From Deltaproteobacteria bacterium (lineage in GTDB: Bacteria > Desulfobacterota > Deferrimicrobia > Deferrimicrobiales > Deferrimicrobiaceae), in the NCBI GenBank assembly GCA_016218975.1, contig JACRCO010000053.1, forward strand, positions 15,523-79,522: a stretch of 64,000 nucleotides of DNA, in the 5' to 3' direction. Below, piece after piece: positions 1-64,000 of the stretch. Numbering within the stretch: the stretch's first letter is position 1; each line of letters opens with the position of its first letter. The notes below the pieces were generated by a model. That model did not search any database. It was not told the origin of the DNA and worked only from the letters and a program-made list of their open reading frames with translations. The position numbers and the translations under genes are program-made.

Positions 1-185
1 TCCGCCCCGGTACCCCCGGGCGCTCCTGCCAGCTGTAAATTGAAATAATACTTCGTCGCATCGGATGTAAAGCTCGATCCGACGATGTCCTGCCCCGGCG
101 TCAGCGCAGCATGGCATGGCAACGACGATAACGCCGGTAGAAAAATCGAAAACGCCAGGACAGTTTTCAGCAACGCGCGCAACAT
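1..185 (-). CDS. Partial secreted hypothetical protein; 5' end at ATG 185, continues past the window start
   Basis: Strong RBS AAAGGAGGT 7 nt upstream of ATG at 185. N-terminus MLRALLKTVLAFSIFLPALSSLPCHAA is signal-peptide-like. The frame stays open to position 1. Not in the ORF track because it has no in-window stop. Confidence 0.4.
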   Translation of the reverse strand, partial: MLRALLKTVLAFSIFLPALSSLPCHAALTPGQDIVGSSFTSDATKYYFNLQLAGAPGGTGA

Positions 186-449
186 GTGTTACCTCCTTTT
201 TTGGTGGTTTTACGACCACTTGTATATACTTTGTATACACGGTGAGAACACCGTCTCACCTGGTGAAATTAACGACAAGGATAGATAATCCACTGCGAAA
301 TATAAGCATTCCCGCGCCTTAACTTCACGCATGTCCATAATTCAGCAATACGTGTGCCGATAAGTTGCCAGGAACATTTATTGCTGTACCGGTGGGCTAT
401 CATTTATGATGGCCATGTAAACAGACGATTCGGAAGGTATGAGCGTATT

Positions 450-902
450 ATGAAAAGGTCGTTGCTTACCTGTGTGTTTGCCGTCCTGTGCCTCGTCATG
501 TCTGAATGGAATACCGCGAATTCGTTCCCACGACCGGGAAAGGATCCGCAATCCATGCAGGGATGGCCTATCGTTTCGGGAACGGTCAACTGTCGCGAAC
601 GCGCCGATCTTCCCCGAACGGCTATGGTCCACGTCGAACTTATCGATTTATCGCAGAAGGATCCGACGAAGGCGTTATTGGGAGAAGAGTCGATCTGGCC
701 CGCAGGAATAAAGTTGCCCGTCACCTTCCGGATTCCGTACGACCCTTCGCGGATCGATCCGTCGCACATCTACGTTTTGCGCGCACGCATCACAGATGGC
801 GAGAAGACCTTGTTCGTAAGCTCGTCGATGTCGTACGTACTGACCAGGGGAGCGCCGAACATCGCCGATATCGTTGTCGTGCGGGTGATGATCCGTTATT
901 GA
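450..902 (+). CDS. YbaY-like secreted protein
   Basis: ORF 354..902 trimmed to ATG 450 (MKRSLLTCVFAVLCLVMS signal peptide). Architecture GTV...VHVELIDLS...IYVLRARITDGEKTLFV resembles the YbaY family. Confidence 0.5.
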   Translation: MKRSLLTCVFAVLCLVMSEWNTANSFPRPGKDPQSMQGWPIVSGTVNCRERADLPRTAMVHVELIDLSQKDPTKALLGEESIWPAGIKLPVTFRIPYDPSRIDPSHIYVLRARITDGEKTLFVSSSMSYVLTRGAPNIADIVVVRVMIRY

Positions 903-1338
903 ACCTGGCTTTTTATCAGGCGGCCGTACGGCAGGTGGCCTGCATTTCCAATAACGAAATAGAAGCTGTTTTGGGGGAATTCCCCGATCCACTGGGGAAA
1001 ATCACCCAATAGTTCCGGTCGGATCGCATCCCGCCCGAGTATTTTCTTTCGCCCTTCCATGCAGTCCCCCTCATACGGGGTTTACGGTTCTTCCCGCCGG
1101 AACGATCCGGGAGCGTGTATGCAATCGTAATCATTATATTTAAGGCTTGGCATCTATAGATGAAGTCCGTTCAGGCAAAGCGAACGGCCTGATTTGTCAA
1201 AGGAAAATAACTTCCCTTCTTTCCCTAAAATATCGGCTCCAGGCGGGACATCGTTCCCGGGTATGCATCTTGCTGTTTCCGCTGGTCCTGAAGTTTTAAC
1301 TGCCGCGAGTTACTTCGCTTTTTCATTCATGAAGGGGG

Positions 1339-4300
1339 ATGCAGATGGGAACGTTCACCGGATTGGATCATGCCATGTCGAAACGAAAGCGACGGGGGTG
1401 GACAGACCCGGTCATGCCCTTGTGCCTCGTACTTCTCTTTCTGTCGGTTGCAACAGCGCACGCACAGACAGGCATCTTCTGCGGGCCGACGGGAAGCGAA
1501 GCGATCCGCACCGACAAGTACGAATACCAGCCCGGCGAAGATGTCTACATAACCGGCACGGGCTTCCAGCCGCGCTGCGACGTATACGTCCGTGTGACGC
1601 GACCCGACGGGAAGGTCATGAAGGGCGACGGCACAACAACGCCGGGGATGGATATCGCAACAACCGACGATTCGGGAAATTTCGTCTCCGTATATGTCCG
1701 CCAGGGCAATTCCATCTCCGGGGAACACGTGGTCGATGTTCTGGACGGCGAAATAAACGTCGTCTCGTACTCCATCTTTTACAATCCCGAGCCTCCTGCG
1801 CCTCTCGCATGCCCCTTTACGGTCGATCCTTCGATCCCCGCGGACAACCTGGACGCGAGCACCTTCAAGACGATACAGTCCGCCGTCACCTATCTGCCCA
1901 ACCCCGGACCCTGCACGATCGAAGTGCTCCCCGGAACGTACGACGAGTTCGTAAACCTCGTAACGAAAAATACCGCCGCGGCCGACGAATCGCAGAGGAT
2001 CACGCTCGAAGCGCCGTACGGACCCGTCATCGTTGCCCCGAAAGTCCTGAATTCCGTCGGTTTCACATTGACCAATTCGAAATACATAACGATAACCGGC
2101 TTCACTGTGAAGGGAAGCAGCGTCCACAGAGGGATTTCGCTTAGCGGCGCAACCGGAAACTCCAACTGGGACATATCCATCGACGGGAATTTCCTGCAGG
2201 AAATCGGCACGCCTTCGGCCGCAGGGTCCGCCGGCATCGCGGTAGGATCGGGAAATCCGCGCACCTGGATAACCAACAACCTGATCAGGAACAACGCCAG
2301 GGGCGGCATCGACATTTCCAACGGGTCGGGCCCGACGTACATCGTCAACAACACGATTCACGGAAACGGATGGAACGGGATAACGCGGGCTTCCGGATCC
2401 GGAACCAATGCCGTGGCATCCATGATCAACAACCTGGTAACCGGCAACGGAGCCGCCGCGGACGTGGCATGGGGCAGGTGGGGGATTTACCAGTCCGGCA
2501 CCGGCAACGCCGCCCAGGCGACACTCCGGAACAACATGTTTTTCTACAACGGAGCTTACTCGGGAGGTGCGTTGTCCAGCGGCGGAGACATCTCGACCGC
2601 AGGGCTGCTCGATTCCACCGATTGGGACAATTACACGACGAACGGGCGCGCTTCCAGTTCATCCAGTCCGGCGACGGGCATCGCGGGGTGCATCTTCACG
2701 GACTGCTACCCATCCCACCTCTTCACGGAAATATATTCGGACACGGTGGATTACGTCCCGCTGAAGACCGCTTCCCTGTTATCGCCCGCCGTAGACAAGG
2801 GGCTTAACTCTTTCTACGACTCGGGATATGAATGGGTTCCGGCAGTCGATCTTTACGGCGGCCCCCGCGTACTGGACGGAGACGGGAACGGGACGGCCAT
2901 CGCGGACATGGGTTATTGCGAGGCTCCCGGAACCGATACGGCCCCGCCGGATACGATCATCGACAGCGGGCCTTCGGGGAGCGTAAATACGACATCGGCG
3001 ACTTTCACTTTCCATGCGACGGAACCCGGCAGCACGTTCCTGTGCAGCCTGGACGGCGGCGCGGAAGCCGCCTGCAACACCCGCTCCGCGAGCTACGGCG
3101 GCTTGACGGAAGGCAGCCACACTTTCTCGGTCCGGGCGACCGACGGTTCGGGAAACGCGGACCCGGATCCGGCGATCCGCACATGGACGGTCGATACGAC
3201 GCCTCCCGACACGATTATCGACACCGCTCCTCCATCGCCGGGAGGAGATACCGCCGCCTTTACGTTCCGCGCGACCGAGAGCGGAAGCACGTTCGAGTGC
3301 GGGATCGACGGCGGGCCGTTTACCGCCTGCACCAGCCCGAAATCGTATTCCGGACTGGCGGACGGCGGCCACAACTTCCAGGTGCGCGCAAAGGATCCGG
3401 CAGGCAACACCGACGCTTCGCCCGCCGTTTTTACCTGGACGGTGAACAACTTCCCCGATACTTTCATTACGATAAGTCCCCCGGCTATTTCCGGCAGCGG
3501 CAGCGCCGCATTCTATTTCACCGGGACCAAGGCGGGATCCAGCTTCGAGTGCAGCCTCGATGCCGCCGTTTTTGCGCCCTGTTCGAGCCCGGCAACCTGG
3601 TCCGGCTTGCAGGACGGCAGCCACTCGTTCTCCGTCAGGGCGATCGACGGAGCGGGCAAGATCGATCCGACTCCCGCAGCTTTCTCCTGGACGATCGACA
3701 CGGTTGCGCCGGACACGATCATCGACAGCGGCCCGGCCGATCCGGCCAACCTGCTGAGCGCGACCTTCACGTTCCGCTCGACCGAAGCCGGCGGCACGTT
3801 CGATTGCAGCCTTGACGGGGAAACGTTTTCAGCGTGTTCAAGCCCTAAAAGCTACATCGGTCTCGCTTCGGGGCCCCATACCTTCCAGGCAAGGGCAAAG
3901 GACGCGGCGGGCAACGCCGATCCATCGCCCGCCGTATCGAGCTTCAACTGGAGCGTCGACACGTCCACACTGACGGTCGTGACGGACGTGACGAAAACCT
4001 ACCAACCATATAACCAGGTGATTTACCTGACGGCCGCGATCAGTTCCTCCGCCGGACAGGTGAACGAAGGAAACGTGGTCTTCACGGTTAGGAACGCGTC
4101 ATCCACCGTGTTGGGGCCGATAACCTCGCCGCCGGTTTCCGGGGGAATCGCCACGACTTATACTATCCTTCCCGCCGGCACGCCTGCGGGCATCTACACT
4201 ATGGAAGCCAGGTACAGCGGCGGCCCTACATTCAAACCAGGCGTCGGGAACGGCGTACTGATCGTCAACCCGTGGCCCGCCACGATCACGTTGAGCAACC

Positions 4301-6423
4301 TGACCCGGAACTACGACGGCACGCCGAAGCAGGCAACCGTAACCACGAACCCGCCGGGGATCGCCGTCTCGGTGACATACGACGGCTCCGCATCTCCGCC
4401 GATAAACCCCGGCAGCTATGCGGTCGTGGCGTCCCTGGCCGATCCGAACTATGCGGGCCCGAATGCCGGCGGCGTGCTGAACATAATAGGGATGGCCGTT
4501 CCGGCGATTTCCTGGAACAACCCGGCGGACATCGTCTACCCGACTCCGTTGAGCAGCCTTCAGATGAACGCTTCCGCCGACGTTCCCGGCGCCTTCACCT
4601 ATGCGCCGTCCGCCGGAACGGTGCTCGATGCCGGCACGTCGCAGAGTCTGAGGGTCGATTTCGCGCCGGTGGACACCGCGAACTATATCGCCACATTCAA
4701 GGTCGTTTCGATCAACGTCCTGAAAGGAAGCCAGGCGATAAACTTCGGTCCTTTGGCGGACAAGGCATTCGGAGCCCCGGACTTCAACGTAACCGCGACC
4801 TCTTCATCGAACCTTCCCGTTACATTCGCCGCGAGCGGAAGCTGCACCGTCTCCGGGAACACTGTCGCCATAACGGGGGCGGGCTCATGCACCGTGACCG
4901 CATACCAGGCGGGAGACGCCAATTACAACCCCGCGCCTGAGTCGGCACAATTCTTCGACATCGCGAAGGCAACGGCGACGATTTCATTGGCCGGCCTTGC
5001 CCAGGTTTACGACGGCTCTCCCAAACCCGTCACCGCCTCCACCGATCCTCCCGGAGCGGGTTTCGTCGATATGACATATGACGGCCTGCCGGCGGCTCCG
5101 GCGGAAGCGGGCAGCCATACCTTAGTCGCATCGCTTGCAAGTTCGAATTACGAGGCTCCTGATGTCACCGCCACATTGCTGATTCTGAGGGCGGAGGCCG
5201 GCCAGGACCAGACGGCTGCCGAAAACAGCGGTGAGGTATCCATAGGCAGCGCGGCGAGCTTCGGAACGGTGTATGAATGGATCCAGCTTGCAGGGCCGCC
5301 CGCGGCGTTGAGCGATCCGGCGATTCCGTCCCCTTCCATTTTCGTTCCGTCGCTTGAAGGAGGCTTCGGATCTCAAGTCGTAACGTTCCGGTTGTCGGTG
5401 AGCGGCGGGGGCCTGTCGACATCGGATACGGTCAATATCACCGTCGTAAACGTCAATCACTCCCCCGTGGCCGAAACCGGCGGCGACCAGACCGTGAACG
5501 AAGACGCCGTCGTGACGCTCTCGGGAACCCATAGCTACGATCCCGACGGAGATACCGTCTCGTATCGATGGGTACAGACCGGCGGGCCTGCGGTGGCGAT
5601 CGCCGACGGAGATTCCGAATCCGTATCTTTCATGGCGCCATCGGTTCCCGGCGGCATCGGAGGGCGGGCCGTGTTGGCGTTCCAGCTCACCGTTTCGGAC
5701 GGCGAGCTCTCCGATACGGAAAACGTCGTCGTAACCGTCGAACAGGTCAACCACGTCCCGACTGCCGACGCGGGCGCGGACATGACCGTCAACGAAGGCA
5801 GTGAAGTTACGCTGAACGGCTCAGGCGCCGATCCGGACGGGGATTCCCTGGCCTATCGCTGGACGCAGACCGGCGGACCGGCCGTCGTCTTGACGGATAT
5901 CCAAAGCGCTTATCCATCCTTCACGGCGCCGCTCACGGGGCCGGGAGGCGCCACGCTGGCGTTCAGTCTCGTCACGAGCGACGGGGCTGCCGAAAGCATC
6001 CCGGACACGGTTACGGTCGCGATTCTCAACATCAACGATCCTCCGGTATGCAACCTTGCCCGTGCGAATCCGGAACTTCTCTGGCCGCCGAACCACAAGC
6101 TCGTCGAGGTCGGAATCACGGGTGTAAACGATTCCAACAACGATTCCGTGAAAATTACCGTAACAGGCGTCATGCAGGACGAGCCGGTGAACGGCCTCGG
6201 GGACGGAGACACGGGTCCGGATGCCGTCTTGCAGGGAGATAAGGCGCTGTTGCGCGCGGAACGGTCGGGAAGCGGGAACGGAAGGGTTTACAGGGTCGAC
6301 TTCGTGGCGGAGGACAATAACGGAGGATCGTGCACGGGATCGGTCCGCGTGACCGTTCCACAGAACATGGGGCGGGGAAAAACCGCGACCGACGACGGCC
6401 AGTCCTATGTATCGACGAACTAA
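1339..6423 (+). CDS. Giant secreted protein (about 1,690 aa): N-terminal right-handed beta-helix (NosD/pectate-lyase-like), four tandem ~86-aa Cys-pair domains, Ig/MBG-like and cadherin-like (VCBS/PKD-like) repeats
   Basis: Long ORF with RBS GAAGGGGG just upstream (best spaced for the second ATG at 1345). Signal peptide MSKRKRRGW..LFLSVATAHA. Beta-helix signatures (NNLIRNNARGGIDISNG, NNTIHGNGWNGI). Repeated DTII..TFTF..GSTF.C.LDGG..C.SP.SY.GL.DG.H.F.VRA.D..GN.D.SPA. Later repeats NHSPVAETGGDQTVNEDAVVTLSG..DPDGD. Confidence 0.85.
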   Translation: MQMGTFTGLDHAMSKRKRRGWTDPVMPLCLVLLFLSVATAHAQTGIFCGPTGSEAIRTDKYEYQPGEDVYITGTGFQPRCDVYVRVTRPDGKVMKGDGTTTPGMDIATTDDSGNFVSVYVRQGNSISGEHVVDVLDGEINVVSYSIFYNPEPPAPLACPFTVDPSIPADNLDASTFKTIQSAVTYLPNPGPCTIEVLPGTYDEFVNLVTKNTAAADESQRITLEAPYGPVIVAPKVLNSVGFTLTNSKYITITGFTVKGSSVHRGISLSGATGNSNWDISIDGNFLQEIGTPSAAGSAGIAVGSGNPRTWITNNLIRNNARGGIDISNGSGPTYIVNNTIHGNGWNGITRASGSGTNAVASMINNLVTGNGAAADVAWGRWGIYQSGTGNAAQATLRNNMFFYNGAYSGGALSSGGDISTAGLLDSTDWDNYTTNGRASSSSSPATGIAGCIFTDCYPSHLFTEIYSDTVDYVPLKTASLLSPAVDKGLNSFYDSGYEWVPAVDLYGGPRVLDGDGNGTAIADMGYCEAPGTDTAPPDTIIDSGPSGSVNTTSATFTFHATEPGSTFLCSLDGGAEAACNTRSASYGGLTEGSHTFSVRATDGSGNADPDPAIRTWTVDTTPPDTIIDTAPPSPGGDTAAFTFRATESGSTFECGIDGGPFTACTSPKSYSGLADGGHNFQVRAKDPAGNTDASPAVFTWTVNNFPDTFITISPPAISGSGSAAFYFTGTKAGSSFECSLDAAVFAPCSSPATWSGLQDGSHSFSVRAIDGAGKIDPTPAAFSWTIDTVAPDTIIDSGPADPANLLSATFTFRSTEAGGTFDCSLDGETFSACSSPKSYIGLASGPHTFQARAKDAAGNADPSPAVSSFNWSVDTSTLTVVTDVTKTYQPYNQVIYLTAAISSSAGQVNEGNVVFTVRNASSTVLGPITSPPVSGGIATTYTILPAGTPAGIYTMEARYSGGPTFKPGVGNGVLIVNPWPATITLSNLTRNYDGTPKQATVTTNPPGIAVSVTYDGSASPPINPGSYAVVASLADPNYAGPNAGGVLNIIGMAVPAISWNNPADIVYPTPLSSLQMNASADVPGAFTYAPSAGTVLDAGTSQSLRVDFAPVDTANYIATFKVVSINVLKGSQAINFGPLADKAFGAPDFNVTATSSSNLPVTFAASGSCTVSGNTVAITGAGSCTVTAYQAGDANYNPAPESAQFFDIAKATATISLAGLAQVYDGSPKPVTASTDPPGAGFVDMTYDGLPAAPAEAGSHTLVASLASSNYEAPDVTATLLILRAEAGQDQTAAENSGEVSIGSAASFGTVYEWIQLAGPPAALSDPAIPSPSIFVPSLEGGFGSQVVTFRLSVSGGGLSTSDTVNITVVNVNHSPVAETGGDQTVNEDAVVTLSGTHSYDPDGDTVSYRWVQTGGPAVAIADGDSESVSFMAPSVPGGIGGRAVLAFQLTVSDGELSDTENVVVTVEQVNHVPTADAGADMTVNEGSEVTLNGSGADPDGDSLAYRWTQTGGPAVVLTDIQSAYPSFTAPLTGPGGATLAFSLVTSDGAAESIPDTVTVAILNINDPPVCNLARANPELLWPPNHKLVEVGITGVNDSNNDSVKITVTGVMQDEPVNGLGDGDTGPDAVLQGDKALLRAERSGSGNGRVYRVDFVAEDNNGGSCTGSVRVTVPQNMGRGKTATDDGQSYVSTN
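2941..3966 (+). repeat. Four tandem ~255-270 bp coding repeats inside the giant secreted protein gene
   Basis: Protein-level repeat units start at about 2941, 3199, 3448 and 3703. Each encodes a PDTIID...TFTF...C...C...VRA.D..GN.D module. Confidence 0.7.
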
Positions 6424-6470
6424 GCGCTCAGGCTATTAACGACTGCAACTCGCAGTGGAGGAGCGAGCCG

Positions 6471-6506
6471 CCTCGCGGGGTGCCCCTCGCGGGGTACCCC
6501 GCGAGG
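6471..6506. terminator. GC-rich palindrome between convergent genes (possible bidirectional terminator)
   Basis: cctcgcgggg-ta-ccccgcgagg is a perfect 10-bp inverted repeat at 6485..6506, preceded by a direct copy of cctcgcgggg (6471..6480). Lies between the + gene ending 6423 and the - gene ending 6524. No clear U-tract. Confidence 0.35.
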
Positions 6507-6523
6507 CGTGCATAGCACCTCCC

Positions 6524-7426
6524 CTACTCGACGATCGTGAACGCCTCGACCCGGTTGTTCCCACGGTCCGCGATGAAGACGTTGCCGATTTCGTTGACGC
6601 ACATGTGTGCGGGGTAGCGGAGAAAGCCGTCTTTCCATCCCATGCTCAAACGCCGTCCGCGCACTGCGCCGTCTTGCCCGAGGATAAGAATGCCGCCGCC
6701 GTTCTGGTCCACCAGGTAGATGTTGCCCCTCCCGTCCGCGGCGATCGAAACCGGGAAATACGCGTCCTCCTTCAGGCTGGCCGATAACGGCAAAACGGCC
6801 GCGGAATCTTTCGCCGCCTTGTACACTCTCCCCTGCACGCTGTCTACCAGGAGGATGTTCCCGCCCGAATCGACGGCAAGATCGGAGAAGAAACCGTACT
6901 CCTTCGGGAACGGGATCTGGCGCTGCATCTTGCCCGCGGGATCGAGCACCAGTATCCGGGCTGAAAACACGTCGAGAACGAAGAGGTTGTCGTTTTTATC
7001 GATCCGGAAGCTCCTCGGCACGACAGCGCCTTGGACATCGCCCGAAACGGCGATGTACCCCTGGAACTCGCCCGAGGGAGAAATGCGGGCGATCCTGCGC
7101 ACCTTCCCGTCGAGAACGAAGATCTCACCCCTGGAATTCGCCTCCGCCCGGATGGGATTGGGCAATTGGGGCAGAACGATTTCGGCTCCCGGGGTCCAGC
7201 TCCCTTCCGACATCGCGTACCGCAGGATCCGGCCGTTCCCGGTATCGGCTACAAGCAGGGATCCGCCCCTGCAGCCGACGCCTTCGGGAAGCTTGATCCC
7301 CGCTCCCTTGCCGTCCACGTAAACTGGAGCGTTCATCCTGAATTTGACGGCCTCCGCGGCATGGCCGTCGGCGCCCGCGGCAAGGAGCACCGCCGCGAAC
7401 AGGGCCGCTTTCGGTATATTCCGCAT
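6524..7426 (-). CDS. NHL-repeat protein, secreted
   Basis: ORF 6524..7690 trimmed to ATG 7426 (MRNIPKAALFAAVLLAAGADGHA signal peptide). Repeated NHL-like blades (GNIYLVDQNGGGILILG, GNVFIADRGNNRVEAF). Confidence 0.8.
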   Translation of the reverse strand: MRNIPKAALFAAVLLAAGADGHAAEAVKFRMNAPVYVDGKGAGIKLPEGVGCRGGSLLVADTGNGRILRYAMSEGSWTPGAEIVLPQLPNPIRAEANSRGEIFVLDGKVRRIARISPSGEFQGYIAVSGDVQGAVVPRSFRIDKNDNLFVLDVFSARILVLDPAGKMQRQIPFPKEYGFFSDLAVDSGGNILLVDSVQGRVYKAAKDSAAVLPLSASLKEDAYFPVSIAADGRGNIYLVDQNGGGILILGQDGAVRGRRLSMGWKDGFLRYPAHMCVNEIGNVFIADRGNNRVEAFTIVE

Positions 7427-7431
7427 CCTGG

Positions 7432-8703
7432 TCACCTCTTGTATTTCTCGTGGCACTGAACGCAAAGATCCATCTTTATGTCGTAATGCACGAACCGCTT
7501 GTGCCCGGAGCCGTGGTTGCTGTGGCAGCTCTCGCAATCCATGCCGAGATTCCTGTTCCGCTTGTCGACCACCTTTTCGCCGATGGGATGGCTTGAGTGC
7601 TTCTGCCAGTCGTGGCACGCGCCGCACACGTTGATCGTGCTCGCGTTGTCCATAAGGAAAACGGAATTGGATGAGTGCGGCCTGTGGCACTTGGTGCAGT
7701 TACCCTCCTGAACGGGCTTGTGCTTTGTGAGGGATTTCTCCTGCTTCTCGATGGTATCGCGGTGGCATTCGCCGCACAGGGCCAGTTGGGGGCCTTTAAG
7801 AAGTGCGCTTTCCTTCGAGGCGTGCGGGTTGTGGCAATTCCCGCATGAGTTCCTGTCAAGCACGGGCCAGTGCATCCGGTTCCTGCCGAACGTCTCGTTC
7901 ATCATGTTGTTGTGGCATCCCCGGCAAAGTTCGTACCCGGCCTTCCTGGTCTTCAGCGCATCGGGGGAAGCCGCATCCTGGTGGCACTGGCTGCACATTT
8001 TATTGACGACCGGCTGGTGCCCTTTCCCGAGGAACATCCCCCGGCTGCCGGACCCGTGCGGGTCGTGGCACGATGTGCACCGCGATTTCGCCACGGGATA
8101 TCCCATATGCTGCTTTCCGAAGGATGGGGTTTCCGTCCTGTGGCATTTGACGCATATGCCCGGGACGTCTTCCTTGAGCAATGCCCGGGCATTAGATGAC
8201 GCATGGGGGTTATGGCAGTTGAGGCATCCCTTCTCCACGGGACTGTGCTTGAATTTGTTCCCGGCCACCGCCTTCGCGACGCTTTCATGGCAGCCGAAGC
8301 ACAGCTCGTTGCCCGCCCGCAGAAGGTTGTTCCTGTTCGCGGCCGCATGGGGGTCATGGCATTTTACGCAATTCCCCTCGACCGCCGGCCTGTGGGCGCT
8401 CGGCGCCTTGTCCGGAACGATCCCGTCGTGGCAGGAAAAACAGATCTTCTTCACGTCGTCCGCAAGGAGCTTTCCATGGGTGGAAGTGTGCGGATTGTGG
8501 CAGTCGGAGCAATCTCCCTTCTTTACCGGCGTGTGGAGAAACGGGAGCTTAAGCTTGTCCTTGAAGGTTTCGTGGCAGGTCACGCAGACTTTACCTTTCG
8601 CCCCCGGCTTGAGGCGGAACTTGTCCTGGGAGTGCGACAGGGAGACCGCCCCCAGGGATACGATCGCAAGGAGAACCAGTGCGAATTTGGTTCGAAGCGT
8701 CAT
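7432..8703 (-). CDS. Multiheme cytochrome c, 16 CxxCH motifs
   Basis: ORF trimmed to ATG 8703 (MTLRTKFALVLLAIVSLGAVSLS signal peptide). I counted 16 CxxCH motifs with regular c7-like spacing. Confidence 0.9.
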   Translation of the reverse strand: MTLRTKFALVLLAIVSLGAVSLSHSQDKFRLKPGAKGKVCVTCHETFKDKLKLPFLHTPVKKGDCSDCHNPHTSTHGKLLADDVKKICFSCHDGIVPDKAPSAHRPAVEGNCVKCHDPHAAANRNNLLRAGNELCFGCHESVAKAVAGNKFKHSPVEKGCLNCHNPHASSNARALLKEDVPGICVKCHRTETPSFGKQHMGYPVAKSRCTSCHDPHGSGSRGMFLGKGHQPVVNKMCSQCHQDAASPDALKTRKAGYELCRGCHNNMMNETFGRNRMHWPVLDRNSCGNCHNPHASKESALLKGPQLALCGECHRDTIEKQEKSLTKHKPVQEGNCTKCHRPHSSNSVFLMDNASTINVCGACHDWQKHSSHPIGEKVVDKRNRNLGMDCESCHSNHGSGHKRFVHYDIKMDLCVQCHEKYKR

Positions 8704-8716
8704 GTCTTCTCCTCTG

Positions 8717-10702
8717 TCATCGCTTTTCCGCGATATGGCATTCGTCGCAGGACCGGCCGGCGAAAGGCGCGTGCACATTTTCCTTGAAGAACTTGGGGTC
8801 CTTCGAAGCGTGCGGATCGTGGCAACTGCGGCAGTCGATCGCCGCCGGGTCTATATTCAGATGCGCCTTGCCGAAGGACGCATCCTTCACATTGTGGCAC
8901 TCGCCGCACAGCGCCTGCACGGGCTGCGACAGGAGAGCCGCCTGGCCGGAGTAGTGAGAGGCATGGCACCGCAGGCAGTCGCGTACGGCCGGGGAGTGGC
9001 CCTTTTCCTTCTGCATCTTCTCCTTCAGATTCCTGTGGCAGGTAAGGCACAGATCGGGAGATTCCACGAGCAGAAGCTTCGAAAGCTTCGACTTGTGCGG
9101 GCTGTGGCATTTTGTGCACTCTCCGCCCGATACCGGCTTATGCCCGCTTTTCCCGGCTTTCAACCCGTCCTTCAGGTCCGAGTGGCACTCGAAGCATACC
9201 TTGTCCTGCTTCGCGACGATCATCCCCGCGATGTTCGACGCGTGAGGATCGTGGCAGGTCAGGCATTCCCCGCCCTTGAAGGGGTCGTGGACCGTGCCCC
9301 CGGCGACCTCTTTCATCAGGTCTCCGTGGCAGTTCGCACAGAGGGCGGATCCGGCCTTGCGCACCAGTTTCTTTTCCTCCGATCCGTGCGCGAAGTGGCA
9401 CGCTGTGCAGTTGCCTATCATTACCGGCCGGTGGATGTTTCGCTTGAGGAAGTTCGACTCCGAGTCGGAGTGGCACCCGTAACAGACCTTGTCGGTCCGG
9501 TCTTTGAGGATCGCCGGAAGATCCGACCCGTGCGAATCGTGGCAGGATGCGCAATCCCCCTTGGCGAACGGCTCGTGCCGTGTTTTCGCTTTCTCAGCAG
9601 TCCTGACCTTCGCATGGCAGGAATAGCAAAGTTCCCCTACCCCTGCGGAAAGAAGTCCCTTGTTCTTCGCTGCGTGGGGCTTATGGCAGGAAAGGCACCC
9701 CTTCCCTTTATCGACCGCGGCGTGGGGCCTCGAAACCGTTTTCCCCTTTTCGGCGTGGCATTCCACGCAGAGCCCGTTCCCTTTCCTGGCAAGGAGTTTC
9801 GGGTTTACGGAAGAATGGGGATCGTGGCAGGATGTGCACTCGCCCTCCTTGAAGGGATTGTGCAGCACCGTTCCGTCCGCCTTCAGCTTCGCCTCGTCAT
9901 GGCACTGGTAGCAGAGCTTGCTCCCCTTCTCCGTCGCCGCGAAGGGCTTTTCGGACGTCGGTGACGGATGGCATGCATCACAGCTTTTTTCGACGACGGG
10001 GTTGTGGGCGCTCGCTTTCATCAGCTTCGGCCGGGAAGAGGAGTGCGGGTCGTGGCAACCTGTGCAGGAGGCGGACTCCACGGGATAGTTCCCGTGCGCT
10101 TTCCTGAATCCCCCCTTTCCCGCGTCGTGGCAGGAAAGGCAAAGAGGCGTCTTCGCCTTCACGAGCAGGTCGTTCTCGCCGGAGCCGTGCGGATTGTGGC
10201 AGGCGCGGCACCCCTCCTTTTCGAGCACGGCATGCTTCACATTCTGCGTGTACGCCTCTTTCTTGTGGCACTGGAAGCAGGCTTCCGATCCTTCCGCTTT
10301 CAGCAGGTGGCTTCCCTGGGAGGCGTGCGGGTTGTGGCAGGAGGTGCATTTGCCGGTTTTCAACGCCGTGTGGACCTTGGGGCGGTTCAACCCGACCTTT
10401 TCCTTCGCGTGGCATGCGTAGCAGATCTCGTTCCCTTCCTTTTTGAGGAGGAGCTTGGGGACGATCCCGTGACGAAGATGGCAGTCCTCGCACTTCCCCT
10501 GCTTGACGACGGCGTGGACGTCCTTCATCGAGAGATACTTGTCCGCGAACTTCTTGTGGCAATCGAGACATCCCTTCCGCTCGAACTTCCGTTGCTGCGC
10601 CCACGAGGAACCCTGGTGGAAAAGTGCCGCAGCCCCTCCAAGGAGCAGGAAAATTCCAAGGATGGTCAAAATCCTTTTTCGAAAGGCTGTCCTCATACGC
10701 AC
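8717..10702 (-). CDS. Multiheme cytochrome c, 26 CxxCH motifs
   Basis: 661-aa ORF with a signal peptide (RILTILGIFLLLGGAAALF). I counted 26 CxxCH motifs. It sits 14 bp upstream of the 16-heme gene. Confidence 0.9.
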   Translation of the reverse strand: MRMRTAFRKRILTILGIFLLLGGAAALFHQGSSWAQQRKFERKGCLDCHKKFADKYLSMKDVHAVVKQGKCEDCHLRHGIVPKLLLKKEGNEICYACHAKEKVGLNRPKVHTALKTGKCTSCHNPHASQGSHLLKAEGSEACFQCHKKEAYTQNVKHAVLEKEGCRACHNPHGSGENDLLVKAKTPLCLSCHDAGKGGFRKAHGNYPVESASCTGCHDPHSSSRPKLMKASAHNPVVEKSCDACHPSPTSEKPFAATEKGSKLCYQCHDEAKLKADGTVLHNPFKEGECTSCHDPHSSVNPKLLARKGNGLCVECHAEKGKTVSRPHAAVDKGKGCLSCHKPHAAKNKGLLSAGVGELCYSCHAKVRTAEKAKTRHEPFAKGDCASCHDSHGSDLPAILKDRTDKVCYGCHSDSESNFLKRNIHRPVMIGNCTACHFAHGSEEKKLVRKAGSALCANCHGDLMKEVAGGTVHDPFKGGECLTCHDPHASNIAGMIVAKQDKVCFECHSDLKDGLKAGKSGHKPVSGGECTKCHSPHKSKLSKLLLVESPDLCLTCHRNLKEKMQKEKGHSPAVRDCLRCHASHYSGQAALLSQPVQALCGECHNVKDASFGKAHLNIDPAAIDCRSCHDPHASKDPKFFKENVHAPFAGRSCDECHIAEKR

Positions 10703-10723
10703 TCCCGGGTCGATGGCGTTGCG

Positions 10724-12415
10724 CTACCTGGCGAGGGGTTTCACGATCCTGTCGAGCTTGTCGCCGGTGGCATAAATCTTCACTTCCGATGCCTTCCTCA
10801 GCTTCTCTTCCCAATCCCGAAGCGTCCGTTGGCGTTTATCGAGGAACAATTTCTGCCGGATGCCGTCTTTAACCGATTCGTATTTCTGCGGCTGCGGGGG
10901 AAAAACTTCACGGACGTACAACACGTAAGCGGGTCCTTCCGCTTCCGAATAAATCCGGAAATCCCCGCCGGTCGCCCCCGAGACCGCCTTTCGCGCTCCT
11001 TCCGGCAATTCCGTCACGATCATCGTCCCGCCGAATCGAAGCAGGTTTTCCGCCTTGGCCGGATCCACCCTGCCGTCGGCGTTCTCTTTCGTCCAAATGA
11101 AATCCGCGCCCTTCCGCAGCTTTTCGACAGCGTCCTCCGCATCCGCCCTCTTGTGAAAGGCGATGCTGTCCATCCGCATCATCTCCGGAGTCGTGTATTC
11201 CGCGATATGACCCTTCAGGTACTCCCTGATTTCCGCTTCGTCCACCTTGATTTCCGGGTCGATCGCTTTCCTGACGAACGTCCCGAACACCAGTTCGTTC
11301 CTGTAGCCATCGACCCGGGTCTTAAAAAACTCCGCCCGGTCCAGTTTTTTCAGTCTCGCCTCCTTGAGCGCGACCCGCCTTGCGAGGATCTCGTCGAGGA
11401 CAACAGGTTTCCTTTTGTTTATTTTCTTTTTCTCCGCCGCCTTTTCCGCACCGTGAAAGAATTTCCGCTGAAGCGCCGTCGTAAGGTCGGCCACCGTGAC
11501 GGGCGCCTCTCCCTTCACCTTCGCCACGACGCGCTTGTCCTCGAGCAGTTTTTCGAACCCCGGCTGAATCGAGTCGTAATCGAGGCCATCGAGGATCTTA
11601 CCGTTCACCTTCACATATTTTTTCTTGAGCTCTTCCGAGTATTTGCCGAGAACGACGACCCTTTTTGCCTTCAAGGCTTCCATTCCGGCCTTCTCTTTCG
11701 CCGCCGGATCGTCAGGGTAACGTACCCCCTCGAACTTGAGCATCGAGTAATGGTTCCCCACCTTTATCAGAGGGCTTATTTCGCCGGCCTTCATGGAAGA
11801 AACGGCGGCCGCCACATCGGGAGACAACGATTCGAATTTCATGTACCTGCCTTCCAGGCTCCCTTTCGCCTCTCCGGCGTCGAGCATCCGTTTCGCGGCG
11901 GATTCGAAATCCCTTCCGGACTTCACCTCGGCTTCCAGCCGCTTTCCTGTCTCCTCTTTCTCCATGAGCACGGACTTGACCTTGACCTCCTTGACTGTTT
12001 CGCGGTAAAGCCTGTCGATTTCCTTCTTGTCCCCCTTCTTCACGTTTTTAACCCGTTCTCCGTACAACATTCCTCTCAACGACTCTTCCTCGTAAGCCTT
12101 TACCGCCGCCGTCACCTCCGTCAATGAGTCCAGGCCTATATTCCGCGCTTCCTGCAGGATGAGCTTCGCGTTTATTATCCGTTCCAGTATCGCCGACGGG
12201 CTGGAGTGCGCCTTCGCCGAATTGTCGGACACTCCTTCGTGAATGGATGCAAGCACGTTGTAGAATTCATGGAGAGTGACCGGCTCGCCGTTGACCGAGG
12301 CAAGGGCTGGTTTTCCGCCGATTTCAGGCAGCTTCGGGTCTGCGGCGCCCCCTTCGATCGCGGCGAATGCCAGGAAACACACCACGATCGTCAACAGGAA
12401 ACATATTTTTCTCAT
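10724..12415 (-). CDS. SurA-N-domain periplasmic chaperone-like protein (SurA/PpiD family)
   Basis: ORF trimmed to ATG 12415 (MRKICFLLTIVVCFLAFAAIEG signal peptide). Lys/Glu-rich chaperone-like sequence with SurA-N-like motifs. No clear parvulin signature seen. Confidence 0.65.
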   Translation of the reverse strand: MRKICFLLTIVVCFLAFAAIEGGAADPKLPEIGGKPALASVNGEPVTLHEFYNVLASIHEGVSDNSAKAHSSPSAILERIINAKLILQEARNIGLDSLTEVTAAVKAYEEESLRGMLYGERVKNVKKGDKKEIDRLYRETVKEVKVKSVLMEKEETGKRLEAEVKSGRDFESAAKRMLDAGEAKGSLEGRYMKFESLSPDVAAAVSSMKAGEISPLIKVGNHYSMLKFEGVRYPDDPAAKEKAGMEALKAKRVVVLGKYSEELKKKYVKVNGKILDGLDYDSIQPGFEKLLEDKRVVAKVKGEAPVTVADLTTALQRKFFHGAEKAAEKKKINKRKPVVLDEILARRVALKEARLKKLDRAEFFKTRVDGYRNELVFGTFVRKAIDPEIKVDEAEIREYLKGHIAEYTTPEMMRMDSIAFHKRADAEDAVEKLRKGADFIWTKENADGRVDPAKAENLLRFGGTMIVTELPEGARKAVSGATGGDFRIYSEAEGPAYVLYVREVFPPQPQKYESVKDGIRQKLFLDKRQRTLRDWEEKLRKASEVKIYATGDKLDRIVKPLAR

Positions 12416-12494
12416 GTCATTGCCTTCCGTGGGATACCCGGGATTGTCGACTGTGTGCATTTTAACAAAGAATGATTCTCGGTATTGAAATAAA

Positions 12495-12539
12495 TTCTTC
12501 GGAAAATAAATATTTCACCCGGATCAGCGACGCTCCGGG
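12495..12539 (-). terminator. Rho-independent terminator candidate after the lipoprotein gene
   Basis: Minus-sense CCCGGAGCGUCGCUGAUCCGGG hairpin (plus 12518..12539) followed by U-rich UGAAAUAUUUAUUUUCC. Confidence 0.4.
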
Positions 12540-12541
12540 CT

Positions 12542-13708
12542 TCAGAAAGTTTCCGCCGCATTCCCGTCCTCGTCCATCATCCTCTCGACCACGGCGCGCG
12601 TCATGCCGGATGCCAGCGCATATGCGGTATTGACTCTCCCCTGGTTGAAGAAGATCACCCGGTCGTCGCCGCGGTTGAAACTTATCGACGACCATACGAC
12701 CTGCCTTGTTTTCGTGTCGTATATGCGGACCGTAAAGTTAACCTTCGGATTCCCTCCCGGGCCGCTATAATCGTCGTACTCGTAAACGTTACCCGACATG
12801 ACCAGATCGACACCGAGCATTTCACGCAGCAGGTCCGCCTGGGGGATGGACAGGCCCCCTTCCATGATCGTCCTCGACATGAGCAATGCCTGCCTCACCA
12901 CACCTGGCTCCGAAACTTCGAAAGATCCATGCTCCGAAAGTCTTCTCACCAAATGCAGGGCCATGATGTCGCCTGCGTTTCTCCGTGTGCTGTCGTTCGC
13001 AAGGGGAAGGACGGCGATCGACTTTTTTTCTCCTTCGAATGCACGGTTCCCGAGTCCCCTGAAGATATCCTTCGGCCGATACTTGTCCATCTCCTCTTCA
13101 TGCTTTTCAAGGGCTAACGCGCCTTGCGGAACGCTTCGCGGATTTTTTCCCGCAAGCCGATCCGCAAGTGAATCGACGACTTCGTCCCTGACCTTGTTCC
13201 ACAGCGCCCATGGATCATTGATCATGCCGAGAAGAAGGAAGCCCGGAGCATCGTTTCCCGCCATCGCCACGCCTTCCATCCAGAGGACCGCCGGCATCCC
13301 TGCGGTGGAAACCAGCCTCGCCGTCAAGGCCATTTTCGGCGGCGCCGCCTCATCGTATTGGTCGAGCGAGACGAAAAGGACGGCTTTCGTCCCTGTCTCG
13401 GAAAGGAAATCCTTTCCAAGGGCTTCGGTCAGCCCGCCGGCGTACCGGACCCGGTGCCTCTCCATGAATTTTTCCATCGAATCGTCATCCAGGAGAAGGA
13501 AGCCTTTCGACCGCAATCCCTCCTTCAGGGATTTCTCGATCCCCTTGAGCGGAACGGACGTTCCCGACAGGTTTTCCATCGGCATTACCGCAATCCGGAA
13601 GTCGCCGGCGGGGGCTCCCGTTTTCACGGGAGAAGCGGCGCAACCCGAAAACGCAAGCAACCCGATGAATATGACGACGGGGTATTTACTTGCCGAAAAG
13701 TTTGTCAA
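12542..13708 (-). CDS. Two-domain lipoprotein, CsgG/LpoB/DUF799-superfamily-like, tandem internal duplication
   Basis: Signal peptide plus Cys (LLAFSGCAAS). Two copies of the module IAVMPMENLSGT / IAVLPLANDST ... VDLVMSGNVYEY ... TRQVVW. Confidence 0.7.
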   Translation of the reverse strand: MTNFSASKYPVVIFIGLLAFSGCAASPVKTGAPAGDFRIAVMPMENLSGTSVPLKGIEKSLKEGLRSKGFLLLDDDSMEKFMERHRVRYAGGLTEALGKDFLSETGTKAVLFVSLDQYDEAAPPKMALTARLVSTAGMPAVLWMEGVAMAGNDAPGFLLLGMINDPWALWNKVRDEVVDSLADRLAGKNPRSVPQGALALEKHEEEMDKYRPKDIFRGLGNRAFEGEKKSIAVLPLANDSTRRNAGDIMALHLVRRLSEHGSFEVSEPGVVRQALLMSRTIMEGGLSIPQADLLREMLGVDLVMSGNVYEYDDYSGPGGNPKVNFTVRIYDTKTRQVVWSSISFNRGDDRVIFFNQGRVNTAYALASGMTRAVVERMMDEDGNAAETF

Positions 13709-14267
13709 GCAGTTCTTCCACCGCCTTCTGCGTCACGAAATTCATCGGTTCTCCGCCCCCGCCGAAAAGGCGGTCCGCCGTCGTCACCCCCCCCTTGGTG
13801 GTCGCCGCCGTCCAGACCACCTTTCCCGTCTGCGCTTCCATCATCTGGAGGCTCACCGAGATGACGTTCGCACTTGTCGATCCGGACCTCACTTCGCCGT
13901 ATTCCGAGACCGTTCCGGTTATCACCACGTCCGCGTTCAGGTTCTTGGCGAACTTGACGATCTCCTCGGCGGTGGGCGTCGCCGGACGCTCCACATTGGC
14001 CCGGGAAATTCCGCGCGACACTTCCCCGGGAGGGATGACGTAGAGGCCGCCCGTCGCCTGGAGCATCGTCATGAAGACGTCGCGCACCCTGTCGGCCGCA
14101 AGCTGCTCCCTCGTAAGGTTCGTGAACGGCAGGACGGCCACGGCCTGGATGGATCCGAAATCCATGTTCGGATCCCGGAACACGTTATGCGACGTCCCGG
14201 CGCACCCCGTCGCGACGAGCAGAAACAGAAAGACCGCCCTCAGGCGCCGCATCGGCTTTTCTTTCAT
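13686..14267 (-). CDS. Lipoprotein, CsgG/LpoB/DUF799-superfamily-like
   Basis: MKEKPMRRLRAVFLFLLVATGCAGT lipoprotein signal. Hallmark AVAVLPFTNLT...ADVVITGTVSEY...TGKVVW. Confidence 0.7.
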   Translation of the reverse strand: MKEKPMRRLRAVFLFLLVATGCAGTSHNVFRDPNMDFGSIQAVAVLPFTNLTREQLAADRVRDVFMTMLQATGGLYVIPPGEVSRGISRANVERPATPTAEEIVKFAKNLNADVVITGTVSEYGEVRSGSTSANVISVSLQMMEAQTGKVVWTAATTKGGVTTADRLFGGGGEPMNFVTQKAVEELLDKLFGK

Positions 14268-14335
14268 GATCCGGGTCCTCCCCCCATTAATATTACACTG
14301 CCCGCCTCAGGCCGGCCCGCATTCATCATGCGGGT

Positions 14336-16525
14336 TTAGAACCCCACATGGAACGTCCCGCCGTATGACTTCGTTGCGGTGGACAGCGCAGGACCTACGG
14401 TCTTCAGGTCCTGGTATGAAATGTCGAGGTACGATCGCGACGAGATGTTCCATCGCAAGCTCGGGATGACGGACCTCTCCCGCGAGTTGTCCTCCGGCCG
14501 TACGGTTTCGTTGTAAAAGAAGTTCAGGTGCAATGTCCCGTCCGGGAACGGCGCCCAGTTGGCGGTGTAGTTCCTGATGCGCCTGTCGCTTTTTTCGCCC
14601 CCCTCGTCCCGGTGCTCTATCCGGTAGGAACCGAACAAATAAATGGTCCGGACGGGCGTCAACCCCGCATTGGCCTCCCACGACCGGGTGATGTCCTTCC
14701 TTTCGCCGATCGTCTCCCCGCCTTTCGTTTTCGCCGAGGAATCGGTGAAGCCCAGGTTGAAGACGGCAACCGGATGCGGAACCAGGGTCGCGCTCGCGTT
14801 GACCTGGGTCTGGTCCGTCCTCCTCCCCGTGCCCGAAATCGACCGGCTCGCCCCTCCTCCGAGGTTCGCGTCGATCCCTTCGTACAATCTTGCGCTGTTG
14901 TAGAGATACAGGGAATTGGCGGTGCTGTTGCTTCCCGCCGTCGTTTCATCGCTTCCGCTGAAGACCAGGCTGTGCCGCAGCGTATCGTAGGGCACTGCCG
15001 CCACCGAGGCGGTGTACAAGTAGGCTACCCTGGTGCCCGCCCTCTCCTTTCCGTCTTCACGCGAAATCCGCGCCCTCCCCGAGAATACCCTCGAGTACTG
15101 CTGCTGGTACGCCAGCCCGTTGGAAACCGTGTAGATGGACGGGGACGGCTCCGCCTTTCTCAAAAAATAGGAAAACTCGTGGTAAAGGGAGGGCGAATCG
15201 AGGATCCGGGTCCGGATATCCAGGTTGTACAGGTGAGAGGTCGAGACGGTTTTGCCCGTGATTTCGGACGCCGGCCTTCGGACTTCCGCCTGGAGCTCCG
15301 TGACCAGGATATCCGGGAACCTGGTGGCGTTCGGTGTCGCAAGCGACAGGGGCGAGACGACAACCTTGATGAACCGCGCCGTGACGTTTAAGAAACGTAT
15401 CTCGAACCGCTGGAGAAAGGCGTTGAACGTCGCGGGAGAAACGGTCTGGCGCAATACCCAGTCCTGGTTGTTGGAACTGGTATAGATCCTCCAGGAAAAC
15501 GAGTCGGCGACCTCGGCGGCGTCCTGGCCGCCCGCAACGACCGTCACGAGCATGGTGTTGACTTCCGTATCGGCGCCGAAGTCCAGTCCCATGTTCCTCT
15601 GATTCGCATCTTCGCCCGCGGACGGGAGGCCGAGATCGATTCCGGCGCTTGCGACCAGGTCGCCGTTGGTGAGGAGCGTATTCGTTTCGAGCCGGACGTT
15701 TTCCGGGGTATTGCTTATGCCGGACAGGCCCGTTGCGAAGAAGATGCGGAACCCCACTTCCCCACCACCGCCGACGGCGGTTCTCACTTCATCGCGAACG
15801 AAGCTGTAATCGGAATTCACGGAAACGCGGCGCTGCCACAACCGGTCGGAATACACGATCTTCCCCGTATGGTTTACGTCTTCGACGGTCGTGTCGGTCA
15901 GGCGGTCCTCGCGGTCCCCCACGGAAAGCTGGTAGCGCAGGAACAGCGGGGTGACCGGACGGTATTGGGAAGTAACCCCGAACCGGCTGTCGGTCGTGTC
16001 CGTGACCCGGCGTTCCTTGTCGAAATTGTCGGTCCGGAAATACTCAAGCTTGACGTCGGGAAACCCGTCCGGCTTCCACTGGAACGCGGAAGACCAGGTT
16101 TCCCTCACCGTCGCGAACGGCGCAAGCCCGGAAGTCTTCCGTTTCTCCTCGCTTCGGTTGTATCCCGCGTCGGCGGAATAGAGCGGGGTGCGGAAATTGA
16201 GGCCGACGAACGGCCTGATGCGGGTGCTCGTCGAATCGGTCTCCACACCGCCCGATTCGAAAGCCGAATCCTGCTTCTCGAACAAACCTCCCGCAAGAAG
16301 TCCCAGGTTGGGATAGATCTTTCTGTCCAGGGTGATGCTGTACTTTTGCGTGAAGGAATCGGCGCTTGTCCTGGCGGACTGGCCCGCGGCATCCACGTTC
16401 GTGGTGTCGGTCCTGTTGATGCCGGCCTCGAGGTACCCGCTCAAGCCCTCAGCCGAGCACGTTCCGGCGATGAGACCAGAGACAGCCATCAGCGAAAGGA
16501 AAACAAGGAGGGCGCGCGATTCCAC
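14336..16525 (-). CDS. Predicted outer-membrane beta-barrel protein (about 730 aa), start probably GTG 16525
   Basis: C-terminal ...SYGGTFHVGF ends in an aromatic residue, as in OMP barrels. Signal peptide RALLVFLSLMAVSGLIAGTCSA. Ser/Thr/Asp/Arg-rich alternating-strand composition. The ATG at 16606 would overlap the upstream gene by 76 nt. GTG 16525 has a GGGGGAG RBS and lies 5 nt after the upstream stop. Confidence 0.6.
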   Translation of the reverse strand: MESRALLVFLSLMAVSGLIAGTCSAEGLSGYLEAGINRTDTTNVDAAGQSARTSADSFTQKYSITLDRKIYPNLGLLAGGLFEKQDSAFESGGVETDSTSTRIRPFVGLNFRTPLYSADAGYNRSEEKRKTSGLAPFATVRETWSSAFQWKPDGFPDVKLEYFRTDNFDKERRVTDTTDSRFGVTSQYRPVTPLFLRYQLSVGDREDRLTDTTVEDVNHTGKIVYSDRLWQRRVSVNSDYSFVRDEVRTAVGGGGEVGFRIFFATGLSGISNTPENVRLETNTLLTNGDLVASAGIDLGLPSAGEDANQRNMGLDFGADTEVNTMLVTVVAGGQDAAEVADSFSWRIYTSSNNQDWVLRQTVSPATFNAFLQRFEIRFLNVTARFIKVVVSPLSLATPNATRFPDILVTELQAEVRRPASEITGKTVSTSHLYNLDIRTRILDSPSLYHEFSYFLRKAEPSPSIYTVSNGLAYQQQYSRVFSGRARISREDGKERAGTRVAYLYTASVAAVPYDTLRHSLVFSGSDETTAGSNSTANSLYLYNSARLYEGIDANLGGGASRSISGTGRRTDQTQVNASATLVPHPVAVFNLGFTDSSAKTKGGETIGERKDITRSWEANAGLTPVRTIYLFGSYRIEHRDEGGEKSDRRIRNYTANWAPFPDGTLHLNFFYNETVRPEDNSRERSVIPSLRWNISSRSYLDISYQDLKTVGPALSTATKSYGGTFHVGF

Positions 16526-16529
16526 AACG

Positions 16530-17966
16530 CTACTTCTCCCCCATGACCGCCGCCTGGTAAGGGTCTTCGCCGACGTCGATCTCCGCCGCCGTCCCCTTCC
16601 CGACAAGCTGCAAAATCCTGAGGCGGCCGCTCTCAGGGAGTACGGAAAGGAGCCTGTTCCCGTCCCCGTCGATCGTCATGTACGACACTTCGCCTGCCCC
16701 CTGCAGGAAATCGACGGGAAGGAAGGAAAACGGATCGAAGACGTCTATTTCGCCGGTGAACCGTTTCGCAAGGTACACGAGGTCCGTGCGCTGGTCGACT
16801 TTAAGGGCGGCTCCGCCGGCGCCTACGTTGATCCTTCGCACGGTAGACAAGGTAAGCGGATCCACGACGGTCAAAAAGGGGGAATCCCGGTGGAGCACGT
16901 AGAGACGGCTTCCTGCCCTGTTGAACTGTCCCCTCACCGGCCCCGACTCGGTGGCGACCGTCGCCGCGACCGCTTCCGCTGCGATGTCGATGACCGATAT
17001 GCTGTTGGCAATCGCACTGAAGACATACGCCTTTCTTCCGTTGCGGTCGATCAGGATGGACTGCGGCCCCGCTCCGACCTGCAATCTCTTCCTCTCTATC
17101 AAGGACGCGCTATCGATAATGCTCACCGTGTTGGAGCCGTTGTTCGCGGAGAGCAGCGTCTTTCCGTCGGGGGTCAGCGCCAGCTCCTGCGGGTTGTCCC
17201 CCGCGGTCAGCCGCTGCCGGTCGATGACGGCTGCCTCGAGCAGGTCGACGGCTTCGACCGCGTCCTCCCCCTGGAGCGCGACATATGCCTTTCGGGAAGC
17301 CGGATCGACCACGATCCCCGCCGGAGATGCGCCGGTCGGTATGACACCTATTACCTGGCCGGTGTTCTTGTCGAACATCGTTACGGCGTTCTCCCGGCGG
17401 CCGGTAACAAGACCGATTGTCCCTATAGGGATTTTCCCGGGGACCGCCCCGGTAAACGAAGGAGCGAAACGGAACCCCTCCCGGACGGACTCCGCGTAAA
17501 GAAAACGCAATGCAAGCACCGTCGCTTTCTTCCCGGCCACGGCGAAGGGCATCGGGACCCGGGGTGAATCCTCAACCGGTTTGAGCGCAGTTTCTCCTTC
17601 CTCCCCCATGAGAGTCGCGCTCTTTAGCTGTAGAGTGAACCCCTCGTACTGTCCGGGAGGCATATCCCCCGATGCGAGGAGCCTCTCCCTTTTCATTTCC
17701 CTGCCGCTTAGATCTTTCACGTGGAGAGTGAGAGGAACCGTTCCTCCTCCCTGGCGCACGGCGGAAATCCCTTCCAGTCGAAAGGAGAGCCTGCCGGCGT
17801 CCTGGGGAAAGGTCTGGAGATATATGTACAGCGCCCCAGAATCGCCCAGTGGCGGTTTCACCAGTGACGGTCTGGGCTGGCAGGAGGAAAAGACCAGGGA
17901 AAGGGCGACCAGGGCCGCCGGGAGAGCCGCGAATCCATTCCGCCGCCCGGATCCGTTCTCCGTCAT
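16530..17966 (-). CDS. YVTN-family beta-propeller repeat lipoprotein
   Basis: Signal plus Cys (LVFSSCQ). Repeated ~40-aa blades (KAYVALQGEDAVEAVDL, GKTLLSANNGSNTVSIID, RKAYVFSAIANSISVIDI, SRLYVLHRDSPFLTVVD). Confidence 0.75.
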   Translation of the reverse strand: MTENGSGRRNGFAALPAALVALSLVFSSCQPRPSLVKPPLGDSGALYIYLQTFPQDAGRLSFRLEGISAVRQGGGTVPLTLHVKDLSGREMKRERLLASGDMPPGQYEGFTLQLKSATLMGEEGETALKPVEDSPRVPMPFAVAGKKATVLALRFLYAESVREGFRFAPSFTGAVPGKIPIGTIGLVTGRRENAVTMFDKNTGQVIGVIPTGASPAGIVVDPASRKAYVALQGEDAVEAVDLLEAAVIDRQRLTAGDNPQELALTPDGKTLLSANNGSNTVSIIDSASLIERKRLQVGAGPQSILIDRNGRKAYVFSAIANSISVIDIAAEAVAATVATESGPVRGQFNRAGSRLYVLHRDSPFLTVVDPLTLSTVRRINVGAGGAALKVDQRTDLVYLAKRFTGEIDVFDPFSFLPVDFLQGAGEVSYMTIDGDGNRLLSVLPESGRLRILQLVGKGTAAEIDVGEDPYQAAVMGEK

Positions 17967-18035
17967 GATCGTCTTCCCTTTCCTCGTACGGGTAATTCGA
18001 ATGCCGATGCGATGCTCCAGGCCATTCTATCGAAT

Positions 18036-18077
18036 CAAGAAAAAGGGAAGGGGGCCTTTTTGCATGCTGGCCCCCTT
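18036..18077 (-). terminator. Rho-independent terminator after the OmcS-family gene
   Basis: Minus-sense GGGGGCC-agcaugcaaaaa-GGCCCCC hairpin followed by UUCCCUUUUUCUUG. Confidence 0.65.
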
Positions 18078-18126
18078 CCCCGGTTTACTTCAGCCGGACA
18101 AGACGATTCCGGCTACACGATCGACA

Positions 18127-19395
18127 TCAGTCCTTCGCGTGGCACTTGTTGCAGAACACACGCTGATACGTCGCAAACTGTGTTACCGGCCTGTCATAGT
18201 ATGCCGTCTTCCACTCGGCCATCGTCCGGCCGCGGTGCTGGAGCGGTGCACGGGAACTGGTCATGGCGGGGTTGTCGCTTCCCAGGTAATTCGAAGCGAC
18301 TGTCATGAATTCATAGCCGTTGTCGTAGCGAAGCATTTCCGCCACGCCGGAGGCATGCGCCCTGTGGCAGGACAGGCACATGACCTGGTCGGTGCTTCCC
18401 GGACCCGCTTTGAGGGCGGAGGAGCCGTTGTTTCCGGCAAGAGCCGCAAGGGCCGTGTAATCGCCGCTGTTCGTCGCGAACGGAGCAAGGGACGAGAACG
18501 CGGTCGCCGAGGTTCCGGTCAGGTCGCCGGATTTTACATAGGAGTTGTAGTTGGCTGCAATGGTGCTGCCGAGCGATTCATCGACCGGGTGCACGTAGTT
18601 GCCGCTGGAATGCATGGCGCCGTGGCAGGTCGCGCACCACTGCCCCCAGGTTACGTGCCCGCTGGCCGTGGCGACACCGTATGCTACGCGGACCTGGTTG
18701 TCGGCCTCGGTCTGGTTGTAGGACGACGGGGCCTTGGCGGCGGGAACGCCGTTGAAGGTTATCCCGTCTTTCGTGTATCCCGCGCCGGCCAGGAGCCTGT
18801 ACACGCCGACCGCCTCGGTCGCCGTAGGCTCGTTGCTGGTGCCGTTATAGGAACCGGAAGCCTTTATGGGTGCTCCGGTCTTCGCGATCGTGCCGCTCTG
18901 GAGTCTCCTGTACTGGCCGTGAGGGTCATGGCAGGAATTGCAGGCGAGCTGCGCGGAGGGGAATGTCCCGCCCGGGGCCGCGGCATTGATCGGATCCACT
19001 ACGTATCCGAAGTCGCCCGCGATGATGTTGTGGCCGTGGATCGCGCCATCCTCGGTATTGGTAGTACCCTGATACGTATAGGTGTAGGTCTTCCTCAGCC
19101 AGCCGAAGTCGCCGCCGGGAGTCCGGTTCACGGGCGACACGCCGTCGCCCATGGCGGAGGCGGTGGTGCTGATATGGTAGCTCGACAGCGTGGGCCCGTC
19201 GTGGCAGGTAAGACACGTGGAGCTCTGGTCCCCTCCGACAAGCAGGAAGGACCCGCCAGCCTTGGGGCTGTGCATGCTGTGGCAGCCTTCGCACTCGGCG
19301 ACGCCGCCCGAATGGAACGCGTAAGCCGTGGTGCCCATTCCGACCGCAAAAAGCGCGGCCGATAGAACGATAAGTGTGATCTTTGCCGCTTTCAT
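18127..19395 (-). CDS. omcS: OmcS-family hexaheme c-type cytochrome (nanowire-type)
   Basis: The mature N-terminus AFHSGGVAECEGCHSMHS matches my recollection of G. sulfurreducens OmcS (FHSGGVAECEGCHTMH). Conserved TPGGDFGW, GHNI, CNSCHDPHGQYRR, CLSCHRAHASG, YQRVFCNKCHAKD. Six CxxCH motifs. RBS GGAGGAGAA. Confidence 0.85.
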   Translation of the reverse strand: MKAAKITLIVLSAALFAVGMGTTAYAFHSGGVAECEGCHSMHSPKAGGSFLLVGGDQSSTCLTCHDGPTLSSYHISTTASAMGDGVSPVNRTPGGDFGWLRKTYTYTYQGTTNTEDGAIHGHNIIAGDFGYVVDPINAAAPGGTFPSAQLACNSCHDPHGQYRRLQSGTIAKTGAPIKASGSYNGTSNEPTATEAVGVYRLLAGAGYTKDGITFNGVPAAKAPSSYNQTEADNQVRVAYGVATASGHVTWGQWCATCHGAMHSSGNYVHPVDESLGSTIAANYNSYVKSGDLTGTSATAFSSLAPFATNSGDYTALAALAGNNGSSALKAGPGSTDQVMCLSCHRAHASGVAEMLRYDNGYEFMTVASNYLGSDNPAMTSSRAPLQHRGRTMAEWKTAYYDRPVTQFATYQRVFCNKCHAKD

Positions 19396-19417
19396 TTCTC
19401 CTCCTTCAGTTCTCCGG

Positions 19418-19500
19418 CAGCCCGGCCGTCCTTGCCTAACGCAAGCACCCGTTGGCTTTGTGCCCCCGCCTTGCGACAGGTTTACCTTTTTCGGAGGAGT
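19418..19500 (-). promoter_or_regulatory. GEMM-I (c-di-GMP/cGAMP class) riboswitch candidate in the omcS-like leader
   Basis: Minus-sense GGUAAACC-UGUC[GCAA]GGCGGG-GGCACAAAGCC aligns with the GEMM-I P1 (GNRA tetraloop) and the conserved GGGACGCAAAGCC region. A P2 hairpin GCUUGC-GUUAG-GCAAG follows. The RBS follows directly. Confidence 0.65.
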
Positions 19501-19599
19501 TTTCAGGGTTCATTGCGACTACCGACCCGACATTGCGTAAATCCAGGTTGCCGTTCCCTCCACGATCTTGCCGGCAGCACCTCCTTTCGATAGATGGAA

Positions 19600-20589
19600 T
19601 CATTGCCGTCCCCCTTCCGTTCCGTAGGAAGACAGAGAAAAAACTGAAACCCCCCGGTTTCTCAACTGCGTCACGTACAGCTTTCCCGAATTGCCCACGG
19701 CCACTTCGTTCGGCCGAATCAGGTTCCAGGGTTTCTCTCCCCGGTATCCGAACTCCTGGACGAACCTGAATTCCCTGTCGAACACCATCACGACGCTGCG
19801 AAGCCGCTCGACCACCAGGTAATTGCCTTCGTCGTCGACCGCTATGCCGCTTATGACTCCGAACATTCCGGGAGCGGAACCGGACTTGCCGAAAGAGACG
19901 ATCAGCTTCCCTTCCGGCGACACTACGTACGCCTTGAAATGCACGGCGACCGTGAACAACATGTTCCCCGAACGATCCACGCTGAAACCGAAGATTTCGG
20001 TGGTCAGCCTGTCCTTCTCGGGAACATCGACGATCCGGCCGAAGTCATAACCTTTTTGGAATTTGCCGTTTCGATCGGTGACTATCGCCTGCATCCTGCT
20101 CGTGCTCACCAGGAGCAATTCCCCGCCGCGCATAAACATGCGGTTCGGGCAGAAACCATAAAAATCGCCCGGAAGACCGCCGATCCTGACCGTACCTTTC
20201 AGATCTCCGCGGTAATTGCACTTCGAAATCCAGTAATCGGGACCGTCTGCGGGGTGGCTGAAATCGAAGGAAAGGAGAAGCAGGTCACCCTTTTCATCGA
20301 CGGCGATATCGTAAATCGTGCCGAGCGCCCGATTATCGCCGAACCAGAACACTTCCATGCCGGTTTCGTTGAAAACCTTTACGATTCCGCGGTCAAGGAC
20401 GTATACCTCATCCCTTGCCCGGTCCACGTGAAGCCTTACATCGCTATAAGGAATCTTTCCCGAAAAATTAGAAAGGTTGTAAAGGTACGCGGACTTTACG
20501 TTCGTTGCGAACGCCGGGAAGGAACAAACCAGCAGAAGAAAGAAAGCCGGCAGAATCCTGATCGCTTGTTTTTTGTTGTAACTCCTCAT
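19600..20589 (-). CDS. NHL-repeat protein, secreted
   Basis: Signal peptide MRSYNKKQAIRILPAFFLLLVCSFPAFA. NHL-like repeats (GNYLVVERLRSVVMVFD, GKLYVTQLRNRGVSVF). Confidence 0.8.
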   Translation of the reverse strand: MRSYNKKQAIRILPAFFLLLVCSFPAFATNVKSAYLYNLSNFSGKIPYSDVRLHVDRARDEVYVLDRGIVKVFNETGMEVFWFGDNRALGTIYDIAVDEKGDLLLLSFDFSHPADGPDYWISKCNYRGDLKGTVRIGGLPGDFYGFCPNRMFMRGGELLLVSTSRMQAIVTDRNGKFQKGYDFGRIVDVPEKDRLTTEIFGFSVDRSGNMLFTVAVHFKAYVVSPEGKLIVSFGKSGSAPGMFGVISGIAVDDEGNYLVVERLRSVVMVFDREFRFVQEFGYRGEKPWNLIRPNEVAVGNSGKLYVTQLRNRGVSVFSLSSYGTEGGRQ

Positions 20590-20817
20590 GGCGAATCGTT
20601 ATCAGCAAGCCATATGCCAATCCAAATATAGGCATATTGGCCTTATATAACGACATGTTATGAGTTGCAGATTTCCGAAGGGACCGTTTTACGGGGAAAT
20701 AACGAGTGCAGCTTGGGGTTTTCACCGATGCCGGCTGATTTCAACAAACTGTCATATTTTTGACGCTTTGATATAAATTCCCACTATCGACCTTCCGAAA
20801 TATCCACGGGAGGCGCC

Positions 20818-22086
20818 ATGAAAACAATTTCGGACACCCCCTTATCGGCGGCATTCGTCATGACTGCACTTCTGGTTGCCTTCCCCATTCATCGAGCGGC
20901 AGCGTTCCACGCAGGAGGCGTGGGTGAGTGCTCAGGATGCCACTCCTCCCACAGCGCGGGGGCAAACAATCCCTTCCTTCTCGTTTCGGGCGACCCGAGT
21001 TCCACATGCCTCATGTGCCACATGCAGGCAGGAGAAACAGCCCCGAATGCGCATCACGTGGCAACCGACGAGTCGGACATGCCCTCAGGATCCCCTCCCG
21101 TACAGTTGACCCCCGGCGGAGATTTCGGATGGCTTAAGAAAAATTACAAATGGAATGCGGCCGACGGAGGGCCGGGCGGACAGAGCGCCGGCGAGCGGCA
21201 CGGGCATAACATCGTGGCAGCCGTTTACGGATTCGCGGCGGACACCACGCTGACGGCCGCCCCGGGGGGCGCCTACCCCGCAGCCGGTCTGTCCTGCACA
21301 AGCTGCCATGACCCCCACGGAAGATATCGCCGCCTGGCGGACGGAACCATACAATCCAAGGGATCGCCGGTAGTCGATTCTGGGTCGTACAAAACCAGCC
21401 CGGATCCCACGGAGACGACTGCGGTCGGCGTTTACAGGATGCTCGGCGGCAAGGGATACTCAAGGCCCGGGGCAAGCGAAACGTTCAACTTCGATCCTCC
21501 CGCGGCTGTCGCCCCGCCGGATTACAACCGGTCCGAAAGCGGTTCCGACACGCGGGTCGCCTACGGCGGCGGCATGTCGGAATGGTGCACGAATTGCCAC
21601 GGAGCCTACACCGGGAACCGCAACGCGCCCGGCCACCCGGCTGGAAGCCTCGTCAAGATGACGCCTCGCGCCGTCTCGAATTACAACGCATACGTGTCCT
21701 CCGGAAACGTCACCGGAACTTCTTCGACCGCCTACACGTCCCTCGTGCCGTTCGAAATGGGCACTTCCGATTACGCTCTCCTGAAAAAAGCGGCATCCAC
21801 GGACGGTTCGATGAAAGCGGGGCCGGATACCAACTCCAACGTGATGTGCGTCTCCTGCCACCGGGCGCACGCCTCCGCATGGGACCAGGCGGCCCGCTGG
21901 AACATGAAATCCGAATTCATCCTTTACAACGGAGACTATCCGGGCGCGGACAGGACCGATCTGCCCTTACGCATGTCACAGGGTCGCACGAAGACGGAAA
22001 CCAGGCGCGCTTACCATGAAAGACCGCCGATCGCTTTCGCGAGCTACCAGCGGACACTCTGCAACAAGTGCCACACCATGGATTGA
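20818..22086 (+). CDS. OmcS-family hexaheme c-type cytochrome, paralog
   Basis: AAFHAGGVGECSGCHSSHS, LTPGGDFGWLKK, GHNIVA, CTSCHDPHGRYRR, CVSCHRAHAS, YQRTLCNKCHTMD. RBS GGGAGG. Six CxxCH motifs. Confidence 0.85.
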   Translation: MKTISDTPLSAAFVMTALLVAFPIHRAAAFHAGGVGECSGCHSSHSAGANNPFLLVSGDPSSTCLMCHMQAGETAPNAHHVATDESDMPSGSPPVQLTPGGDFGWLKKNYKWNAADGGPGGQSAGERHGHNIVAAVYGFAADTTLTAAPGGAYPAAGLSCTSCHDPHGRYRRLADGTIQSKGSPVVDSGSYKTSPDPTETTAVGVYRMLGGKGYSRPGASETFNFDPPAAVAPPDYNRSESGSDTRVAYGGGMSEWCTNCHGAYTGNRNAPGHPAGSLVKMTPRAVSNYNAYVSSGNVTGTSSTAYTSLVPFEMGTSDYALLKKAASTDGSMKAGPDTNSNVMCVSCHRAHASAWDQAARWNMKSEFILYNGDYPGADRTDLPLRMSQGRTKTETRRAYHERPPIAFASYQRTLCNKCHTMD

Positions 22087-22263
22087 CCGGGGATTGACCG
22101 ATAGAATTAACATCGCGCATTCACCAATTGTGGGGAAATCCCCCTGCACAAGAGGGTATTTCGCCGAAAAAAACAATGTGATTCTTTCGATCCTGCTCCG
22201 CTCCTACGTTCAACATGCCGAATTATTAAAACAAACTTGCTATTGAAAATCCTTTTCTTTAAT

Positions 22264-22279
22264 AGGCATATAAATTGCT
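22264..22279 (+). promoter_or_regulatory. Sigma-54-like -24/-12 element (AGGCAT-N5-TTGCT)
   Basis: GG at 22265-66 and GC at 22277-78 have canonical spacing. The -12 GC lies ~14 nt upstream of ATG 22292, implying a nearly leaderless transcript. That is unusual. Confidence 0.3.
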
Positions 22280-22291
22280 CTCTTGCGGAGC

Positions 22292-22975
22292 ATGCTCGAA
22301 ACCGCCCTTAAACGGGTCCTCGTCGTCGACGACGACAACCTGATCTGCTGGGCTCTCGATAAGGAGTTCAACGGCTCCGGCCTGACATCGAATTCGGTGG
22401 AAAATATCGCGGATGCCCTCGAAGAATTGAAAAGGGAACACTACGACGTCGTGTTCCTCGACATCCGCCTGCCGGACGGAGACGGAATCGAAATACTGGC
22501 GGAGATCGGCAGGATATCGCCGGAGTCGCGAACCGTCGTCATGAGCGGAAACGCGAGCGAGGGAAACCGGCAAAGGGCGTTCGAACGGGGGGCGGTGAAA
22601 TTCCTCGAAAAACCTTTCGAGATCTCCGAGGCTCACGCCATATTGAGGGACGCATTGGCCGGACGGCTGAAGAAACGGCGGCATGTAAGGAACCCTTGCC
22701 GCGTCCCCTTGCGCATCACGATCGTGAAACCGTCCCCGGAGGAGGAGAGGTACAGCGTCACGAGCATACGGGCGGTTATGGCGGATGTGGGATTCGGAGG
22801 ATTCGGCATTCGGACGAAATATCTCCTGTCAGTCGGGCAATTCGTTCAGGCGCATGTCGACCCGGCGGGAGGGGATAACGTCATGAAGTATTTCACGCCG
22901 CAAACGACGGCCGAAGTGGTGTGGGTCGCGCCGTCCGTCGAAAGCTTAACGGCAGGCCTCAAGTTCGTTTCCTGA
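22292..22975 (+). CDS. Response-regulator receiver domain fused to a C-terminal PilZ domain (c-di-GMP binding)
   Basis: N-terminal KRVLVVDDD...DVVFLDIRLPDGDG receiver. C-terminal RRHVR...DVGFGGFGI matches PilZ RxxxR/DxSxGG. The track starts the ORF at TTG 22283; ATG 22292 is preferred. Confidence 0.7.
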   Translation: MLETALKRVLVVDDDNLICWALDKEFNGSGLTSNSVENIADALEELKREHYDVVFLDIRLPDGDGIEILAEIGRISPESRTVVMSGNASEGNRQRAFERGAVKFLEKPFEISEAHAILRDALAGRLKKRRHVRNPCRVPLRITIVKPSPEEERYSVTSIRAVMADVGFGGFGIRTKYLLSVGQFVQAHVDPAGGDNVMKYFTPQTTAEVVWVAPSVESLTAGLKFVS

Positions 22976-22990
22976 CCCGGACCGCCTGAC

Positions 22991-24375
<1,385 letters not shown>

Positions 24376-24379
<4 letters not shown>

Positions 24380-25830
24380 GTGGCCGTCTCCGCAGCAACG
24401 GCGGCGACGGGAAGCAGGATCCGGAACACCGTGCCGCCTCCCGGGTTGTCTGCGGCAGAAATTTCTCCGCCGTGCTGTTCGATCAGCTGTTTGGAAATGG
24501 CCAGTCCCAATCCAGTGCCCTTGGGCTTTGTCGTGAAGAACGGCTGGAAGATCTTTTCGATGTTTTCCCTCGGGATCCCCTTGCCGGTGTCGGCGAATTC
24601 GATCCGAAGGAAATCCGTTTCCTTTTCATGGGAGGTGCGCACCGAGAGCGTTCCCCCGTTGGGCATTGCATCCACGGCGTTCAGGACGAGGTTCAGGAAG
24701 ATCTGCTGGAGCTGCATGGGATCCGCCATCGTTTCCGGGAGCGGCTGAAGGTCCTTCTCTATACGGACGGCGTTCGGGCGGTCCGGCGCAGACGGGCGGC
24801 TTTTCATGTAAAAGGCAAGGACGGTGTTGACGAGGCTGTTTACGTTCAGATCCGCAAGCTGCGGCTTGGCCGGCTTGGCGAAGTTAAGGAAGTTCCTCAT
24901 CAGGGATTCCACGCGCACGACCTCCTGCGCGACTTTGCGGATGACTTCCCGGTCTTCCGCAGACATGCTCGTTTCCTCGGACAGAACGTGCATGGCCACC
25001 TTGATGCCCGCGAGCGGGTTCTTGATCTCGTGGGCAAGGCCCGCCGCCAGCTCGCCGACGATCACCATCTGCTCGGTCCGCTGCATCTTCAACATCTGTT
25101 CCTTGAGCGATGCCGCCATCTCGTTGAACGATGCAGCCAGCTCTCCGAATTCGTCCTTCAGGGCCTCGACCCGGTGATCCAGGTTTCCGGCTTTCAGCTT
25201 TCTCGTCGAATCGAGCAGCACGTTGACCGGGTTCGTCAGCCCGGACAGGAATATGTAGCCGAGGAACGCCGACATCAACGGGCCGATCCCGACGAGGAAA
25301 TACAGCATATACTTCGTCCGCGCGATGCGGATCATCGCCCTTTGCGTATTCTCCGCAAGCTTCGAGCTCGTGATCGCGATCACGTCCCGGACCTTGCCGA
25401 TCAGGTCCTCTCCGATCTGGAAGGCCGCATCCTCCTCCGCCAGGATCCTTGCGGTGTTCGCGCGAAGCGTCAGCACGCGGCTCAATGCGTCCTTGTAGGT
25501 CTCCGTCTGCTTTTTCAGGTCCTGGAGCCTCTCGGTCGCCTGCTGGTTGTGATGGCAGTCGAAACAGGTATCTACGATCCTTCCCATGCTGACGACGTTC
25601 TGGACGACGGTGTCGAAAGTACGCTTATGCCGCGTGTCCTTGAGGGTCAGGTCCGTTTGGACCCTTTTTACCTGCAGCAGGTAGTGCTCCCTCAGGATTT
25701 CCACCTGGTGGAGCGTTATCAGCCTGTCGAGCTCAGTCGTCGCGGACTGGATGATGTAGATGATGTAGATGCCGCAGAGGAGAAAAAACAGCGTATAGAT
25801 GCCAAGGCCGATGATTATCTTCTTCTTCAT
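24376..25830 (-). CDS. Sensor histidine kinase (TM, periplasmic domain with one CxxCH, TM, HAMP, HisKA, HATPase)
   Basis: TM1 IIIGLGIYTLFFLLCGIYII. Periplasmic loop contains VDTCFDCHHN (about 25552..25566). TM2, HAMP, H-box LAAGLAHEIKNPL, G-boxes DTGKGI / GTGLGLAIS. Overlaps the regulator gene by 4 nt. Confidence 0.85.
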
Positions 25831-25839
25831 AAATGAACG

Positions 25840-26748
25840 TCAGTCGTTGATGTAGTCGTAGGTGGCCAGGTTGAGATGGATTTCACTCGCGTAGTTCACG
25901 ACGGGGGTGTAATCCGCGTTCGTGGTTTCGATGAACCATCGCGCCCCGAACTGCTCCAGGACCGCCTTCCCCTCCGGATCTTCGTGCATTTTCAGAAGCG
26001 CATCCTTCATGCTGCTTCTCAACGCCTTATCGATATCCTTCCGGAGAGCCAGGCCGTTTTCGGGGACGTCGGGAGACTTCGCGAGAATCGTCAGCTCCTT
26101 CAGGATACGCGGGTCCGCCTTCGCGACCCGGTAGTACACCGTATTTTTCGCCGCTCCGACATCGGCTTTCCTGTTCAACACGTCGTATACGGCATCCTCG
26201 TGCGTCCCCGAGAAATACGCTTCCCCAAGGTATTTCTTCCAGTCGTCGATTCCCGCCTCGTGAAAATACCGCTTCGGGAACAGGTAGCCTGCGGTCGTGG
26301 CCTTGTCCACTAAGGCGAACCGCTTTCCCTTCATCTCCCGTCTGGACGCGATGCCGCTGTCCTTCCGCACGAAGATCAACCCGTGGTAGCTCGAGGTGTT
26401 GTCGAGCGCAACCGGCCTGGCCAGCACTTCCACCCCGATTTTGGCGTGGGCGAGCGCATATGTGAAACTCCCGAAGAATGCGCCGTCCAATCCCGCCATC
26501 TTGAAGTTGTCTATGATGTTCCCGTACCTGGGGAGGATCTTAAGCGTGATCCTCGTCCCGGTTTTCGACGAGAGATAGACGGCAAGGGGCTCGTATCGCT
26601 CGATCTGCTTGAAAATGTTCTGTTCCGGAATAAGGCCGATCAGTATGGTCTTTCGCTTGTCCGCGGAAGGCTTGAAAGGCGTATTTTCCTGGCTGCACCC
26701 GGCGAGAAGAAAAAGGAAGAGGCATGCGGCGAGCAGATGTCGGGCCAT
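25840..26748 (-). CDS. PhnD/SsuA-like periplasmic substrate-binding lipoprotein (phosphonate-ABC SBP family)
   Basis: MARHLLAACLFLFLLAGCSQ lipoprotein signal. LIGLIPEQNIFK...LPRYGNIIDNF...GAFFGSFTYA...VDKATTAGYL typical of the PhnD family. Confidence 0.8.
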   Translation of the reverse strand: MARHLLAACLFLFLLAGCSQENTPFKPSADKRKTILIGLIPEQNIFKQIERYEPLAVYLSSKTGTRITLKILPRYGNIIDNFKMAGLDGAFFGSFTYALAHAKIGVEVLARPVALDNTSSYHGLIFVRKDSGIASRREMKGKRFALVDKATTAGYLFPKRYFHEAGIDDWKKYLGEAYFSGTHEDAVYDVLNRKADVGAAKNTVYYRVAKADPRILKELTILAKSPDVPENGLALRKDIDKALRSSMKDALLKMHEDPEGKAVLEQFGARWFIETTNADYTPVVNYASEIHLNLATYDYIND

Positions 26749-26797
26749 CTTTTAGAATACTACCATATATTTCGATTACTTCGCCATAAATCAAGCG

Positions 26798-27706
26798 TCA
26801 GTCATTTATGTAGTCGTAGGTGGCGAGGCTCAGGCCGGCTTCTTTTGCATACCTTGCCACGGACTCGTAATCCTTGTTCGTGGTCTCGACGAATCTCCGC
26901 GCACCGAACTGCTCCAGCACCGACTTTCCCCTGGCGTCGAGGTGCATGTTCAGGAGCGCATCCTTCAAACCGGTTCGGAAGGAATCTTCGATATCCTTCC
27001 GGAGCGCCAGGGAGTTTTCCGGCATGTCGGGGGATGTTTCCAGGATCGACAACTCTCTTTTTATCCGCGGGTCGGATACCGCGACCCGGTTGAACACCGT
27101 GTTCTTCGACGCGCCTATGTCGGCCTTCCTGTTGAGCACATCGAAGATCGCGTCCTCGTGCGTTCCCGTAAAATAACCCTCCTTGAGATATTTTCTCCAA
27201 TCGATTCCCTTCTCATGGAAATATTTCAGGGGGAAAAGATAACCGGCGGTCGTCGCCTTGTCCACGAAAGCGAACCGCTTCCCTTTCATGCCGTCGATCG
27301 TCCTGATCCCGCTGTCCTTCCTTACGAAAATCATCCCGTGGTAGGTGGATGTGTTGTCGTTGTATTCCGGACGCGCAAGGACTTCCACCCCAAGCTTCGC
27401 GTGGGCAAGCGCGTACGTGAAACTCCCGAAAAATGCGCCGTCCAGCCCCGACATCCTGAAATTGTCGATGATGTTCCCGTACCTCGGGAGAATTTTAAGA
27501 GATATATTCATCCCGGTTTTCGCGGAGAGATACGCGGCCACGGGTTCGTATCTCTCCAACTGCTTGAATATGTTCTGCTCCGGTATCAGCCCGATAAGGA
27601 CGGTCTTCCGGTTGACCGCCGGGGATCTTGAAGGAGGATTGTCCTGGCTGCACCCTGCCGCAATAACAACTCCCAGGATAACGATAAAAGCCGATCTCCG
27701 GAACAT
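26798..27706 (-). CDS. PhnD/SsuA-like periplasmic substrate-binding lipoprotein, tandem paralog
   Basis: Same motifs as the 25840..26748 gene (LIGLIPEQNIFKQLERYEP...). Visibly similar at the DNA level. Confidence 0.8.
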   Translation of the reverse strand: MFRRSAFIVILGVVIAAGCSQDNPPSRSPAVNRKTVLIGLIPEQNIFKQLERYEPVAAYLSAKTGMNISLKILPRYGNIIDNFRMSGLDGAFFGSFTYALAHAKLGVEVLARPEYNDNTSTYHGMIFVRKDSGIRTIDGMKGKRFAFVDKATTAGYLFPLKYFHEKGIDWRKYLKEGYFTGTHEDAIFDVLNRKADIGASKNTVFNRVAVSDPRIKRELSILETSPDMPENSLALRKDIEDSFRTGLKDALLNMHLDARGKSVLEQFGARRFVETTNKDYESVARYAKEAGLSLATYDYIND

Positions 27707-27747
27707 TAATGGCCCCCGTTCATCAACATGAGGATATTGAAAGTTGG

Positions 27748-30700
27748 CTATAGTTCATGCTGGCCTTTCTTGTGGCAGCGCTTGCAGAGATCGGCCCGCT
27801 TGTTCGCATTCGTCATTTTTTCGAAATCGGATCCGTGCGGGTTATGGCAACTGATGCAATCGATGTACTTACCCGTTTTCGCATCCACGTATTTCCCTTT
27901 TCCCATCCCGTGGAGGTGAGTGTCGGGAACCTTCGGATGGCAACCAAGGCACAGTTTGTTCATGTCCGCCGAGAGCAGCTTGGGCTGTTCCCCCGTATGC
28001 GCCACGTGGCAGCTTTCGCAACCCTTCTCCACGGGTGGGTGCTTATAGGTAACCTTCGCCATTTCCGCGCCGTGGCAATCGAAGCACAGGCCCGGAGAAG
28101 AACGGTAAAGCAGGCCCTTCGCAGGCGCGGAGTGCGGCGAATGGCAGCTGCCGCATTTTTTGTCCGAATCGATCGGGAAGTGGCGTGTTTTCCCCGCAAA
28201 TCCCTTTTTCTTCACATCCTGGTGGCAGTTGAAGCAGAGGTCCGGGCCTCGGGCCGAAAGCTCCTTTTTCCCCTCTCCCGCATGGCATGATACGCACTTC
28301 CCCTCGGAATACGGCTGATGTCCGAAGTTGTGCGCCAGCGCCTTTGCGCCCTTTGCGCCGGCATGCGGGTCGTGGCAGGTGAGGCAATCGGCCCTCGAAA
28401 TATCCATTCCCCTGTGTTTCGGGGCCGCTCCGGCGGCATCGTGGCAGGTCCAGCAGATGTCCGGAACCGGCTTCGAGAGCAGCCGCCTCTGGTTCGTCCC
28501 GTGCGGATCGTGGCAGGAACCGCAGGCGCCTTCGGCGACCGGGTCGTGGAGTTTTTTCCCCGCGAGCCCCTGCCTGAACGATTCGTGGCACCCGTAGCAG
28601 AACTCCTTCTCCGGTTTCGGCAGAAGGAACCTGTTCCCCGCCGAGTGGGCGGCGTGGCACGCCTTGCACGATCCTTCCTCGAGGGGCTTGTGCCTGTATT
28701 TCCTTTGCGGAATGTCGGCCTTGTCGGAATGGCATGCGTTGCAGAATTTCGCACCCTGCGCGACGAGCAGTTTATCCCCCGAAGATGCATGCGGGTCGTG
28801 GCATGATACGCACTCTCCCTTCTTCACCGGTCCGTGCACCACAGGGTCCTTCTGCGTCTTCTCCATCCCGGAATGACAGGTGAAGCAGAGCTTCTCCTTC
28901 GGCGCGGCCAGCACGATTTCGCCGTTCGCCCCCGCCTTTCCGTGGCATGAATCGCATTTGCGGGTTTTGAACGGCTCGTGGGCCTTTGCCTTCATCAGCT
29001 TTCCGGTTACCGAAGAGTGCGGGTCGTGGCACGAGGCGCAGTTGGATTTCCTGTCCGCCATGTCCCGGTGGACCTTCCGGAATTCATCTTTCGTGAGGCT
29101 GTGGCAGGAGGCGCACAGGTCCCCCACCGGTTTCACGAGGCTGCCGGGATTGCTGGAGCCGTGTGGGGAGTGGCAGGTGTCGCACTTCTCCTTCTCCACC
29201 GGAAGGTGGACCTTCCCCTCCCTGAACCGCTTCTTCTCCTCCTTGTGGCAGGAGTAGCAGAGCTCGGCGCCGGCCAGTGAAAGAAGCTTCGGCCGGTCCG
29301 CGCCGTGCGGATCGTGGCAGCCGGCGCAGTCTCCCCGGGCCGCCGGCGTGTGCACCGCCCTTCGCTTGAAGATCTCCTTCAGATCGTCATGGCACGAAAG
29401 ACACAGCGATTTTTCATCCTTCGCCAGCATTGCCTTCGTGTCGCTGCCGTGAGGACCGTGGCAGGAAACGCACCCTTCCGTGGCGGGGGAGTGGGGGAAC
29501 TTCTTCGCCACGGCCTTCTTCATGTCCCCGTGGCACGTGTAGCACAGGCCGGCGCCTTCCTGCTTCGTTAGCCCCTTGCCCTCCGAGCGGTGCGGAGTGT
29601 GACAAACCGAACACCCCTGTTCGACAAGCGGTTTGTGCTTGCGGCGATATCCCCCGGCTTCCTTCAGGTCGCCGTGGCAGCCGGTGCACAGGACGGCTTC
29701 GGCCGCGACGAGCAGCTTCCCGTTCAGCGTCGAGTGGGCGCCGTGGCACGTCAGGCAGCCGTTGTCGTCTAAAGCCGCGTGGCGCGTCCCGGTCCGGGCG
29801 AGCTCCTTCGCGACCTTTTCGTGGCAGGAAAGGCAGAGTCCTTCCCCTGCGGACCTGACGAGTTTTTTGTTGTCCGATCCGTGCGATTCGTGGCAGGCGT
29901 CGCACCGGCTTTTCGCCATAGGAGCGTGTACCTGCGGCTTTTTGAAATCGTCGTCGAGGCGCAGGTGGCATTCGAGGCATATTCCCTTCAAATCGCCTTT
30001 CAGGAGGGGACGCGAAGCGCTTTTGTGCGGCGAGTGGCATTTCAGGCAGTCCCCGTCCCTGGCCGGGAAGTGCGAAACCGGTTTCTTCGTCTTTTTCGAG
30101 ATGTCGTCGTGGCAGTTGGCGCACAGCTCCTTGACCGGCTGGACCAGGGAGCTCTTCACCTTCCCTTCCGTTCCGACCTCGTGGCAGTCGGCGCAGTCCC
30201 CGCGCGCATACGGCTCGTGGACTTCCGGCAACACCCCGCCCTTTTTCGCCGTTCCGTGGGGGCTGTGGCAGGCGGTGCAGGACTGGTTCTTCACCTCCGC
30301 TATGTCGTGAGGCTTTTTCCCCGCCGTTTTTTCCGCCGCGTGGCAGGAGAAGCATAGGTCATTTCCAGCCTTCAGCAGCAGCCTCGGTTCGTCGGTCGAG
30401 TGAGGCGGGTGACAAAGCGAACACTCCCCGTTCCTGAACGGCGAATGGATCCAGACGCCGGACGAAAGCCGCTTCATCTCCTTGTGGCATTCGAAGCAGA
30501 CGGAGGACTTGTCGGCGGTTTCCCTGACGAGCCCTTTGAGGTTCGAAGCATGGGGGTCGTGGCAGGCGGTGCACTCGCCTTTTTTCGCCGGAGAGTGCAT
30601 CGTTTTCTTCCCGAACTTGTCCTTCAGGTCCTTGTGGCACGAATAGCAGAGCTGCGCGCCCTTTTCCTTGAGGATCAGCTTGTTCGAGAAGCCGTGGCGC

Positions 30701-30897
30701 CGGTGGCACGCCTCGCAGTCCTCCTTCGCCACGGGAGCGTGCACGAATTTCCTTTGATGCGCCGCCTTCGCTTTCGGGTGGCAGTCGTAGCAGCCCTTTT
30801 TCGCCGCCAGGATATCGCCCGCGCCACCGGCGAAAATGCAAAGGATTGCGACAGTAGATAAAGCGCCCAGGACCGCTATCCGCCGAACCGTTTTCAT
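27748..30897 (-). CDS. Giant multiheme cytochrome c, about 42 CxxCH motifs (1,049 aa)
   Basis: Signal peptide MKTVRRIAVLGALSTVAILCIFAGGAG. I counted 42 CxxCH motifs, regularly spaced (c7-polymer type), alternating CxxCHxxH and CxxCH. Confidence 0.9.
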   Translation of the reverse strand: MKTVRRIAVLGALSTVAILCIFAGGAGDILAAKKGCYDCHPKAKAAHQRKFVHAPVAKEDCEACHRRHGFSNKLILKEKGAQLCYSCHKDLKDKFGKKTMHSPAKKGECTACHDPHASNLKGLVRETADKSSVCFECHKEMKRLSSGVWIHSPFRNGECSLCHPPHSTDEPRLLLKAGNDLCFSCHAAEKTAGKKPHDIAEVKNQSCTACHSPHGTAKKGGVLPEVHEPYARGDCADCHEVGTEGKVKSSLVQPVKELCANCHDDISKKTKKPVSHFPARDGDCLKCHSPHKSASRPLLKGDLKGICLECHLRLDDDFKKPQVHAPMAKSRCDACHESHGSDNKKLVRSAGEGLCLSCHEKVAKELARTGTRHAALDDNGCLTCHGAHSTLNGKLLVAAEAVLCTGCHGDLKEAGGYRRKHKPLVEQGCSVCHTPHRSEGKGLTKQEGAGLCYTCHGDMKKAVAKKFPHSPATEGCVSCHGPHGSDTKAMLAKDEKSLCLSCHDDLKEIFKRRAVHTPAARGDCAGCHDPHGADRPKLLSLAGAELCYSCHKEEKKRFREGKVHLPVEKEKCDTCHSPHGSSNPGSLVKPVGDLCASCHSLTKDEFRKVHRDMADRKSNCASCHDPHSSVTGKLMKAKAHEPFKTRKCDSCHGKAGANGEIVLAAPKEKLCFTCHSGMEKTQKDPVVHGPVKKGECVSCHDPHASSGDKLLVAQGAKFCNACHSDKADIPQRKYRHKPLEEGSCKACHAAHSAGNRFLLPKPEKEFCYGCHESFRQGLAGKKLHDPVAEGACGSCHDPHGTNQRRLLSKPVPDICWTCHDAAGAAPKHRGMDISRADCLTCHDPHAGAKGAKALAHNFGHQPYSEGKCVSCHAGEGKKELSARGPDLCFNCHQDVKKKGFAGKTRHFPIDSDKKCGSCHSPHSAPAKGLLYRSSPGLCFDCHGAEMAKVTYKHPPVEKGCESCHVAHTGEQPKLLSADMNKLCLGCHPKVPDTHLHGMGKGKYVDAKTGKYIDCISCHNPHGSDFEKMTNANKRADLCKRCHKKGQHEL

Positions 30898-30919
30898 CTT
30901 TTGCGACCTTCCCTGCAGC

Positions 30920-31537
30920 CTATTTTCGAAGCGACGCGGAGAACGCCCTGGCCATCTCGGCCGCCGTCTCCTCCGCGAGGTTGTTGATGGAATGGATCCT
31001 GCCTATCCCGAAAACCGTTTCCCTGTCGCTGCCTCGCCGGGAGGCGTTGCCCGCCCAGACGATATCCCCCGTGGAGGCGTCGAGTATGCGAAGGGACATC
31101 GAGACCACCGGAATCTGTCCCGAGCCCCCCGCCCCCGTGGCGATCTGCATGTCGAAGTCGTGCACCGTTCCCATCATGAACAGGTCCACTCCGAGCCCTC
31201 TGCCCAGGGCGACGAGGGTCTCCCTGGGTATGCTGGTCGCCAGCCGTACCCTCTCCTTCGAAAGCATGGCGTTAACCTCGCCGGGATCGAGGACCATAAC
31301 CGGGGCGTTTTTCAGGAGTTCCACGAGGATGTAGCTTTCCATCGATTTCCCCGCCCCCTGGGTCTTGCTCAAATTCTCGAACGGCAGGATCGCCATCTTC
31401 ACCCCTTCGCCTTTCCTGAGGCCGGCGCCGGTGAACGGCTTCAGGGTGGGTCCGCACCCGAACAGCAGCGCGGAGACCAGCAGCAGGGCGGCGATCCGCA
31501 AACGAGACGATCGGCGTCCGGTAACGTGTATTCCCAT
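30920..31537 (-). CDS. Lipoprotein, CsgG/LpoB/DUF799-superfamily-like
   Basis: LLLVSALLFGCGPT lipobox. VKMAILPFENLSKT...VDLFMMGTVHDF...TGDIVW. Confidence 0.7.
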   Translation of the reverse strand: MGIHVTGRRSSRLRIAALLLVSALLFGCGPTLKPFTGAGLRKGEGVKMAILPFENLSKTQGAGKSMESYILVELLKNAPVMVLDPGEVNAMLSKERVRLATSIPRETLVALGRGLGVDLFMMGTVHDFDMQIATGAGGSGQIPVVSMSLRILDASTGDIVWAGNASRRGSDRETVFGIGRIHSINNLAEETAAEMARAFSASLRK

Positions 31538-31552
31538 CTTCGTACCCGCTTT

Positions 31553-32167
31553 CTATTTCGAATATGCCTTCTTGTAGAAATCCTTGACGACGATTGCGCA
31601 CGATTTTTGCGAAAGTTCCCCGAGCGTGAACGTTTCGCCGATGCTGACGACGGGGAGATACGGACCGCCGGTGGCATTTATGCTCCCTTGCCACGCCACT
31701 GTTCCGGTGGGAGCGTCGATGAACTTGACCGTCATGGAGATCATCGGGTATTGATCCCCGCCGAGCTGGATCAGCTTGAAGTCGTGGACCGTCCCCGTGA
31801 ATACCCCCTGGACTCCCGCGACGCTCGCAACCTGGGAAAGCTGGGAGGGACTCAATTCGAGCGTCGACGTCGGAGCGTTCGACCGGACGACCTGCGCCAC
31901 CACGGCGTTGAACTGCCCCGGGTCCATCACTTCCAGTTCTCCGGCGATAAGCAGCTCGGTCATGAAATTCTCCGTCACCTTCTCCCCCGCGAGCCGGTCC
32001 TCGGCCTGGTTGCGGAACGGCATGAGCCCTACCTTCTTGTAAAAAGCAAAGTCCGCCTGGGGGTTCAGGAAACTTCGAGTGCTGACCAGCGAAGAGCAGC
32101 CGGCCGCGCACGAGGCGAGCAGGAGCACGAAGCCGAAAAGCATTCTTCTTGCCATTCGATCTCCCAT
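31553..32167 (-). CDS. Lipoprotein, CsgG/LpoB/DUF799-superfamily-like
   Basis: FVLLLASCAAGCSS lipobox. KKVGLMPFRNQA...VQGVFTGTVHDF...TGTVAW. Confidence 0.7.
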   Translation of the reverse strand: MGDRMARRMLFGFVLLLASCAAGCSSLVSTRSFLNPQADFAFYKKVGLMPFRNQAEDRLAGEKVTENFMTELLIAGELEVMDPGQFNAVVAQVVRSNAPTSTLELSPSQLSQVASVAGVQGVFTGTVHDFKLIQLGGDQYPMISMTVKFIDAPTGTVAWQGSINATGGPYLPVVSIGETFTLGELSQKSCAIVVKDFYKKAYSK

Positions 32168-33924
32168 CAGAACGATTTGCTGAAACGGACCCGGAAGAAG
32201 TCTGTCCGTTCCTCCCTGAAAAGTTGCGTGCCGGAATAGGCAAGCTCCAGGCTGACACGCTTCCTGAATGCGAGCCCCAGCGTCCCCGAGAAGGTATGGT
32301 CGCTCCTGCCTGCCGCCTGCCTCGCGCCGTAGTTCAGGCTCATCTGGTGCCCGCGCCGGAAACGGTAGGCCATCGTTCCAGTGGCCGAATAAGACGATCT
32401 CCCGGTCTCCGGCAGCGACACCGTCCCGGAAAGGCCGTAGATGGTCCGCCGGTTGGCCATGTATGAAAGGGAAGTGTTGAAGTTCTGGTTGCCGATCCTG
32501 CCGAGGTCCAGCCGTTCGGCGGACGATGCCGAGGAATAGCTGAGCGCCAGGTTCGTCTTGTCGGTAGGTATCGCGTTCACCTGGACCGACTTGTTGACCG
32601 AATAACTTTCCGTGACCGGTTCGACGTGGGCCGTAAGGACCCAGTCTCCGATCGCGGTCGAGTTCTTCGTGTACAGGTCGTTGCCGACGACGTCGAAATA
32701 GGTGAAGCCGGGAGGACGGTCGTCGAACAGGACCCTGTCCGCCAGCGTCCCGGAAGCGTTGTAGCCGGCCGTGCTTACGAAAGTGCGCGACTCGCTCCGG
32801 TTCGCGTTCAGGTTCAGGCGCAGCGAGATCCGCTGCGTCAGGTCCATCGTGGAGTTGACCCCGAAATTGTCGCTTACGTTCCTGCCCTGGTCAGGGTCGG
32901 ATTCGACGCTCCGCGAACCGCTCGCCCCGAGAAGTACCCCCTCCCTTAGCTGCTTGCTGACGTTGGCGGCGTAAGTGACGAAATCGACGCTGCGCATCGT
33001 CTGCGCGTCGTTGAAACGCCTGTTTCCCGTCGTGCCCGAGAACCGCAGGAAGGGATATGGGTCGAGGTTGGCGGTCACGTCGGAGAACTGCTGCGTGGTC
33101 CTGGTCACGGCGGCGGACGGGGAATCGAAGTCGGTGTCCGTCCTCGAGTAATTCCCTGTGAATCCGAGCCACGGCAAGGGCCGCGTGTCGGCGCTCATGC
33201 GGAAGGCGTTGCCGATCGTCGCCGTCTCCTGCCCCGCGCCGCTCGTGGCGGAAAAGCGGTTGTAATCGTAGTCGCCCGTCAAGGTCGTCCTGGGCAGGAT
33301 TTCGTAGCTCCCCCCGAAACCCAGCAAGACGGTAGACGACTCCAGCCCCGCCTGCCCTCCGGACGTTCTCCGGTCGTTGGAATACCCCCCGCGGAAGTTC
33401 ATCCACTTGTACCGGTAGTCGCCGAAGAAGGATGCCGTGTCGCTCGACGTGACCGATCCCCCGGTCGCCGACTCGGTGCGCGAGAAGCTCGCCGAGAGCC
33501 GGGGGAGATCCTTGGGGGAAAGAGAAAGGGCCGCCCTGGAATTGCTCGTCTCGGTCAGCTGTGCGGCGGAGCTTATGGTGGAAAAACGGCTATGCTGGAG
33601 ATTCAGGGCGAACGCCTCCCCGGACAGATCCATACCCAGGTTGCCGACGGGGGATACGTTCAATACGCTCTCTTCGTCGGACCTGGTGTAGTTGAGGCGG
33701 AGGCTCAGGCGCGCCTGGATCTTTTTTTTCGTGGGCGGATATAAATCGAGGTTCACTCCGCCCTGGAAAAGCCTGGTGTCGTCCCGGGGCCCTCTCGCGT
33801 ATGTATCATCGAGGAAGAAATTACCGTTCACGCGTGTTATCGCCTCCGCGCGCTGCGGCGCGGCCGCCGTCAGCAGCGATGCAGCCGCCGCAAGAGCCAG
33901 AATTTCGAGCCATCCGGACTTCAA
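32167..33924 (-). CDS. Predicted outer-membrane beta-barrel protein, paralog-like of the 14336..16525 protein (start uncertain: TTG 33924 or ATG 33978)
   Basis: Ends ...FFRVRFSKSF (C-terminal aromatic). Signal peptide KSGWLEILALAAAASLLTAAAPQRAEA. Ser/Thr/Asn/Arg-rich strand-like composition. The full ORF would overlap the upstream cytochrome gene. Confidence 0.6.
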   Translation of the reverse strand: MKSGWLEILALAAAASLLTAAAPQRAEAITRVNGNFFLDDTYARGPRDDTRLFQGGVNLDLYPPTKKKIQARLSLRLNYTRSDEESVLNVSPVGNLGMDLSGEAFALNLQHSRFSTISSAAQLTETSNSRAALSLSPKDLPRLSASFSRTESATGGSVTSSDTASFFGDYRYKWMNFRGGYSNDRRTSGGQAGLESSTVLLGFGGSYEILPRTTLTGDYDYNRFSATSGAGQETATIGNAFRMSADTRPLPWLGFTGNYSRTDTDFDSPSAAVTRTTQQFSDVTANLDPYPFLRFSGTTGNRRFNDAQTMRSVDFVTYAANVSKQLREGVLLGASGSRSVESDPDQGRNVSDNFGVNSTMDLTQRISLRLNLNANRSESRTFVSTAGYNASGTLADRVLFDDRPPGFTYFDVVGNDLYTKNSTAIGDWVLTAHVEPVTESYSVNKSVQVNAIPTDKTNLALSYSSASSAERLDLGRIGNQNFNTSLSYMANRRTIYGLSGTVSLPETGRSSYSATGTMAYRFRRGHQMSLNYGARQAAGRSDHTFSGTLGLAFRKRVSLELAYSGTQLFREERTDFFRVRFSKSF

Positions 33925-33935
33925 CCTCCGCCGAC

Positions 33936-35339
33936 CTATCGCGGGTAGTTGACCGCGTACGATTTCGTCGCATGGCATGTCGGAGTGCAGCTTCCGCCGC
34001 CTCCGCCCGGGACGAAGCTCAGGATCCCCGGGCTCCTCCCTGTTGCTATAAGCGCCGGGAACTGCGGCGAGCCGTGGGAATCGTGGCATGCGTAGCACGG
34101 GATGTTCCGCTCTCCGACGTGGAAAGCGTGCCCCCTCGTCGAGGATGGGGGGTTGAACCGGCTCGCCTGCTGCTCCGGCGCCGATGAAAACGGATTCGCA
34201 TACGTCTCGAAGTTGTGGCAGAGGAAACAGAGCTCCTGCCTGGTGACGACGCGGTTGAAGCTTCGTGCGTCGTACGCCCTGCGGAGCAGGTTGGGGAACT
34301 GCGATCCGTGCGGCCCTTTAAGGTTCGAATCGTCGGAGCCGTGGCAGTCGGCGCAATGGATGACGCTCATTGCGTTCCTCCCCGCCACGAACGCTGCCGG
34401 GTTGATCCCCGTGTTTTTCCCCTGTGCTTCCACCGGATGGAAGGAGGCGTTGTTCACGTTGAACAAACGGGCCATGTCCTGCTCGCCCGGCGGCTGGTTC
34501 GTCCACGACGAGTGGCACTTGAAGCAGATCTCGTATTCCAGCACCGGGGTGCTTACGTCGTTCGCAGGACGGTACTCGTAGAAAGGAATGGTCCCAGCGG
34601 CTCCGTTCACGACCCTTATGCGGCTCACCCTCGAGTTGCGGTTGGAGGCCGCAGGCGGGGCCGGCGGCAAGGGGTCCGCGGAAACGGCGTGTGCGTTGTG
34701 GCAGTCGGCGCATTCCGCATGCCGGTTGCCGCCGACGTAGGAAAAGAGCGCAGGGTCGCCTCCCTCGCCGGCACGGTGTTTTCCGGCCGTAATGACCGCG
34801 GGGTGGCTGTACGGCTTGCGGATCTCGCGCGCGATGTCGCGGAACGAGGGGTCTCCGTCGTGGCAGGCCGTGCAGAGGCTTTCCTCCCGTGCGACCATCT
34901 GGCTCGGTATCGCTCCCCGACTGTCCTGGCGGCCATGGGGGTCGTGGCAGTTCAGGCATTTGCCCGCTGCGCCAGCCTCCCTCCTCGAAGGCGGATACGG
35001 TCCCGGCCAGACCGTGCGTCCGTCGGTGCGATGGTTCGATGATTCGTAAGCGATCCGGCCGGGGTAGGTGCCGGCTATATTTTCGTTCTGGTGGCACGTA
35101 AAACAGAGTTCGTTGTCGTTCTCCCGCCAAAGCGCCTTGGGAAACCTGGCCTGGGCGTCTTCGTCCACGTGGCAATGGTTGCACCCGCCCCTGGATATCG
35201 CAGGGTCGCGCAGAACGCCCGTGACGGGGTTTCCGTGCCCGGTTTCGGCGTAAACACCCGCGGCCGCCGGCAAGGCACAGACCGTCCCCGCCATGATCGC
35301 GATCGCGAAGTTTACGAGCGCATGCCGCCTGCGGCTCAT
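33936..35339 (-). CDS. Multiheme cytochrome c (nine CxxCH plus one CxxxCH)
   Basis: ORF trimmed to ATG 35339 (MSRRRHALVNFAIAIMAGTVCALPAAAG). Motifs include CNHCH, CFTCH, CLNCHDPH, CTACHDG, CADCHNAH, CFKCH, CADCHGS, CFLCH, CYACHDSH and CTPTCH. Confidence 0.85.
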   Translation of the reverse strand: MSRRRHALVNFAIAIMAGTVCALPAAAGVYAETGHGNPVTGVLRDPAISRGGCNHCHVDEDAQARFPKALWRENDNELCFTCHQNENIAGTYPGRIAYESSNHRTDGRTVWPGPYPPSRREAGAAGKCLNCHDPHGRQDSRGAIPSQMVAREESLCTACHDGDPSFRDIAREIRKPYSHPAVITAGKHRAGEGGDPALFSYVGGNRHAECADCHNAHAVSADPLPPAPPAASNRNSRVSRIRVVNGAAGTIPFYEYRPANDVSTPVLEYEICFKCHSSWTNQPPGEQDMARLFNVNNASFHPVEAQGKNTGINPAAFVAGRNAMSVIHCADCHGSDDSNLKGPHGSQFPNLLRRAYDARSFNRVVTRQELCFLCHNFETYANPFSSAPEQQASRFNPPSSTRGHAFHVGERNIPCYACHDSHGSPQFPALIATGRSPGILSFVPGGGGGSCTPTCHATKSYAVNYPR

Positions 35340-35368
35340 GCCCGTGGCGATCCTCCTTCCGGGCGCGT

Positions 35369-36379
35369 CTATCGGTTGTGGCACTGCTGGCACCCCGCTA
35401 TCGAATCGGCGGGCCTACCGGGTTCCTTGTACGGCCACACCAAGCCCTTCCGATATTTCCCGCCGTGCGCCAGGTGGCAGCTTCCGCACATGACCTGGTT
35501 GCTTGCCGACACGGTTTTCGACGAGGCGAAATCGACCGCCCCGGCCGCCTGGAACCGCAGCCTCGGCACTCCTTCCACAAGGTCGCCCGTCGCAGTTCCG
35601 AAGCCGGCCCCCGAGCCGTCCGCCCAGTGGGCCGGATCCGTCGGCCACCCGGAGGGATATCCCGCTCCGTCGATCGGAACGTCGGAAAGATGGTGGAGCC
35701 GGTTGCCCGGCAGGTTCACGCTCGACTTCAGCCGGTCGTGGCACTCGGCGCACCATGCGGACGTTCCGGCCTTGTATCCTTCGTTCGACTCCTTGTATGC
35801 GGCGGCCGTGGCCGCGGCCGACGGAGGATCGCCGGGAGGCGCCTCCCTGAATACGTCCTTTCCCATCTCCGTTCCGATCCCCTGCCCTCCCGCCGGCGCG
35901 GTGAGAACGTTCCTGTAGTTGGGGGTCCCATGCGGGTCGTGGCAGGAGGCGCAAGTAAGGGTCGCGTTCGAAAGGGTGCTGAAAGGGACGGACGTCGAAT
36001 TAATCCCGAGATCGTGCCCGTTCTGGTTGGCGGCGCCTCCGCTGTTGGAGAAAGATCCGGCCCCGGAGTGCTCGTCGCCGCTTCCCGAATACATCGTCAC
36101 GGGTTCGAGGACGTCGGGAGCCTTGGGGTCGCTGCCGTCGTGGCAGAAAAGACAGAGCTTGTTGGTGGTGGCCCGGACCAGGAGCCTGGGAAACGGCCCT
36201 CCCGGCTCCACCTTCGCGGGCACGCCGCCCGCCTCGCTGTAGTGAAGCGTGTGGCAGTCGCCGCACGGCTGCCGGTTCTTCTGCAGGTCGTGATAGTAGG
36301 CGTGCGACACGTGCCCGGCGGCCAGGAACAGGAAGAGTCCTCCCGCGATCGATCCGCAATACAGGGACGCTCGTCTCAT
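35369..36379 (-). CDS. Hexaheme c-type cytochrome with OmcS-like motif order (family C)
   Basis: Signal peptide, then YYHD...CGDCHTLH, CLFCHDG, CASCHDPHG, CAECHDRL, CGSCHLAHGG, C-terminal CQQCHNR. This parallels OmcS heme-motif order and spacing. Confidence 0.8.
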   Translation of the reverse strand: MRRASLYCGSIAGGLFLFLAAGHVSHAYYHDLQKNRQPCGDCHTLHYSEAGGVPAKVEPGGPFPRLLVRATTNKLCLFCHDGSDPKAPDVLEPVTMYSGSGDEHSGAGSFSNSGGAANQNGHDLGINSTSVPFSTLSNATLTCASCHDPHGTPNYRNVLTAPAGGQGIGTEMGKDVFREAPPGDPPSAAATAAAYKESNEGYKAGTSAWCAECHDRLKSSVNLPGNRLHHLSDVPIDGAGYPSGWPTDPAHWADGSGAGFGTATGDLVEGVPRLRFQAAGAVDFASSKTVSASNQVMCGSCHLAHGGKYRKGLVWPYKEPGRPADSIAGCQQCHNR

Positions 36380-36383
36380 CCGC

Positions 36384-37301
36384 CTAATCCTTCAGGTCTC
36401 CCACCTGGAAAACCTGGACGCGCTCCGCCCCTTTCTCGAGGACGAAGAGCTCCCCTTTCTCGCCGAAACAGAGATCGACCGGAAAGAAGAACCCCCCGCT
36501 TTCGGTCGTCTCTTCCAGCCGCCCGAAGTTGAAAAGGAACTCTCCTTCCGCGGAGAACACCTTCAGCCGGTGCTGGAACGGGTCGGCGATCCAGAGCCGG
36601 CCCTTCGCGTCGGATGCGAACCCGGTCGGAAACGACATGTTCCTGTCCGACTTGTCGCCATGGTCTCCGAAGGAACGCAGGAGCTTGCCGCCGTCGTCGA
36701 AGAGCTGCACCGCCTTCCCCTGTGCGCTGACGCCCACGATACGCCCGCCGCTTTCCCTCCCGGCTTTCTGGAGGTAATCGAACTTTCCCATCGACCGGAT
36801 AAAATCTCCCCGCGAGGACAAGAGAAGGATTTCATTGCCGTCCAGGTCGGCGACATAAACCCGGTCGTCCCTGCCAAGCGTGATCCGGCCGGGTGAAACC
36901 TTGCGGCCCGCCGCATGGGCGAGGTCTATTTCGTCGGAGATCGCCCCCCCCGGACTGAAGATCTTCAGCAGGCCGGTCCGCACCTCGCTGACGTAGATCC
37001 GGCCCGCGTTGTCCAGCGCAACGCCGTACGGCGTGACCAGGCCCGCATCCGCGCCCATCCTCTTGACGATAGACCCGGCTTTGTCGAGGATGACTACCTC
37101 GCCGGACTCGAAGCTCGAAACGATCAGTTCCCCGCTTTTTCCGTCCCGGACGATCGCGAGAGGGCTCCTCAACGCCCGCTCTCCACCCTCATCCTTGAAG
37201 ACGGCGATCCGCCGGATCTCGGGAGCCATGACCTGCGCGAACCCCGGATGCGCGGCAAAAAGCAAGTTCAAACCCGCTGCTGCGAGCAGGATCCGCACCA
37301 T
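36384..37301 (-). CDS. NHL-repeat protein, secreted
   Basis: ORF trimmed to ATG 37301 (MVRILLAAAGLNLLFAAHPGFAQ). NHL-like blades (GRIYVSEVRTGLLKIF, DRVYVADLDGNEILLL, GRLWIADPFQHRLKVF). Confidence 0.8.
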   Translation of the reverse strand: MVRILLAAAGLNLLFAAHPGFAQVMAPEIRRIAVFKDEGGERALRSPLAIVRDGKSGELIVSSFESGEVVILDKAGSIVKRMGADAGLVTPYGVALDNAGRIYVSEVRTGLLKIFSPGGAISDEIDLAHAAGRKVSPGRITLGRDDRVYVADLDGNEILLLSSRGDFIRSMGKFDYLQKAGRESGGRIVGVSAQGKAVQLFDDGGKLLRSFGDHGDKSDRNMSFPTGFASDAKGRLWIADPFQHRLKVFSAEGEFLFNFGRLEETTESGGFFFPVDLCFGEKGELFVLEKGAERVQVFQVGDLKD

Positions 37302-37416
37302 GAACGTCGCGCCGCCAAGCCGGCGGGCGAGCCCCCGCGAGGGACACCCCGTGAGGCGTGCGTAGCCCGGCACTGTAACGGAAAATATTTTCGGAGCGGA
37401 AGACATCGGCTGTCGC

Positions 37417-38328
37417 TCAGATACCGGCGATCGAAAACACCGAGATCCGATTCCCCCCTTCTTCAAGGACGTACAGGTTCTCGTGCGGATCGACGGCAAG
37501 GTCCGCCGGGGAGAACAGGCCCTCTCCGCTCATCGAGAAGATCACGTTCCCGAGCGGATCGAGCGCCTTTATCCCGCGACCCCCCTCCTCAACGACCCAT
37601 ATCCGGCTTCGCGCGTCTACCGCGAGGGCCTTGATCCTGAGCGGCTCCCTCGAGCGCAGGGTTGATGTTCCGATCGTCCGAAGCTGTTTCCCGCGGTCGT
37701 CGTACACCCGGATCCCCCCGAACCCCGGGTCCGCCACGTATATCTTTCCCGTACGGTCGACCCATATGTCCGCGGGCTCGCCGACGTCTGCGATGGAGAA
37801 ACGCAGCTTCTCGTCAGCCCCGAAGGCAAGGACCTGCCGGTTCCCCCGGTCGGCGACGTAAAGATCGCCGTTCCAGTCCGCGAAAAGCGCGGCCGGCTGC
37901 ACCGGCGACGTTCTTCTGTATTGCTTGAGATCTATCTCGCGGTACGCCTCGGCGGCAACGGCGTCGTACCCGTCGAGCGCCTTCACGATTTCGCTTTCCC
38001 TCCCGGCGATGAAAAGCTTCCCTCCGCGCGTTGCGGCCACAGCCCTCGGATATCCCAGCTCGCCGCCTTTCCCCAGGACCTTGACGATCTGTCCTTTGCG
38101 GTCCAGAACGGAAACCTGGTGCAGCAGCGGATTGGCGACCGAAAGGTATCCCCTTTGCTCGTCGTACCAGAGGCCTGTCGGGGAAAGTAAGGCGAGGTCC
38201 GGACCGGAAGGAACGATCGTGACGGACCTTTCCAGGCACAGCGTCCGGGCGGGTGCCGGCGCAAGGATCATGAGTGCGGCCGTCAGCACGACCGCGAAAA
38301 GATCCTTTCGTGAAAATACATGGCGCAT
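37417..38328 (-). CDS. NHL-repeat protein, secreted
   Basis: Signal peptide MRHVFSRKDLFAVVLTAALMILAPAPA. Repeats GDLYVADRGNRQVLAF, GKIYVADPGFGGIRVY, ENLYVLEEGGNRISVF. Confidence 0.8.
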   Translation of the reverse strand: MRHVFSRKDLFAVVLTAALMILAPAPARTLCLERSVTIVPSGPDLALLSPTGLWYDEQRGYLSVANPLLHQVSVLDRKGQIVKVLGKGGELGYPRAVAATRGGKLFIAGRESEIVKALDGYDAVAAEAYREIDLKQYRRTSPVQPAALFADWNGDLYVADRGNRQVLAFGADEKLRFSIADVGEPADIWVDRTGKIYVADPGFGGIRVYDDRGKQLRTIGTSTLRSREPLRIKALAVDARSRIWVVEEGGRGIKALDPLGNVIFSMSGEGLFSPADLAVDPHENLYVLEEGGNRISVFSIAGI

Positions 38329-38346
38329 CCCTGCCGGTTCCCTTCC

Positions 38347-40515
38347 CTATTCCTTTGCCGCGGGGTCGACCCGGCCGGGCTGCGCCGGTTTCAGGAAGAA
38401 TGGTCTTTTATCCGAGCCGTCGCTGTTCATGACGAACAGGCGCTCGTCGTTCTCATCCAGCGAGACGTAAACGATGGTCCCTTCCTCCGGAAGAAGCGCG
38501 GGGAATATCGCTCCCGTCTCCGTCAGCGGCGCCGGCTGGCCCCCCTCCGCCTTCACGGCGAATACGTTGGGAATTCCGTTATGCAAGGCCGTGAATATGA
38601 CGTGCTCGTCAGTCGCATCGAAAAACGGCCGGTGGGTATATTCCGGCTGGAACACCTGGAACTGGCTGTCCACCTCGCTGGAATGAAGTTTTTTCGTTTC
38701 CGTTCCGTCGGCGTTCGATGCGATGAGCTCGCGAACGACCTTCTTCCCGTCGTAAACTGTAAAGGTGTATCCGATCTTTTTCCCGGCCGCGGACCAGAAC
38801 GGATGGGAAGCCGTGGACGGAGGCCTGTCCTCGCCCTTGTTGCTCTCCGCGAACGATGTCACGCGAACCCTGCCGGTCCCGTCTCCCTTCATCGTCCAGA
38901 CATCGACCCCGTCCGTGAATGCGATCTTCTTCCCGTCGTTGGACCACTTCGGCTGAAGGTAAAGCTCGGCCGCGACCTCAGGGGCCGAAGGATAGCGCAG
39001 ATCGCTCAACCGGAACGCATTGTCCGACGCCGTCAGCATGTACAGGCCCGGCGTCTCGCCGTATCTCGGTATGGCGCTTACAAGGACCTTGTCGTCCTGG
39101 ATGGAAGCATCGGCGTCGAGATAGGACCTGAGATCGCCATTGTTGGGAAAATCGATCGGGCCCTTCTCCGAGAAGGCGTGCAGCCCCCTTGCCGAAAACA
39201 CAAGGAGCCCCTCGCTGCGCGGAAGCCAGAATATTCGGGTGTCGCCTTCAAGCGCGAAACCGGGATAAGAAGCCGATTCCTCTCCCGCGATACCCGCGAC
39301 CTTCAAGAATTCGACCCCTCCCTCGTTGGTGAAGAAGGCCACCTTCGTCGCGTCCGGAGAAGGCACTGGCATCCATGCGGAAGGCCTGCTCTTCGCGAGC
39401 GGTTTTACGCTTCCCGTAATCCCGTCAAGTAGGTAGAGCTCGGCGGAGCCGCTCCTCTCCGAAACCCCGGCGAGGACGATGTCTTTTCCGCCGGGGGAAA
39501 GCGAAAAATCGGACAGGTGCAGTTCGGGGGGCGAAATCCTCCTCTCGATGCCGGATGCCATATCAAGCCGCCAGAGCGCGTTGACGCCCACCTGCCTGTT
39601 GCCCGACTTCCTGGTCTCATGCGGCGCCCGCGGTTTTTCCCTGTCATCGTCCACCTTCGCGCCTGCGGTGTTGTCGGCTGCGACGGCGTTATCCGCAGGC
39701 ACGATCTCTATATCCTGCCCGATGTAAAAAATCCCCTTGCCGTCGACATCCCATGCGATACGTCGCCCCGCGAGCCTCGGGGCCTTGAGGACCGTGACCT
39801 CCTTGCCGGACAGATCCATGGTGCGGATCTCGAACTCGCCGGGGCTGGTGGGGAACGGATAGGCTATGAGCCCCGCCTTGTTCGAATAGGCCGGTGTCCC
39901 GATGTACTTGTTCAGAAGCGGCTTGCTCTCCATATCGGACAGGTCGATCTCCCAGATTCCGACTCCGTACGTCTTGCCGGCCTCGTAATAGACCTTTCGG
40001 CTGTCCGGGCTAAAAAAAACCGATCGGACGCTTATCTTTTCGGTCACCGCCTCGACCCTCGATCCGTCCGAGGTGCCGATCCACAGGTCCCGTACGTTTT
40101 GCTGTTCCCCGGGGGCCGTGAAAGCGAAAAGCTTCCCGTCCGGCGACTCGATCGGGATCCCTGCGTTGGGAGGGATACCGGGAATCCGTTCTTCCGGCCT
40201 GCCTCCGTCGATGCCGATCCGTAAAACCTCCTCGTACCCCTTGCGCCTGGCGGAGAACAGGATGGTTTTTCCGTCCGGCGCCCAGCGGAAATGAGAAACC
40301 CCGCGAGTCGTAAGCCGCCGTTTTCCGGAACCGTCGGCGTTCATCACCCAAAGGTCCGCAGGCGTATGCAATGTGGAGGAAAGAAAGGCTATCTTGCTTC
40401 CGTCGGGAGAGTGGACAGGGCTTCTGCCTCCGTTGGGTTCGGCGCTGTTGGCCGGGTTGAACGCAGACATGACAATTATAAAGATAACGGTTAACGACAG
40501 CAGATACTTTTTCAT
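38347..40515 (-). CDS. TolB-like periplasmic protein with multiple PD40/WD40-like beta-propeller repeats
   Basis: Signal peptide MKKYLLSLTVIFIIVMSAFNPANSA. Many SPDG.KIAF-type PD40 repeats (SPDGSKIAFLS, APDGKTILFSA, SPDGKLFAFTA, SPDSRKVYY, SPDATKVAFF, SNDGKKIAFTD). Confidence 0.8.
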   Translation of the reverse strand: MKKYLLSLTVIFIIVMSAFNPANSAEPNGGRSPVHSPDGSKIAFLSSTLHTPADLWVMNADGSGKRRLTTRGVSHFRWAPDGKTILFSARRKGYEEVLRIGIDGGRPEERIPGIPPNAGIPIESPDGKLFAFTAPGEQQNVRDLWIGTSDGSRVEAVTEKISVRSVFFSPDSRKVYYEAGKTYGVGIWEIDLSDMESKPLLNKYIGTPAYSNKAGLIAYPFPTSPGEFEIRTMDLSGKEVTVLKAPRLAGRRIAWDVDGKGIFYIGQDIEIVPADNAVAADNTAGAKVDDDREKPRAPHETRKSGNRQVGVNALWRLDMASGIERRISPPELHLSDFSLSPGGKDIVLAGVSERSGSAELYLLDGITGSVKPLAKSRPSAWMPVPSPDATKVAFFTNEGGVEFLKVAGIAGEESASYPGFALEGDTRIFWLPRSEGLLVFSARGLHAFSEKGPIDFPNNGDLRSYLDADASIQDDKVLVSAIPRYGETPGLYMLTASDNAFRLSDLRYPSAPEVAAELYLQPKWSNDGKKIAFTDGVDVWTMKGDGTGRVRVTSFAESNKGEDRPPSTASHPFWSAAGKKIGYTFTVYDGKKVVRELIASNADGTETKKLHSSEVDSQFQVFQPEYTHRPFFDATDEHVIFTALHNGIPNVFAVKAEGGQPAPLTETGAIFPALLPEEGTIVYVSLDENDERLFVMNSDGSDKRPFFLKPAQPGRVDPAAKE

Positions 40516-40583
40516 ACTACTTCACCACCCTTACGGCCCATTTCTATCGCATGTGATGGGAAACGGAAATCCACCGGGAGAGA

Positions 40584-40625
40584 ATGGAATTCTTCCATGT
40601 TTCCGACATGATGGAAATGGAAATA
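40584..40625. promoter_or_regulatory. Cluster of ATGGAA/TTCCAT inverted half-sites and GGAAAT direct repeats upstream of the TolB-like gene
   Basis: ATGGAAttcTTCCATgTTTCCgacatgATGGAAATGGAAAT. The same half-sites occur at 54347..54393. Confidence 0.3.
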
Positions 40626-40711
40626 TAACAATTTGAACCGTAGTTTGCAAGGCATAATTAAGAACCGTTATCAAACGATTCCCTGTCCTTTTTTCCCCAA
40701 AGTAACTATTA

Positions 40712-42052
40712 TCAAAATCCCTTGACGTAAGCTTTTGTCCCGCCCTTCTGATGGCACTTTCCGCACCCGAATGCAGGGTTGTCCCCGATCGAGACCGCGC
40801 CCGTGAAATCCTGCTGCCCGGCGGGGAGAAACGAGTGGGAGTTCGTGTCCCACCGGGTCATGTTTTCGTAGTTCGAAGCGTGCGCCTTGTGGCATGTGAG
40901 GCACATGATACGGTCCGTAGCCGCAAGCGTTGCCGGATCGGAGGCGGAGGCGACGTTCGCCCTGACGGAGAAGTCGGCATCCCCCTTAACCAAAGGGTAT
41001 TTCCAGTCATAACCAACGGGGTTCGGGTTGTTCCCCTGTGAATTCGTAACGGCCGCATTGTAGGTATCGATGCCGTACTTGCTTCCGGTCGATCTATCCA
41101 TAGTCACGTTGGTCGGGTGCCGTATCCATGCATCGCCCGACCGGGTCTTGTCGTTGTCGGCGTTCCTGTTCTCGCCGTTTCCTCCGTGGAAGTCGCCATG
41201 ACAGACGGCGCAGAACGAGGAGAAGCCGCCCCGGTAGACGTTCTTGTTCGTGTCCGACTCGGCCGTGTTCGGGTACAGTTTCGCGCCTTCGAGCGGGTTA
41301 CCGTCCTTGCGAGTATTCAAATACGTGGTCTCGTTCGGGCCTCCCCGTATGTCGCCGCGCGAGTTGGAAAGGATCGGCTCGTATCCCGGCGCGGTCGTCC
41401 CTTCGTTACCCCCATAGCTCTCGACGCCTTTCGCCGCCGTCTCGCTCCCCGTGTGAACGATCCCGTTCACCTTGCGGCGCAACTGTCTCCATGCCGCCAC
41501 GTTTTCACCGAACCGGTTGTGGGGATCGTGGCACGAGGCGCAGTCCCAGTCGTTCGTCGAAAATCCTCCTCCGGGAGACGCCGTCAACACCGGGTCCGAA
41601 GGCATGACCATCGACTGAACCCCCCTGCTCTTCCCCGGGTTGTGTCCCTTCTTCGGATCGTTGAAGCTCAAATGGAAATCCCCGCCCGGCAACGCGTAAT
41701 TCGACGGGATGTTCCCGGCGCTGCTCATCACCGCCGGGGCCTTGAATGCGGTGCTCGCGGGATAGAGATGGCATTGCAGGCATATGTCGGTGACCGTTGG
41801 CTGCTTGAGAAGTCTCGCGTACGGCCCGGGATTCCCCGTGGTCCCGGCGATGATCGGAGCGCCGTCCTCGCTGTTGTGTATCGTATGGCAGTCGTAGCAA
41901 ACCAGCCCGTCGTACGAGTGGTAAAGCCGCGTGTTCACGCTCCCGGTTATATAGTCGATAAAAGCGTATGCCGGAGGCGCGGCGCCGAAGCAAAGCGCGG
42001 CCATCGAACAAGCGAGGACGAAGCCGGCGGCGGCTCTGGTTCTTTTATTCAT
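40712..42052 (-). CDS. Hexaheme c-type cytochrome, divergent OmcS-related family B
   Basis: ORF trimmed to ATG 42052 (MNKRTRAAAGFVLACSMAALCFGAAPPAYA). YHSYDGLVCYDCHTIHNS, LPGGDF...KGHNPGK, CASCHDPHNRFG, CAVCHGDFHG, CLTCHKAHASNYENMTRWDTN (compare OmcS CLSCHRAHASGFDSMTRFN), C-terminal GCGKCHQKGG. Six CxxCH motifs. Confidence 0.8.
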   Translation of the reverse strand: MNKRTRAAAGFVLACSMAALCFGAAPPAYAFIDYITGSVNTRLYHSYDGLVCYDCHTIHNSEDGAPIIAGTTGNPGPYARLLKQPTVTDICLQCHLYPASTAFKAPAVMSSAGNIPSNYALPGGDFHLSFNDPKKGHNPGKSRGVQSMVMPSDPVLTASPGGGFSTNDWDCASCHDPHNRFGENVAAWRQLRRKVNGIVHTGSETAAKGVESYGGNEGTTAPGYEPILSNSRGDIRGGPNETTYLNTRKDGNPLEGAKLYPNTAESDTNKNVYRGGFSSFCAVCHGDFHGGNGENRNADNDKTRSGDAWIRHPTNVTMDRSTGSKYGIDTYNAAVTNSQGNNPNPVGYDWKYPLVKGDADFSVRANVASASDPATLAATDRIMCLTCHKAHASNYENMTRWDTNSHSFLPAGQQDFTGAVSIGDNPAFGCGKCHQKGGTKAYVKGF

Positions 42053-42138
42053 GATCACCCCCCGGAGGTGGTGAAGCCCTGCGGGCGTGGAGTCACGCCC
42101 GCAGGGCGGCATGAAACATTCTCAAATGGACAGGCGAT

Positions 42139-43536
42139 TTAGAACCCCTTCACGTACGCCTTCGTCCCGCCCTTCTGGTGGCACTTTCCGCAACCGAAGG
42201 TCGGGTTGTCGCCGACTGATGCTCCGGCAACCCAGGCGGTTCCGTTCCAGGTCTGGCCTTCCACATCCGCTCCCCCGTTCGGAAGGAACGCGTGGCCGTT
42301 GGTATCCCATCGTGTCATGTTCTCGAAACTGGATGCGTGCGCCTTGTGGCAGGTGAGGCACGAAAGCCGATCGTTGCCAGACAGCGTGGCGGGATCGGCG
42401 GCCGAAGCCGAAGTGCTCAGCACGGCGAAGTCCGCGTCCGCCTTGATGAGCGGATACCGGAAGTCGTAGCCGACCGGGTTAGGGTTGTTTGCCTGGGCGT
42501 TGGTGACGGTGGCCTTATAAGTGGTGATGCCGTATTTCCTGCTTGTCGGCGTCATATCCATTTTCAGGTTGGTCGGATGCTTCATCCAGACACCGGCGGT
42601 TTGGGTCTTGTCTGTCCCGCCTTCGGTCTGCTCGGTGCCGTGGAAATCCCCGTGGCATGCGGAGCAGAAGGAGGAGAAGCCGCCCTGGTAGACGTTCTTG
42701 TTCGTGTCGCTGTAATCGACAAAGAGGTCCGCGCCCTGGAGATCCTTGCCGTCCTGGCGCTTGTTGACGTAGGTCGTTCCCTGGATGTCGCCGCGGGAGT
42801 TCGACTTGATAGGCTCGTAAGCGGTGTTCTGGGTCTCGCCGCCCGCCGATGTCTCCACGCCGAACGATGTTACGTTGCCGGTAACCACGACGCCGTTCAC
42901 CTTCCGCTTGATCTGCCGCCATGCCGTGTAGCTGCCGCTGAACCGGGAGTGCATCCCGTGGCAGGAGTGGCAGGACCACTCGCCGTCCGTGATGGTGCCG
43001 CCCGGAGGCGCGTTCCCGAGAACCGTGTCAGCCGCCATCAGTTTGGAGGTGGGGCTTGCGGATCCCTTGGTATACGCCGGGTTGTGCCCTTTCTTCGGGT
43101 CCAAATTGGACTGATAGAAGTCGCCCGCAGGCATGGAGATGCCGGCCGGAATGGCGCCGGTGAGCGTCATGACGATCGGGGCGGTCCAGCCTGTGTTCTC
43201 CACGCCCACGAGATCGGCGGATGCGGAAGTGTTGTACCCCTGCTTGTGGCAGGAAAGGCACATATCGGTCCAGTCGCCCTTTTTCAGCAATTCGCGGTAA
43301 GACCCGCCCGCGCCGGGATTCCAGTCCGTGGCGCCGCCGTCCTGTAGCTTGTTACCGGATATGCGGGCGCCGCCATCGCTGTTGTGCAAGGTGTGGCAGT
43401 CCGTGCAGACGAGGCCGTCATAGGAGTGATACTGTGCCGTATTGGGACCGGCGCCCGTCGTCTGGCTGGGCACCGCCGCAATCGCCGGCGCGGCCGTCAG
43501 GGCCGCAATCGCGATCGATAGCAAGAATTTTTTCAT
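42139..43536 (-). CDS. Hexaheme c-type cytochrome, family B paralog
   Basis: ATG 43536 with GGAGGA RBS. MKKFLLSIAIAALTAAPAIAA signal peptide. Same motif set as the 40712..42052 gene. The 867-aa track ORF is a read-through extension. Confidence 0.85.
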   Translation of the reverse strand: MKKFLLSIAIAALTAAPAIAAVPSQTTGAGPNTAQYHSYDGLVCTDCHTLHNSDGGARISGNKLQDGGATDWNPGAGGSYRELLKKGDWTDMCLSCHKQGYNTSASADLVGVENTGWTAPIVMTLTGAIPAGISMPAGDFYQSNLDPKKGHNPAYTKGSASPTSKLMAADTVLGNAPPGGTITDGEWSCHSCHGMHSRFSGSYTAWRQIKRKVNGVVVTGNVTSFGVETSAGGETQNTAYEPIKSNSRGDIQGTTYVNKRQDGKDLQGADLFVDYSDTNKNVYQGGFSSFCSACHGDFHGTEQTEGGTDKTQTAGVWMKHPTNLKMDMTPTSRKYGITTYKATVTNAQANNPNPVGYDFRYPLIKADADFAVLSTSASAADPATLSGNDRLSCLTCHKAHASSFENMTRWDTNGHAFLPNGGADVEGQTWNGTAWVAGASVGDNPTFGCGKCHQKGGTKAYVKGF

Positions 43537-43556
43537 TGCATCCTCCGAAGTTTTCT

Positions 43557-43640
43557 CTGGCGGCCCGGCCGTCCTTCCATCGAAGGATCCGTGGGCTTTG
43601 CGTCCCCCGATTACTCGAGGTTTGCCTTTTTCAGAGGATT
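43557..43640 (-). promoter_or_regulatory. GEMM-I (c-di-GMP/cGAMP class) riboswitch candidate in the leader of the family-B hexaheme gene
   Basis: Minus-sense GGCAAACC-UCGA[GUAA]UCGGGG-GACGCAAAGCC aligns base-for-base with the Vc2-type GEMM-I P1 and core. P2 hairpin UCCUUC-GAUG-GAAGGA covaries with the 19418..19500 copy. The P1 overlaps the stop codon of the upstream NHL gene. Confidence 0.7.
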
Positions 43641-44675
43641 GTTGGGTGTTGACTGCGAAGCGATCCGTCGTTCCTGCGAATTTTCCGTGCACGCCGTTTT
43701 CGTTTCCTGCACCACCTCCTTCTCCTTGAGAAATCGAACCTTGAACACCTGCACACGCTTGAGCGTGTTCTCCAGTACGTAGATACGGTCCCTTCCGTCC
43801 GAGGCGATCCGGGAGGGCATGTAGAACTGGCCGTACCCCTCCCCGATCTTTCCGAACTCCTCGATGAACTCCCCCTCCCGGTCGAAGCAGGAGACCTTGT
43901 TGGTGACCGTGCTGACTACGAAGATATGGCCCGCATCGTCGGCGGCGATGCCGATGGGACGGTCGAGCTGGCCGTAGAGAACGCCGGGCGATCCGAAACG
44001 CTTGAATGTTTTTCCCCTGGGGTCGTAGATCACGACGGAATAGGGGCGCATGTCCGTAAAGAGAAACCGGCCGTTCCGATCGACGGCCATCCCGTAAATG
44101 GTGTTCGGCGCCCCCTCGCCGGAGATGGGGATCTCCTCGTGCGCCACGCCGTCGGGGTCCACCTTGACCACCCCCCCCCGCGTCTTGAGCACGTAGATTC
44201 CGCCGCTCCCCCCGTTGGCGATGGCCATTGGGCGGACGGCGCTTCCGGGCGCGTCTACGATCCCGGGGAGAAGAAGCGCGTCCAGGGGGTTCCCGCGGAA
44301 ATCGAGGATGCTGATCTTCGGGCTGTTCACGTGGCCGAGAAACATCCTTCCCTCGGCGTCCACCGCGACCATCCTCGCCGACCCTTCCTTCTCGCCGGGG
44401 TCGATCGCCTGCACGAACATGCCGTTCCGGTCGTATATAAGGATCTTCCGGATGGCGGCGTCCGCGATGTAGAGTTCGCCGGTTTTCCTGTCGACGAAGA
44501 TGTCCATCGGCTCCCGGAGCCTGTCGGAGCGCCCGCCTGCGTACTCGATCGCATAGAGGAACTCGACGCTCAGGAGGCCGCGATCCGTTCCCGCGGCCGG
44601 GGAGGGCGTTGCAGGCCATGGAATCATGAGGATCGCAAGGATGAGCAGAGCGGGAATTTTCAATCTCGACGGCAT
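43611..44675 (-). CDS. NHL-repeat protein, secreted
   Basis: Probable start ATG 44675 (MPSRLKIPALLILAILMIPWPATPSPAAG). NHL-like repeats (GELYIADAAIRKILIYD, GRFLFTDMRPYSVVIYD, GHIFVVSTVTNKVSCFD, DRIYVLENTLKRVQVF). Confidence 0.8.
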   Translation of the reverse strand: MPSRLKIPALLILAILMIPWPATPSPAAGTDRGLLSVEFLYAIEYAGGRSDRLREPMDIFVDRKTGELYIADAAIRKILIYDRNGMFVQAIDPGEKEGSARMVAVDAEGRMFLGHVNSPKISILDFRGNPLDALLLPGIVDAPGSAVRPMAIANGGSGGIYVLKTRGGVVKVDPDGVAHEEIPISGEGAPNTIYGMAVDRNGRFLFTDMRPYSVVIYDPRGKTFKRFGSPGVLYGQLDRPIGIAADDAGHIFVVSTVTNKVSCFDREGEFIEEFGKIGEGYGQFYMPSRIASDGRDRIYVLENTLKRVQVFKVRFLKEKEVVQETKTACTENSQERRIASQSTPNNPLKKANLE

Positions 44676-44786
44676 GACGCCCAAAGGTTTTGCATCGGGC
44701 ATGCCGCTTGCCCACGCCACCTGCAACCGCCCGATAATTCAAAGGGTTTAAAAAATCAGTCGAGACCGGTTACCCTCCTCGAAATC

Positions 44787-44876
44787 CGAAATGAACAAAC
44801 CTTTTGTTCATTTCGACAACGTATCGAAACGGAAACAATTGCGGCGGAAGGTTACGGATTCGGAAACGTGCGCAAT
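44787..44876. promoter_or_regulatory. 29-bp perfect palindrome plus three GGAAAC direct repeats in a divergent intergenic region
   Basis: CGAAATGAACAAA-cct-TTTGTTCATTTCG (44787..44815), then cgaaacGGAAACAATTGcgg and ttcGGAAACgtgcgcaat. GGAAACAATTG recurs as its reverse complement at 54343..54353. Confidence 0.3.
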
Positions 44877-44973
44877 ATCGCCCTCGTCGGGATATCGACC
44901 CGAATTTTCAGGAGATAATCGGCTTTTGAAAGCAGGAATTCCATCCGGCACGCCGATTGCGTATAAAAACGGC

Positions 44974-45366
44974 ATGACTTCGATGAAGGTATTGATCGTG
45001 GATGACAACCAGTTGCTGTGCTGGGGGCTCGGCAAAACACTTTCGAAGCGTGGCATCATCCATCACGCGGTGGAGAACGGGACCGACGCACTCTCCGAAA
45101 TTCGCAGCGCCTTCTACGATCTTGTTTTTCTCGACATAAAACTTCCGGATGCGAACGGGCTGGACCTGTTGCCGGTAATCCGCGGGATCTCTCCCGGAAC
45201 GAAAGTCGTCGTCATCAGTTCCAACGGGTCGGAAAGCAATGTACGCCGGGCGATGGCTGCGGGCGCCGTCCGGTTCATGGAAAAACCGTACACCTGCGAG
45301 GAGCTTGCGGAAGCGCTCGAAGCGGTCTTCCCCCGGAAATCCGAAGGGAAGCCTGCAAGCAAGTAG
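44974..45366 (+). CDS. Single-domain CheY-like response regulator
   Basis: MTSMKVLIVDDNQLL...LVFLDIKLPDANG...VVVISS...K receiver signature. The 44791 N-extension falls inside the palindrome and is probably not coding. Confidence 0.7.
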   Translation: MTSMKVLIVDDNQLLCWGLGKTLSKRGIIHHAVENGTDALSEIRSAFYDLVFLDIKLPDANGLDLLPVIRGISPGTKVVVISSNGSESNVRRAMAAGAVRFMEKPYTCEELAEALEAVFPRKSEGKPASK

Positions 45367-45370
45367 CCCC

Positions 45371-46759
45371 CTATTCCAACCCGAATTTCTTTATCTGGTA
45401 CCTCAGCGACTGATACGTGACGTTCAGGAGTTTCGCCGCCACCGACTTGTTCTGCCTGCTTCTGTCCAGCGCCTGCACGATGAAATCCCTTTCCACGTCA
45501 TCGAGCGAGATTCCCGATTCGGGCAGCAGGAACCGCACTTCGTTTCCGCTTTCCGGTGACGGCAGCGTGCGAACCATCTCCTTCGGCAGGTGTTCCGGCC
45601 GGATCGTATCCGCATTCTCCAGCACGACGAGCCTTTCGATCACGTTTTTCAATTCCCTGACGTTTCCGGGCCACCGGTAGGTCGTCAGCATTTTCGCGGC
45701 CTCCGGGGAAAATCCTTCCACGTTGCACTTGTTATATCTTTTACGGAAGTAGGAAAGGAAATGCTCCGCAAGGACGGGAATATCCTCCCTACGCTCCCTC
45801 AACGGAGGGATGTTGATGGAAAACGCGTTGAGCCGGTAATAGAGATCCATGCGGAAATCGCCCGTTTCGATCCCCTTCACCAGGTCCCGGTTCGTCGTGG
45901 CGATGACGGCGACGTCGACCGGGATCTCCGACCCGCCCCCGATCCTGCGCACCGCTTTCCGCTCCACGATCCGCAACAGCTTCGTCTGGCAGTTCTGCTT
46001 CATGTCGCCGATCTCGTCGAGAAGAATCGTCCCCTTGTTCGCCATTTCAAAGACGCCTTTTTTATCCGCCTTCGCGTCGGTGAAGGCGCCCTTTTCGTAC
46101 CCGAAGAGCTCGCTCTCCAGGAGAGATTCCGGCAGGGCGGTGCAGTTGACGGGGATGAAAGGCGCCCGCCGGGATGCTTCCTCCCCGTGGATCGACCGGT
46201 GGAGGAACCTCGCGATCACTTCCTTCCCCGTGCCGCTTTCCCCGGTGATAAGCAGCGTGGAAACACGCGCCTGCACCATCTTCCGGATCTTTTCCCGGAT
46301 CTCGCCCGCGGCATCGGAAGCGCCTATGAACTCCGCTTCCGAAAGGTCCGAATGGACAAGCCGGAGGGACTGGACCTCCCGCTCGAGCCGGTCTTTCTCG
46401 AAAACCTTGTCGATGACGATTCCGACCTCTTCGAGGTTGAACGGCTTGGTCAGGTAGTCCACGGCGCCCAGTTTCATCGCCTTGATCGCCGTTTCGGCGG
46501 TGTCGTCCGAGGTAAGCATGATCACCTTCGTATCGATCCGGCTGGCGGTGATTTCCTGGAGGATCTCGATGCCGTTCTTCACGGGCAGCTTTATGTCCAG
46601 GAGGACGATGTCGGGAAGGAACGAGTTGACCAGCCCGAGGACGTCATCGCATTTCGTGTCGGGTTGGATCTCGTATCCCTGCTTCCTGAACCATCTCGAC
46701 AGCGTGGCGACGATCAGCGGATCGTCGTCGACGAGCATTATCTTTCCTCTCGCCGTCAT
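45371..46759 (-). CDS. Sigma-54-dependent response regulator (NtrC family), paralog of the 22991..24379 gene
   Basis: Receiver (IMLVDDDPLIV), AAA+ (GESGTGKE, ESELFGYEKGAFTDA), C-terminal HTH. Confidence 0.9.
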   Translation of the reverse strand: MTARGKIMLVDDDPLIVATLSRWFRKQGYEIQPDTKCDDVLGLVNSFLPDIVLLDIKLPVKNGIEILQEITASRIDTKVIMLTSDDTAETAIKAMKLGAVDYLTKPFNLEEVGIVIDKVFEKDRLEREVQSLRLVHSDLSEAEFIGASDAAGEIREKIRKMVQARVSTLLITGESGTGKEVIARFLHRSIHGEEASRRAPFIPVNCTALPESLLESELFGYEKGAFTDAKADKKGVFEMANKGTILLDEIGDMKQNCQTKLLRIVERKAVRRIGGGSEIPVDVAVIATTNRDLVKGIETGDFRMDLYYRLNAFSINIPPLRERREDIPVLAEHFLSYFRKRYNKCNVEGFSPEAAKMLTTYRWPGNVRELKNVIERLVVLENADTIRPEHLPKEMVRTLPSPESGNEVRFLLPESGISLDDVERDFIVQALDRSRQNKSVAAKLLNVTYQSLRYQIKKFGLE

Positions 46760-48216
46760 CCCGGTTTCCCTTCTTCCTCCACCGTTTTTCGCGGAAGAAC
46801 GATCCGGACAAGGATGCCCCCCGCCGGATTGTTCCCCACGGTGATATCGCCGCCGTGCTGCCCGATGAGCTGCCTGCAGATCGCGAGTCCAAGACCGGTC
46901 CCCTTCGATTTCGTGGTGAAGAAGGGCTGGAAAATCTTGCAGATCATGTCCGGGTCGATTCCCTTGCCCGTGTCCGTGATGTCGATCAGGATGGAATCGC
47001 CGGAGACGTCGTAGTGGGTTCCCACGGCGAACATGCCCCCGCCCGGCATGGCGTCGATGGAATTCAGGAGCAGGTTCAGGAAGACCTGCTGGAGCTGGAC
47101 CGGGTCGGCCATCGTCAAGGGAATCCGGTCGTCAAGGTCCTTGACGATCCGGATGCCGTTTTGCCCTTCGGGGGAAGAACGGTTGGATTTCAGGTAGAAA
47201 TCTATCGTCGTGGCGATGATTTCGTTCAGATCGACGCTCTCCCACTGCGGCTTGGGAGGCTTGGCGAAGTTGAGGAAATTCTTCATCAGGGTTTCGAGCC
47301 TGCCCACTTCGTCGACGATCTGCGAAAAGAGGATCCGGTCCTCGTTCCGCAGCGTCAGTTCCTCGGAGAGCAGGTTCACCGCCGCCTTGATCCCGGCGAG
47401 CGGGTTCTTCACCTCGTGCCCCAATCCCGCCGCCAATTCCCCGACAACCGCCATCTGTTCCGTCCGCTGCATCTGGAGCATCTGCTCCTTGAGGGATCTC
47501 GCCATTTTGTTGAAGGAAGCAGACACCTCCCCGAACTCGTCCTTCAGTCCCTCGATCCGGTAATCGAGATCGCCGCTCTCCAGTCTCCGCGTGGCGGTGA
47601 GAAGCTCGTTCATGGGGCGCGCCAGTCCCCGTATGGACACATACGCGAAGATGACCGAGAAGACGGGTCCCGCCGCGATAAGGACGAAGAGCATCGTCTT
47701 CATCAGCGCAATCTGGCGGAACGCCACCTGGGTGTTCGACGAAAGGTTCCTGCTCGTCAGGGCGACTATGCTGTTCACCTTTTCGATCAGCCCCTGCCCC
47801 GTTACGATGGCGCGGTCCTTCTCGGTCTCCAGCCGGTCGCTCCCTGCGCCGAGCGTCAACACGCGGCTTAAGGCATCCTTGTAATTCTCCGTCATGCGCT
47901 TCAGGTCGTTCAGGTTTTCCAACACCTCGGGCGAGTGGTGGCACGTGAAACACTTGTCGGCCACTTTCCCCATGTGAATGCTGTGGGTCACGATGGTATC
48001 GACGCTGCTGGCGTACCGCGTTCCGCTCAAGGTGAGGTCGGACTGCACGCCCTTGATATGGATCAGCAGGTGTTCCCGGAGAATTTCGACCTGGTGCAGC
48101 TTGATGAGCTTGTCGAGCTTCGAAGTCGCCCGTTCGACGGTGACGATGATGTAGATTCCGCAAAGCGTGAACAGGAAACAGATTACACCCAGGGCGATGA
48201 TGATCTTCTTTTTCAT
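46756..48216 (-). CDS. Sensor histidine kinase with CxxCH in the periplasmic loop, paralog of the 24376..25830 gene
   Basis: N-terminal MKKKIIIALGVICFLFTLCGIYII. Periplasmic KVADKCFTCHHS (about 47938..47952). H-box LAAGLGHEVKNPL, HATPase G-boxes. Confidence 0.85.
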   Translation of the reverse strand: MKKKIIIALGVICFLFTLCGIYIIVTVERATSKLDKLIKLHQVEILREHLLIHIKGVQSDLTLSGTRYASSVDTIVTHSIHMGKVADKCFTCHHSPEVLENLNDLKRMTENYKDALSRVLTLGAGSDRLETEKDRAIVTGQGLIEKVNSIVALTSRNLSSNTQVAFRQIALMKTMLFVLIAAGPVFSVIFAYVSIRGLARPMNELLTATRRLESGDLDYRIEGLKDEFGEVSASFNKMARSLKEQMLQMQRTEQMAVVGELAAGLGHEVKNPLAGIKAAVNLLSEELTLRNEDRILFSQIVDEVGRLETLMKNFLNFAKPPKPQWESVDLNEIIATTIDFYLKSNRSSPEGQNGIRIVKDLDDRIPLTMADPVQLQQVFLNLLLNSIDAMPGGGMFAVGTHYDVSGDSILIDITDTGKGIDPDMICKIFQPFFTTKSKGTGLGLAICRQLIGQHGGDITVGNNPAGGILVRIVLPRKTVEEEGKPG

Positions 48217-49194
48217 CTACTCGTTCGAAAACCGGTAGGTGGCAAGGTCGATTCCGAGTTCCCTGGTATAGGACAGCACCGGCTCGTAGTCGGCATCGGT
48301 CGTCCTGATGAAACTCCGCGCCCCGAACGCCTTCAATACTTTCGCTCCTTCCGGGTCCGCATGCATGGTGACCAGCGCCTCCGAAATCTTCCGTTTCACC
48401 GCATCCTCGAGGGTTTTCCGCAACGCCAGGCCGTTTTCGGGCACATCCGCCGATCTCGCCAGGATCGTGAGCTCGCGGCCGATCCGGGGGTCCTCCGCGG
48501 CAAGCCTTTTGAAAACCGTGTTTTTCGCGGCGCCGATATCCGCCGCGTTTTCGAGCACGTCCCGCACCGTGCCTTCGTGCGTACCCGTAAAGTGCACGTC
48601 GCCGAAATAGGAGTCGATGTTCCCGACCCCGGCCCTTTTCATATGGATCAAGGGGAACAGGTACCCCGCGGTGGTCGCCCTGGCCACCAGCGCGAGCCGC
48701 TTCCCCTTCATCCGGCCGACCGTCCTGATTCCGCTGTTTTTCCGGACGAAGATGACCCCATGATACGTCGATGTCCCGTCCGGCTCTTCTGGCCTGGCGA
48801 GGACCTCGACGCCGAGTTTCGCCTTGGCCAACGAATAGCCGAAACTTCCGAAGAAAGCGCCGTCGAGTTTCAGGGCCTCGAAGTTGTCTATTACATTCCC
48901 GTAGTAGGTCAGCACCTTCAATTTGATCCGGACCCCCGCTTTCTTCGACAGGTAGTCGGCGAGGGGCTCGTACCGCTCGATCTGCTTGAAGATGTTCTGT
49001 TCGGGGATAAGGCCGATGAGAAGAGTGGTTTCCGGAGGCGGCTGCTCGGCCGTTTCCCGGTCTCTCTGCCCGCAGCCCGTAAAAAAAGCGAAGAAGAGAA
49101 AAAGGAATGCCAGGAAACGGGGGAACGCCCGGCGAACCCGGGTTTCGCTCAGAAGGCTTTCCGGAACGCTTTCGAGCCCCCCATACGATGGCAC
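48217..49194 (-). CDS. PhnD/SsuA-like periplasmic substrate-binding lipoprotein (start uncertain)
   Basis: The C-terminal ~300 aa of the 792-aa track ORF matches the PhnD-like paralogs (LIGLIPEQNIFKQIERYEPLADYL...). Lipoprotein N-terminus RRAFPRFLAFLFLFFAFFTGCGQ has no in-frame ATG. The nearest candidate is GTG 49194, which overlaps the upstream gene by ~45 nt. Confidence 0.65.
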   Translation of the reverse strand: MPSYGGLESVPESLLSETRVRRAFPRFLAFLFLFFAFFTGCGQRDRETAEQPPPETTLLIGLIPEQNIFKQIERYEPLADYLSKKAGVRIKLKVLTYYGNVIDNFEALKLDGAFFGSFGYSLAKAKLGVEVLARPEEPDGTSTYHGVIFVRKNSGIRTVGRMKGKRLALVARATTAGYLFPLIHMKRAGVGNIDSYFGDVHFTGTHEGTVRDVLENAADIGAAKNTVFKRLAAEDPRIGRELTILARSADVPENGLALRKTLEDAVKRKISEALVTMHADPEGAKVLKAFGARSFIRTTDADYEPVLSYTRELGIDLATYRFSNE

Positions 49195-50456
49195 TTGCCG
49201 CAGCCGTGCGCCGGGTTGTCTCCCGTCGAAGCGACGCCGGACGGATCCTTCTCTCCGGCGGCAAGAAACGAGCGGGCGCCCGTATCCCAGCGCGTCATGT
49301 TCGCGAAGGGGGATGCATGCGCCTTGTGGCACGTCAGGCAGGATATCCGGTCGCTTCCCGCGATCGTGGCAGGGTCGTTCGCGGACGCAGCGCGGCTTCT
49401 CACGGAAAAATCGGCTTCCGCCTTGACCAGCGGATACTTCCAGTCGTAGCCGGCAGGATTGGGGTTGGCGCCCTGCGAATTTACGACCGCGGCCGCATAC
49501 GAGGCGATCCCGTGCTTCGCCCCCGATTCGCCCATCGGCATGTTGGCCGGGTGCCGGATCCACCCTCCCCCGGCGCGCGTTTTCCCGTTGTCGGAGGATC
49601 GCGTTTCCCCGCTCCCCCCGTGGAAGTCGCCGTGGCAGGCCGAACAGAAGGAGGAAAATCCCCCGCGGTAGACGTTCTTGTTGTCGTCCCCTTCCGTTTT
49701 GGATAGATCCGCACTCTCGAGTTCCTGTCCGTCCTTGCGCCGGTTCAGGTAGGAAGTCCCCTGGATGTCGCCGCGAGAATTGGAAAGGATGGGCTCGAAG
49801 CCCGGCGACGTCGCCCCCAAGGTTCCTCCGGAGCTCTCCACCCCTTTTTCCACGGTTTCGTTCCCGGTATGAACGATCCCGTTGACCCTCCGCTTCAGTT
49901 GCCGCCACGCCGCCACCGTCTCCCCGAACCGGTCGTGGGGATCGTGGCAGCTTACGCAGTCGAAGTTGTTGGCCGAAAAGTTCCCTCCTGGCGCGACGGT
50001 CAGGACCGGATCCGAAGGGATCGATGAGGACTGCGCGCCGCGGGTCTTCCCCGGGCTGTGCCCCTTCCGCGGATCCGTCGAACTCCAGTAGAAATCGCCG
50101 GCGGGAAGGGAGGTTCCGCCCGGCGCGGCGCCGTTGGAAGTCATCACGGCAGGGGCCTTGAATGCGGCATTGCCGGGGGCGAGATGACACTGGAGGCAGA
50201 GGTCCGTCACCGACGGTTTCTTCAGAAGGATAGCGGAAGGGCCGCCGGAGGCCGTCCCCGTGGGCTTCGCCGCACCGTCCTCGCCCGAATGGAGAACGTG
50301 GCAATCGCTGCAAACGAGGCCGTCGGCGGAATGGTAAAGCTTCGTGTTCACGCTCAGGGATATGTCCACGTAGGGGAAGGACGGTGAGGGAAAAACGATT
50401 ATCGACCCGATGGCCAGCGTAAAGAAAATAACGGCAGAAGATTTTGTTCCGATCAC
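49149..50456 (-). CDS. Hexaheme c-type cytochrome, family B paralog (start probably GTG 50456)
   Basis: YHSADGLVCSDCHVLHSG, LPAGDF...KGHSPGK, CVSCHDPHDRFG, CSACHGDFHGG, CLTCHKAHASPFANMTRWDTG, C-terminal GCGKCHRMGG. Signal peptide VIGTKSSAVIFFTLAIGSIIVF after GTG with a GGAGAC RBS. Confidence 0.8.
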   Translation of the reverse strand: MIGTKSSAVIFFTLAIGSIIVFPSPSFPYVDISLSVNTKLYHSADGLVCSDCHVLHSGEDGAAKPTGTASGGPSAILLKKPSVTDLCLQCHLAPGNAAFKAPAVMTSNGAAPGGTSLPAGDFYWSSTDPRKGHSPGKTRGAQSSSIPSDPVLTVAPGGNFSANNFDCVSCHDPHDRFGETVAAWRQLKRRVNGIVHTGNETVEKGVESSGGTLGATSPGFEPILSNSRGDIQGTSYLNRRKDGQELESADLSKTEGDDNKNVYRGGFSSFCSACHGDFHGGSGETRSSDNGKTRAGGGWIRHPANMPMGESGAKHGIASYAAAVVNSQGANPNPAGYDWKYPLVKAEADFSVRSRAASANDPATIAGSDRISCLTCHKAHASPFANMTRWDTGARSFLAAGEKDPSGVASTGDNPAHGCGKCHRMGGSKAFRKAF

Positions 50457-50614
50457 CGTCAGAGTCTCCGCTCGATTCTTCCGAAGGAACCCGTTTGCCG
50501 GGATTCCCGATGGCAACTTTCATTTCGGAAGAAGGAACGGATACCCTTAGCAGCATAACGTCAAGTTTTTGACATATTCGGTAATAAATATTCAATGCAG
50601 GTCCTTGATAGCCG

Positions 50615-50685
50615 GCCGGGGCCCTTAAGCGGCAAAGGGCCCCGGCATCAAATTACCGGGGCCCCCGAGGGGAGGAGAGCCCCGG
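50615..50685 (-). terminator. Two GC-rich stem-loops between the MtrB-like gene and the downstream hexaheme gene
   Basis: gccggggccc-N12-gggccccggc (50615..50646) and ccggggc-N16-gccccgg (50656..50685). No clear U-tract. Possible attenuator or processing site. Confidence 0.35.
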
Positions 50686-50697
50686 CCTCGCTGTCGG

Positions 50698-53172
50698 TTA
50701 GAACTTGTACACCAGGTAGACCTGGCCGACGTGCGCTTCGTAACTCTTGTAAGTCGCGTCGGCGAAGACGAACCTGGTCGAATTCTCGGCCGTCAGCCCC
50801 GCCATGTAGGGCTGCAGGTTGTCCCAGGCGAAATCGTCGAGCTTGTACCACTCGAACAGGTAGCCGACCCCAACCGTCACGTTGCTGAACCACTTGTAGG
50901 CAAGGTTGGCCTTGACCTCGTGCAGCCGGTTGACCACGGAGGGCCAGGGCTGCGCCACCGCGTTGGAGAGCTTTGCGCCGTTGGTGAACCCGTTGGCGAT
51001 AGCCAGGTCCCTGTTGGGGTTGAAGGTGTTGTAGTCCGCTTTGCTGTAAGACAGGTTGTAAGAGGTATCGAGCGTCAGCTTGTTGGGTACGAGCTGCAGC
51101 TTGGCGCCCAAACCCACCGTGTCCGTCGTTTCCTTGATGTCGGTGCTCCAGTAGTTCAGAGGGTTGAAGTTTCCGAAAAGCGTCGTCTCGTTGTCCGTTG
51201 TGGAGGCGATGTCGAAGGAGTCGTCCTTGGCGGCCGAGTCCATCCTGCTCTTCCGGTACTCTCGCAGGTAGCTGAGGATGAGGGAGACCCTCTCGGTTGG
51301 CGTGTAAGTTACATCCAGGCCGCCCCCGGCGTTCTCGACCTTCTTGAGTCCGAACCGGCTGTCCTGGGCCAACTTGTCCCGTAAATACAGGCCGTGGATA
51401 CCGAGAGAAAGGATATCCGACGGGTCGTATGAGAACCTTGCATCTGCCTTGTGGCGCACGCGGTCGGCCCAATCGTAATTCCTCAAGCCCACCGCCTCGG
51501 GGTTTTCCGCCCTGTCGCCCGCCTTGTAACCGTCGACGGTCCGCTTCGCATATTTGTAGGCGGCCTTCAGGTTCGCGGTTTTCGTCGGCTTGTAAAGGAA
51601 GCCGGCGCCGGCGCTCCATTCCGTGGTGGAGTCGATCCGGAGCTTCTCCCGTTTCCATCCCTCCCACCCGGCGTCGAACAGGAGTGTCAGCGGCTTCGAA
51701 GCGTGATAGTCGAGGAGCAGGTTTGCGGTCTGCCGGGTGAAGGAGAGCGGCTCGTTGAAAACGGCCGCGTCGGTTGTGCTGGTGTCGTTTTTGATCAACC
51801 GCCAGTAGGATTCGCCGAATCCGGCATAGCCGGGGAACCGGATCTCGCTCGAATCGTTGTTGTAATCGTAGAAGCGGTACTTAAGCGTCGCCTTGAGCGG
51901 TTCGATCGGCCTGCCGGTGATCTTGAAGCTCCCTGCAAGCGTCTTTACATCGCCGTCCAGGTTCGACTTGGGAAGGCTCCCTGCGTTCGTCACATCGAAG
52001 GTGGGGGATGCTCCAGGGGCGCCGGAGAAGGTCAGGTTGTTCAGGGCGCTGTTCAACGAGTAGGGAACGAACGGGCTGTCCTGCGTGATCCATCCGTAAC
52101 TGACGGTGCCGGAAAACCTGCCGCGGTACGGCAGGTCCGCCCCCCCCGACACGGTGAAGTCGTGCGACTTGCTGTCGGGCGGAAGGGAAAGCTGGCCGCG
52201 TGCGAACCGGCCGCGTTCGAAACCGTTGTCACCGGCCGCGGCCGAAGCGCCTGCCGAGCTCGTCGCGGTGTTGTCGGAGATACGGAACGGGTTGTCCCAG
52301 ATCAGCGCGCCATTGCCGTTGTTGAAATCGGTAAACGTGTATTCGAGGTCCGCCAGCCAGCTTTTCTTGTAGATCCCCGCTCCGACCGAAACGGAGGTCG
52401 TGCGGTAGTCGATCGGCTCCGCAAGGTCGGCCCCGCTCACCACGAACAGGTCGGCGGTGTGCGCAAGCCCGCTTCCCTGGGCGTAGCGTTCGTACGTCCC
52501 GGCCGTGATCACCCTGGCGCCGGTCCGCTTTTCGTTCGTCACCTTGGCCCAGGTTTTGACGTCCTGGGAAATGTTCAGTTCGAGCGAGAAGCCGGCCTTC
52601 TCACGCTTGAGCTTGAACGTGAACGGATTGGCTTCCGAATAAAGTCCCCTGACGATCGACTGGGCAAGCGCGTCCTCACCGGTGGTATCGGTGATAACGT
52701 TCCCGCGCTCCACGCGCGTTTGTTCCACCGCCTGGAGGGCGCTCTGGACGTTATCGGGAATGGAGAGCCGGTTGGTCCCTGCGCCGTTGAACAGGAGCGT
52801 GCCGCCGCTGAAGTTGTGGGGTATGGTGTCGAAGTAGATGTTGTACTTGAACTTGCCGTGCTTCCCGCCCGTCACGCTGTAGTATTCGTTTTCCTGCGCG
52901 GGATTCTTGATCTTCACGTCGAGGAAGTACCCCGCGTCTCGCTCCATCTTGAACGCGGCATCGTTGAACAGGAAGCCGTTCTTCACGTCGCGGTACTCCT
53001 CGAACTTCTCGTCGGAGCCCCTGACGTTCTTCTGCTGCACGGCGGCGTCGACCTGCCCGGAGGTCTCCCCGATCCAGGCGCCGAACTGCTGCTGGGCTTG
53101 CGCCGTTCCGGCGTACAGCGCGAGCGACAGGAGCAGGGCGGCCGCCGCGCATGCGATTTTTCCGCGAATCAT
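50698..53172 (-). CDS. MtrB/PioB-family outer-membrane porin candidate (decaheme-associated beta-barrel), about 825 aa
   Basis: ORF trimmed to ATG 53172 (GGAGGAA RBS; MIRGKIACAAAALLLSLALYAGTAQA). Ends YLVYKF. Gly/Tyr/Asp-rich barrel-like repeats. Immediately downstream of an MtrA/DmsE-family decaheme gene; size close to PioB/MtoB. Confidence 0.7.
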   Translation of the reverse strand: MIRGKIACAAAALLLSLALYAGTAQAQQQFGAWIGETSGQVDAAVQQKNVRGSDEKFEEYRDVKNGFLFNDAAFKMERDAGYFLDVKIKNPAQENEYYSVTGGKHGKFKYNIYFDTIPHNFSGGTLLFNGAGTNRLSIPDNVQSALQAVEQTRVERGNVITDTTGEDALAQSIVRGLYSEANPFTFKLKREKAGFSLELNISQDVKTWAKVTNEKRTGARVITAGTYERYAQGSGLAHTADLFVVSGADLAEPIDYRTTSVSVGAGIYKKSWLADLEYTFTDFNNGNGALIWDNPFRISDNTATSSAGASAAAGDNGFERGRFARGQLSLPPDSKSHDFTVSGGADLPYRGRFSGTVSYGWITQDSPFVPYSLNSALNNLTFSGAPGASPTFDVTNAGSLPKSNLDGDVKTLAGSFKITGRPIEPLKATLKYRFYDYNNDSSEIRFPGYAGFGESYWRLIKNDTSTTDAAVFNEPLSFTRQTANLLLDYHASKPLTLLFDAGWEGWKREKLRIDSTTEWSAGAGFLYKPTKTANLKAAYKYAKRTVDGYKAGDRAENPEAVGLRNYDWADRVRHKADARFSYDPSDILSLGIHGLYLRDKLAQDSRFGLKKVENAGGGLDVTYTPTERVSLILSYLREYRKSRMDSAAKDDSFDIASTTDNETTLFGNFNPLNYWSTDIKETTDTVGLGAKLQLVPNKLTLDTSYNLSYSKADYNTFNPNRDLAIANGFTNGAKLSNAVAQPWPSVVNRLHEVKANLAYKWFSNVTVGVGYLFEWYKLDDFAWDNLQPYMAGLTAENSTRFVFADATYKSYEAHVGQVYLVYKF

Positions 53173-53210
53173 CTGCCGTTCCTCCGTGGAATGTATATTC
53201 GTCATGTTCG

Positions 53211-54116
53211 TCACCTCTGCAGGACCGGTCCGGACGGGTTGTTGGACCCGTGGATCATCGGGTGGCAGTTCAGGCAGGACCTGTTTATGGCGTAGGCGGA
53301 GTTCGTGGAGAGGGTCCCCGTCTGATGCCTTCCCTGCATGTGGCACTGCTGGCAGAGGCGCGGCGCTTTCTGTACCAGCATCTTGTCGAAGGAAGACCCG
53401 TGCGCGGCGTGGCAGGTGAGGCAGTCCTCCTTGACCGGCGAATGTTCCCAGAGAACCGGCGCCTTCTTCTCCGCGTGGCATTCGTAACACTTGTCGTTGA
53501 CGGACTTGGCGTTTATGAGCTTCTCGCTCCTTGCTCCGTGCGGGTTGTGGCATGCGGAGCAGCCCATCTTCCCCTCCTGGGTCGGGGAAGAGGAATCCCG
53601 CATCGGGTGCTTCGACCTCTTAAGCATCGTGGCGCGCACCTCTCCGTGGCAACCGAAGCAGACCTGCTTTTCATCGGCATTGGAAAGAAGGTGCTGCTTC
53701 CCTCCATGCACCTTGTGGCAGGCGACGCAGCCGGCTTCCTGGCTGTCGTGGGCGCTCCCCTTCCAGAACAACTGCACCTTGTCTTTGGAATGGCAGGAAG
53801 CGCAGACCGCCGTGGCGGCTTCCGCCGCGATTTTGGCCGGGTTGACGATTTTGGTCTTGTCCCCCTCTTTCACGTGTTCCGCCGCGGGGCCGTGGCACGA
53901 TTCGCAGCCGCTTATCTTCGCGCCGTAGTACGCGGTCTTAGAGTGGATGTTGGTGCGGAAAGGTCCGACGATCGCTTCATGGCACTCCTTGCATTTCTCG
54001 CTTCCGACGTAGCCGCCGCCGTCCGCGGCGAGCACGAGCATGGCCGCCGCCAGGATCAGAAAGACCGCCAGCGCCGCCACCCGGACGAGCCTTACGGGCT
54101 TAGCCGTTTCTCTCAT
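53211..54116 (-). CDS. MtrA/PioA/DmsE-family periplasmic decaheme cytochrome c
   Basis: ORF trimmed to ATG 54116 (AAGGAGG RBS; MRETAKPVRLVRVAALAVFLILAAAMLVLAA). Exactly 10 CxxCH motifs in about 300 aa, ending ...CQQCHMQGRHQ...CLNCHPMIHGSN as in the MtrA family. Confidence 0.85.
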   Translation of the reverse strand: MRETAKPVRLVRVAALAVFLILAAAMLVLAADGGGYVGSEKCKECHEAIVGPFRTNIHSKTAYYGAKISGCESCHGPAAEHVKEGDKTKIVNPAKIAAEAATAVCASCHSKDKVQLFWKGSAHDSQEAGCVACHKVHGGKQHLLSNADEKQVCFGCHGEVRATMLKRSKHPMRDSSSPTQEGKMGCSACHNPHGARSEKLINAKSVNDKCYECHAEKKAPVLWEHSPVKEDCLTCHAAHGSSFDKMLVQKAPRLCQQCHMQGRHQTGTLSTNSAYAINRSCLNCHPMIHGSNNPSGPVLQR

Positions 54117-54331
54117 CAAACCGAACCTCCTTTGTCTGTGCGTTTCTATCGATCGATCCCGAAAAGCTTCAACTGCTTCCTGAGATGTTGAAAAAAACAA
54201 TTTTGATTTATCCAGAGGGATTCTCAGCAATCGGCATGCCGATTATGGCAGGCGGAAGCGCTGACGAATTTTCAAACTATTATCGAAAGGTTAGGGGGCG
54301 AATGACTGAGACGTCTCACTGCAGGCAAGTT

Positions 54332-54393
54332 GTTGAAGTCAACAATTGTTTCCATAGGGAAACAAAGAGAAGGCCACGTTTCCATATGGAAAC
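54332..54393. promoter_or_regulatory. Three adjacent palindromes upstream of the mtrA-like gene
   Basis: GTTGAagTCAAC (54332..54343), TGTTTCCATAGGGAAACA (54347..54364), and the perfect 16-bp GTTTCCATATGGAAAC (54378..54393). They lie ~215-285 bp upstream of the mtrA-like start and are candidate activator sites. Confidence 0.35.
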
Positions 54394-54424
54394 ATGGCCG
54401 GTCGTATCCGGGAGTAATCCTTCT

Positions 54425-55792
54425 CTATCCTTTCAGGCGCTCCCAAAGAGCCTTGCGGCCTATGCCCAAAAGCTCCGAGGCGCCGGTCTTGCTTCCCCCC
54501 GTTGCCCTTAGCGCCCGCTGAATATGATCGAGCTCGAACCGCCTTACCGCCTCCTTCAACGGGAGGATCGCCCGGGGGTCGGAATTCTCACCGGAGGATG
54601 TATTGAGCGAGTCCGGGATCTCCGGTGGAAGGTGCCTGGGCTCGATCGTCCCTTCCCTGCAAAGAATGGTGGCGCGCTCGACGATGTTCCACAATTCCCG
54701 GACGTTCCCCGGGTAACCGTAGTTCATGAGGAGCGACATCGAGCTTTCGGAGACGCTGCGGTTGCCTCCGAGTTTCCCGACGAAATTTTCGACGAGCAGG
54801 GGAACGTCCTCGAGCCGATCGCGCAGCGGGGGAAGCCGGATCGCGAAGACGTTCAACCGATAAAACAGGTCCTCCCGAAACCCACCCTCGGCGACCATCG
54901 ACTTCAGGTCGTCCTTGTTCGTTGCAGTGACTATGCGGATGTCGACCGGAACGTTTTCGTGCCCGCCGATCCTCGTGATGACGCGCTCCTGGAGCACACG
55001 CAAAAGCTTCGCCTGCGCCGGGAGCGGCATATCCGCTATTTCGTCGAGGAAAAGGGTGCCCCCGCCTGCCTGCTCGATCTTGCCTTCGGTGCGTTTCAGC
55101 GCCCCGGTGAAGGCGCCCTTCTCGAAACCGAAAAGCTCCGCTTCGAACAGGGTTTCGGGTATCGCCGCGCAGTTGAGCGCCACGAACGGCCCGTCTTTCC
55201 TTTTTCCACGCCGGTGGACCGCCCTCGCGACCAGCTCTTTACCGGTGCCGCTCTCCCCGAGGATAAGCACAGTGGCGTCGGTATCGGCTACAAGCGTGAC
55301 GAGGTCGAAAACCTCCCGCATTGGCTTGCTCTTTCCGATCAGCTCCTCGAAACGCGACTGCGATGCGATGAGCTTCTTAAGGTCCCGGTTTTCCTCTTCG
55401 AGCGCCCTGACGCGCAGGACCTTGTTCAGCAGCAGCATGAACTCTTCCATCGAGAACGGCTTGGTCAGGTAATCTTCGGCGCCGAGTTTCATCGCCGCCA
55501 CGGCGGATTCGACGCTGCCGAAACCGGTGATGGTTATGACTGACGGAGCCGGGGTTTTCGACTTCGCCTCCTTGAGGACTTCCAGCCCGTCTTTGCCGGG
55601 AAGCCTTATGTCCGTAACGACGATGTCGAACGTTTCCGAAGCGAGCAGGCGGACCGCATCCCCGCCGTCGTCCGCGGAGGAGACGGCGTATCCCGCTTCT
55701 TCAAGGTTGTCCGTCAAGGTGAAGCGCAATCCAGGATCGTCTTCCACGACCAGGATCCGTCGGCAAGGCGTGTCCATCGTGGCCCCTTTCAT
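54425..55792 (-). CDS. Sigma-54-dependent response regulator (NtrC family)
   Basis: Receiver (RILVVEDDPGLR...DIVVTDIRLPGKDG), AAA+ (GESGTGKE, EAELFGFEKGAFTGA), C-terminal HTH. Start is ATG 55792 or 55777. Confidence 0.9.
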   Translation of the reverse strand: MKGATMDTPCRRILVVEDDPGLRFTLTDNLEEAGYAVSSADDGGDAVRLLASETFDIVVTDIRLPGKDGLEVLKEAKSKTPAPSVITITGFGSVESAVAAMKLGAEDYLTKPFSMEEFMLLLNKVLRVRALEEENRDLKKLIASQSRFEELIGKSKPMREVFDLVTLVADTDATVLILGESGTGKELVARAVHRRGKRKDGPFVALNCAAIPETLFEAELFGFEKGAFTGALKRTEGKIEQAGGGTLFLDEIADMPLPAQAKLLRVLQERVITRIGGHENVPVDIRIVTATNKDDLKSMVAEGGFREDLFYRLNVFAIRLPPLRDRLEDVPLLVENFVGKLGGNRSVSESSMSLLMNYGYPGNVRELWNIVERATILCREGTIEPRHLPPEIPDSLNTSSGENSDPRAILPLKEAVRRFELDHIQRALRATGGSKTGASELLGIGRKALWERLKG

Positions 55793-57277
55793 CTATGTAG
55801 GCGAGCACGGCAGAGAGATGAAAAACGTCGTGCCGTCTCCCGGCCTGGAGGTAACGCGCATTCTCCCCCCGTGCTGTTCCACGATTTTCTTGCAAACCGC
55901 GAGCCCAAGTCCGGTCCCCTTCCCCGCTACTTTCGTCGTGAAGAACGGCTCGAATATCCTTTCGTGGTTCTCCTCCGGGATCCCGCAGCCCGTATCCGCC
56001 ACGACAAGGGTATGGAATTGCCCGTCGTTCATGTGCCCGATATCCAGCTTTCCCCCGGAAGGCATGGCGGCGACGGCGTTCAGCACCAGGTTGACCATGA
56101 CCTGTTCGATCTTGTGGGCGTCCGCTCTCACGGTCACGGAAGGAACGCGGTTCGCCACCTCTATCCGCCCCTTGTCGAGCTGGAAGTCCAGGAGCTCGAG
56201 CGTCTTCCCGACGAGGACCCGGAGGTTGCATTCGGAATAGTGCGTCGCATGCACCGTCGAGTAGTCGAGAAGCTGCGAGACCGCACGGTGGATGCTTTCG
56301 AGACTTTCGCCGACCACCGTAAGGTACTGCTCCCGCTTGTGGGGAGGCAGCGACTCCTTCTTAAGCGCCTGGACTCCGTGCATCGCCCCCGTCAGCGGGC
56401 TGTTGACTTCGTGCGCAAGTCCGGCGGCCAGCGTCCCGATAGTCGCCATTTTCTCGGTGCCGGTCAGAAGCTCCTGGGTCCTTTTTCGCTCGACCTCCTC
56501 TTCTCTCAGCCGGTTCACCATGATCCGGTAGCTGTCGTAGAGCTTGCCCAGCTCGTCGTTACGGCCGGGGAGCGGGGCGGGGTCGAGGTTTCCCAGCCGC
56601 ACCGAATCAAGCGCGTCCGACAATCGGCGGATCGGCCTCGTCATTATCCTGGCGGCGGCGAAGACGGCAAATACGAGGACGAACGCGGCGGAAAGCGATA
56701 TGAACAGGATTTTCCTGCTCAGCGCGTTGACTTCATCGGCCATTCCCGCGAGGGAATAGCCGATGCGCAGGGTCCCGAACCGCTTGGATGAGATGCTCAA
56801 CGGCGCCGCCACGTCGATCAAGCCGCCGTCCAGCGGCTCCCCGACCATGGTGAGTGTTATGTCGGAGGCGGACAGCGCCTTCGCGGTCAAGGGGTCGTCC
56901 GGATGCTTGCGAAACTGCGTCAGGTCGCTGTGGGAGAGGACGACGCCGTCCGGACCGAGGACCATGGCGTAGGTCACGCGCATGTCCTTGTTTCCGGCAA
57001 GCCGCGCAATGTAGAGGTCCAGCAGCCCCGCCTCGGCCACAAGGCCGATCTCTTCATAGAGCAAAACCTGGGTGATGGGAAACCGCATCGAAACGGCCAG
57101 GGTCCGCGCCGCACGCCTCTCCCTTTCCAGGAGATGGCTCTTTTCCTCCTCGACGAGGGAAACATGCAGGGCCAGCGCGAAGAAAAAGATGGCTGCCACT
57201 CCCGCGGTCGTGAACTTCCCCGCCAGAGAGGAAAAGGGGCGTCTTATTATTTCAGGAACGGATTCGATGAGTGGCAA
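55793..57277 (-). CDS. Sensor histidine kinase (two TM helices, periplasmic domain without heme motif, HAMP, HisKA, HATPase); start uncertain (TTG 57277?)
   Basis: H-box LAAGLAHEVNSPL, G-boxes DTGCGIP / GTGLGLAVCK. No ATG between the upstream stop and TM1; TTG 57277 would overlap the PhnD-like gene by 30 nt. Confidence 0.75.
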   Translation of the reverse strand: MPLIESVPEIIRRPFSSLAGKFTTAGVAAIFFFALALHVSLVEEEKSHLLERERRAARTLAVSMRFPITQVLLYEEIGLVAEAGLLDLYIARLAGNKDMRVTYAMVLGPDGVVLSHSDLTQFRKHPDDPLTAKALSASDITLTMVGEPLDGGLIDVAAPLSISSKRFGTLRIGYSLAGMADEVNALSRKILFISLSAAFVLVFAVFAAARIMTRPIRRLSDALDSVRLGNLDPAPLPGRNDELGKLYDSYRIMVNRLREEEVERKRTQELLTGTEKMATIGTLAAGLAHEVNSPLTGAMHGVQALKKESLPPHKREQYLTVVGESLESIHRAVSQLLDYSTVHATHYSECNLRVLVGKTLELLDFQLDKGRIEVANRVPSVTVRADAHKIEQVMVNLVLNAVAAMPSGGKLDIGHMNDGQFHTLVVADTGCGIPEENHERIFEPFFTTKVAGKGTGLGLAVCKKIVEQHGGRMRVTSRPGDGTTFFISLPCSPT

Positions 57278-58182
57278 CGGATGCCGCAACCCCCGGCGCC
57301 GGTTATCGAAGTGATCTTGCGGTAAAGGAAATCGTACTCTTCGCCGTGCGCTGTAACGAATCCCCCGCGGATTTCCGGCCCGAGGCCTTCCGATCCGGAC
57401 CGCCCTCTTTCCTTCGTTTCGTCGATCGACAGGAGGGCCCCCGTCAACGCCTTCTCCGCATCCATGGAAAGGGACGGACCCGCTGCGATCGGCGCGTTCG
57501 GCAGCTCTTCCGACACGGCGACGACCCGCAGCCCCTGATCCTTGTACTTCCACGCGACGACGTCCTTCACGGCCCCCGCTTCGAAAACCCCCTTCAGAAC
57601 CGCCCTTGCAACCTCCTCGTGATTGCGCAGATTCTTCCTGCGACCGAGTTTGTCGGGGGTCACGCCCGCTTCGCAAAGCATTATCGTGGGAATCAGGCTG
57701 CCGGTCGTGGAACGCCGGGCTCCGAACGCGAAACTTCGTCCTTTCAGATCGGACAATTTCCGGACGGGGCTGTCGCTCCGAACGATGATGTTGCACCGAT
57801 ACGCCGACTTCCCCTGCGCGTTCAATGGCTTTACGAGCGCCCGTGCGCCGAATCGGTGCCTGGCAAGGGCGTAAGTCGCGCCGCCGAGATACGCGACGTC
57901 GGTGACTCCCTTGCGCAGATCTTCTATCGTTTCCATGTAAGATCGGCCGATCCGGAGCTCGAATCTATATGGGGTATTCCGCGAAAGGTAATCCATCAGC
58001 GGCTGGTAATATTCGTACATCACGTGAGGATTGAACCTCGGGATGACGCCGAAACGGATGGTCCTGTTTCCCGAATTTTCGGGAAAGCCCGCTGTCGCGG
58101 GAGCCGCAATGAGGAAAGCAAGAAAAAAGGCCCCCCACACCCTGTGGCGGGCAATGAGCACACTCTTCAATACGCTTCGCAT
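57247..58182 (-). CDS. PhnD-like (phosphate/phosphonate ABC) periplasmic substrate-binding protein
   Basis: Signal peptide MRSVLKSVLIARHRVWGAFFLAFLIAAPATA. RFGVIPRFNP...VAYLGGATYA...RSTTGSLIP pattern of the PhnD/TIGR01098-like family. Confidence 0.75.
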   Translation of the reverse strand: MRSVLKSVLIARHRVWGAFFLAFLIAAPATAGFPENSGNRTIRFGVIPRFNPHVMYEYYQPLMDYLSRNTPYRFELRIGRSYMETIEDLRKGVTDVAYLGGATYALARHRFGARALVKPLNAQGKSAYRCNIIVRSDSPVRKLSDLKGRSFAFGARRSTTGSLIPTIMLCEAGVTPDKLGRRKNLRNHEEVARAVLKGVFEAGAVKDVVAWKYKDQGLRVVAVSEELPNAPIAAGPSLSMDAEKALTGALLSIDETKERGRSGSEGLGPEIRGGFVTAHGEEYDFLYRKITSITGAGGCGIRCHSSNPFLK

Positions 58183-58229
58183 CGGCTAATGCTTCCCGCT
58201 AATAGTATACATGCGCGGGGAACGGAGAT

Positions 58230-58308
58230 AACCCGTATTTCTCACCACGGTTCGTCGCGAGGCGGTGGAGACGGGTATGGCTACAAGACGTACTGAGAAA
58301 TGCGGGTT
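58230..58308. repeat. 15-bp inverted repeat pair (1 mismatch) upstream of the third PhnD-kinase-regulator operon
   Basis: AACCCGTATTTCTCA (58230..58244) and TGAGAAATGCGGGTT (58294..58308), separated by ~50 bp. Confidence 0.3.
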
Positions 58309-58358
58309 AAGTCCAATTAAATGCAAACGCATCTGGCTAACCGGAAACCCCGTCGGCT

Positions 58359-59333
58359 TCAGGCCTTGCCGGTCACGATCCCCACCCCCCGTGGATCCGG
58401 CTTGTCCGGGCTGACATGCCGGTATCCGGCGGCCTTCAACATCGAGACGATCTCGCCACGGGAATATGCCCTTCCTCCTTCGGTAACTGCGACCATGTGG
58501 ACCGAGAAAAAAGCCGGGCCAGGCGGTGAGGTTTTGTTCTCCTCAAGGATAAACTCCTGGACGGCGAGCGTTCCTCCGGAAGCCAGCGCGCGCTTCGCTT
58601 TCCGCAATAAGGCGATGCAGTCCTTTTCGGAGTATGCATGGAAGATATGGGAAATCCATATGAAGTCGAATGGGCCTCCGAGCGGATCCCTGGTAAAATC
58701 GCCTTCCGCGAGGCGGACCAGGCGTGAAGCACCATTTTCCTTCAGAATCTTCCTGGTCACCCGCAGCGTTTCGGGAATGTCATAGACCGTGATCTCCGAC
58801 CCCGGGTACATCCTCGCCCATTCGACCGCGTAAGTTCCCGGGCCGCCGCCGAGATCAAGAACGCGTTCCCCGGCCCGGAGGGGGAACCTTGCGGCGACCT
58901 GGGCGGCGCGTTCCCGCGCGTTCTCCTCCATGCCGCGGATGAAATTTTCCTGGAATCCGCTCCCCTCCGGCCGCCCCTTGCCGTCTCCGCGTATCTTTTT
59001 TTCGAGCGCCGCCCAGTCGCGCCAGCAATCGAGGTGGTGCAGAAGGATGAAGCGCCGCGAACGAGGGCCGTCCGCAAGGAAATTTTCCGCAACCTCCGTG
59101 TTCCGGTACTTGTCGCCTCCCTTGGCCAGCAACCCCATCGCGACGAGGGCGTTCAGGAGGATGGCGAGATTCCGCGGGTCCGCCGCGATCCCGCCGGCAA
59201 GCGTCCTGGCGTCTTTCGCCCCCCCCGCGAGCGCGGAGAACACGTCGAGCCGCAACGCAACGAACAGCGTCATCGACCACTGGTATCCGTGCGCCGTCTC
59301 CATCAAGGAGTCGAGGCTTCTTACGGGCATCAT
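58359..59333 (-). CDS. Class I SAM-dependent O-methyltransferase-like protein
   Basis: VLDLGGGPGTYA SAM-binding motif plus an N-terminal dimerisation-like domain. Overlaps cysS by 4 nt. Confidence 0.7.
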   Translation of the reverse strand: MMPVRSLDSLMETAHGYQWSMTLFVALRLDVFSALAGGAKDARTLAGGIAADPRNLAILLNALVAMGLLAKGGDKYRNTEVAENFLADGPRSRRFILLHHLDCWRDWAALEKKIRGDGKGRPEGSGFQENFIRGMEENARERAAQVAARFPLRAGERVLDLGGGPGTYAVEWARMYPGSEITVYDIPETLRVTRKILKENGASRLVRLAEGDFTRDPLGGPFDFIWISHIFHAYSEKDCIALLRKAKRALASGGTLAVQEFILEENKTSPPGPAFFSVHMVAVTEGGRAYSRGEIVSMLKAAGYRHVSPDKPDPRGVGIVTGKA

Positions 59334-60778
59334 CCGTTTCCCCTTCCCACGATTTTTTTCACCCGCGGAGGCCCGCTACCCTCGTCGACGACATCGTACC
59401 CGGTCTCGCGGATCTTATCCCTGAGCGTGTCGGCTTCCTTGAAATCGCGCGCCTTCCTCGCCGCCTCGCGCCGCTCGACGAGTTCCACCACCGGGGCCGG
59501 CAGAAAGGAAGCGTCGCCCGCAACCTTTTCCCCGGCTTCCCCCGTTTCCGCGCCTGCGGCGGGAATGAGACCCAATCCGAGCACCGTATCCCATTCGGCA
59601 GCAAGCTCGCGTAACGCCGCCCCCGGCAGGCCCGCATGCGCCGCCTCGTGGACGACGCCGACCGCCTTCGGGAGGTTGAGGTCGTCCTCCACCGATTCAC
59701 GGAACTTTCGACGAAACCCGGCCGCCGCTTCCTGGCCCGGTCCGGCCGCCGTCGCGGACCCGGAAAAGGCCTTTTTCAATCTGGAAAACGCCTTGGCGGC
59801 CGCGGCCTGGCCCTCCCAGGTGAAATTCATCGGCGTCCTGTAGTGAAGTGTCAGGCAGTAATACCTGAAATCCATCGGGTCGACGCCGCGGGACGAAAGG
59901 TCGTCCAGCGTGTATTCGTTCTTCATCGATTTGGACATCTTGTGCCCCTCCACCAGGAGGTGCGCCGCATGCATCCAGAGGCCCGCGAACCGGCCGTCCG
60001 TCGCGGTCATCGCCATCGACCGCGAATTCTCGTGATGCGGGAACCGGAGGTCCGAGCCTCCGACGTGGATGTCGAAGTCGTCGCCGAGATACTTCAGGGC
60101 CATCGCCGCGCATTCGATGTGCCAGCCGGGCCAACCCCTGCCCCACGGGCTGTCCCAGCTGAACTCTCTCCCCGGCTCCGCAGGCAGCCACAGGGTGAAG
60201 TCCTCGGGGTGCCTTTTCCTGCGGTGGATGGATACGTCCGTGCGCTCCGCCGCCTCCCCCTCTCCCAACCGCGCACCCGAAAGCTCGCCGTATCCCTTCG
60301 CGCGGGCCACGTCGAAGTAGACGTAATCCCCTTCCCGGTACGCCGCGCCGCGCCGCTCGAGTTCGCGGGCGATCGCGATCATTTCGGGAACGTGCGCGGA
60401 CGCACGCGGATACACGTCCGCCGGAAGGAAATTCATGCGCCGGCAGTCGGCGAAAAACGCCTCCGTGAAGTACTCCGCTATTTCCCGGCCCGTCTTCCCG
60501 GCAGCGCGGGCCGCCGCGATCACCTTGTCCTCGACCCGGTCGAGCGCCTCCTCGTGCATGTGGCCCATGTCGGTTATGTTCTGTACGGCGAACGGAACGA
60601 TCCCCTCGAACCTCAAGCTCCGGATCAGCAGGTCCGTCAGCAGGTAGGTTCTCAGGTTGCCTATGTGGGCGTAGCGGTAAACGGTGGGGCCGCAGGTATA
60701 GATTCCCGCGCGCCCGGGCCGAAGCGGAACGAACGTCGTCTTTTTTCTTGCCGCGGTATCGTAAAGGGAGAGCGCCAA
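59330..60778 (-). CDS. cysS: Cysteine--tRNA ligase
   Basis: HIGN motif (YRYAHIGNLRTY), KMSKS, Zn-binding Cys residues, CysRS-type C-terminal domain. Confidence 0.93.
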   Translation of the reverse strand: MALSLYDTAARKKTTFVPLRPGRAGIYTCGPTVYRYAHIGNLRTYLLTDLLIRSLRFEGIVPFAVQNITDMGHMHEEALDRVEDKVIAAARAAGKTGREIAEYFTEAFFADCRRMNFLPADVYPRASAHVPEMIAIARELERRGAAYREGDYVYFDVARAKGYGELSGARLGEGEAAERTDVSIHRRKRHPEDFTLWLPAEPGREFSWDSPWGRGWPGWHIECAAMALKYLGDDFDIHVGGSDLRFPHHENSRSMAMTATDGRFAGLWMHAAHLLVEGHKMSKSMKNEYTLDDLSSRGVDPMDFRYYCLTLHYRTPMNFTWEGQAAAAKAFSRLKKAFSGSATAAGPGQEAAAGFRRKFRESVEDDLNLPKAVGVVHEAAHAGLPGAALRELAAEWDTVLGLGLIPAAGAETGEAGEKVAGDASFLPAPVVELVERREAARKARDFKEADTLRDKIRETGYDVVDEGSGPPRVKKIVGRGNG

Positions 60779-60818
60779 GTGTCCCCCCCGATATCCCGCA
60801 TTTCCGAATGCGGGAGCG

Positions 60819-61019
60819 CTACATCTCCTGGTAGATTTCCTTCTCGATCTCTTCCTGGAGAAGCTTCACGTGTTTCTTCTCCTCCTCAACGAGGAAGAGG
60901 AACATTTCGCGGATGGACTTGTCCTCCGCGGTCTGTGCGAACTCGTTGTATTCCTGCACGGCTTCCTTTTCCCGCTCCAGCGCCATGCGGATGACCTCGA
61001 TCGGGTTCTGCGCCATCAT
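60819..61019 (-). CDS. Small rubrerythrin/ferritin-like (half-ferritin) protein
   Basis: 66 aa: MALEREKEAVQEYNEFA...EEEKKHVKLLQEEIE. E...E..H diiron-type motifs. Paralog at 62707..62937. Confidence 0.45.
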   Translation of the reverse strand: MMAQNPIEVIRMALEREKEAVQEYNEFAQTAEDKSIREMFLFLVEEEKKHVKLLQEEIEKEIYQEM

Positions 61020-61075
61020 TTCCCTCCTGGATTGTCAAGGATGCGATACCTGAGCGATACACTTGGCTTCCATCG

Positions 61076-61456
61076 TCAAGGGCGCCTCTTCGCGTAATCG
61101 TCCAGCGCGGCCTTGACCGCCTGCTCCGCCATCACCGAGCAGTGGATTTTCACCGGAGGAAGCCCGTCGAGCGCTTCGGATACCTGCTGGTTCGTTATCG
61201 CGCGCGCCTCATCGACCGACTTCCCCTTGATCATTTCCGTCAGCATGGAGCTGGAGGCGATCGCCGCGCCGCAACCGAAGGTCCGGAACTTCGCCTCCAC
61301 GACCTTCCCATCCTCCACTTTCACGTACAGCCGCATCATGTCGCCGCACGCAGGATTGCCGACTTCCCCCACGCCGTCGGCGTTCTCGATCTCGCCCACG
61401 TTTCTCGGGTTCATGAAGTGGTCCATCACCTTCGCGCTGTACGGTCCGCCCGCCAT
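61076..61456 (-). CDS. iscU: Fe-S cluster scaffold protein IscU/NifU-type
   Basis: ORF trimmed to ATG 61456 (GGGGAGGAAAG RBS). NPACGDMMRLYVKV..., FRTFGCGAAIASSS, PPVKIHCS conserved Cys triad. Confidence 0.88.
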   Translation of the reverse strand: MAGGPYSAKVMDHFMNPRNVGEIENADGVGEVGNPACGDMMRLYVKVEDGKVVEAKFRTFGCGAAIASSSMLTEMIKGKSVDEARAITNQQVSEALDGLPPVKIHCSVMAEQAVKAALDDYAKRRP

Positions 61457-61458
61457 GG

Positions 61459-62673
61459 CTACTTTCCTCCCCTTGCGGTCTGCTTCTGATAGTCGAGATA
61501 GGTCGGGGACATCTCCCAGAGCCGCCGCACGATCCCCGGCAAAACTCCCAGGACCTCGTCGACCTCCTCCTCCGTGTTCCCCTTCCCCATGCTGAAGGTT
61601 ATCGAGCCCGTGCAGATGTCCGTAGGGACTCCGATGGCCCGCAGGACGGGCGACGCCACCAGGTCCTCCTCGTCGCGGCCGCGCAGGTTCGAACTGCACG
61701 CCGAACCCGAAGCCGCCATTATTCCGTGAACGTTCAAAAAGAGGAGCAGCGACTCCCCTTCGGCATATTCCACCCAGAAACTCACATGGCCGGGCAGCCG
61801 GTCCGTCGGATGCCCCGTGAGGTGAAGATGTTCCACCGACGCCTCGATGCCGCCGCGCAGTTTCTTCTCCAGCGCCCGCAGGCGCACAGCCCACTCCCTG
61901 TTCTCTTTCGCCGCGATCCCGGCGGCCGCACCCATTCCGACGATGGCCGGGACATTTTCCGTTCCTGCGCGAAATCCCCTCTCCTGGAACCCTCCGTCGA
62001 TCTGCGAGGCGAGCGCCACGCCCTCGCGTACGAATAGTGCGCCGACCCCCTTGGGTCCGTAGAAGTTGTGGGCGGAGAGGGTGACGAGGTCGGCCCCGAT
62101 TTCACTTACGTCGAGCGGTACGTGCCCGGCGGAGGCCGTGGCGTCGGTATGGAAAAGGACACCACGGTCCCGCGTGATCCGGCCGATTTCGGCGACGGGT
62201 TCCATGGTCCCTATTTCCGCATTGGCGTGCATCACCGAGACGAGGACCGTATCCGGGCGGATCGCCTTGCGCACGTCCCCGGGGTCTACCTTGCCGTCCC
62301 GGTCCACTCCGAGGATGGTCACCTCGAATCCCCTGTTGCGCAGGGGAATGAGGGCGTTCAACACGGAGAAGTGTTCGACCTCCGATGCGACTATATGTTT
62401 CCCCTTGCCCGCCCTTGCCTCGGCTGCTCCCTTGACCGCAAGGTTGTTCGCTTCGGTCGCTCCCGACGTGAAAACGATCTCCTCCGGGCGCGCGCCGATC
62501 AACGCCGCCACCGATCCCCGCGCCGCATCCACGCCTTTCAGGGCCGCCTGCCCCTGGTCGTGGATGTGCGAAGACGGGTTCCCGTAGAAATCCGTGAAAT
62601 ACGGCGCCATCGCCGCGAAAACCCGCGGATCGAGCGGCGTGGTGGAAATGTGATCGAAAAAAATGCGCGCCAT
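61459..62673 (-). CDS. iscS: Cysteine desulfurase (IscS/NifS family)
   Basis: PLP-fold class V: FTSGATEANN, SAHNFYGPKGVGALF, SGSACSS active-site Cys loop. Confidence 0.88.
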   Translation of the reverse strand: MARIFFDHISTTPLDPRVFAAMAPYFTDFYGNPSSHIHDQGQAALKGVDAARGSVAALIGARPEEIVFTSGATEANNLAVKGAAEARAGKGKHIVASEVEHFSVLNALIPLRNRGFEVTILGVDRDGKVDPGDVRKAIRPDTVLVSVMHANAEIGTMEPVAEIGRITRDRGVLFHTDATASAGHVPLDVSEIGADLVTLSAHNFYGPKGVGALFVREGVALASQIDGGFQERGFRAGTENVPAIVGMGAAAGIAAKENREWAVRLRALEKKLRGGIEASVEHLHLTGHPTDRLPGHVSFWVEYAEGESLLLFLNVHGIMAASGSACSSNLRGRDEEDLVASPVLRAIGVPTDICTGSITFSMGKGNTEEEVDEVLGVLPGIVRRLWEMSPTYLDYQKQTARGGK

Positions 62674-62706
62674 GGGGTTTCCCGCGTAGCTGGCCGTACC
62701 CTGCGG

Positions 62707-62937
62707 CTACTCCTTCACCTTGAGCTGCGCCATCTTGTCCCGGATCAGCTTCGCGTGCTTCTTCTCCTCTTCGGCCAGGAATGTTAACATCGCTTTCAAC
62801 GAGGGAATCTGCGCCTCGTTCGCTCCTTTCTGGTACTCGCCGAAATGAGTCATTTCGAGCCTCAACGCCCTGCGCAGGACTTCTTCCATCGTCCACTTTG
62901 CCATAGGTGTCCTCCCCGTAGGTGTTCGGGCATACAA
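62707..62937 (-). CDS. Small rubrerythrin/ferritin-like (half-ferritin) protein, paralog
   Basis: LRLEMTHFGEYQ...FLAEEEKKHAKLIRDKMAQL, similar to the 60819..61019 protein. Confidence 0.45.
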   Translation of the reverse strand: MYARTPTGRTPMAKWTMEEVLRRALRLEMTHFGEYQKGANEAQIPSLKAMLTFLAEEEKKHAKLIRDKMAQLKVKE

Positions 62938-63115
62938 GCCCGCATATCCTGCTGAAACCGGGCGCCGCCGCCCGTTCGCGCATTCTTCCCGATTTTATTA
63001 GGATTGATGAAGGGTCCCTGCCGTTTCAGGGGCATTGACCCGAAACCCGTAAAATACCCTCTCCGTATATAATCTCAACATCGACAAGGGGTCAAGGTAT
63101 TGTAATATCGAACTT

Positions 63116-63652
63116 ATGAAAAAATCATCCATACTGTTGGCCGTGACGGCGGCCGTCGTCCTTATCGCCGCCTTCCTCTGGTACCGCGGCAGGCCGGTCG
63201 CGCCGGGCGGCGGGACGGCATCTCCGCCGGCGGCTTCCGTCGACCGTATCGCGCCCCCGTTTACGTTGAGCGACATAAGCGGCAACAACGTCTCTTCCTC
63301 GCAGTTCCTCGGGAAACCCACAGTCATAAACTTCTTCGCGACATGGTGCCCCCCCTGCCGCGAAGAGATCCCGGGCTTCGTGGAAATCTACAAAAAGTAC
63401 AAGAACAGCGGATTCGAGCTTGTGGGGATCGCCCTCGACACCGACACAAGGTCGACGCTTCCCCAGTTCCTTGTACAGAACAGGATCGAATACCGGATCC
63501 TCATCGGCGACGTGGCGGCCGTCAGGGCATACGGCGGCGTCCGCTCCATCCCCACCACCTTTTTCGTAGGCAAGGACGGCAAGATCCGCAATGTCCACGT
63601 CGGTTATATCGACAAGGACTCCTTCGAACGGGAAGTCCGGAAGCTCCTGTAA
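63116..63652 (+). CDS. TlpA/ResA-family thiol:disulfide oxidoreductase (thioredoxin fold, membrane-anchored)
   Basis: N-terminal TM anchor, INFFATWCPPCREE (WCxxC), FELVGIALD, IPTTFFVGKDGKI. Confidence 0.85.
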   Translation: MKKSSILLAVTAAVVLIAAFLWYRGRPVAPGGGTASPPAASVDRIAPPFTLSDISGNNVSSSQFLGKPTVINFFATWCPPCREEIPGFVEIYKKYKNSGFELVGIALDTDTRSTLPQFLVQNRIEYRILIGDVAAVRAYGGVRSIPTTFFVGKDGKIRNVHVGYIDKDSFEREVRKLL

Positions 63653-63653
63653 C

Positions 63654-63790
63654 CTTAGAAACAGGGGACGTTCCCGTACTTAAAAACGGGGACGTTCCTG
63701 AACTTTTTCTGACGTGTGATAAAAAAAAGTTCAGGAACGTCCCCGTTTTTAAGTACGGGAACGTCCCCTGCTTCTAAGAACGTCCCCTGC
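63654..63790. repeat. Near-perfect ~55-bp-arm inverted repeat (hairpin) containing GGGGACGTTCC unit repeats, between convergent genes
   Basis: Left arm 63655..63709, loop tgacgtgtgat, right arm 63721..63778 (54 of 55 bp match). Each arm carries two GGGGACGTTCC(C/T)G units. A third GAACGTCCCCTG copy lies at 63779..63790. Confidence 0.8.
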
Positions 63791-63839
63791 CGGGTGCTGC
63801 GGGCGGCTTCTTCGCCCTTTGCGGAATGCGGGTAACCCG

Positions 63840-64000
63840 CTACGCCGGAACGCACGCAGCGGTGGGACACACCCCTGCGCAAGCGGCGCAATCGGTGCAC
63901 TTGCCCGCATCGATCGTGTAAATGGGGTCCCCCTCCGAAATGCACTGGGCGGGGCACTCCGGAACGCACGCGCCGCAAGCGATGCATTCCTCGGTTATTT
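63840..64000 (-). CDS. 2x[4Fe-4S] ferredoxin, C-terminal part only (5' end beyond window)
   Basis: Minus frame reads ...ITEECIACGACVPECPAQCISEGDPIYTIDAGKCTDCAACAGVCPTAACVPA*, two CxxCxxCxxxCP motifs, stop at 63840. Not in the ORF track (no in-window start). Confidence 0.6.
   Translation of the reverse strand, partial: ITEECIACGACVPECPAQCISEGDPIYTIDAGKCTDCAACAGVCPTAACVPA

Follow-up and report, generated by a model that had tools for sequence, protein, structure and literature searches.

A large, predicted Sec-exported, adhesin-like protein with a beta-helix head and a widespread terminal domain in a deltaproteobacterium

Introduction

Canonical fibrillar adhesins consist of an N-terminal head, a stalk and a C-terminal anchor, and about half of them have no known anchor (PMC8286594). 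The protein analysed here resembles this class (Monzon, Lafita & Bateman 2021, PMC8286594) in its long chain, its signal peptide, its distinct N-terminal head, its Ig-like stalk and its distinct C-terminal end. It differs from fibrillar adhesins in that it has no recognised adhesive or anchor domain, that its surface location is only a candidate one, and that its stalk mixes several domain families instead of repeating one near-identical unit.

The individual parts of the protein also have described counterparts. Its head shares a right-handed beta-helix of similar length with Pel9A (1ru4) and the rhamnogalacturonan lyase 5olq (both PL9), with PL6 alginate lyases and with tailspike depolymerases, but matches none of them at the sequence level, and catalytic or Ca2+-site residues conserved in it could not be identified. 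OmpL47, the namesake of the NCBIfam model nearest to the repeat module of the stalk, is surface-exposed in Leptospira according to proteinase K treatment, immunofluorescence and biotinylation (PMC2698987). The end of the protein behaves like the C-terminal sorting and anchoring domains Por_Secre_tail/CHU_C, PEP-CTERM, MYXO-CTERM and LPXTG in being strictly terminal, joined to diverse passengers and conserved more strongly than these. In contrast to PEP-CTERM- or LPXTG-type tails, it has neither a transmembrane helix nor a sortase-type motif and closes with the hydrophilic sequence ...DDGQSYVSTN; it further departs from C-terminal sorting domains in its multi-phylum distribution, without conserved neighbouring machinery, and in matching no known model.

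Results

The gene lies in a stretch of 64,000 nucleotides, hereafter the window. Its open reading frame (1339..6423, +) encodes 1694 aa from the first ATG and closes with a stop codon at 6421..6423 (+), after which no intrinsic terminator was found. The Shine-Dalgarno sequence AAGGGGG (1332..1338, +), read directly from the sequence, abuts the ATG at 1339 and lies 6 nt from the ATG at 1345, which it would serve. This spacing, with the first ATG directly against the AAGGGGG, makes 1345 the likely start and gives a protein of 1692 aa. The NCBI model MBI5576031.1 (1692 aa) begins at this second ATG, and the NCBI record names the protein, from a Deltaproteobacteria MAG, "right-handed parallel beta-helix repeat-containing protein". 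The host is an uncultured sediment or groundwater bacterium. From the N-terminus, the chain comprises a signal peptide, an Ig-like domain, the beta-helix head, four cysteine-pair modules, a mixture of Ig-like and MBG_3 domains, three K319L-like PKD domains and a terminal domain of 127 aa. A search with the whole protein matched no PDB chain by sequence.

By inspection, a Sec signal peptide was recognised at aa 3-42 (1345..1464, +), with a KRKRR n-region, a hydrophobic core and an A-x-A site whose predicted cleavage falls between AHA and Q; equivalent signals with cleavage after SAA or SWA, each followed by Q, are present in the orthologs. Eighteen of the 20 cysteines make up nine pairs, and 16 of these 18 are invariant in the three-ortholog alignment, where the first cysteine of the terminal domain is displaced by an insertion in the ortholog P0002. 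Such pairing and invariance are expected in an oxidising compartment and so count for export. Every recognisable domain family (Big_13/OmpL47-type, Big_3_5, MBG_3, PKD) is typical of surface or secreted proteins, and in the domain scans none of the domains mapped to an intracellular enzyme family. Signal peptide, paired cysteines and domain families agree with the secreted character proposed in an earlier note on this DNA, and we infer from these sequence features that the protein is exported. As to transport beyond the inner membrane, neither RTX repeats nor an autotransporter barrel, a PEP-/MYXO-CTERM, a T9SS tail or an SLH domain turned up in the Pfam and NCBIfam scans. The known Gram-negative surface-export classes, GlyGly-CTERM and Por_Secre_tail/CHU_C included, were not matched by this protein with its Sec signal and hydrophilic C-terminus. 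Without a known anchor or secretion signal, the protein could stay periplasmic in a diderm.

The mature chain opens with an N-terminal beta-sandwich (Ig-like) domain (1471..1788, +) that carries the cysteine pair C48/C80. The domain was recognised in the AF2 model, which is all-beta over model residues 1-103 (pLDDT 56-84); it has no Pfam or NCBIfam match and is conserved along with the following beta-helix in the homologs P0011, P0016 and P0017. The right-handed parallel beta-helix itself (1810..2943, +) is indicated by Pfam Beta_helix, AF2 and Foldseek. PF13229 scores 26.0 bits with the whole protein and 29.6 bits on aa 158-535, a small margin over the cut-off of 25.9. The AF2 model shows regular short stacked strands from residue 148 to residue 374 (core pLDDT 80-94) and a low-confidence cap, which was modelled poorly because the underlying alignment is shallow (12 sequences, with just 6 proteins added by a homolog search with the head alone). 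In sequence, the helix is marked by an Asn ladder (NNxI..NG..G repeats), whose NN motifs are invariant among the 12 aligned sequences, and by a C-terminal cap, SPAxD.G...R...D.G..E. About 12 homologs of the head unit were found, in which Ig-like domain and beta-helix are conserved as a block.

Foldseek searches with the head returned almost entirely beta-helix proteins, among them PL9 Pel9A (1ru4, TM 0.43/0.51) and further PL6, GH87, GH28 and tailspike structures, at 10-16% identity, E ~1e-4 and TM <=0.51. No Pfam or NCBIfam enzyme family matched the head. The 12-sequence head alignment displays the Asn ladder and a conserved Trp and no obvious cluster of catalytic or binding residues; read at the sequence level, it contains no Ca2+-Asp cluster with Lys/Arg base, as in PL1, PL6 and PL9 lyases, that stands out. 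NosD (PF05048) gave no match in this protein at E<=1, and no nos genes occur among the scanned neighbours, while precomputed PF05048 matches are on record for several head homologs. The "NosD/pectate-lyase-like beta-helix" of the earlier note hence stands as an N-terminal beta-helix, by Pfam and AF2; the NosD label applies to homologs only, and the modelled head resembles polysaccharide lyases and hydrolases at the fold level only. Such a head would most likely bind, and possibly cut, extracellular polysaccharide.

Four tandem modules of 83-87 aa follow the head (nt 2944-3966). These are module 1 (aa 536-621, 2944..3201, +; Big_13 20.7 bits, under the cut-off of 27), module 2 (aa 622-704, 3202..3450, +; OmpL47-type model 21.2 bits, under the cut-off of 40), module 3 (aa 705-789, 3451..3705, +), which is the most divergent copy (FPDTFIT...), and module 4 (aa 790-876, 3706..3966, +). 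As had been noticed earlier, all four carry two cysteines. These stand at fixed positions, spaced C-x9-C, and module 1 is longer by one residue behind the second of them. None of the 12 module copies of the three orthologs lacks the pair, and in 2,523 copies from 150 other proteins both cysteines are present in 2,366, neither in 131 and one only in 26. The two are therefore kept or lost jointly in 2,497 of 2,523 copies, which fits a disulfide. Profile comparisons gave weak matches to the SiiE BIg domain (E 0.008), ChiA1 FnIII (E 0.019) and Y_Y_Y, and the FnIII alignment, combined with the strand layout known for FnIII, would place the cysteines on the neighbouring strands C and C'. The module is thus probably a disulfide-braced sandwich of Ig/FnIII type, as had been supposed, with the both-or-neither covariation speaking for the disulfide and the weak profile matches for the fold.

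The proposed recent expansion of this repeat was not borne out at the DNA level. Compared with each other, the modules share 47-61% of their amino acids and 55-66% of their nucleotides, about half of the identical residues use the same codon, and Tandem Repeats Finder reported no array with a period of ~255 bp. Across three orthologs, modules at the same position are 62-72% identical versus 45-61% for different positions, so that the four-module array predates the divergence of these lineages. Nor did we see the repeat-number variation that the earlier note had listed as a check: each of the three full-length proteins in the comparison carries four modules, a count that leaves aside a nearly identical cluster member of 1694 aa. 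The module profile matches 42,899 representative proteins, with arrays of up to ~45-49 copies, which places the module among the commonest bacterial repeat types and makes four copies a modest number. The whole protein exceeds the cut-offs of Big_13 (PF19077, 46.2 against 27) and of the OmpL47-type model (NF047446, 51.5 against 40) only through the sum of partial matches; no single module gets that far, the highest scores being 20.7 and 21.2 bits, respectively.

The remaining stalk is more varied. It continues with an Ig-like, Big_3_5-like domain (3967..4260, +; Pfam Big_3_5 E 1.4e-7, 32.4 bits, under the cut-off of 35.5) and a first MBG_3 domain (4279..4485, +; PF18887, 91.7 bits), followed by an Ig-like domain with weak HYDIN/ASH-type similarity (4486..4725, +; sub-threshold in Pfam, E ~0.007, with boundaries taken from the flanking domains). 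Next come a further Ig-like, Big_3_5-like domain with the cysteine pair C1169/C1184 (4726..4974, +; Pfam Big_3_5 E 0.005, sub-threshold), which has many local homologs at 40-50% identity and cysteines that are both invariant in the orthologs, and a second MBG_3 domain (4975..5193, +; PF18887, 65.9 bits). The two MBG_3 copies, with 127.5 bits in total for PF18887, exceed the gathering threshold and account for the MBG-like domains predicted earlier. Three K319L-like PKD domains with an NxNDPP linker at the end (5194..6039, +; approximate boundaries) were assigned by PF22352 (130.2 bits over three stretches, above the gathering threshold). The PKD part of NF038112 can be aligned with this region, and several other proteins, too, carry such a three-PKD cassette ahead of the terminal domain. 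Pfam Cadherin_4 (PF17803) remained at 24.4, under its cut-off of 25.1, and the VCBS domain that had been suggested was likewise under threshold in the Pfam scan. What had been described as cadherin-like domains is in this region a set of three PKD domains; the description holds, by fold only, for the last 127 aa.

This terminal domain (aa 1568-1694, 6040..6420, +), which the earlier note had missed, is the most distinctive part of the protein. It is a cadherin-like beta-sandwich of seven strands, with best fold matches to cadherin EC domains and SraP modules, and has no sequence match in Pfam, NCBIfam or the PDB (the latter searched to E<=10). Its motifs are PPxC, LWPPNHK, QDEPxNGxGDGxTxPDA, LRAERxGxGNGRVY, AxDxxGxxCxG and DDGQxYxS, and it contains one conserved cysteine pair; the preceding NxNDPP linker, LRAER (cf. 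LDRE) and AxDxxG are motifs that we take to be cadherin-style. At 69-75% identity in the orthologs, versus ~65% overall, it is the best-conserved part of the chain. The domain ends more than 4,300 secreted proteins in at least twelve phyla, with carriers in Desulfobacterota-type 'Deltaproteobacteria', Nitrospirota, Nitrospinota, Planctomycetota, Acidobacteriota, Verrucomicrobiota, Methylomirabilota, Chloroflexota and others, and with Geomonas paludis Red736, G. propionica Red259 and Nitrospira moscoviensis among the cultured ones. It is always C-terminal, occurs in several copies per genome and is attached to unrelated passengers with signal peptides, such as SBBP and DUF7948 propellers, RCC1, BNR-like and PKD proteins.

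Over the 80 genome loci kept for comparison, the terminal domain is 53-66% identical, with two split matches at 48-49%. Among the neighbours at these loci, the best real cluster reached 14 of 80, and no dedicated partner was found; the largest neighbour cluster consisted of antisense shadow ORFs. Occurrence of the domain in MAGs labelled Actinomycetes and Chloroflexi argues against its recognition by an outer-membrane-specific machine. A literature search on the domain returned nothing relevant.

Upstream of the gene, comparison with orthologous regions revealed two conserved stretches. The first (973..1009, +) contains the perfect palindrome GGGGAATTCCCC (974-985) and a related half-site, GGGGAAAATCACCC (994-1007), and is nearly invariant in four orthologs, with the surrounding intergenic DNA diverged. 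The window contains a single exact copy of the palindrome, and near-matches elsewhere in it are at chance level, so that no regulon can be defined. The block is a candidate enhancer (UAS) to which a sigma-54 activator might bind. The second stretch is a sigma-54-type -24/-12 promoter element, GGGTATGCATCTTGCT (1259..1274, +), with GG-N10-GC spacing, whose core GGTATGCATCTTGCTGTT is almost invariant in four orthologs. With at most one mismatch, the pattern TGGYAYRNNNNTTGCW occurs five times in the window against 1.19 expected, a number that none of 100 shuffles reached. A sigma-70 promoter scan upstream of the gene gave no match. These elements point to sigma-54-dependent expression, in which the promoter, driven by an activator at the conserved upstream palindrome, probably starts transcription. 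Between promoter element and ribosome-binding site, a terminator-like scan picked up a short leader hairpin with T-run (GCGAGTTACTTCGC TTTTTCATTC; 1305..1329, +), which is largely kept in the closest ortholog; 0.9 such sites are expected by chance in this region. The 436-bp leader contains no riboswitch or other known RNA, its sole match being sX13 at chance level (E 0.6).

Also encoded in the window are at least six multihaem cytochromes, an MtrB/PioB-type porin, NHL and propeller proteins and a sigma-54 activator (22991-24379). The earlier statement that ours is the only large plus-strand gene there is correct as to size, although a genuine cytochrome gene lies on the same strand at 20818..22086 (+). 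Our gene converges with the nearest cytochrome operon and is therefore a transcription unit apart from it. On the one ortholog contig with downstream sequence, that of P0002, the downstream gene encodes a methyltransferase and the cytochromes are not adjacent. The sole conserved neighbour is an upstream gene for a YscW-like lipoprotein, retained in the closest relative only; the upstream ORF on the P0003 contig is unrelated to it.

Discussion

Our analysis indicates a real yet fairly ordinary giant adhesin-like secreted protein made of common domain types, in which one part is unusual, namely a highly conserved end domain without a curated database description. With moderate confidence, we favour a Sec-exported modular protein of ~175 kDa that works like a fibrillar adhesin, with head, stalk and end domain, under probable sigma-54 control. 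Its 1692 aa, with some twelve beta-sandwich domains after the head, give it the length and the stalk of that class, and Pfam and NCBIfam scans of the protein detected no known adhesive domain. The four Big_13/OmpL47-type modules, three further Ig-like domains, two MBG_3 and three PKD domains would together form a stalk that holds the head out from the cell, and the terminal domain would be the foremost candidate for a part that attaches the protein to the cell surface or targets it there.

The head could also be read as catalytic. All of its top structural neighbours are enzymes, comprising PL9 Pel9A, the PL9 rhamnogalacturonan lyase, PL6 alginate lyases, the K1 capsule lyase, GH87, GH28 and pectin methylesterases, and models of secreted M36 peptidases match the PKD region with their own PKD part. 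The protein would then be a secreted polysaccharide-degrading enzyme with Ig-like spacers or carbohydrate-binding domains, as in multi-domain CAZymes and phage depolymerases. We consider this unlikely: the similarity is confined to the fold, at the low scores given above, sequence matches are missing both to solved structures (whole protein) and to Pfam/NCBIfam enzyme families (head), and the invariant head residues are mostly ladder Asn and Gly rather than a PL1/PL6/PL9-type Asp/Lys/Arg cluster. With around a dozen domains, moreover, the stalk is longer than enzymes typically have. The precomputed PF05048 matches of several head homologs, together with the failure to find an outer-membrane translocation signal, would suit a NosD-like accessory or scaffold protein that stays in the periplasm and never reaches the surface. 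This appears quite improbable, given that the protein has no NosD match and no nosZ/F/Y-type genes among the scanned neighbours and that, judged by domain count, some dozen Ig-like domains in an extended chain would fit poorly into the periplasm.

The genomic setting invites a different reading, in which the protein belongs to the adjacent extracellular electron-transfer apparatus and contacts minerals or organises outer-membrane cytochromes at the surface. Cytochromes, MtrB/PioB-type porin and NHL and propeller proteins share its window, and the enrichment of sigma-54-like elements, along with the activator gene, makes shared regulation possible. The mineral contact proposed in the earlier note draws on this cytochrome and porin adjacency, and the convergent orientation of the gene and the methyltransferase gene downstream in P0002 argue against it. 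The protein itself lacks haem-binding motifs and metal-binding domains, its domain types are also found in organisms without such metabolism, and the one conserved neighbour, the YscW-like lipoprotein gene, is shared with the closest relative only, so we judge a role in electron transfer to be improbable. A structural role in or at an S-layer, also raised earlier, seems the most remote of these readings and very improbable. No SLH or other known S-layer anchor was found in the Pfam and NCBIfam scans, and matches to S-layer proteins did not surpass those to unrelated Ig-like domains, of which there were dozens. A mix of several domain families with an enzyme-like head is atypical of self-assembling lattice proteins.

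For the favoured adhesin-like protein, the terminal domain is of particular interest. We raise, as a possibility that is less likely than not, that it represents an undescribed, Ca2+-dependent, cadherin-like C-terminal module for attachment or targeting of secreted proteins in many bacterial phyla. If so, the protein would belong to a large class of anchored surface proteins that has gone unrecognised, and the domain would partly account for the missing anchors of fibrillar adhesins. Finding its binding partner would explain how surface proteins are displayed in many environmental bacteria.

The cysteine-pair repeat, in turn, is ordinary, being among the commonest bacterial stalk modules, and in this respect the protein resembles other large modular surface proteins. 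Its modules share the half '(S/T)Y.GL.DG.H.F.VRA.D.AGN.D' with the Big_13 and OmpL47-type models, of which they cover just the C-terminal half to three-quarters, but their N-terminal part, 'PDTxI..GP....A.F.F', and the C-x9-C hairpin define a subfamily without a model of its own. A dedicated model for this half-covered module would improve the annotation of giant bacterial proteins.

A modular secreted protein

MBI5576031.1 is a large modular adhesin-like secreted protein, whose layout of head, stalk and C-terminal end resembles that of fibrillar adhesins, about half of which are without a recognised anchor (PMC8286594). The gene reported in the earlier note is genuine and its limits are correct, as 1339-6423 (+) is an unbroken open reading frame of 1694 codons. 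Because the Shine-Dalgarno sequence AAGGGGG (1332-1338) touches the first ATG but lies 6 nt ahead of the ATG at 1345, the latter is very probably the true start, giving the 1692 amino acids of the NCBI record, which comes from a 276-kb contig (residues below are counted from 1339). Orthologs are known from other assemblies: P0002 and P0003 are full-length (64-65% identity), P0048 is partial (77%).

A predicted signal peptide (aa 3-42; KRKRR, hydrophobic core, AHA↓Q) is followed by an Ig-like sandwich with no family match (aa ~45-150), a right-handed beta-helix (aa ~158-535) and four tandem Cys-pair modules (aa 536-621, 622-704, 705-789 and 790-876), each with two cysteines spaced C-x9-C. Beyond these come a Big_3_5-like Ig domain, an MBG_3 domain, an Ig domain that is weakly HYDIN/ASH-like, another Big_3_5-like Ig domain, which bears a Cys pair itself, a further MBG_3 domain, three K319L-like PKD domains and, at the C-terminal end, a terminal domain of 127 aa (residues 1568-1694). 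Most domains named in the earlier note, including the beta-helix and MBG_3, are present; in the Pfam search, Cadherin_4 stays below threshold on this protein (24.4 vs 25.1 bits), and NosD and VCBS give no match at all. Of the 20 cysteines, the signal peptide contains one, and another (C527) is unconserved. The other 18 make up nine pairs, and 16 of these 18 residues are invariant in the three-ortholog alignment, in which the first terminal-domain Cys is shifted by an insertion in P0002. This pattern fits folding outside the cytoplasm.

The head comprises the Ig-like domain and the beta-helix, whose fold is established, and belongs to a rare family of about 12 proteins in all: both domains are kept together in P0011, P0016 and P0017, and the beta-helix is conserved without the Ig-like domain in P0025, P0029 and P0050-53. 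An AF2 model of the head (mean pLDDT 74, pTM 0.79) shows the beta-helix core with confidence (pLDDT 80-94) but defines its C-terminal cap poorly. Its Foldseek matches in the PDB are polysaccharide lyases, glycoside hydrolases, pectin methylesterases and phage tailspikes, among them PL9 Pel9A (1ru4, TM 0.43/0.51), the PL9 rhamnogalacturonan lyase 5olq, PL6 alginate lyases, the K1 capsule lyase, GH87 and GH28; identities are 10-16% throughout, with E ~1e-4 or weaker. The family alignment keeps mainly ladder Asn and Gly invariant, along with conserved Trp, and no catalytic cluster is evident there. Carbohydrate recognition by the head is plausible.

An old and common module

The four tandem Cys-pair repeats described earlier are confirmed at 83-87 aa each; their supposed recent expansion is rejected. 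Tandem Repeats Finder returned no array over the region, identity between modules is 55-66% at the nucleotide and 47-61% at the amino-acid level, and where residues agree the codon is shared in only about half of cases. Modules at the same position are 62-72% identical among the three orthologs (mean 66), against 45-61% (mean 52) at different positions, which shows that the array is older than the split of these lineages and has not been homogenised since. The copy number is four in each of the three full-length proteins compared.

The module repeat is old and common. A profile built from 12 copies and scored against 1.84 billion representative proteins matched 42,899 at E<=1e-3, 26,627 at E<=1e-10 and 8,364 at E<=1e-30, the largest arrays holding 45-49 copies. 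Among 2,523 copies from the 150 best proteins, both cysteines are present in 2,366, neither in 131 and one in 26, the both-or-neither pattern expected of a disulfide. Curated libraries recognise the module in part only: Pfam Big_13 and Y_Y_Y and NCBIfam NF047446 (OmpL47-type) cover mainly its second half (Y.GL.DG.H.F.VRA.D.AGN), and single modules stay under the cut-offs (at most 20.7 bits vs 27 for Big_13, at most 21.2 vs 40 for NF047446), which are passed only by summing many copies. A PDB profile search gave weak matches only, to SiiE BIg domains, the chitinase A1 FnIII domain and a Y_Y_Y domain. From the weak FnIII alignment we infer that the cysteines may sit on the adjacent strands C and C', and the fold and disulfide geometry are likewise putative.

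A widespread terminal domain

What merits follow-up in this protein is its terminal domain, which no curated model describes. Residues 1568-1694 match nothing in Pfam or NCBIfam, and no PDB sequence even at E<=10, yet a four-copy profile matched 4,327 proteins at E<=1e-3 among 8,000 candidates scored, and a genome scan confirmed the domain at at least 493 loci. The domain is strictly terminal in position. In the 80 loci kept, identity to the target copy is 53-66% (two split matches, 48-49%) and the reading frame ends, with few exceptions, 0-3 residues past the domain; in listed proteins with the WPPNHK motif, it lies 108-116 residues from the C-terminus. Of 195 copies scored at both positions of the domain's Cys pair, 184 have the two cysteines.

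Metagenome-assembled genomes among the loci listed are labelled Deltaproteobacteria, Planctomycetota, Nitrospirota, Nitrospinota, Acidobacteriota, Verrucomicrobiia, Methylomirabilota, Rokubacteria, Tectomicrobia, Gamma- and Betaproteobacteria, Chloroflexi and Actinomycetes, and the cultured carriers listed include Geomonas paludis, G. propionica and Nitrospira moscoviensis. Several genomes have more than one such gene (L004/L013, L016/L051, L038/L060, L064/L079/L080), and at locus L080 two adjacent genes (3166-6390 and 6510-10370) both end in the domain. The proteins carry signal peptides and unrelated passengers (DUF7948 with SBBP propellers, RCC1 repeats, BNR-like regions, or the three-PKD cassette alone); proteins consisting of the domain alone have no Pfam entry on record. 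No consistent neighbour gene was found, the best occurring at 14 of 80 loci. These features fit a candidate attachment or targeting module.

One architecture ending in the domain recurs in the nitrite oxidisers Nitrospira moscoviensis (L030), Nitrospira sp. NS4 (L059) and Nitrospina (L064), in the order signal peptide, DUF7948, SBBP beta-propeller, PKD domains (not in L059) and terminal domain. The P0002 insertion, 52 aa right after the PPVC motif between the last PKD and the terminal domain, holds extra degenerate WP.NH copies (IPWPKNHRLAWK, IPWPRNPEL) and resembles a partial duplication of that domain's beginning.

Genomic neighbourhood and regulation

The window reads as an extracellular-electron-transfer style island, with multihaem cytochrome and porin genes at 7432-8778(-), 8717-10702(-), 18127-19395(-), 20818-22086(+), 27748-30897(-), 42139-44742(-) and 50698-53553(-). 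Six genes encode multihaem c-type cytochromes (Paired_CXXCH_1), the largest of 1049 aa with ~19 paired-CXXCH stretches, and one an MtrB/PioB-type outer-membrane porin (PF11854, E 2.5e-130); genes for an NHL-repeat protein (6524-7690), a SurA-like PPIase (10724-12460) and YncE-like and PD40 propellers are also present. Two cyclic-dinucleotide riboswitch aptamers score above the Rfam gathering score: a c-di-GMP-I-GGC variant (19412-19495, -; 60.8 bits) directly upstream of the cytochrome gene 18127-19395, and a c-di-GMP-I aptamer (43556-43636, -; 62.2 bits), whose position inside 42139-44742 suggests that this long reading frame is over-extended at its 5' end.

Of the surface roles proposed in the earlier note, the S-layer one is without support, and contact with minerals is unsupported beyond adjacency to this island, because the target gene and the nearest operon are transcribed towards each other, the downstream neighbour in P0002 is a methyltransferase gene, and the only conserved neighbour, shared with the closest relative only, is an upstream YscW-family lipoprotein gene (354-902, +; PF09619, E 9e-26). 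This gene lies ~440 bp upstream of the target, has a 74% identical counterpart in the same position on the relative's contig (L081, 8078-8434) and is absent from that position in the P0003 contig.

Aligned upstream regions of four orthologs contain two near-invariant islands in otherwise diverged DNA: a block at 973-1009 (+) that includes the perfect palindrome GGGGAATTCCCC, and a putative sigma-54-type element (1260-1277, +; GGTATGCATCTTGCTGTT), whose GG-N10-GC spacing and TTGC are those of sigma-54 promoters. The -24/-12 pattern occurs five times in the window vs 1.19 expected (five or more in 0 of 100 shuffles), the other matches being at 344-359(-), 20604-20619(-), 22264-22279(+) and 54226-54241(-), and a sigma-54 activator gene with a receiver domain lies at 22991-24379(-). 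RpoN may control most of the island.

The leader of the target gene contains no known RNA element. A small hairpin with a T-run (1305-1329, +; GCGAGTTACTTCGC TTTTTCATTC), placed after the sigma-54-type element and ahead of the ribosome-binding site, is largely kept in the closest ortholog. It might act as a leader attenuator or as a stabilising stem, but one such site is expected by chance. The target and NHL-repeat genes converge across a 100-bp gap, which has no canonical intrinsic terminator and contains, at 6471-6511, a 14-bp unit (CCTCGCGGGGTGCC) repeated 2.9 times.

Follow-up and report, generated by a model that had tools for sequence, protein, structure and literature searches.

Secreted beta-propeller proteins as conserved members and probable accessory proteins of two OmcS-centred cytochrome clusters

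OmcS is a cytochrome that forms conductive "nanowire" filaments. Geobacter sulfurreducens carries an osc (omcS-companion) operon in which, according to the summary of Shen et al. 2025 (Cell Chem Biol 32:239) given in PMC13194489, OscH acts in folding, OscE/F/G in secretion and OscD, a beta-propeller with 473 aligned residues, in morphology. An NHL gene, GSU2505, neighbours omcS in Geobacter (PMC9070056); in a gsu1771 mutant on graphite, GSU2505, omcS and omcT drop together (log2 -4.97, -4.99 and -5.03), and a sigma54 regulator and kinase, GSU2506/2507, lie adjacent (PMC10599522). The placement of an NHL gene beside a filament-type cytochrome gene has already been described in part, in Geobacter, and the passages of the osc literature covered here assign no role to the NHL proteins. 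Propellers accompany other cytochromes as well: OmcE clusters of the Desulfuromonadia are "always" found with two beta-propeller lipoproteins and a large barrel (bioRxiv 10.1101/2025.10.22.684050), and the Uet cluster is known from Ca. Tenderia electrophaga and Gallionella (bioRxiv 10.1101/2022.05.06.490989; 10.1101/2023.01.26.525709).

The stretch of DNA analysed here (the window, 64,000 nucleotides) encodes five secreted six-bladed propellers of the NHL type (N1 to N5), together with a YVTN propeller lipoprotein and a PD40 double propeller; these seven genes lie on the minus strand, interspersed with 10 multiheme cytochrome genes. The original prediction of an unusual propeller density among these cytochromes is borne out, with propellers encoded by 7 of the ~28 genes in 6524-44675 and a gene order repeated in dozens of unrelated assemblies. 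This clustering is not due to chance: the propeller genes are real, conserved members of two OmcS-centred clusters, A (6524-20589) and B/C (27748-44675). Overall, the propellers are probably dedicated accessories without a redox role of their own, belonging to two clusters for the production, export and mounting of OmcS-family cytochromes, with a binding mode and mechanism that we infer. Cluster A and the gene divergent from it comprise:

20818..22086, plus strand: second OmcS-subfamily-A hexaheme, divergent from N2, 47% identical to 18127-19395, 6 CXXCH
19600..20589, minus strand: N2, secreted NHL six-bladed propeller directly upstream of the OmcS orthologue (Pfam NHL 19.2 bits, AF2 model)
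19412..19495, minus strand: GEMM-I clan riboswitch aptamer, c-di-GMP-I-GGC type (Rfam RF03167, 60.8 bits)
18127..19395, minus strand: OmcS orthologue, hexaheme, subfamily A (6EF8 match E 4e-108, 6 CXXCH)
16530..17966, minus strand: YVTN/YncE-type propeller lipoprotein, 478 aa, with a ~180-aa N-terminal domain (TIGR02276, Pfam YNCE)
14336..16528, minus strand: putative outer-membrane barrel 1, ~730 aa, C-terminal ...HVGF
13686-14267, minus strand: LpoB/GNA1162-like lipoprotein (Pfam)
12542-13708, minus strand: two-domain GNA1162/CsgG-like lipoprotein (Pfam)
10724..12415, minus strand: SurA-like PPIase, OscH-like (Pfam Rotamase_2 81 bits, SurA_N_3 30 bits)
8717-10702, minus strand: 26-heme cytochrome (CXXCH count)
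7432-8703, minus strand: 16-heme cytochrome (CXXCH count)
6524..7426, minus strand: N1, secreted NHL propeller, 5 bp past the 16-heme gene (Pfam NHL 54 bits)

Cluster A appears to be an osc-type cluster, in which OmcS alone was matched by sequence and the other members by position, size and description as the osc summary gives them. Like osc, it joins an OmcS orthologue and OmcS-like paralogues to a propeller, a barrel with two lipoproteins (compare OscE/F/G) and a PPIase (compare OscH). N2 sits in the GSU2505 position, a match by position; the YVTN lipoprotein stands in the place of OscD and is of similar size, a match by position and size to the protein as summarised; and adjacent genes (22991-25830) encode a sigma54 regulator and kinase, as in Geobacter. 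Unlike the Geobacter operon, cluster A comes from the MAG of an uncultured "Deltaproteobacteria" bacterium. The identity of the YVTN propeller lipoprotein, anticipated from the first inspection of the sequence, is firm: TIGR02276 scores 110 bits against a cutoff of 27.85, with four repeats, Pfam YNCE scores 60 bits, and a lipobox is present in 19 of 20 homologues. Barrel 1 has no Pfam or NCBIfam match and is kept after the YVTN gene in those related loci that reach far enough. The two lipoproteins (Pfam LpoB 36 bits; GNA1162-like 31 and 25 bits) also keep their order, the 26-heme/16-heme pair recurs (Paired_CXXCH_1, 485 bits), and an N1-type gene likewise follows the 16-heme gene in L009, L013, L018, L024, L029 and L032. 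A large adhesin-like protein is encoded at 1339-6423. Cluster B/C comprises:

43611..44675, minus strand: N5, secreted NHL propeller upstream of the OmcS-subfamily-C genes (Pfam NHL 37 bits, DUF5128 39 bits)
43556..43636, minus strand: GEMM-I riboswitch aptamer (Rfam RF01051, 62.2 bits)
42139-43536, minus strand: OmcS-subfamily-C hexaheme, first of a tandem (6EF8 match)
40712-42052, minus strand: OmcS-subfamily-C hexaheme, second of the tandem (6EF8 match)
38347..40515, minus strand: PD40 double-propeller protein (Pfam PD40 57 bits)
37417..38328, minus strand: N4, secreted NHL propeller, 18 bp past the PD40 gene (Pfam NHL 50 bits)
36384..37304, minus strand: N3, secreted NHL propeller, 4 bp ahead of the subfamily-B hexaheme (Pfam NHL 56 bits)
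35369..36379, minus strand: distant OmcS-family hexaheme, subfamily B, 336 aa (6EF8 E 2e-6, 6 CXXCH)
33936-35339, minus strand: 9-heme cytochrome
32167-33978, minus strand: barrel 2
31553-32167, minus strand: LpoB/CsgG-like lipoprotein
30920-31537, minus strand: LpoB/CsgG-like lipoprotein
27748-30897, minus strand: 42-heme cytochrome

Cluster B/C is a second conserved system, paralogous to cluster A. Its order (N5, two OmcS-like genes, PD40, N4, N3, 6-heme, 9-heme, barrel, two lipoproteins, 42-heme) is repeated in 7 independent loci (L033, L035, L037, L039, L040, L041 and L044); the arrangement of N5 with subfamily C is also seen in L033, L040 and L041, and N4 sits between PD40 and N3 in L035, L037 and L039-L041 and is missing from L033. 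Homology between barrels 1 and 2 is not demonstrable (hhalign probability 48%). We found no published description of cluster B/C in a literature where the primary osc study was represented by its summary in PMC13194489. The PD40 protein, which belongs to a tight orthogroup of ~68 proteins, carries a Sec signal and lacks both a lipobox and a catalytic domain; its AF2 model (pLDDT 85) places propellers at 30-272 and 305-712 with a disordered linker at 276-301, and its structure matches are tandem-propeller proteins and tricorn. It had been described as TolB-like; the PD40 repeats are indeed there, and TolB itself is ruled out by a TIGR02800 score of 113 bits against a cutoff of 343 and by neighbours that are cytochrome and NHL genes, not tol-pal.

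Evidence that these propellers belong with the cytochromes comes from 49 related loci, fetched with the N2 and N3 families (N2 alone has 451 homologues) as anchors, from Thermodesulfobacteriota, Nitrospirota, Acidobacteriota, Schekmanbacteria and unbinned metagenomes. One locus, cut after 280 nt, was uninformative; in all 48 others an OmcS-family hexaheme gene adjoins the NHL gene, immediately downstream in 45 and immediately upstream in 3. The pairing extends to subfamilies: N2-type genes are followed by OmcS subfamily A (26/26), N3-type by B (11/11) and N5-type by C (4/5). The full cluster A order (NHL, OmcS, YVTN, barrel, 2 lipoproteins, PPIase, 26-heme, 16-heme, NHL) is found widely; the YVTN gene, for example, comes after OmcS in 27 of 32 N2-anchored loci, and the other five are cut contigs and pair-only loci (those named are L004, L006, L023, L026 and L028). 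In 5 loci that extend ~10 kb to either side the NHL-OmcS pair stands alone, with no barrel within 10 kb, and two such loci share a MAG with a full cluster (L026 with L022, L028 with L014). Of all the parts, the NHL-OmcS pair is thus kept most persistently, and the export set is shared. At the same time, N1 and N4 do not adjoin OmcS-type genes, and a rule of one NHL protein per filament subunit fails to cover all five.

Every one of the six hexahemes in the window is homologous to OmcS, by comparison with the OmcS structure 6EF8 and with each other. The cluster A orthologue matches 6EF8 over its full length, the two subfamily C proteins match at E 6e-21 (42139-43536) and 2.5e-10 (40712-42052), and the B and C hexahemes may be filament-type members of the family. 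The N-terminal CxxCHxxH is kept in all six, and in subfamily C it aligns with OmcS residues 9-16; its second histidine we take to be the inter-subunit heme ligand in OmcS (6EF8).

As for the propellers themselves, the original prediction counted six NHL proteins; those starting at 6524, 19600, 36384, 37417 and 43611 are confirmed as NHL-type, and the number is five, since a profile built from these five and run on every six-frame ORF in the window returned no sixth, the next match being the YVTN protein at 16.9 bits. N1, N3, N4 and N5 exceed the Pfam NHL (PF01436) gathering score of 20, while N2 falls slightly under it and is a full-length paralogue of N5 (26% identity over 328 aa, E 2e-21). 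The AlphaFold2 model of N2 (pLDDT 90.6, pTM 0.86) is a canonical six-bladed NHL propeller, and because N1, N3, N4 and N5 are full-length paralogues of N2, N3 or N5, we assign them the same fold. The best 23 PDB matches to the N2 model are all NHL domains, the nearest being those of TRIM71, TRIM2, TRIM3 and Brat (Foldseek E 6e-17 to 1e-12; TM 0.75-0.79 on target; 14-20% identity). Those proteins likewise have six-bladed propellers, which bind macromolecular ligands on one face; unlike the NHL proteins here they are eukaryotic, cytoplasmic and RNA-binding, and only the fold is common to both. N-terminal signal sequences, read by eye from the translations, are present on all seven propellers, which speaks against a cytoplasmic location. 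A suggested role as redox partners finds no footing, for none of the seven contains CXXCH, and conserved His residues are absent from the N2 family (115 sequences) and number just two in the N3 family (H215 and H245, the same in all 83 sequences).

The role as periplasmic or extracellular accessories or scaffolds tied to cytochrome filaments, also put forward in the original prediction, is supported by the OmcS-homologue hexahemes, the cross-phylum NHL adjacency, the signal sequences, the YVTN lipobox and the match to osc as summarised. Most likely, the propellers act in the folding, export, polymerisation or anchoring of cytochromes, each NHL protein for one subunit type. In the model that we favour, an NHL protein would bind its cognate cytochrome following Sec export, N2 with OmcS subfamily A, N3 with B, N5 with C and N1 with the 16-heme protein. 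It might be an escort that stops monomers from assembling prematurely in the periplasm and passes them to the barrel, or it might sit at the base of the filament as a low-copy adaptor. Outer-membrane platforms that shape or hold the assembly would be formed by the lipid-anchored YVTN propeller and, for cluster B, by the PD40 double propeller, and one set of barrel, lipoproteins and PPIase could serve several NHL-OmcS pairs. That the N2 model lies nearer to ligand-binding TRIM-NHL domains than to enzymes favours a binding-type role; against an escort, cluster A already encodes a PPIase chaperone, and the need for a second is not obvious.

The propellers could instead be permanent structural subunits, stabilisers or plugs, of outer-membrane porin-cytochrome conduits, not filament assembly factors. 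Both clusters hold a large barrel and lipoproteins, N1 and N4 stand away from OmcS-type genes, NHL genes adjoin outer-membrane cytochrome genes in Desulfovibrio ferrophilus (DFE_0451, DFE_0463; PMC9769857), and for the Uet NHL genes, which occur with a porin, a PPIase and cytochromes, a stabilising or structuring role was suggested (bioRxiv 10.1101/2022.05.06.490989). We nonetheless consider this unlikely, given the five loci where the pair has no barrel within 10 kb, the MtrAB-type conduit in the window itself (49149-54116), which has an OmcS-like outer cytochrome and no NHL gene, and NHL proteins that carry neither lipobox nor membrane anchor. The Uet cluster resembles the present ones in its two NHL propellers (UetH, UetI), PPIase (UetB), barrel (UetC), multiheme cytochromes and conserved order; unlike them it serves electron uptake or iron oxidation with undecaheme and triheme cytochromes and a cupredoxin, and reports of it mention no hexaheme of the OmcS type. 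In D. ferrophilus (DFE_0448-0451, DFE_0461-0465), NHL genes also lie inside outer-surface multiheme cytochrome clusters, of other cytochrome families, where a barrel, lipoprotein and PPIase set is not described (PMC9769857). The OmcE cluster, compared by description, shares a filament cytochrome, two multiheme cytochromes, propellers and a large beta-barrel, for which its authors propose porin-like mounting; unlike here, its cytochrome is a tetraheme unrelated to OmcS and its propellers are lipoproteins, which the NHL proteins are not.

It is improbable that the NHL proteins are periplasmic enzymes like PAL, virginiamycin B lyase or SMP-30, modifying cytochromes or processing a small molecule such as a shuttle. 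Weak sub-threshold Pfam matches to SGL, Vgb_lyase and strictosidine-synthase-like families, a Vgb lyase, PAL and a lactonase at ranks 24-36 of the fold search, two invariant His and a near-invariant Cys in the N3 family and one invariant Cys in the N2 family hint at such a function; set against them are enzyme-family scores at or below curated cutoffs for all five proteins, top structural matches that are non-enzymatic TRIM-NHL domains, the N2 family's want of a conserved His, and paralogues with no common three-His or acidic metal site. Conserved positions mostly fall in the structural D..G repeat motif. Even less credible is a role at the cell surface in adhering to or sensing minerals or partner cells, the cytochromes being no more than neighbours: a PknD sensor domain does appear at rank 47 of the fold matches, and the adhesin-like gene (1339-6423) is nearby, whereas anchoring, kinase and transmembrane domains are absent from the NHL proteins and strict subfamily pairing is unexpected of a generic adhesin. 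The five NHL proteins are paralogues, as chance or a lineage-specific expansion with no functional link to cytochromes would have it; synteny refutes this, with the order conserved across phyla in 48/48 informative loci, and paralogues only 22-27% identical must be old and separately maintained.

For the favoured accessory role, chaperone-usher pili and curli (CsgG/E/F, CsgB-CsgA) offer an analogy of mechanism only: a polymerising subunit beside an accessory gene, an outer-membrane channel and lipoprotein helpers. Two of the lipoproteins match CsgG marginally (E 4e-5 and 0.0095), and, unlike in those systems, the NHL proteins have no homology to PapD-type chaperones or CsgB/C/E.

Propeller and cytochrome genes share a strand and form tight arrays, which is compatible with co-transcription. 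Frequent spacing under 20 bp had been claimed, and it holds for some junctions (1-18 bp: YVTN to barrel 1 bp, N3 to 6-heme 4 bp, 16-heme to N1 5 bp, PD40 to N4 18 bp) and not for others (74-204 bp). Two of the long gaps, N2 to OmcS (204 bp) and N5 to the OmcS-like gene (74 bp), each hold a GEMM-I riboswitch between the NHL gene and its OmcS-type gene; the other long gaps are OmcS to YVTN (160 bp) and OmcS-like to PD40 (196 bp). The N2-OmcS aptamer, just above the RF03167 gathering score of 59, ends 16 nt ahead of the OmcS ATG and has an equivalent position in 7 of 9 related loci. The N5 aptamer, a type also present in L041, shares 26 nt with the 3' end of the N5 ORF and stops 19 nt short of the 42139-43536 ATG. 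With a riboswitch leader parting two NHL genes from their cytochromes, strict co-regulation is not implied; since the NHL gene lies upstream of a cytochrome-gating riboswitch, NHL protein and cytochrome are probably not in fixed ratio, and a low-copy adaptor would then fit better than a stoichiometric escort.

At the level of sequence, our analysis predicts all seven propeller proteins of the window to be exported, and shows their operon partnership with OmcS-family cytochromes and with a set of barrel and lipoprotein genes to be conserved. The original prediction had proposed scaffold or redox-partner roles for these proteins, and the scaffold idea was broadly right: the propellers are heme-motif-free, conserved companions of the cytochromes and of the barrel-lipoprotein set. 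The redox-partner idea finds no support, CXXCH being absent from all seven. A Sec-type N-terminus, with positive charge followed by a hydrophobic stretch, was seen on each of the seven translations when these were inspected by eye. The DNA (G+C about 60%) belongs to an NCBI metagenome-assembled genome (MAG) labelled 'Deltaproteobacteria bacterium' (locus tags HY896_; contig of 276,400 bp). Among named members of the genome collection, a Candidatus Deferrimicrobium MAG is its nearest relative (one NHL protein 65% identical). Between 6524 and 44675 lie about 28 genes, almost all on the minus strand, including 10 multiheme cytochromes and the seven propellers, five of which are NHL proteins:

6524-7426, minus strand: N1, NHL protein; Pfam NHL above the gathering score
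19600-20589, minus strand: N2, NHL protein; Pfam NHL 19.2 bits against a cutoff of 20, paralogue of N5, AlphaFold2 model
36384-37304, minus strand: N3, NHL protein; Pfam NHL above the gathering score
37417-38328, minus strand: N4, NHL protein; Pfam NHL above the gathering score
43611-44675, minus strand: N5, NHL protein; Pfam NHL above the gathering score

N2 aligns with N5 over its whole length (E 2e-21), and the best 23 solved-structure matches of its model (pLDDT 90.6, pTM 0.86) are all NHL domains (TRIM71, TRIM2, TRIM3, Thin, Lin41, Brat and Mei-P26). The N2 family has no precomputed Pfam domain, and many such NHL genes are annotated as hypothetical proteins. With pairwise identities of 22-27%, N1-N5 are old paralogues. 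A profile of the five, run against all six-frame ORFs of the window, found no sixth NHL gene; the six NHL propellers first counted are therefore one too many, five being identified by Pfam, paralogy or model. The YVTN propeller lipoprotein at 16530-17966 was correctly called (YVTN repeats at 110 bits; lipobox Cys in 19 of 20 homologues). The supposedly TolB-like PD40 protein at 38347-40515 is a PD40 protein by Pfam but not a TolB (113 bits against a cutoff of 343), and its model has two propellers (about residues 30-272 and 305-712) with a disordered linker between them and no catalytic domain. Apart from the count of six and the spacing, the original observation stands. Spacing of under 20 bp, first described as frequent, was found at four junctions (16-heme cytochrome to N1, 5 bp; N3 to hexaheme, 4 bp; PD40 to N4, 18 bp; YVTN to barrel, 1 bp) but not at the other propeller-cytochrome junctions, where it runs from 74 to 204 bp.

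Sequence comparison identifies the cytochromes adjoining the NHL genes as relatives of OmcS throughout. The hexaheme at 18127-19395 matches the OmcS filament subunit (PDB 6EF8) over its full length at E 4e-108, followed by those at 40712-42112 (E 6e-21), 42139-43536 (E 2.5e-10) and 35369-36379 (E 2e-6). Pairwise comparison sorts the six window hexahemes into three subfamilies: A (starting at 18127 and 20818), B (35369) and C (40712, 42139 and 49149). All six keep an N-terminal CxxCHxxH that aligns with OmcS residues 9-16. The second His of this motif, His16 in OmcS, is the residue that we take to ligate a heme of the neighbouring filament subunit.

The same gene orders recur in other genomes. 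An N2-family alignment yielded 32 loci from species-representative genomes, in Thermodesulfobacteriota (Desulfobacterales, Desulfobulbaceae, Syntrophales, Deferrimicrobium), Nitrospirota, Acidobacteriota and Schekmanbacteria, whose six-frame ORFs were scanned with profiles built from the window's own proteins. Their common order is an NHL gene, one or two OmcS-type hexahemes, the YVTN propeller, a barrel of about 735 aa, an LpoB-like lipoprotein, a two-domain lipoprotein, a peptidyl-prolyl isomerase (PPIase), a 26-heme and a 16-heme cytochrome and a second NHL gene, which is exactly that of cluster A (6524-20589). A Desulfobacterales-type variant has the PPIase/26-heme/16-heme/NHL block inverted and upstream of the first NHL gene (loci L009, L011, L013, L018, L020, L024, L029 and L032). 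N3-family anchors, followed through three context look-ups and a metagenome scan, gave a second order: in some loci an N5-type NHL and an OmcS-like gene, then PD40, in some an N4-type NHL, the N3-type NHL, a subfamily-B hexaheme, a 9-heme cytochrome, a barrel of about 600 aa, two lipoproteins of about 200 aa and a 36- to 42-heme cytochrome. This is cluster B/C (27748-44675), seen in L033, L035, L037, L039, L040, L041 and L044; carriers include a MAG named Anaeromyxobacter sp. and MAGs of Nitrospirota. The PD40 protein forms a tight orthogroup of about 68 proteins at 50-78% identity, outside which likeness falls to generic PD40 repeats. Several members lie on contigs equal in length to those with N3 homologues, and these are probably the same contigs.

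The most regular feature of these loci is the pairing of NHL and cytochrome genes. An OmcS-family gene lies directly downstream on the same strand in 45 of the 49 anchor loci (among them the frameshifted L016, assigned by visual inspection) and directly upstream in three; in the remaining locus the sequence stops 280 nt beyond the NHL gene. When each adjacent pair was assigned by best match to window proteins, N2-type genes preceded subfamily A in 26/26 cases, N3-type genes subfamily B in 11/11 and N5-type genes subfamily C in 4/5; N1- and N4-type genes never stood directly before an OmcS-type gene in the adjacent pairs of the anchor loci. Paralogue distances compared between N2/N3/N5 and A/B/C gave bit-score patterns without a clean match, and we therefore use the locus pairing as the better test. 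In five loci (L004, L006, L023, L026 and L028) the pair stands alone: the roughly 10 kb to either side contain no gene for a barrel, a YVTN protein or a PPIase. Since two of these, both from Nitrospirota, share a MAG with a full cluster (L026 with L022, L028 with L014), the NHL-OmcS pair is the most persistent unit, and the pair-only loci suggest that it, rather than the whole osc (omcS-companion) cluster, is the minimal one. Several NHL-OmcS pairs seem to share one set of barrel, lipoprotein, PPIase and YVTN genes. For the barrels of the two clusters, which may or may not be homologous, BLAST gave E 0.18 and hhalign a probability of 48% at E 2e-4. The four small lipoproteins of both clusters (12542-14267 and 30920-32167, minus strand) are mutually homologous at E 1e-16 to 1e-20, with weak matches to LpoB, GNA1162 and CsgG; if the CsgG resemblance is real, it would link the export set to curli-type channels.

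Two of the pairs in the window are separated by a riboswitch aptamer:

19412-19495, minus strand: GEMM-I clan riboswitch aptamer between N2 and the OmcS-type gene
43556-43636, minus strand: GEMM-I clan riboswitch aptamer between N5 and the OmcS-type gene

These aptamers, of the c-di-GMP-I and c-di-GMP-I-GGC types, end 16-19 nt ahead of the cytochrome ATG, with a GGAGGA ribosome-binding site just downstream and before the start codon; c-di-GMP or cGAMP is the candidate ligand. An aptamer occupies the same position in 7 of 9 osc-type loci scanned (L001, L003, L006, L009, L010, L014 and L030) and in one of seven cluster-B loci (L041); L014 has an additional copy upstream of the NHL gene. Placed between the two genes, the aptamer would allow the cytochrome to be switched independently of the NHL protein. 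The last 35 or so codons of the N5 ORF (within 43611-43715, minus strand) lie beyond the propeller, their final 26 nt being the 5' half of the aptamer, and the annotated C-terminal tail may be read-through into the next gene's leader and not real protein. A promoter and terminator scan of 6300-22300 found sites no commoner than in shuffled sequence and is thus uninformative on operon boundaries. A second cyclic-dinucleotide link in the locus is a response-regulator receiver fused to a c-di-GMP-binding PilZ domain (22283-22975, plus strand), adjoining the divergent OmcS-like gene 20818-22086.

Propellers were already known to accompany extracellular cytochromes. NHL genes adjoin multiheme cytochrome genes in D. 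ferrophilus (PMC9769857), in Gallionella, and in the Uet cluster of Ca. Tenderia, there with a PPIase and a barrel. For the Geobacter sulfurreducens osc operon, the summary in PMC13194489 gives proposed roles for OscH (folding), OscE/F/G (secretion) and OscD (nanowire morphology), and cluster A is probably a further cluster of this type. GSU2505, an NHL repeat protein gene adjoining omcS (PMC9070056), is among the genes tied to growth on anodes, and on graphite a gsu1771 mutant shows near-equal factors of change for GSU2505, omcS and omcT (PMC10599522). In the literature covered, neither cluster B/C nor the strict subfamily pairing nor pair-only loci were described, and as the main osc paper is represented by its summary our claim of novelty for all three is a cautious one.

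How might the propellers act? In the reading that we favour, each NHL protein would bind its cognate cytochrome and either escort it, so that it does not polymerise before being exported, or sit in low copy at the base of the filament as an adaptor. The riboswitch position favours the low-copy alternative. Outer-membrane-proximal platforms may be formed by the YVTN lipoprotein and, within cluster B, by the double propeller PD40 protein. The evidence speaks against an enzymatic role: all matches to NHL-fold enzyme families fell under their cutoffs, the N2 family (115 sequences) has no conserved His and the N3 family (83 sequences) only H215 and H245, conserved positions are mostly the structural D..G repeat motif, and the nearest solved structures are ligand-binding NHL domains. 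A bolder reading, which we hold to be possible but doubtful, is that NHL proteins are subunit-specific controllers of nanowire polymerisation, one per OmcS subfamily, with B/C as a second filament or conduit system. On this view the NHL protein would keep hold of the monomer, perhaps by covering the heme to which the inter-subunit His has yet to bind, and pass it to a shared exporter made of barrel and lipoproteins. The main rival to the escort or adaptor reading would make the propellers lasting structural components of an outer-membrane conduit; we consider it unlikely. Against it stand the NHL-OmcS pairs found alone, and a row at 49149-54116 (minus strand) of an MtrA-like decaheme, an MtrB/PioB porin (Pfam 436 bits) and a subfamily-C hexaheme, which is a porin-cytochrome conduit with an OmcS-like outer cytochrome and has no NHL gene.

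The export, start, stop and anchoring of cytochrome nanowires are an open question according to bioRxiv 10.1101/2025.10.22.684050, which favours a porin-like mounting model and calls nanowire secretion and assembly unanswered. One NHL subfamily per OmcS subfamily across phyla suggests a concrete, testable partner protein for each filament subunit, and cluster B/C, with its PD40 double propeller and 42-heme cytochrome, provides a comparison system in which the PPIase and YVTN lipoprotein are replaced. Were NHL proteins indeed to control polymerisation, they would be the cytochrome counterpart of chaperone-usher assembly, and cluster B/C a second and so far uncharacterised filament or conduit system present in several bacterial lineages. 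NHL and PD40 genes could also mark filament-type cytochromes in metagenomes.

Several further observations concern the same proteins and their surroundings. The N2 family has a single invariant Cys, C124, and the N3 family has, besides invariant H215 and H245, C279 conserved at 94%; that any of these are ligands is pure speculation. An osc-type cluster whose NHL protein shares 67% identity with N2 occurs in L001 (DATDQD010000064.1), an 8-kb contig assigned to a MAG that is labelled Bacteroidota, probably as a result of mis-binning and not of transfer. Directly adjoining the cluster, 1339-6423 (plus strand) encodes a possible adhesin or surface protein, which is secreted, 1694 aa long and made up in part of beta-helix, Big_13, MBG and PKD domains. 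Three paralogous regulatory modules flank the clusters (22991-27706, 45371-49137 and 54425-58182, minus strand), each combining one or more periplasmic binding proteins of the phosphonate type with a HAMP histidine kinase and a sigma54 response regulator. In L035, too, cluster B is flanked by such a module, and in Geobacter a sigma54 regulator and kinase (GSU2506/2507) likewise adjoin GSU2505.

Follow-up and report, generated by a model that had tools for sequence, protein, structure and literature searches.

The literature has yet to settle how folded, heme-loaded cytochromes pass the outer membrane and then assemble into conductive filaments micrometres in length (PMC12307469; bioRxiv 10.1101/2025.10.22.684050), and a locus in an uncultured Deferrimicrobium-like deltaproteobacterial MAG raises this question in a specific form: what do a large predicted barrel and two lipoproteins, encoded among multiheme cytochrome genes, bring across that membrane? 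The preliminary description of the locus took the three genes for an undescribed architecture, possibly a secretion pore for the giant cytochromes beside them. We hold with good confidence that the best explanation is another one, namely that the trio are homologues of OscE, OscF and OscG from the osc cluster and would form an outer-membrane channel for OmcS-type subunits. Our own analysis shows which genes these are, their homologies and synteny and the folds predicted for them; the link to OmcS secretion comes from the literature, and we infer both the placing of a ring on the barrel and what this organism exports through it.

The window (the whole stretch of DNA analysed, 64,000 nucleotides) carries the trio on its minus strand, and we refer to its members as E, F and G:

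14336-16525, minus strand: E, OscE-like predicted outer-membrane beta-barrel protein, 729 aa, GTG start with GGGGGAGAAG just before it
13686-14267, minus strand: F, OscF-like lipoprotein, 193 aa, single domain of the PelC/LpoB/GNA1162 fold
12542-13708, minus strand: G, OscG-like lipoprotein, 388 aa, tandem PelC-like domains at about residues 38-185 and 229-378

In these three frames, GC at the third codon position is 0.69-0.82; the plus-strand ORFs that overlap them have the mirrored pattern, which marks the minus-strand frames as the real genes. E begins with a signal peptide and ends in ...TFHVGF. F and G each have a single Cys, in LLVATGC and LLAFSGC, respectively. The motifs AVAVLPFTNLT, TGTVSEYG and TGKVVW of F recur in the C-terminal half of G as IAVLPLANDST, GNVYEYD and RQVVW, and the N-terminal half of G has the degenerate forms IAVMPMENLSG and PAVLW. 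With BLAST, the two halves of G match each other at E=1.3e-4 and F matches the C-terminal half at E=1e-8. The structure model of G has two tandem domains with secondary-structure elements in identical order, and sequence and model together support an internal duplication. The barrel, the two lipoproteins, the duplication and the motifs are therefore as the preliminary description gave them. It was also right that the lipoproteins lack a heme motif: a motif count over the full proteins finds no CXXCH in E, F or G.

The genes around the trio are all on the same strand:

19412..19495, minus strand: c-di-GMP-I-GGC type riboswitch aptamer (Rfam RF03167, 60.8 bits against a gathering score of 59, E=6.8e-12)
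18127..19395, minus strand: OmcS-family hexaheme cytochrome in the OmcS/OscC position, 422 aa, 6 CXXCH
16530..17966, minus strand: OscD-like YVTN/YncE beta-propeller (Pfam YNCE 4.4e-16, TIGR02276 3.4e-32), with a lipobox-like LVFSSC
10724..12460, minus strand: OscH-like SurA/PpiC-type prolyl isomerase chaperone (Pfam Rotamase_2 1.5e-22, SurA_N), probable start 12415
8717..10702, minus strand: OscI-like 26-heme cytochrome, 661 aa, 26 CXXCH (DmsE/MtrA-family TIGR03508, 370 bits)
7432..8778, minus strand: OscJ-like 16-heme cytochrome, 16 CXXCH (TIGR03508, 175 bits), probable start 8703
6524..7690, minus strand: NHL-repeat beta-propeller in the GSU2493 position, eighth gene of the block (Pfam NHL 6.7e-14), probable start 7426, 300 aa

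The aptamer, likely the operon leader, precedes the OmcS-like gene by 17 nt. With its six hemes and a full-length match to the filament structure of OmcS, 6EF8 (E=3.8e-108), the protein encoded by this 5' gene is a true OmcS homologue. The motif counts (6, 26 and 16) agree with the heme numbers first reported for the two large neighbours. Read from the propeller onwards, the block runs propeller, barrel, lipoprotein, lipoprotein, prolyl isomerase, 26-heme cytochrome, 16-heme cytochrome, NHL protein, which is the order of GSU2500-GSU2493.

That order belongs to the osc (OmcS-companion) cluster of G. sulfurreducens, which lies downstream of omcS/GSU2501 (Shen et al. 2025, as relayed in PMC13194489). 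The published cluster GSU2501-GSU2493 comprises OscC, D, E, F, G, H, I, J and K (Shen et al. 2025, Cell Chem Biol 32:239). The account in PMC13194489 gives the roles proposed for the omcS operon as folding for OscH, OmcS secretion for OscE/F/G and filament morphology for OscD, and it puts down both OscI (GSU2495) and OscJ (GSU2494) as periplasmic in G. sulfurreducens. The eight-gene block GSU2500-GSU2493, with GSU2495 as a protein of ~70 kDa and 26 hemes, is described in bioRxiv 10.1101/2025.11.06.686851.

We compared the window with an authentic Geobacter omcS locus (L083), reached from the PDB OmcS sequence by way of an OmcS protein (P0241) 94% identical to the 6EF8 chain. Encoded along it, in order, are OmcS, OmcT, a spermine-synthase-like protein, another protein resembling OmcS, a YncE propeller, a protein of 725 aa without a Pfam hit and an LpoB/GNA1162-like lipoprotein. 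Matches to the proteins in the Osc positions are full length: 36% identity for E against the 725-aa OscE-position protein (E=8e-150), 63% for F, 44% for the propeller (OscD) and 43% for the OmcS-like protein (OscC). L083 stops within F, and G was therefore compared through G. luticola (L039; 43% identity) and Geomonas loci (37-38%). The G. luticola locus has the same gene order as the window, and its genome is named as a block carrier in bioRxiv 10.1101/2025.11.06.686851. The notion that the trio is unrelated to the Geobacter genes in the positions of GSU2499, GSU2498 and GSU2497 is contradicted by the full-length matches at the omcS locus. Judged by sequence, the trio is the counterpart of OscE, OscF and OscG, and is a further example of a published system. 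Of the claim to an undescribed architecture, what survives is that this is not a classical porin-cytochrome complex; the block itself is the osc cluster.

For the lipoproteins, a CsgG/LpoB/DUF799-like fold had been proposed. These families are indeed relatives, but the nearest solved relative of the F and G domains is PelC, ahead of CsgG, LpoB and GNA1162. F matches the PelC structures 5T11/5T10/9H80 by sequence at E=2.4e-5, as well as Pfam LpoB (5.9e-9) and GNA1162-like (2.1e-7); for G, the GNA1162-like score is slightly under the gathering score. The picture is that of a PelC-fold lipoprotein with an N-terminal lipidation Cys. With Pfam LpoB and GNA1162-like matches in F and G, and with PelC and CsgG as the nearest folds, one could read the trio as a housekeeping envelope module with cytochrome neighbours by chance, for instance an activator of peptidoglycan synthases like LpoB or an exopolymer exporter of the Pel or curli type. 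LpoB passes at the level of the Pfam domain (36.4 bits against 22.3), but its equivalog TIGR02722 fails (32 bits against a cutoff of 110.6), as does CsgG PF03783 for both lipoproteins (12.8 and 15.7 bits against a gathering score of 20.8). Moreover, the block has no PelB-like TPR barrel, glycosyltransferases or curli genes.

At E<=0.1, neither Pfam nor NCBIfam has a family that matches E, and a profile of 18 E homologues found no relative among solved structures by sequence (the best, at E=0.26, is spurious). Its AF2 model (pLDDT 82) has ~28-30 strands and no TPR region. Among the fold matches listed, almost all are transmembrane beta-barrels; MtrB (6r2q_B) is a top match, with generic barrel similarity only. 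E is thus predicted to be a barrel, as first described, and not some other fold. A beta-rich domain is inserted in the predicted barrel at ~residues 262-423, where the density of conserved columns is 2.2x; strand parity (28 or 30 in the model) mildly favours an extracellular position for it. The family is compact: in 1.84 billion representatives it makes up 1402 clusters at 50% identity, and most of the 150 best matches listed have lengths of 700-780 aa.

To see which neighbours stay with E, we surveyed 80 loci from a peptide-pattern genome scan (G. sulfurreducens itself is not in the kept set). The loci span Desulfobacterota, Nitrospirota, Acidobacteriota, Rokubacteria and Geobacteraceae, and share a common gene order. 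F adjoins E in 73/75 loci, G is present with E in 67/70 and the OscD-like propeller in 64/66, and the OscH-like prolyl isomerase (H) keeps its position in 54/62. OmcS-like genes and propellers flank E in every one of the 80 loci with sufficient sequence. The trio is therefore tightly and widely syntenic with cytochromes across several phyla, as the preliminary description would have it. Given this synteny, the housekeeping reading is effectively refuted, and the compactness of the E family also speaks against it; we consider it extremely improbable, and the LpoB, CsgG and Pel versions of it were dropped because family cutoffs and gene context oppose them.

The survey also bears on the cargo. 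In the preliminary description, E/F/G export the 26- and 16-heme cytochromes themselves, which share the operon in a conserved linkage, and a barrel modelled with ~28-30 strands would be wide. However, E is linked more tightly to the upstream OmcS-like gene (60/62 loci) than to a downstream cytochrome of at least 20 hemes (48/59), and the periplasmic classification of OscI and OscJ also speaks against export. The papers connect OscE/F/G with secretion of OmcS (PMC13194489, and bioRxiv 10.1101/2025.11.06.686851 and 10.1101/2025.10.22.684050, which summarise Shen et al. 2025). We therefore think the giant-cytochrome version quite improbable: a secretion pore is still the leading idea, but its cargo was probably wrongly assigned, the published one being the hexaheme OmcS-type subunit. 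Most likely, the outer-membrane channel serves OmcS-type nanowire subunits and not the giant cytochromes.

The mechanism we propose for this channel begins with the OscH-like prolyl isomerase, which would handle the heme-loaded hexaheme subunits before they reach the pore. E would be a very large outer-membrane barrel, and F (one domain) and G (two domains) would be PelC-fold lipoproteins anchored in the inner leaflet, most likely forming a periplasmic ring beneath E by analogy with PelC on PelB. The subunits, whose OmcS-like gene sits two genes upstream of E, would cross E/F/G to the surface and polymerise there into a conductive filament. This agrees with the literature, where opinion now favours a 'porin-like pathway' and large barrels are noted in most OmcS and OmcE regions (bioRxiv 10.1101/2025.10.22.684050). 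In the view of one review, however, how secretion and anchoring work is 'still speculative' (PMC12307469), and some extracellular electron-transfer phenotypes reportedly persist without OmcS (PMC13194489). The osc cluster is not mentioned in PMC10954620.

Two other readings give the large cytochromes a part at the pore. The first takes E for a permanent electron conduit, instead of or besides an export pore: a porin-cytochrome-like 'socket' where OscI/OscJ insert into or dock under E and so connect the periplasm electrically to the OmcS filament at its base, with F/G as scaffolding. The strong matches of I and J to the DmsE/MtrA decaheme family are in keeping with this, as is their presence beside E in most loci (a 16-heme ORF is in the OscJ position in most), and the literature leaves filament anchoring and charging unresolved (PMC12307469). 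But E has no sequence match to MtrB/PioB or other porin families, F, G and H stand between E and I/J, and I and J are on the opposite strand or absent in several loci (L027, L029, L054, L069, L077). PpcA-E have been proposed as the chargers of OmcS (PMC10954620), and secretion is the published reading (PMC13194489). We consider the conduit doubtful. Somewhat less doubtful, though still unlikely, is a modular combination of PelBC-like and usher-like features, a 'socket' that would be more than a passive pore, with OscI/OscJ docking to supply electrons and the platform reused in a second module. Here, a ring of PelC-like domains, e.g., 4 x (F + two-domain G) = 12 domains, would sit under the ~28-30-strand barrel, and the beta-rich insert, the most conserved part of E, would act as a gate for the pore or as the seat of the cytochrome filament's base.

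The second module, which had been counted as another copy, is divergent. Beside a barrel-like protein (32167-33915), it has two PelC-like lipoproteins of one domain each, a cytochrome with 42 hemes and a 6-heme protein distantly related to OmcS. Homology of its barrel-like protein to the E family was not detectable (hhalign probability 3.6%), so it is not a simple duplicate of the trio. It may serve another cytochrome; if the modular combination is true, the ring-plus-barrel platform would have found a second use, for a cytochrome polymer of another, still undescribed kind.

Returning to the OmcS-type channel, the locus reveals no new system. What it shows is that a Deferrimicrobium-like lineage has the osc block complete and intact, with gene-by-gene annotation gained for proteins that databases label 'hypothetical' or 'TolB-like'. 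It also offers structural hypotheses for the OscEFG channel, namely a possible PelC-like ring beneath the barrel and, within the barrel, an insert of high conservation.

Several known systems resemble the trio in part. Porin-cytochrome complexes (MtrCAB; Geobacter OmaB-OmbB-OmcB, ExtABCD) also pair an outer-membrane barrel with multiheme cytochrome and lipoprotein genes for extracellular electron transfer. However, F and G are heme-free, E lacks the MtrB/OmbB signature and no cytochrome gene adjoins E, I/J being three genes away. CsgG makes its own barrel from transmembrane hairpins, whereas here a separate barrel protein is present, and LpoB and curli systems differ in context, the block having no curli or PBP1B surroundings. 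In chaperone-usher pili (PapC/FimD), the usher barrel carries an inserted beta-sandwich plug domain, but E has no sequence homology to it, and where those systems use a PapD-type chaperone of the Ig fold, the block encodes a prolyl isomerase. Closer is the PelBC exporter, in which a lipoprotein ring of twelve PelC copies sits on the PelB barrel (PDB 5T10, 5T0Z, 9H80). E is unrelated to PelB (a 16-strand barrel), much larger, without a TPR region and with an inserted domain; there are two distinct PelC-like proteins here, one a tandem duplication, and no Pel synthesis genes, and the proposed cargo is a folded heme protein, not a polysaccharide. The osc cluster is closest of all. The window lacks omcT and the spermine-synthase-like gene in the OscB position (a label inferred from position only), has a second, divergently transcribed OmcS-like paralogue and comes from an uncultured Deferrimicrobium-like host, but gene order and protein types are equal, with a barrel of ~725 aa and lipoproteins of ~195 aa and ~370-390 aa.

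The predicted outer-membrane barrel (E) and the two lipoproteins beside it (F and G) belong to a block of ten features lying head to tail on the minus strand, in which coding genes are spaced by -62 to +160 nt:

19412-19495, minus strand, c-di-GMP-I-GGC riboswitch aptamer (RF03167, 60.8 bits)
18127-19395, minus strand, hexaheme cytochrome, OmcS-like
16530-17966, minus strand, YVTN/YncE propeller (D)
14336-16525, minus strand, 729-aa protein (E)
13686-14267, minus strand, 193-aa lipoprotein (F)
12542-13708, minus strand, 388-aa lipoprotein (G)
10724-12460, minus strand, SurA/PpiC-type prolyl isomerase (H)
8717-10702, minus strand, 26-heme cytochrome (I)
7432-8778, minus strand, 16-heme cytochrome (J)
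6524-7690, minus strand, NHL-repeat propeller

Third-position GC of 0.69-0.82 in the minus-strand frames marks these frames as coding, and the long plus-strand ORFs over the same genes, which mirror that pattern, were rejected as high-GC artefacts. The preliminary description had placed E, F and G correctly and called the lipoproteins heme-free; all the motifs it quoted are present, and CXXCH is absent from E, F and G. The database entry for the contig's protein reads 'hypothetical protein HY896_06700 [Deltaproteobacteria bacterium]', with relatives that include Candidatus Deferrimicrobium. The aptamer, a c-di-GMP-I-GGC variant, precedes the OmcS-like gene by 17 nt, so that a cyclic dinucleotide probably controls the osc-like operon as a whole.

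Beyond the block, a divergently transcribed second OmcS-like hexaheme paralogue (20818-22086, plus strand; six CXXCH) is 47% identical to the first, and a weakly NHL/6-bladed-propeller-like protein (19600-20589, minus strand) is encoded between the two. On the other side, next to the cluster, 1339-6423 (plus strand) encodes a secreted protein of 1694 aa in which Ig-like modules recur many times (...TPPDTIIDSGP...TFTF.ATE.GSTF.CSLDG...).

The block adds a further member, in an uncultured MAG, to the osc/OscEFG system, the OmcS-companion cluster of Geobacter (Shen et al. 2025). Its 5' cytochrome aligns over the entire length with the OmcS filament structure 6EF8 (E=3.8e-108). As a Geobacter reference, we went from the PDB OmcS sequence to a 94%-identical protein ('c-type cytochrome OmcS [Geobacter]') and to its genomic loci, which read OmcS, OmcT, a spermine-synthase-like protein, an OmcS-like protein (437 aa), a YncE propeller (482 aa), a 725-aa protein with no Pfam hit and an LpoB/GNA1162-like lipoprotein. 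In full-length alignments of proteins at corresponding positions, identity was 43% for the OmcS-like cytochrome (1e-109), 44% for D (4e-141), 36% for E (8e-150) and 63% for F (6e-52). The Geobacter omcS locus stops inside F, so G was compared via G. luticola (locus L039; 43% identity) and Geomonas (37-38%), both of which have the full S-D-E-F-G-H-I-J order. G. luticola is also named among the carriers of the block, and GSU2495 is given as ~70 kDa with 26 hemes, in bioRxiv 10.1101/2025.11.06.686851. Shen et al. 2025, as relayed in PMC13194489, assign GSU2501 to OscC, GSU2495 to OscI and GSU2494 to OscJ, and propose roles in folding for OscH, secretion for OscE, OscF and OscG, and filament morphology for OscD. 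The architecture, which the preliminary description took to be new, is already described.

Scanning genomes with the E alignment left 80 loci, drawn from Desulfobacterota, Nitrospirota, Acidobacteriota, Rokubacteria and cultured Geobacteraceae. Counting only loci with enough flank, E is accompanied by F at 73/75, G at 67/70, D at 64/66 and H at 54/62. Synteny with cytochromes, whose absence elsewhere would have counted against the preliminary description, is clearly present: an OmcS-like hexaheme cytochrome lies upstream at 60/62 loci, and one of at least 20 hemes follows downstream at 48/59. E proteins form a compact family, with 1402 clusters (50% identity) among 1.84 billion representatives; most of the 150 best matches listed are 700-780 aa long.

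Neither Pfam nor NCBIfam has a match for E, and no solved relative was found by sequence. The AlphaFold2 model, for which 18 homologues were used (pLDDT 82, pTM 0.60), has roughly 28-30 long antiparallel strands in an almost unbroken run, which agrees with the barrel predicted earlier; the C-terminus reads ...HVGF. The run is broken at residues ~262-423 by a beta-rich inserted domain, the least confidently modelled part of E and, across the OscE family, the best conserved. This domain takes up 22% of the length and holds 37 of the 95 alignment columns that are invariant or nearly so (such columns are 2.2 times as dense there), as well as the family signature peptide FSW[DRQ][IV]YTS.

F and G each have a single cysteine, which closes the signal peptide (LLVATGC in F, LLAFSGC in G). 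The internal duplication proposed for G is supported by its model (pLDDT 77, pTM 0.78), in which two tandem alpha/beta domains have the same element order, and by BLAST of its N-half against its C-half (E=1.3e-4); F matches the C-half at E=1e-8. Some genomes have a very long ORF at the G position (850-1460 aa), certain database homologues of G carry additional Y_Y_Y or PKD domains, and several Acidobacteriota loci have ~3 kb inserted between F and G. The loci listed for long G-position ORFs or F-G insertions are L003, L004, L011, L024, L032, L033 and L041 (G position), and L038, L043, L044, L052, L053, L059, L065 and L072.

The best-supported reading, from the Geobacter literature and the homology found here, is that E, F and G would form the outer-membrane channel part of a nanowire assembly line; the literature basis is PMC13194489, bioRxiv 10.1101/2025.11.06.686851 and bioRxiv 10.1101/2025.10.22.684050. 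PelC forms a 12-mer ring on PelB, and by analogy F and G may form a periplasmic ring below the E barrel, held by their lipid tails, while the conserved insert of E could act as a gate (like an usher plug) or as a surface dock for the filament. Housekeeping LpoB, CsgG or Pel roles were rejected on family cutoffs and gene context. The pore suggested in the preliminary description is a sensible idea, but the giant cytochromes are an unlikely cargo for it, since OscI and OscJ are classed as periplasmic in G. sulfurreducens (PMC13194489). A porin-cytochrome-like socket is the main, though less probable, rival; these two cytochromes would occupy or dock to the E barrel. Both are MtrA-like (TIGR03508, 370 and 175 bits), and a review terms secretion and anchoring 'still speculative' (PMC12307469). 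Such a socket could coexist with export.

A second barrel-like and lipoprotein cluster (copy 2) lies in the same window:

27748-38328, minus strand, whole copy 2 cluster
36384-38328, minus strand, two NHL propellers
31553-32167 and 30920-31537, minus strand, two single-domain PelC/LpoB/CsgG-like lipoproteins

The lipoproteins share 27-36% identity with F or with the C-half of G. The 582-aa barrel-like protein (C-terminus ...RFSKSF) has no detectable homology to OscE (hhalign probability 3.6%). The cytochromes are a 6-heme protein of 336 aa, weakly OmcS-related (E=2.4e-6), a 9-10-heme protein of 485 aa with no solved relative, and a 42-heme protein of 1049 aa.

OmcS-family paralogues are unusually abundant in the window. 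More distant OmcS-like ORFs lie at 40769-42037, 42283-43458 and 49209-50405 (all minus strand; 22-26% identity by tblastn), and another riboswitch, of the c-di-GMP-I type (RF01051, 62.2 bits; 43556-43636, minus strand), is just upstream of one of them (tblastn match 43458-42283).

The lasting value of this window lies in the structural hypotheses, namely the PelC-like ring and the conserved insert, and in its divergent second module. The conservation of the E loci agrees with the osc machinery being 'widespread and ancient', as the title of Shen et al. 2025 has it. Copy 2 resembles the OmcE-type cluster pattern (bioRxiv 10.1101/2025.10.22.684050) and may serve a different cytochrome polymer.
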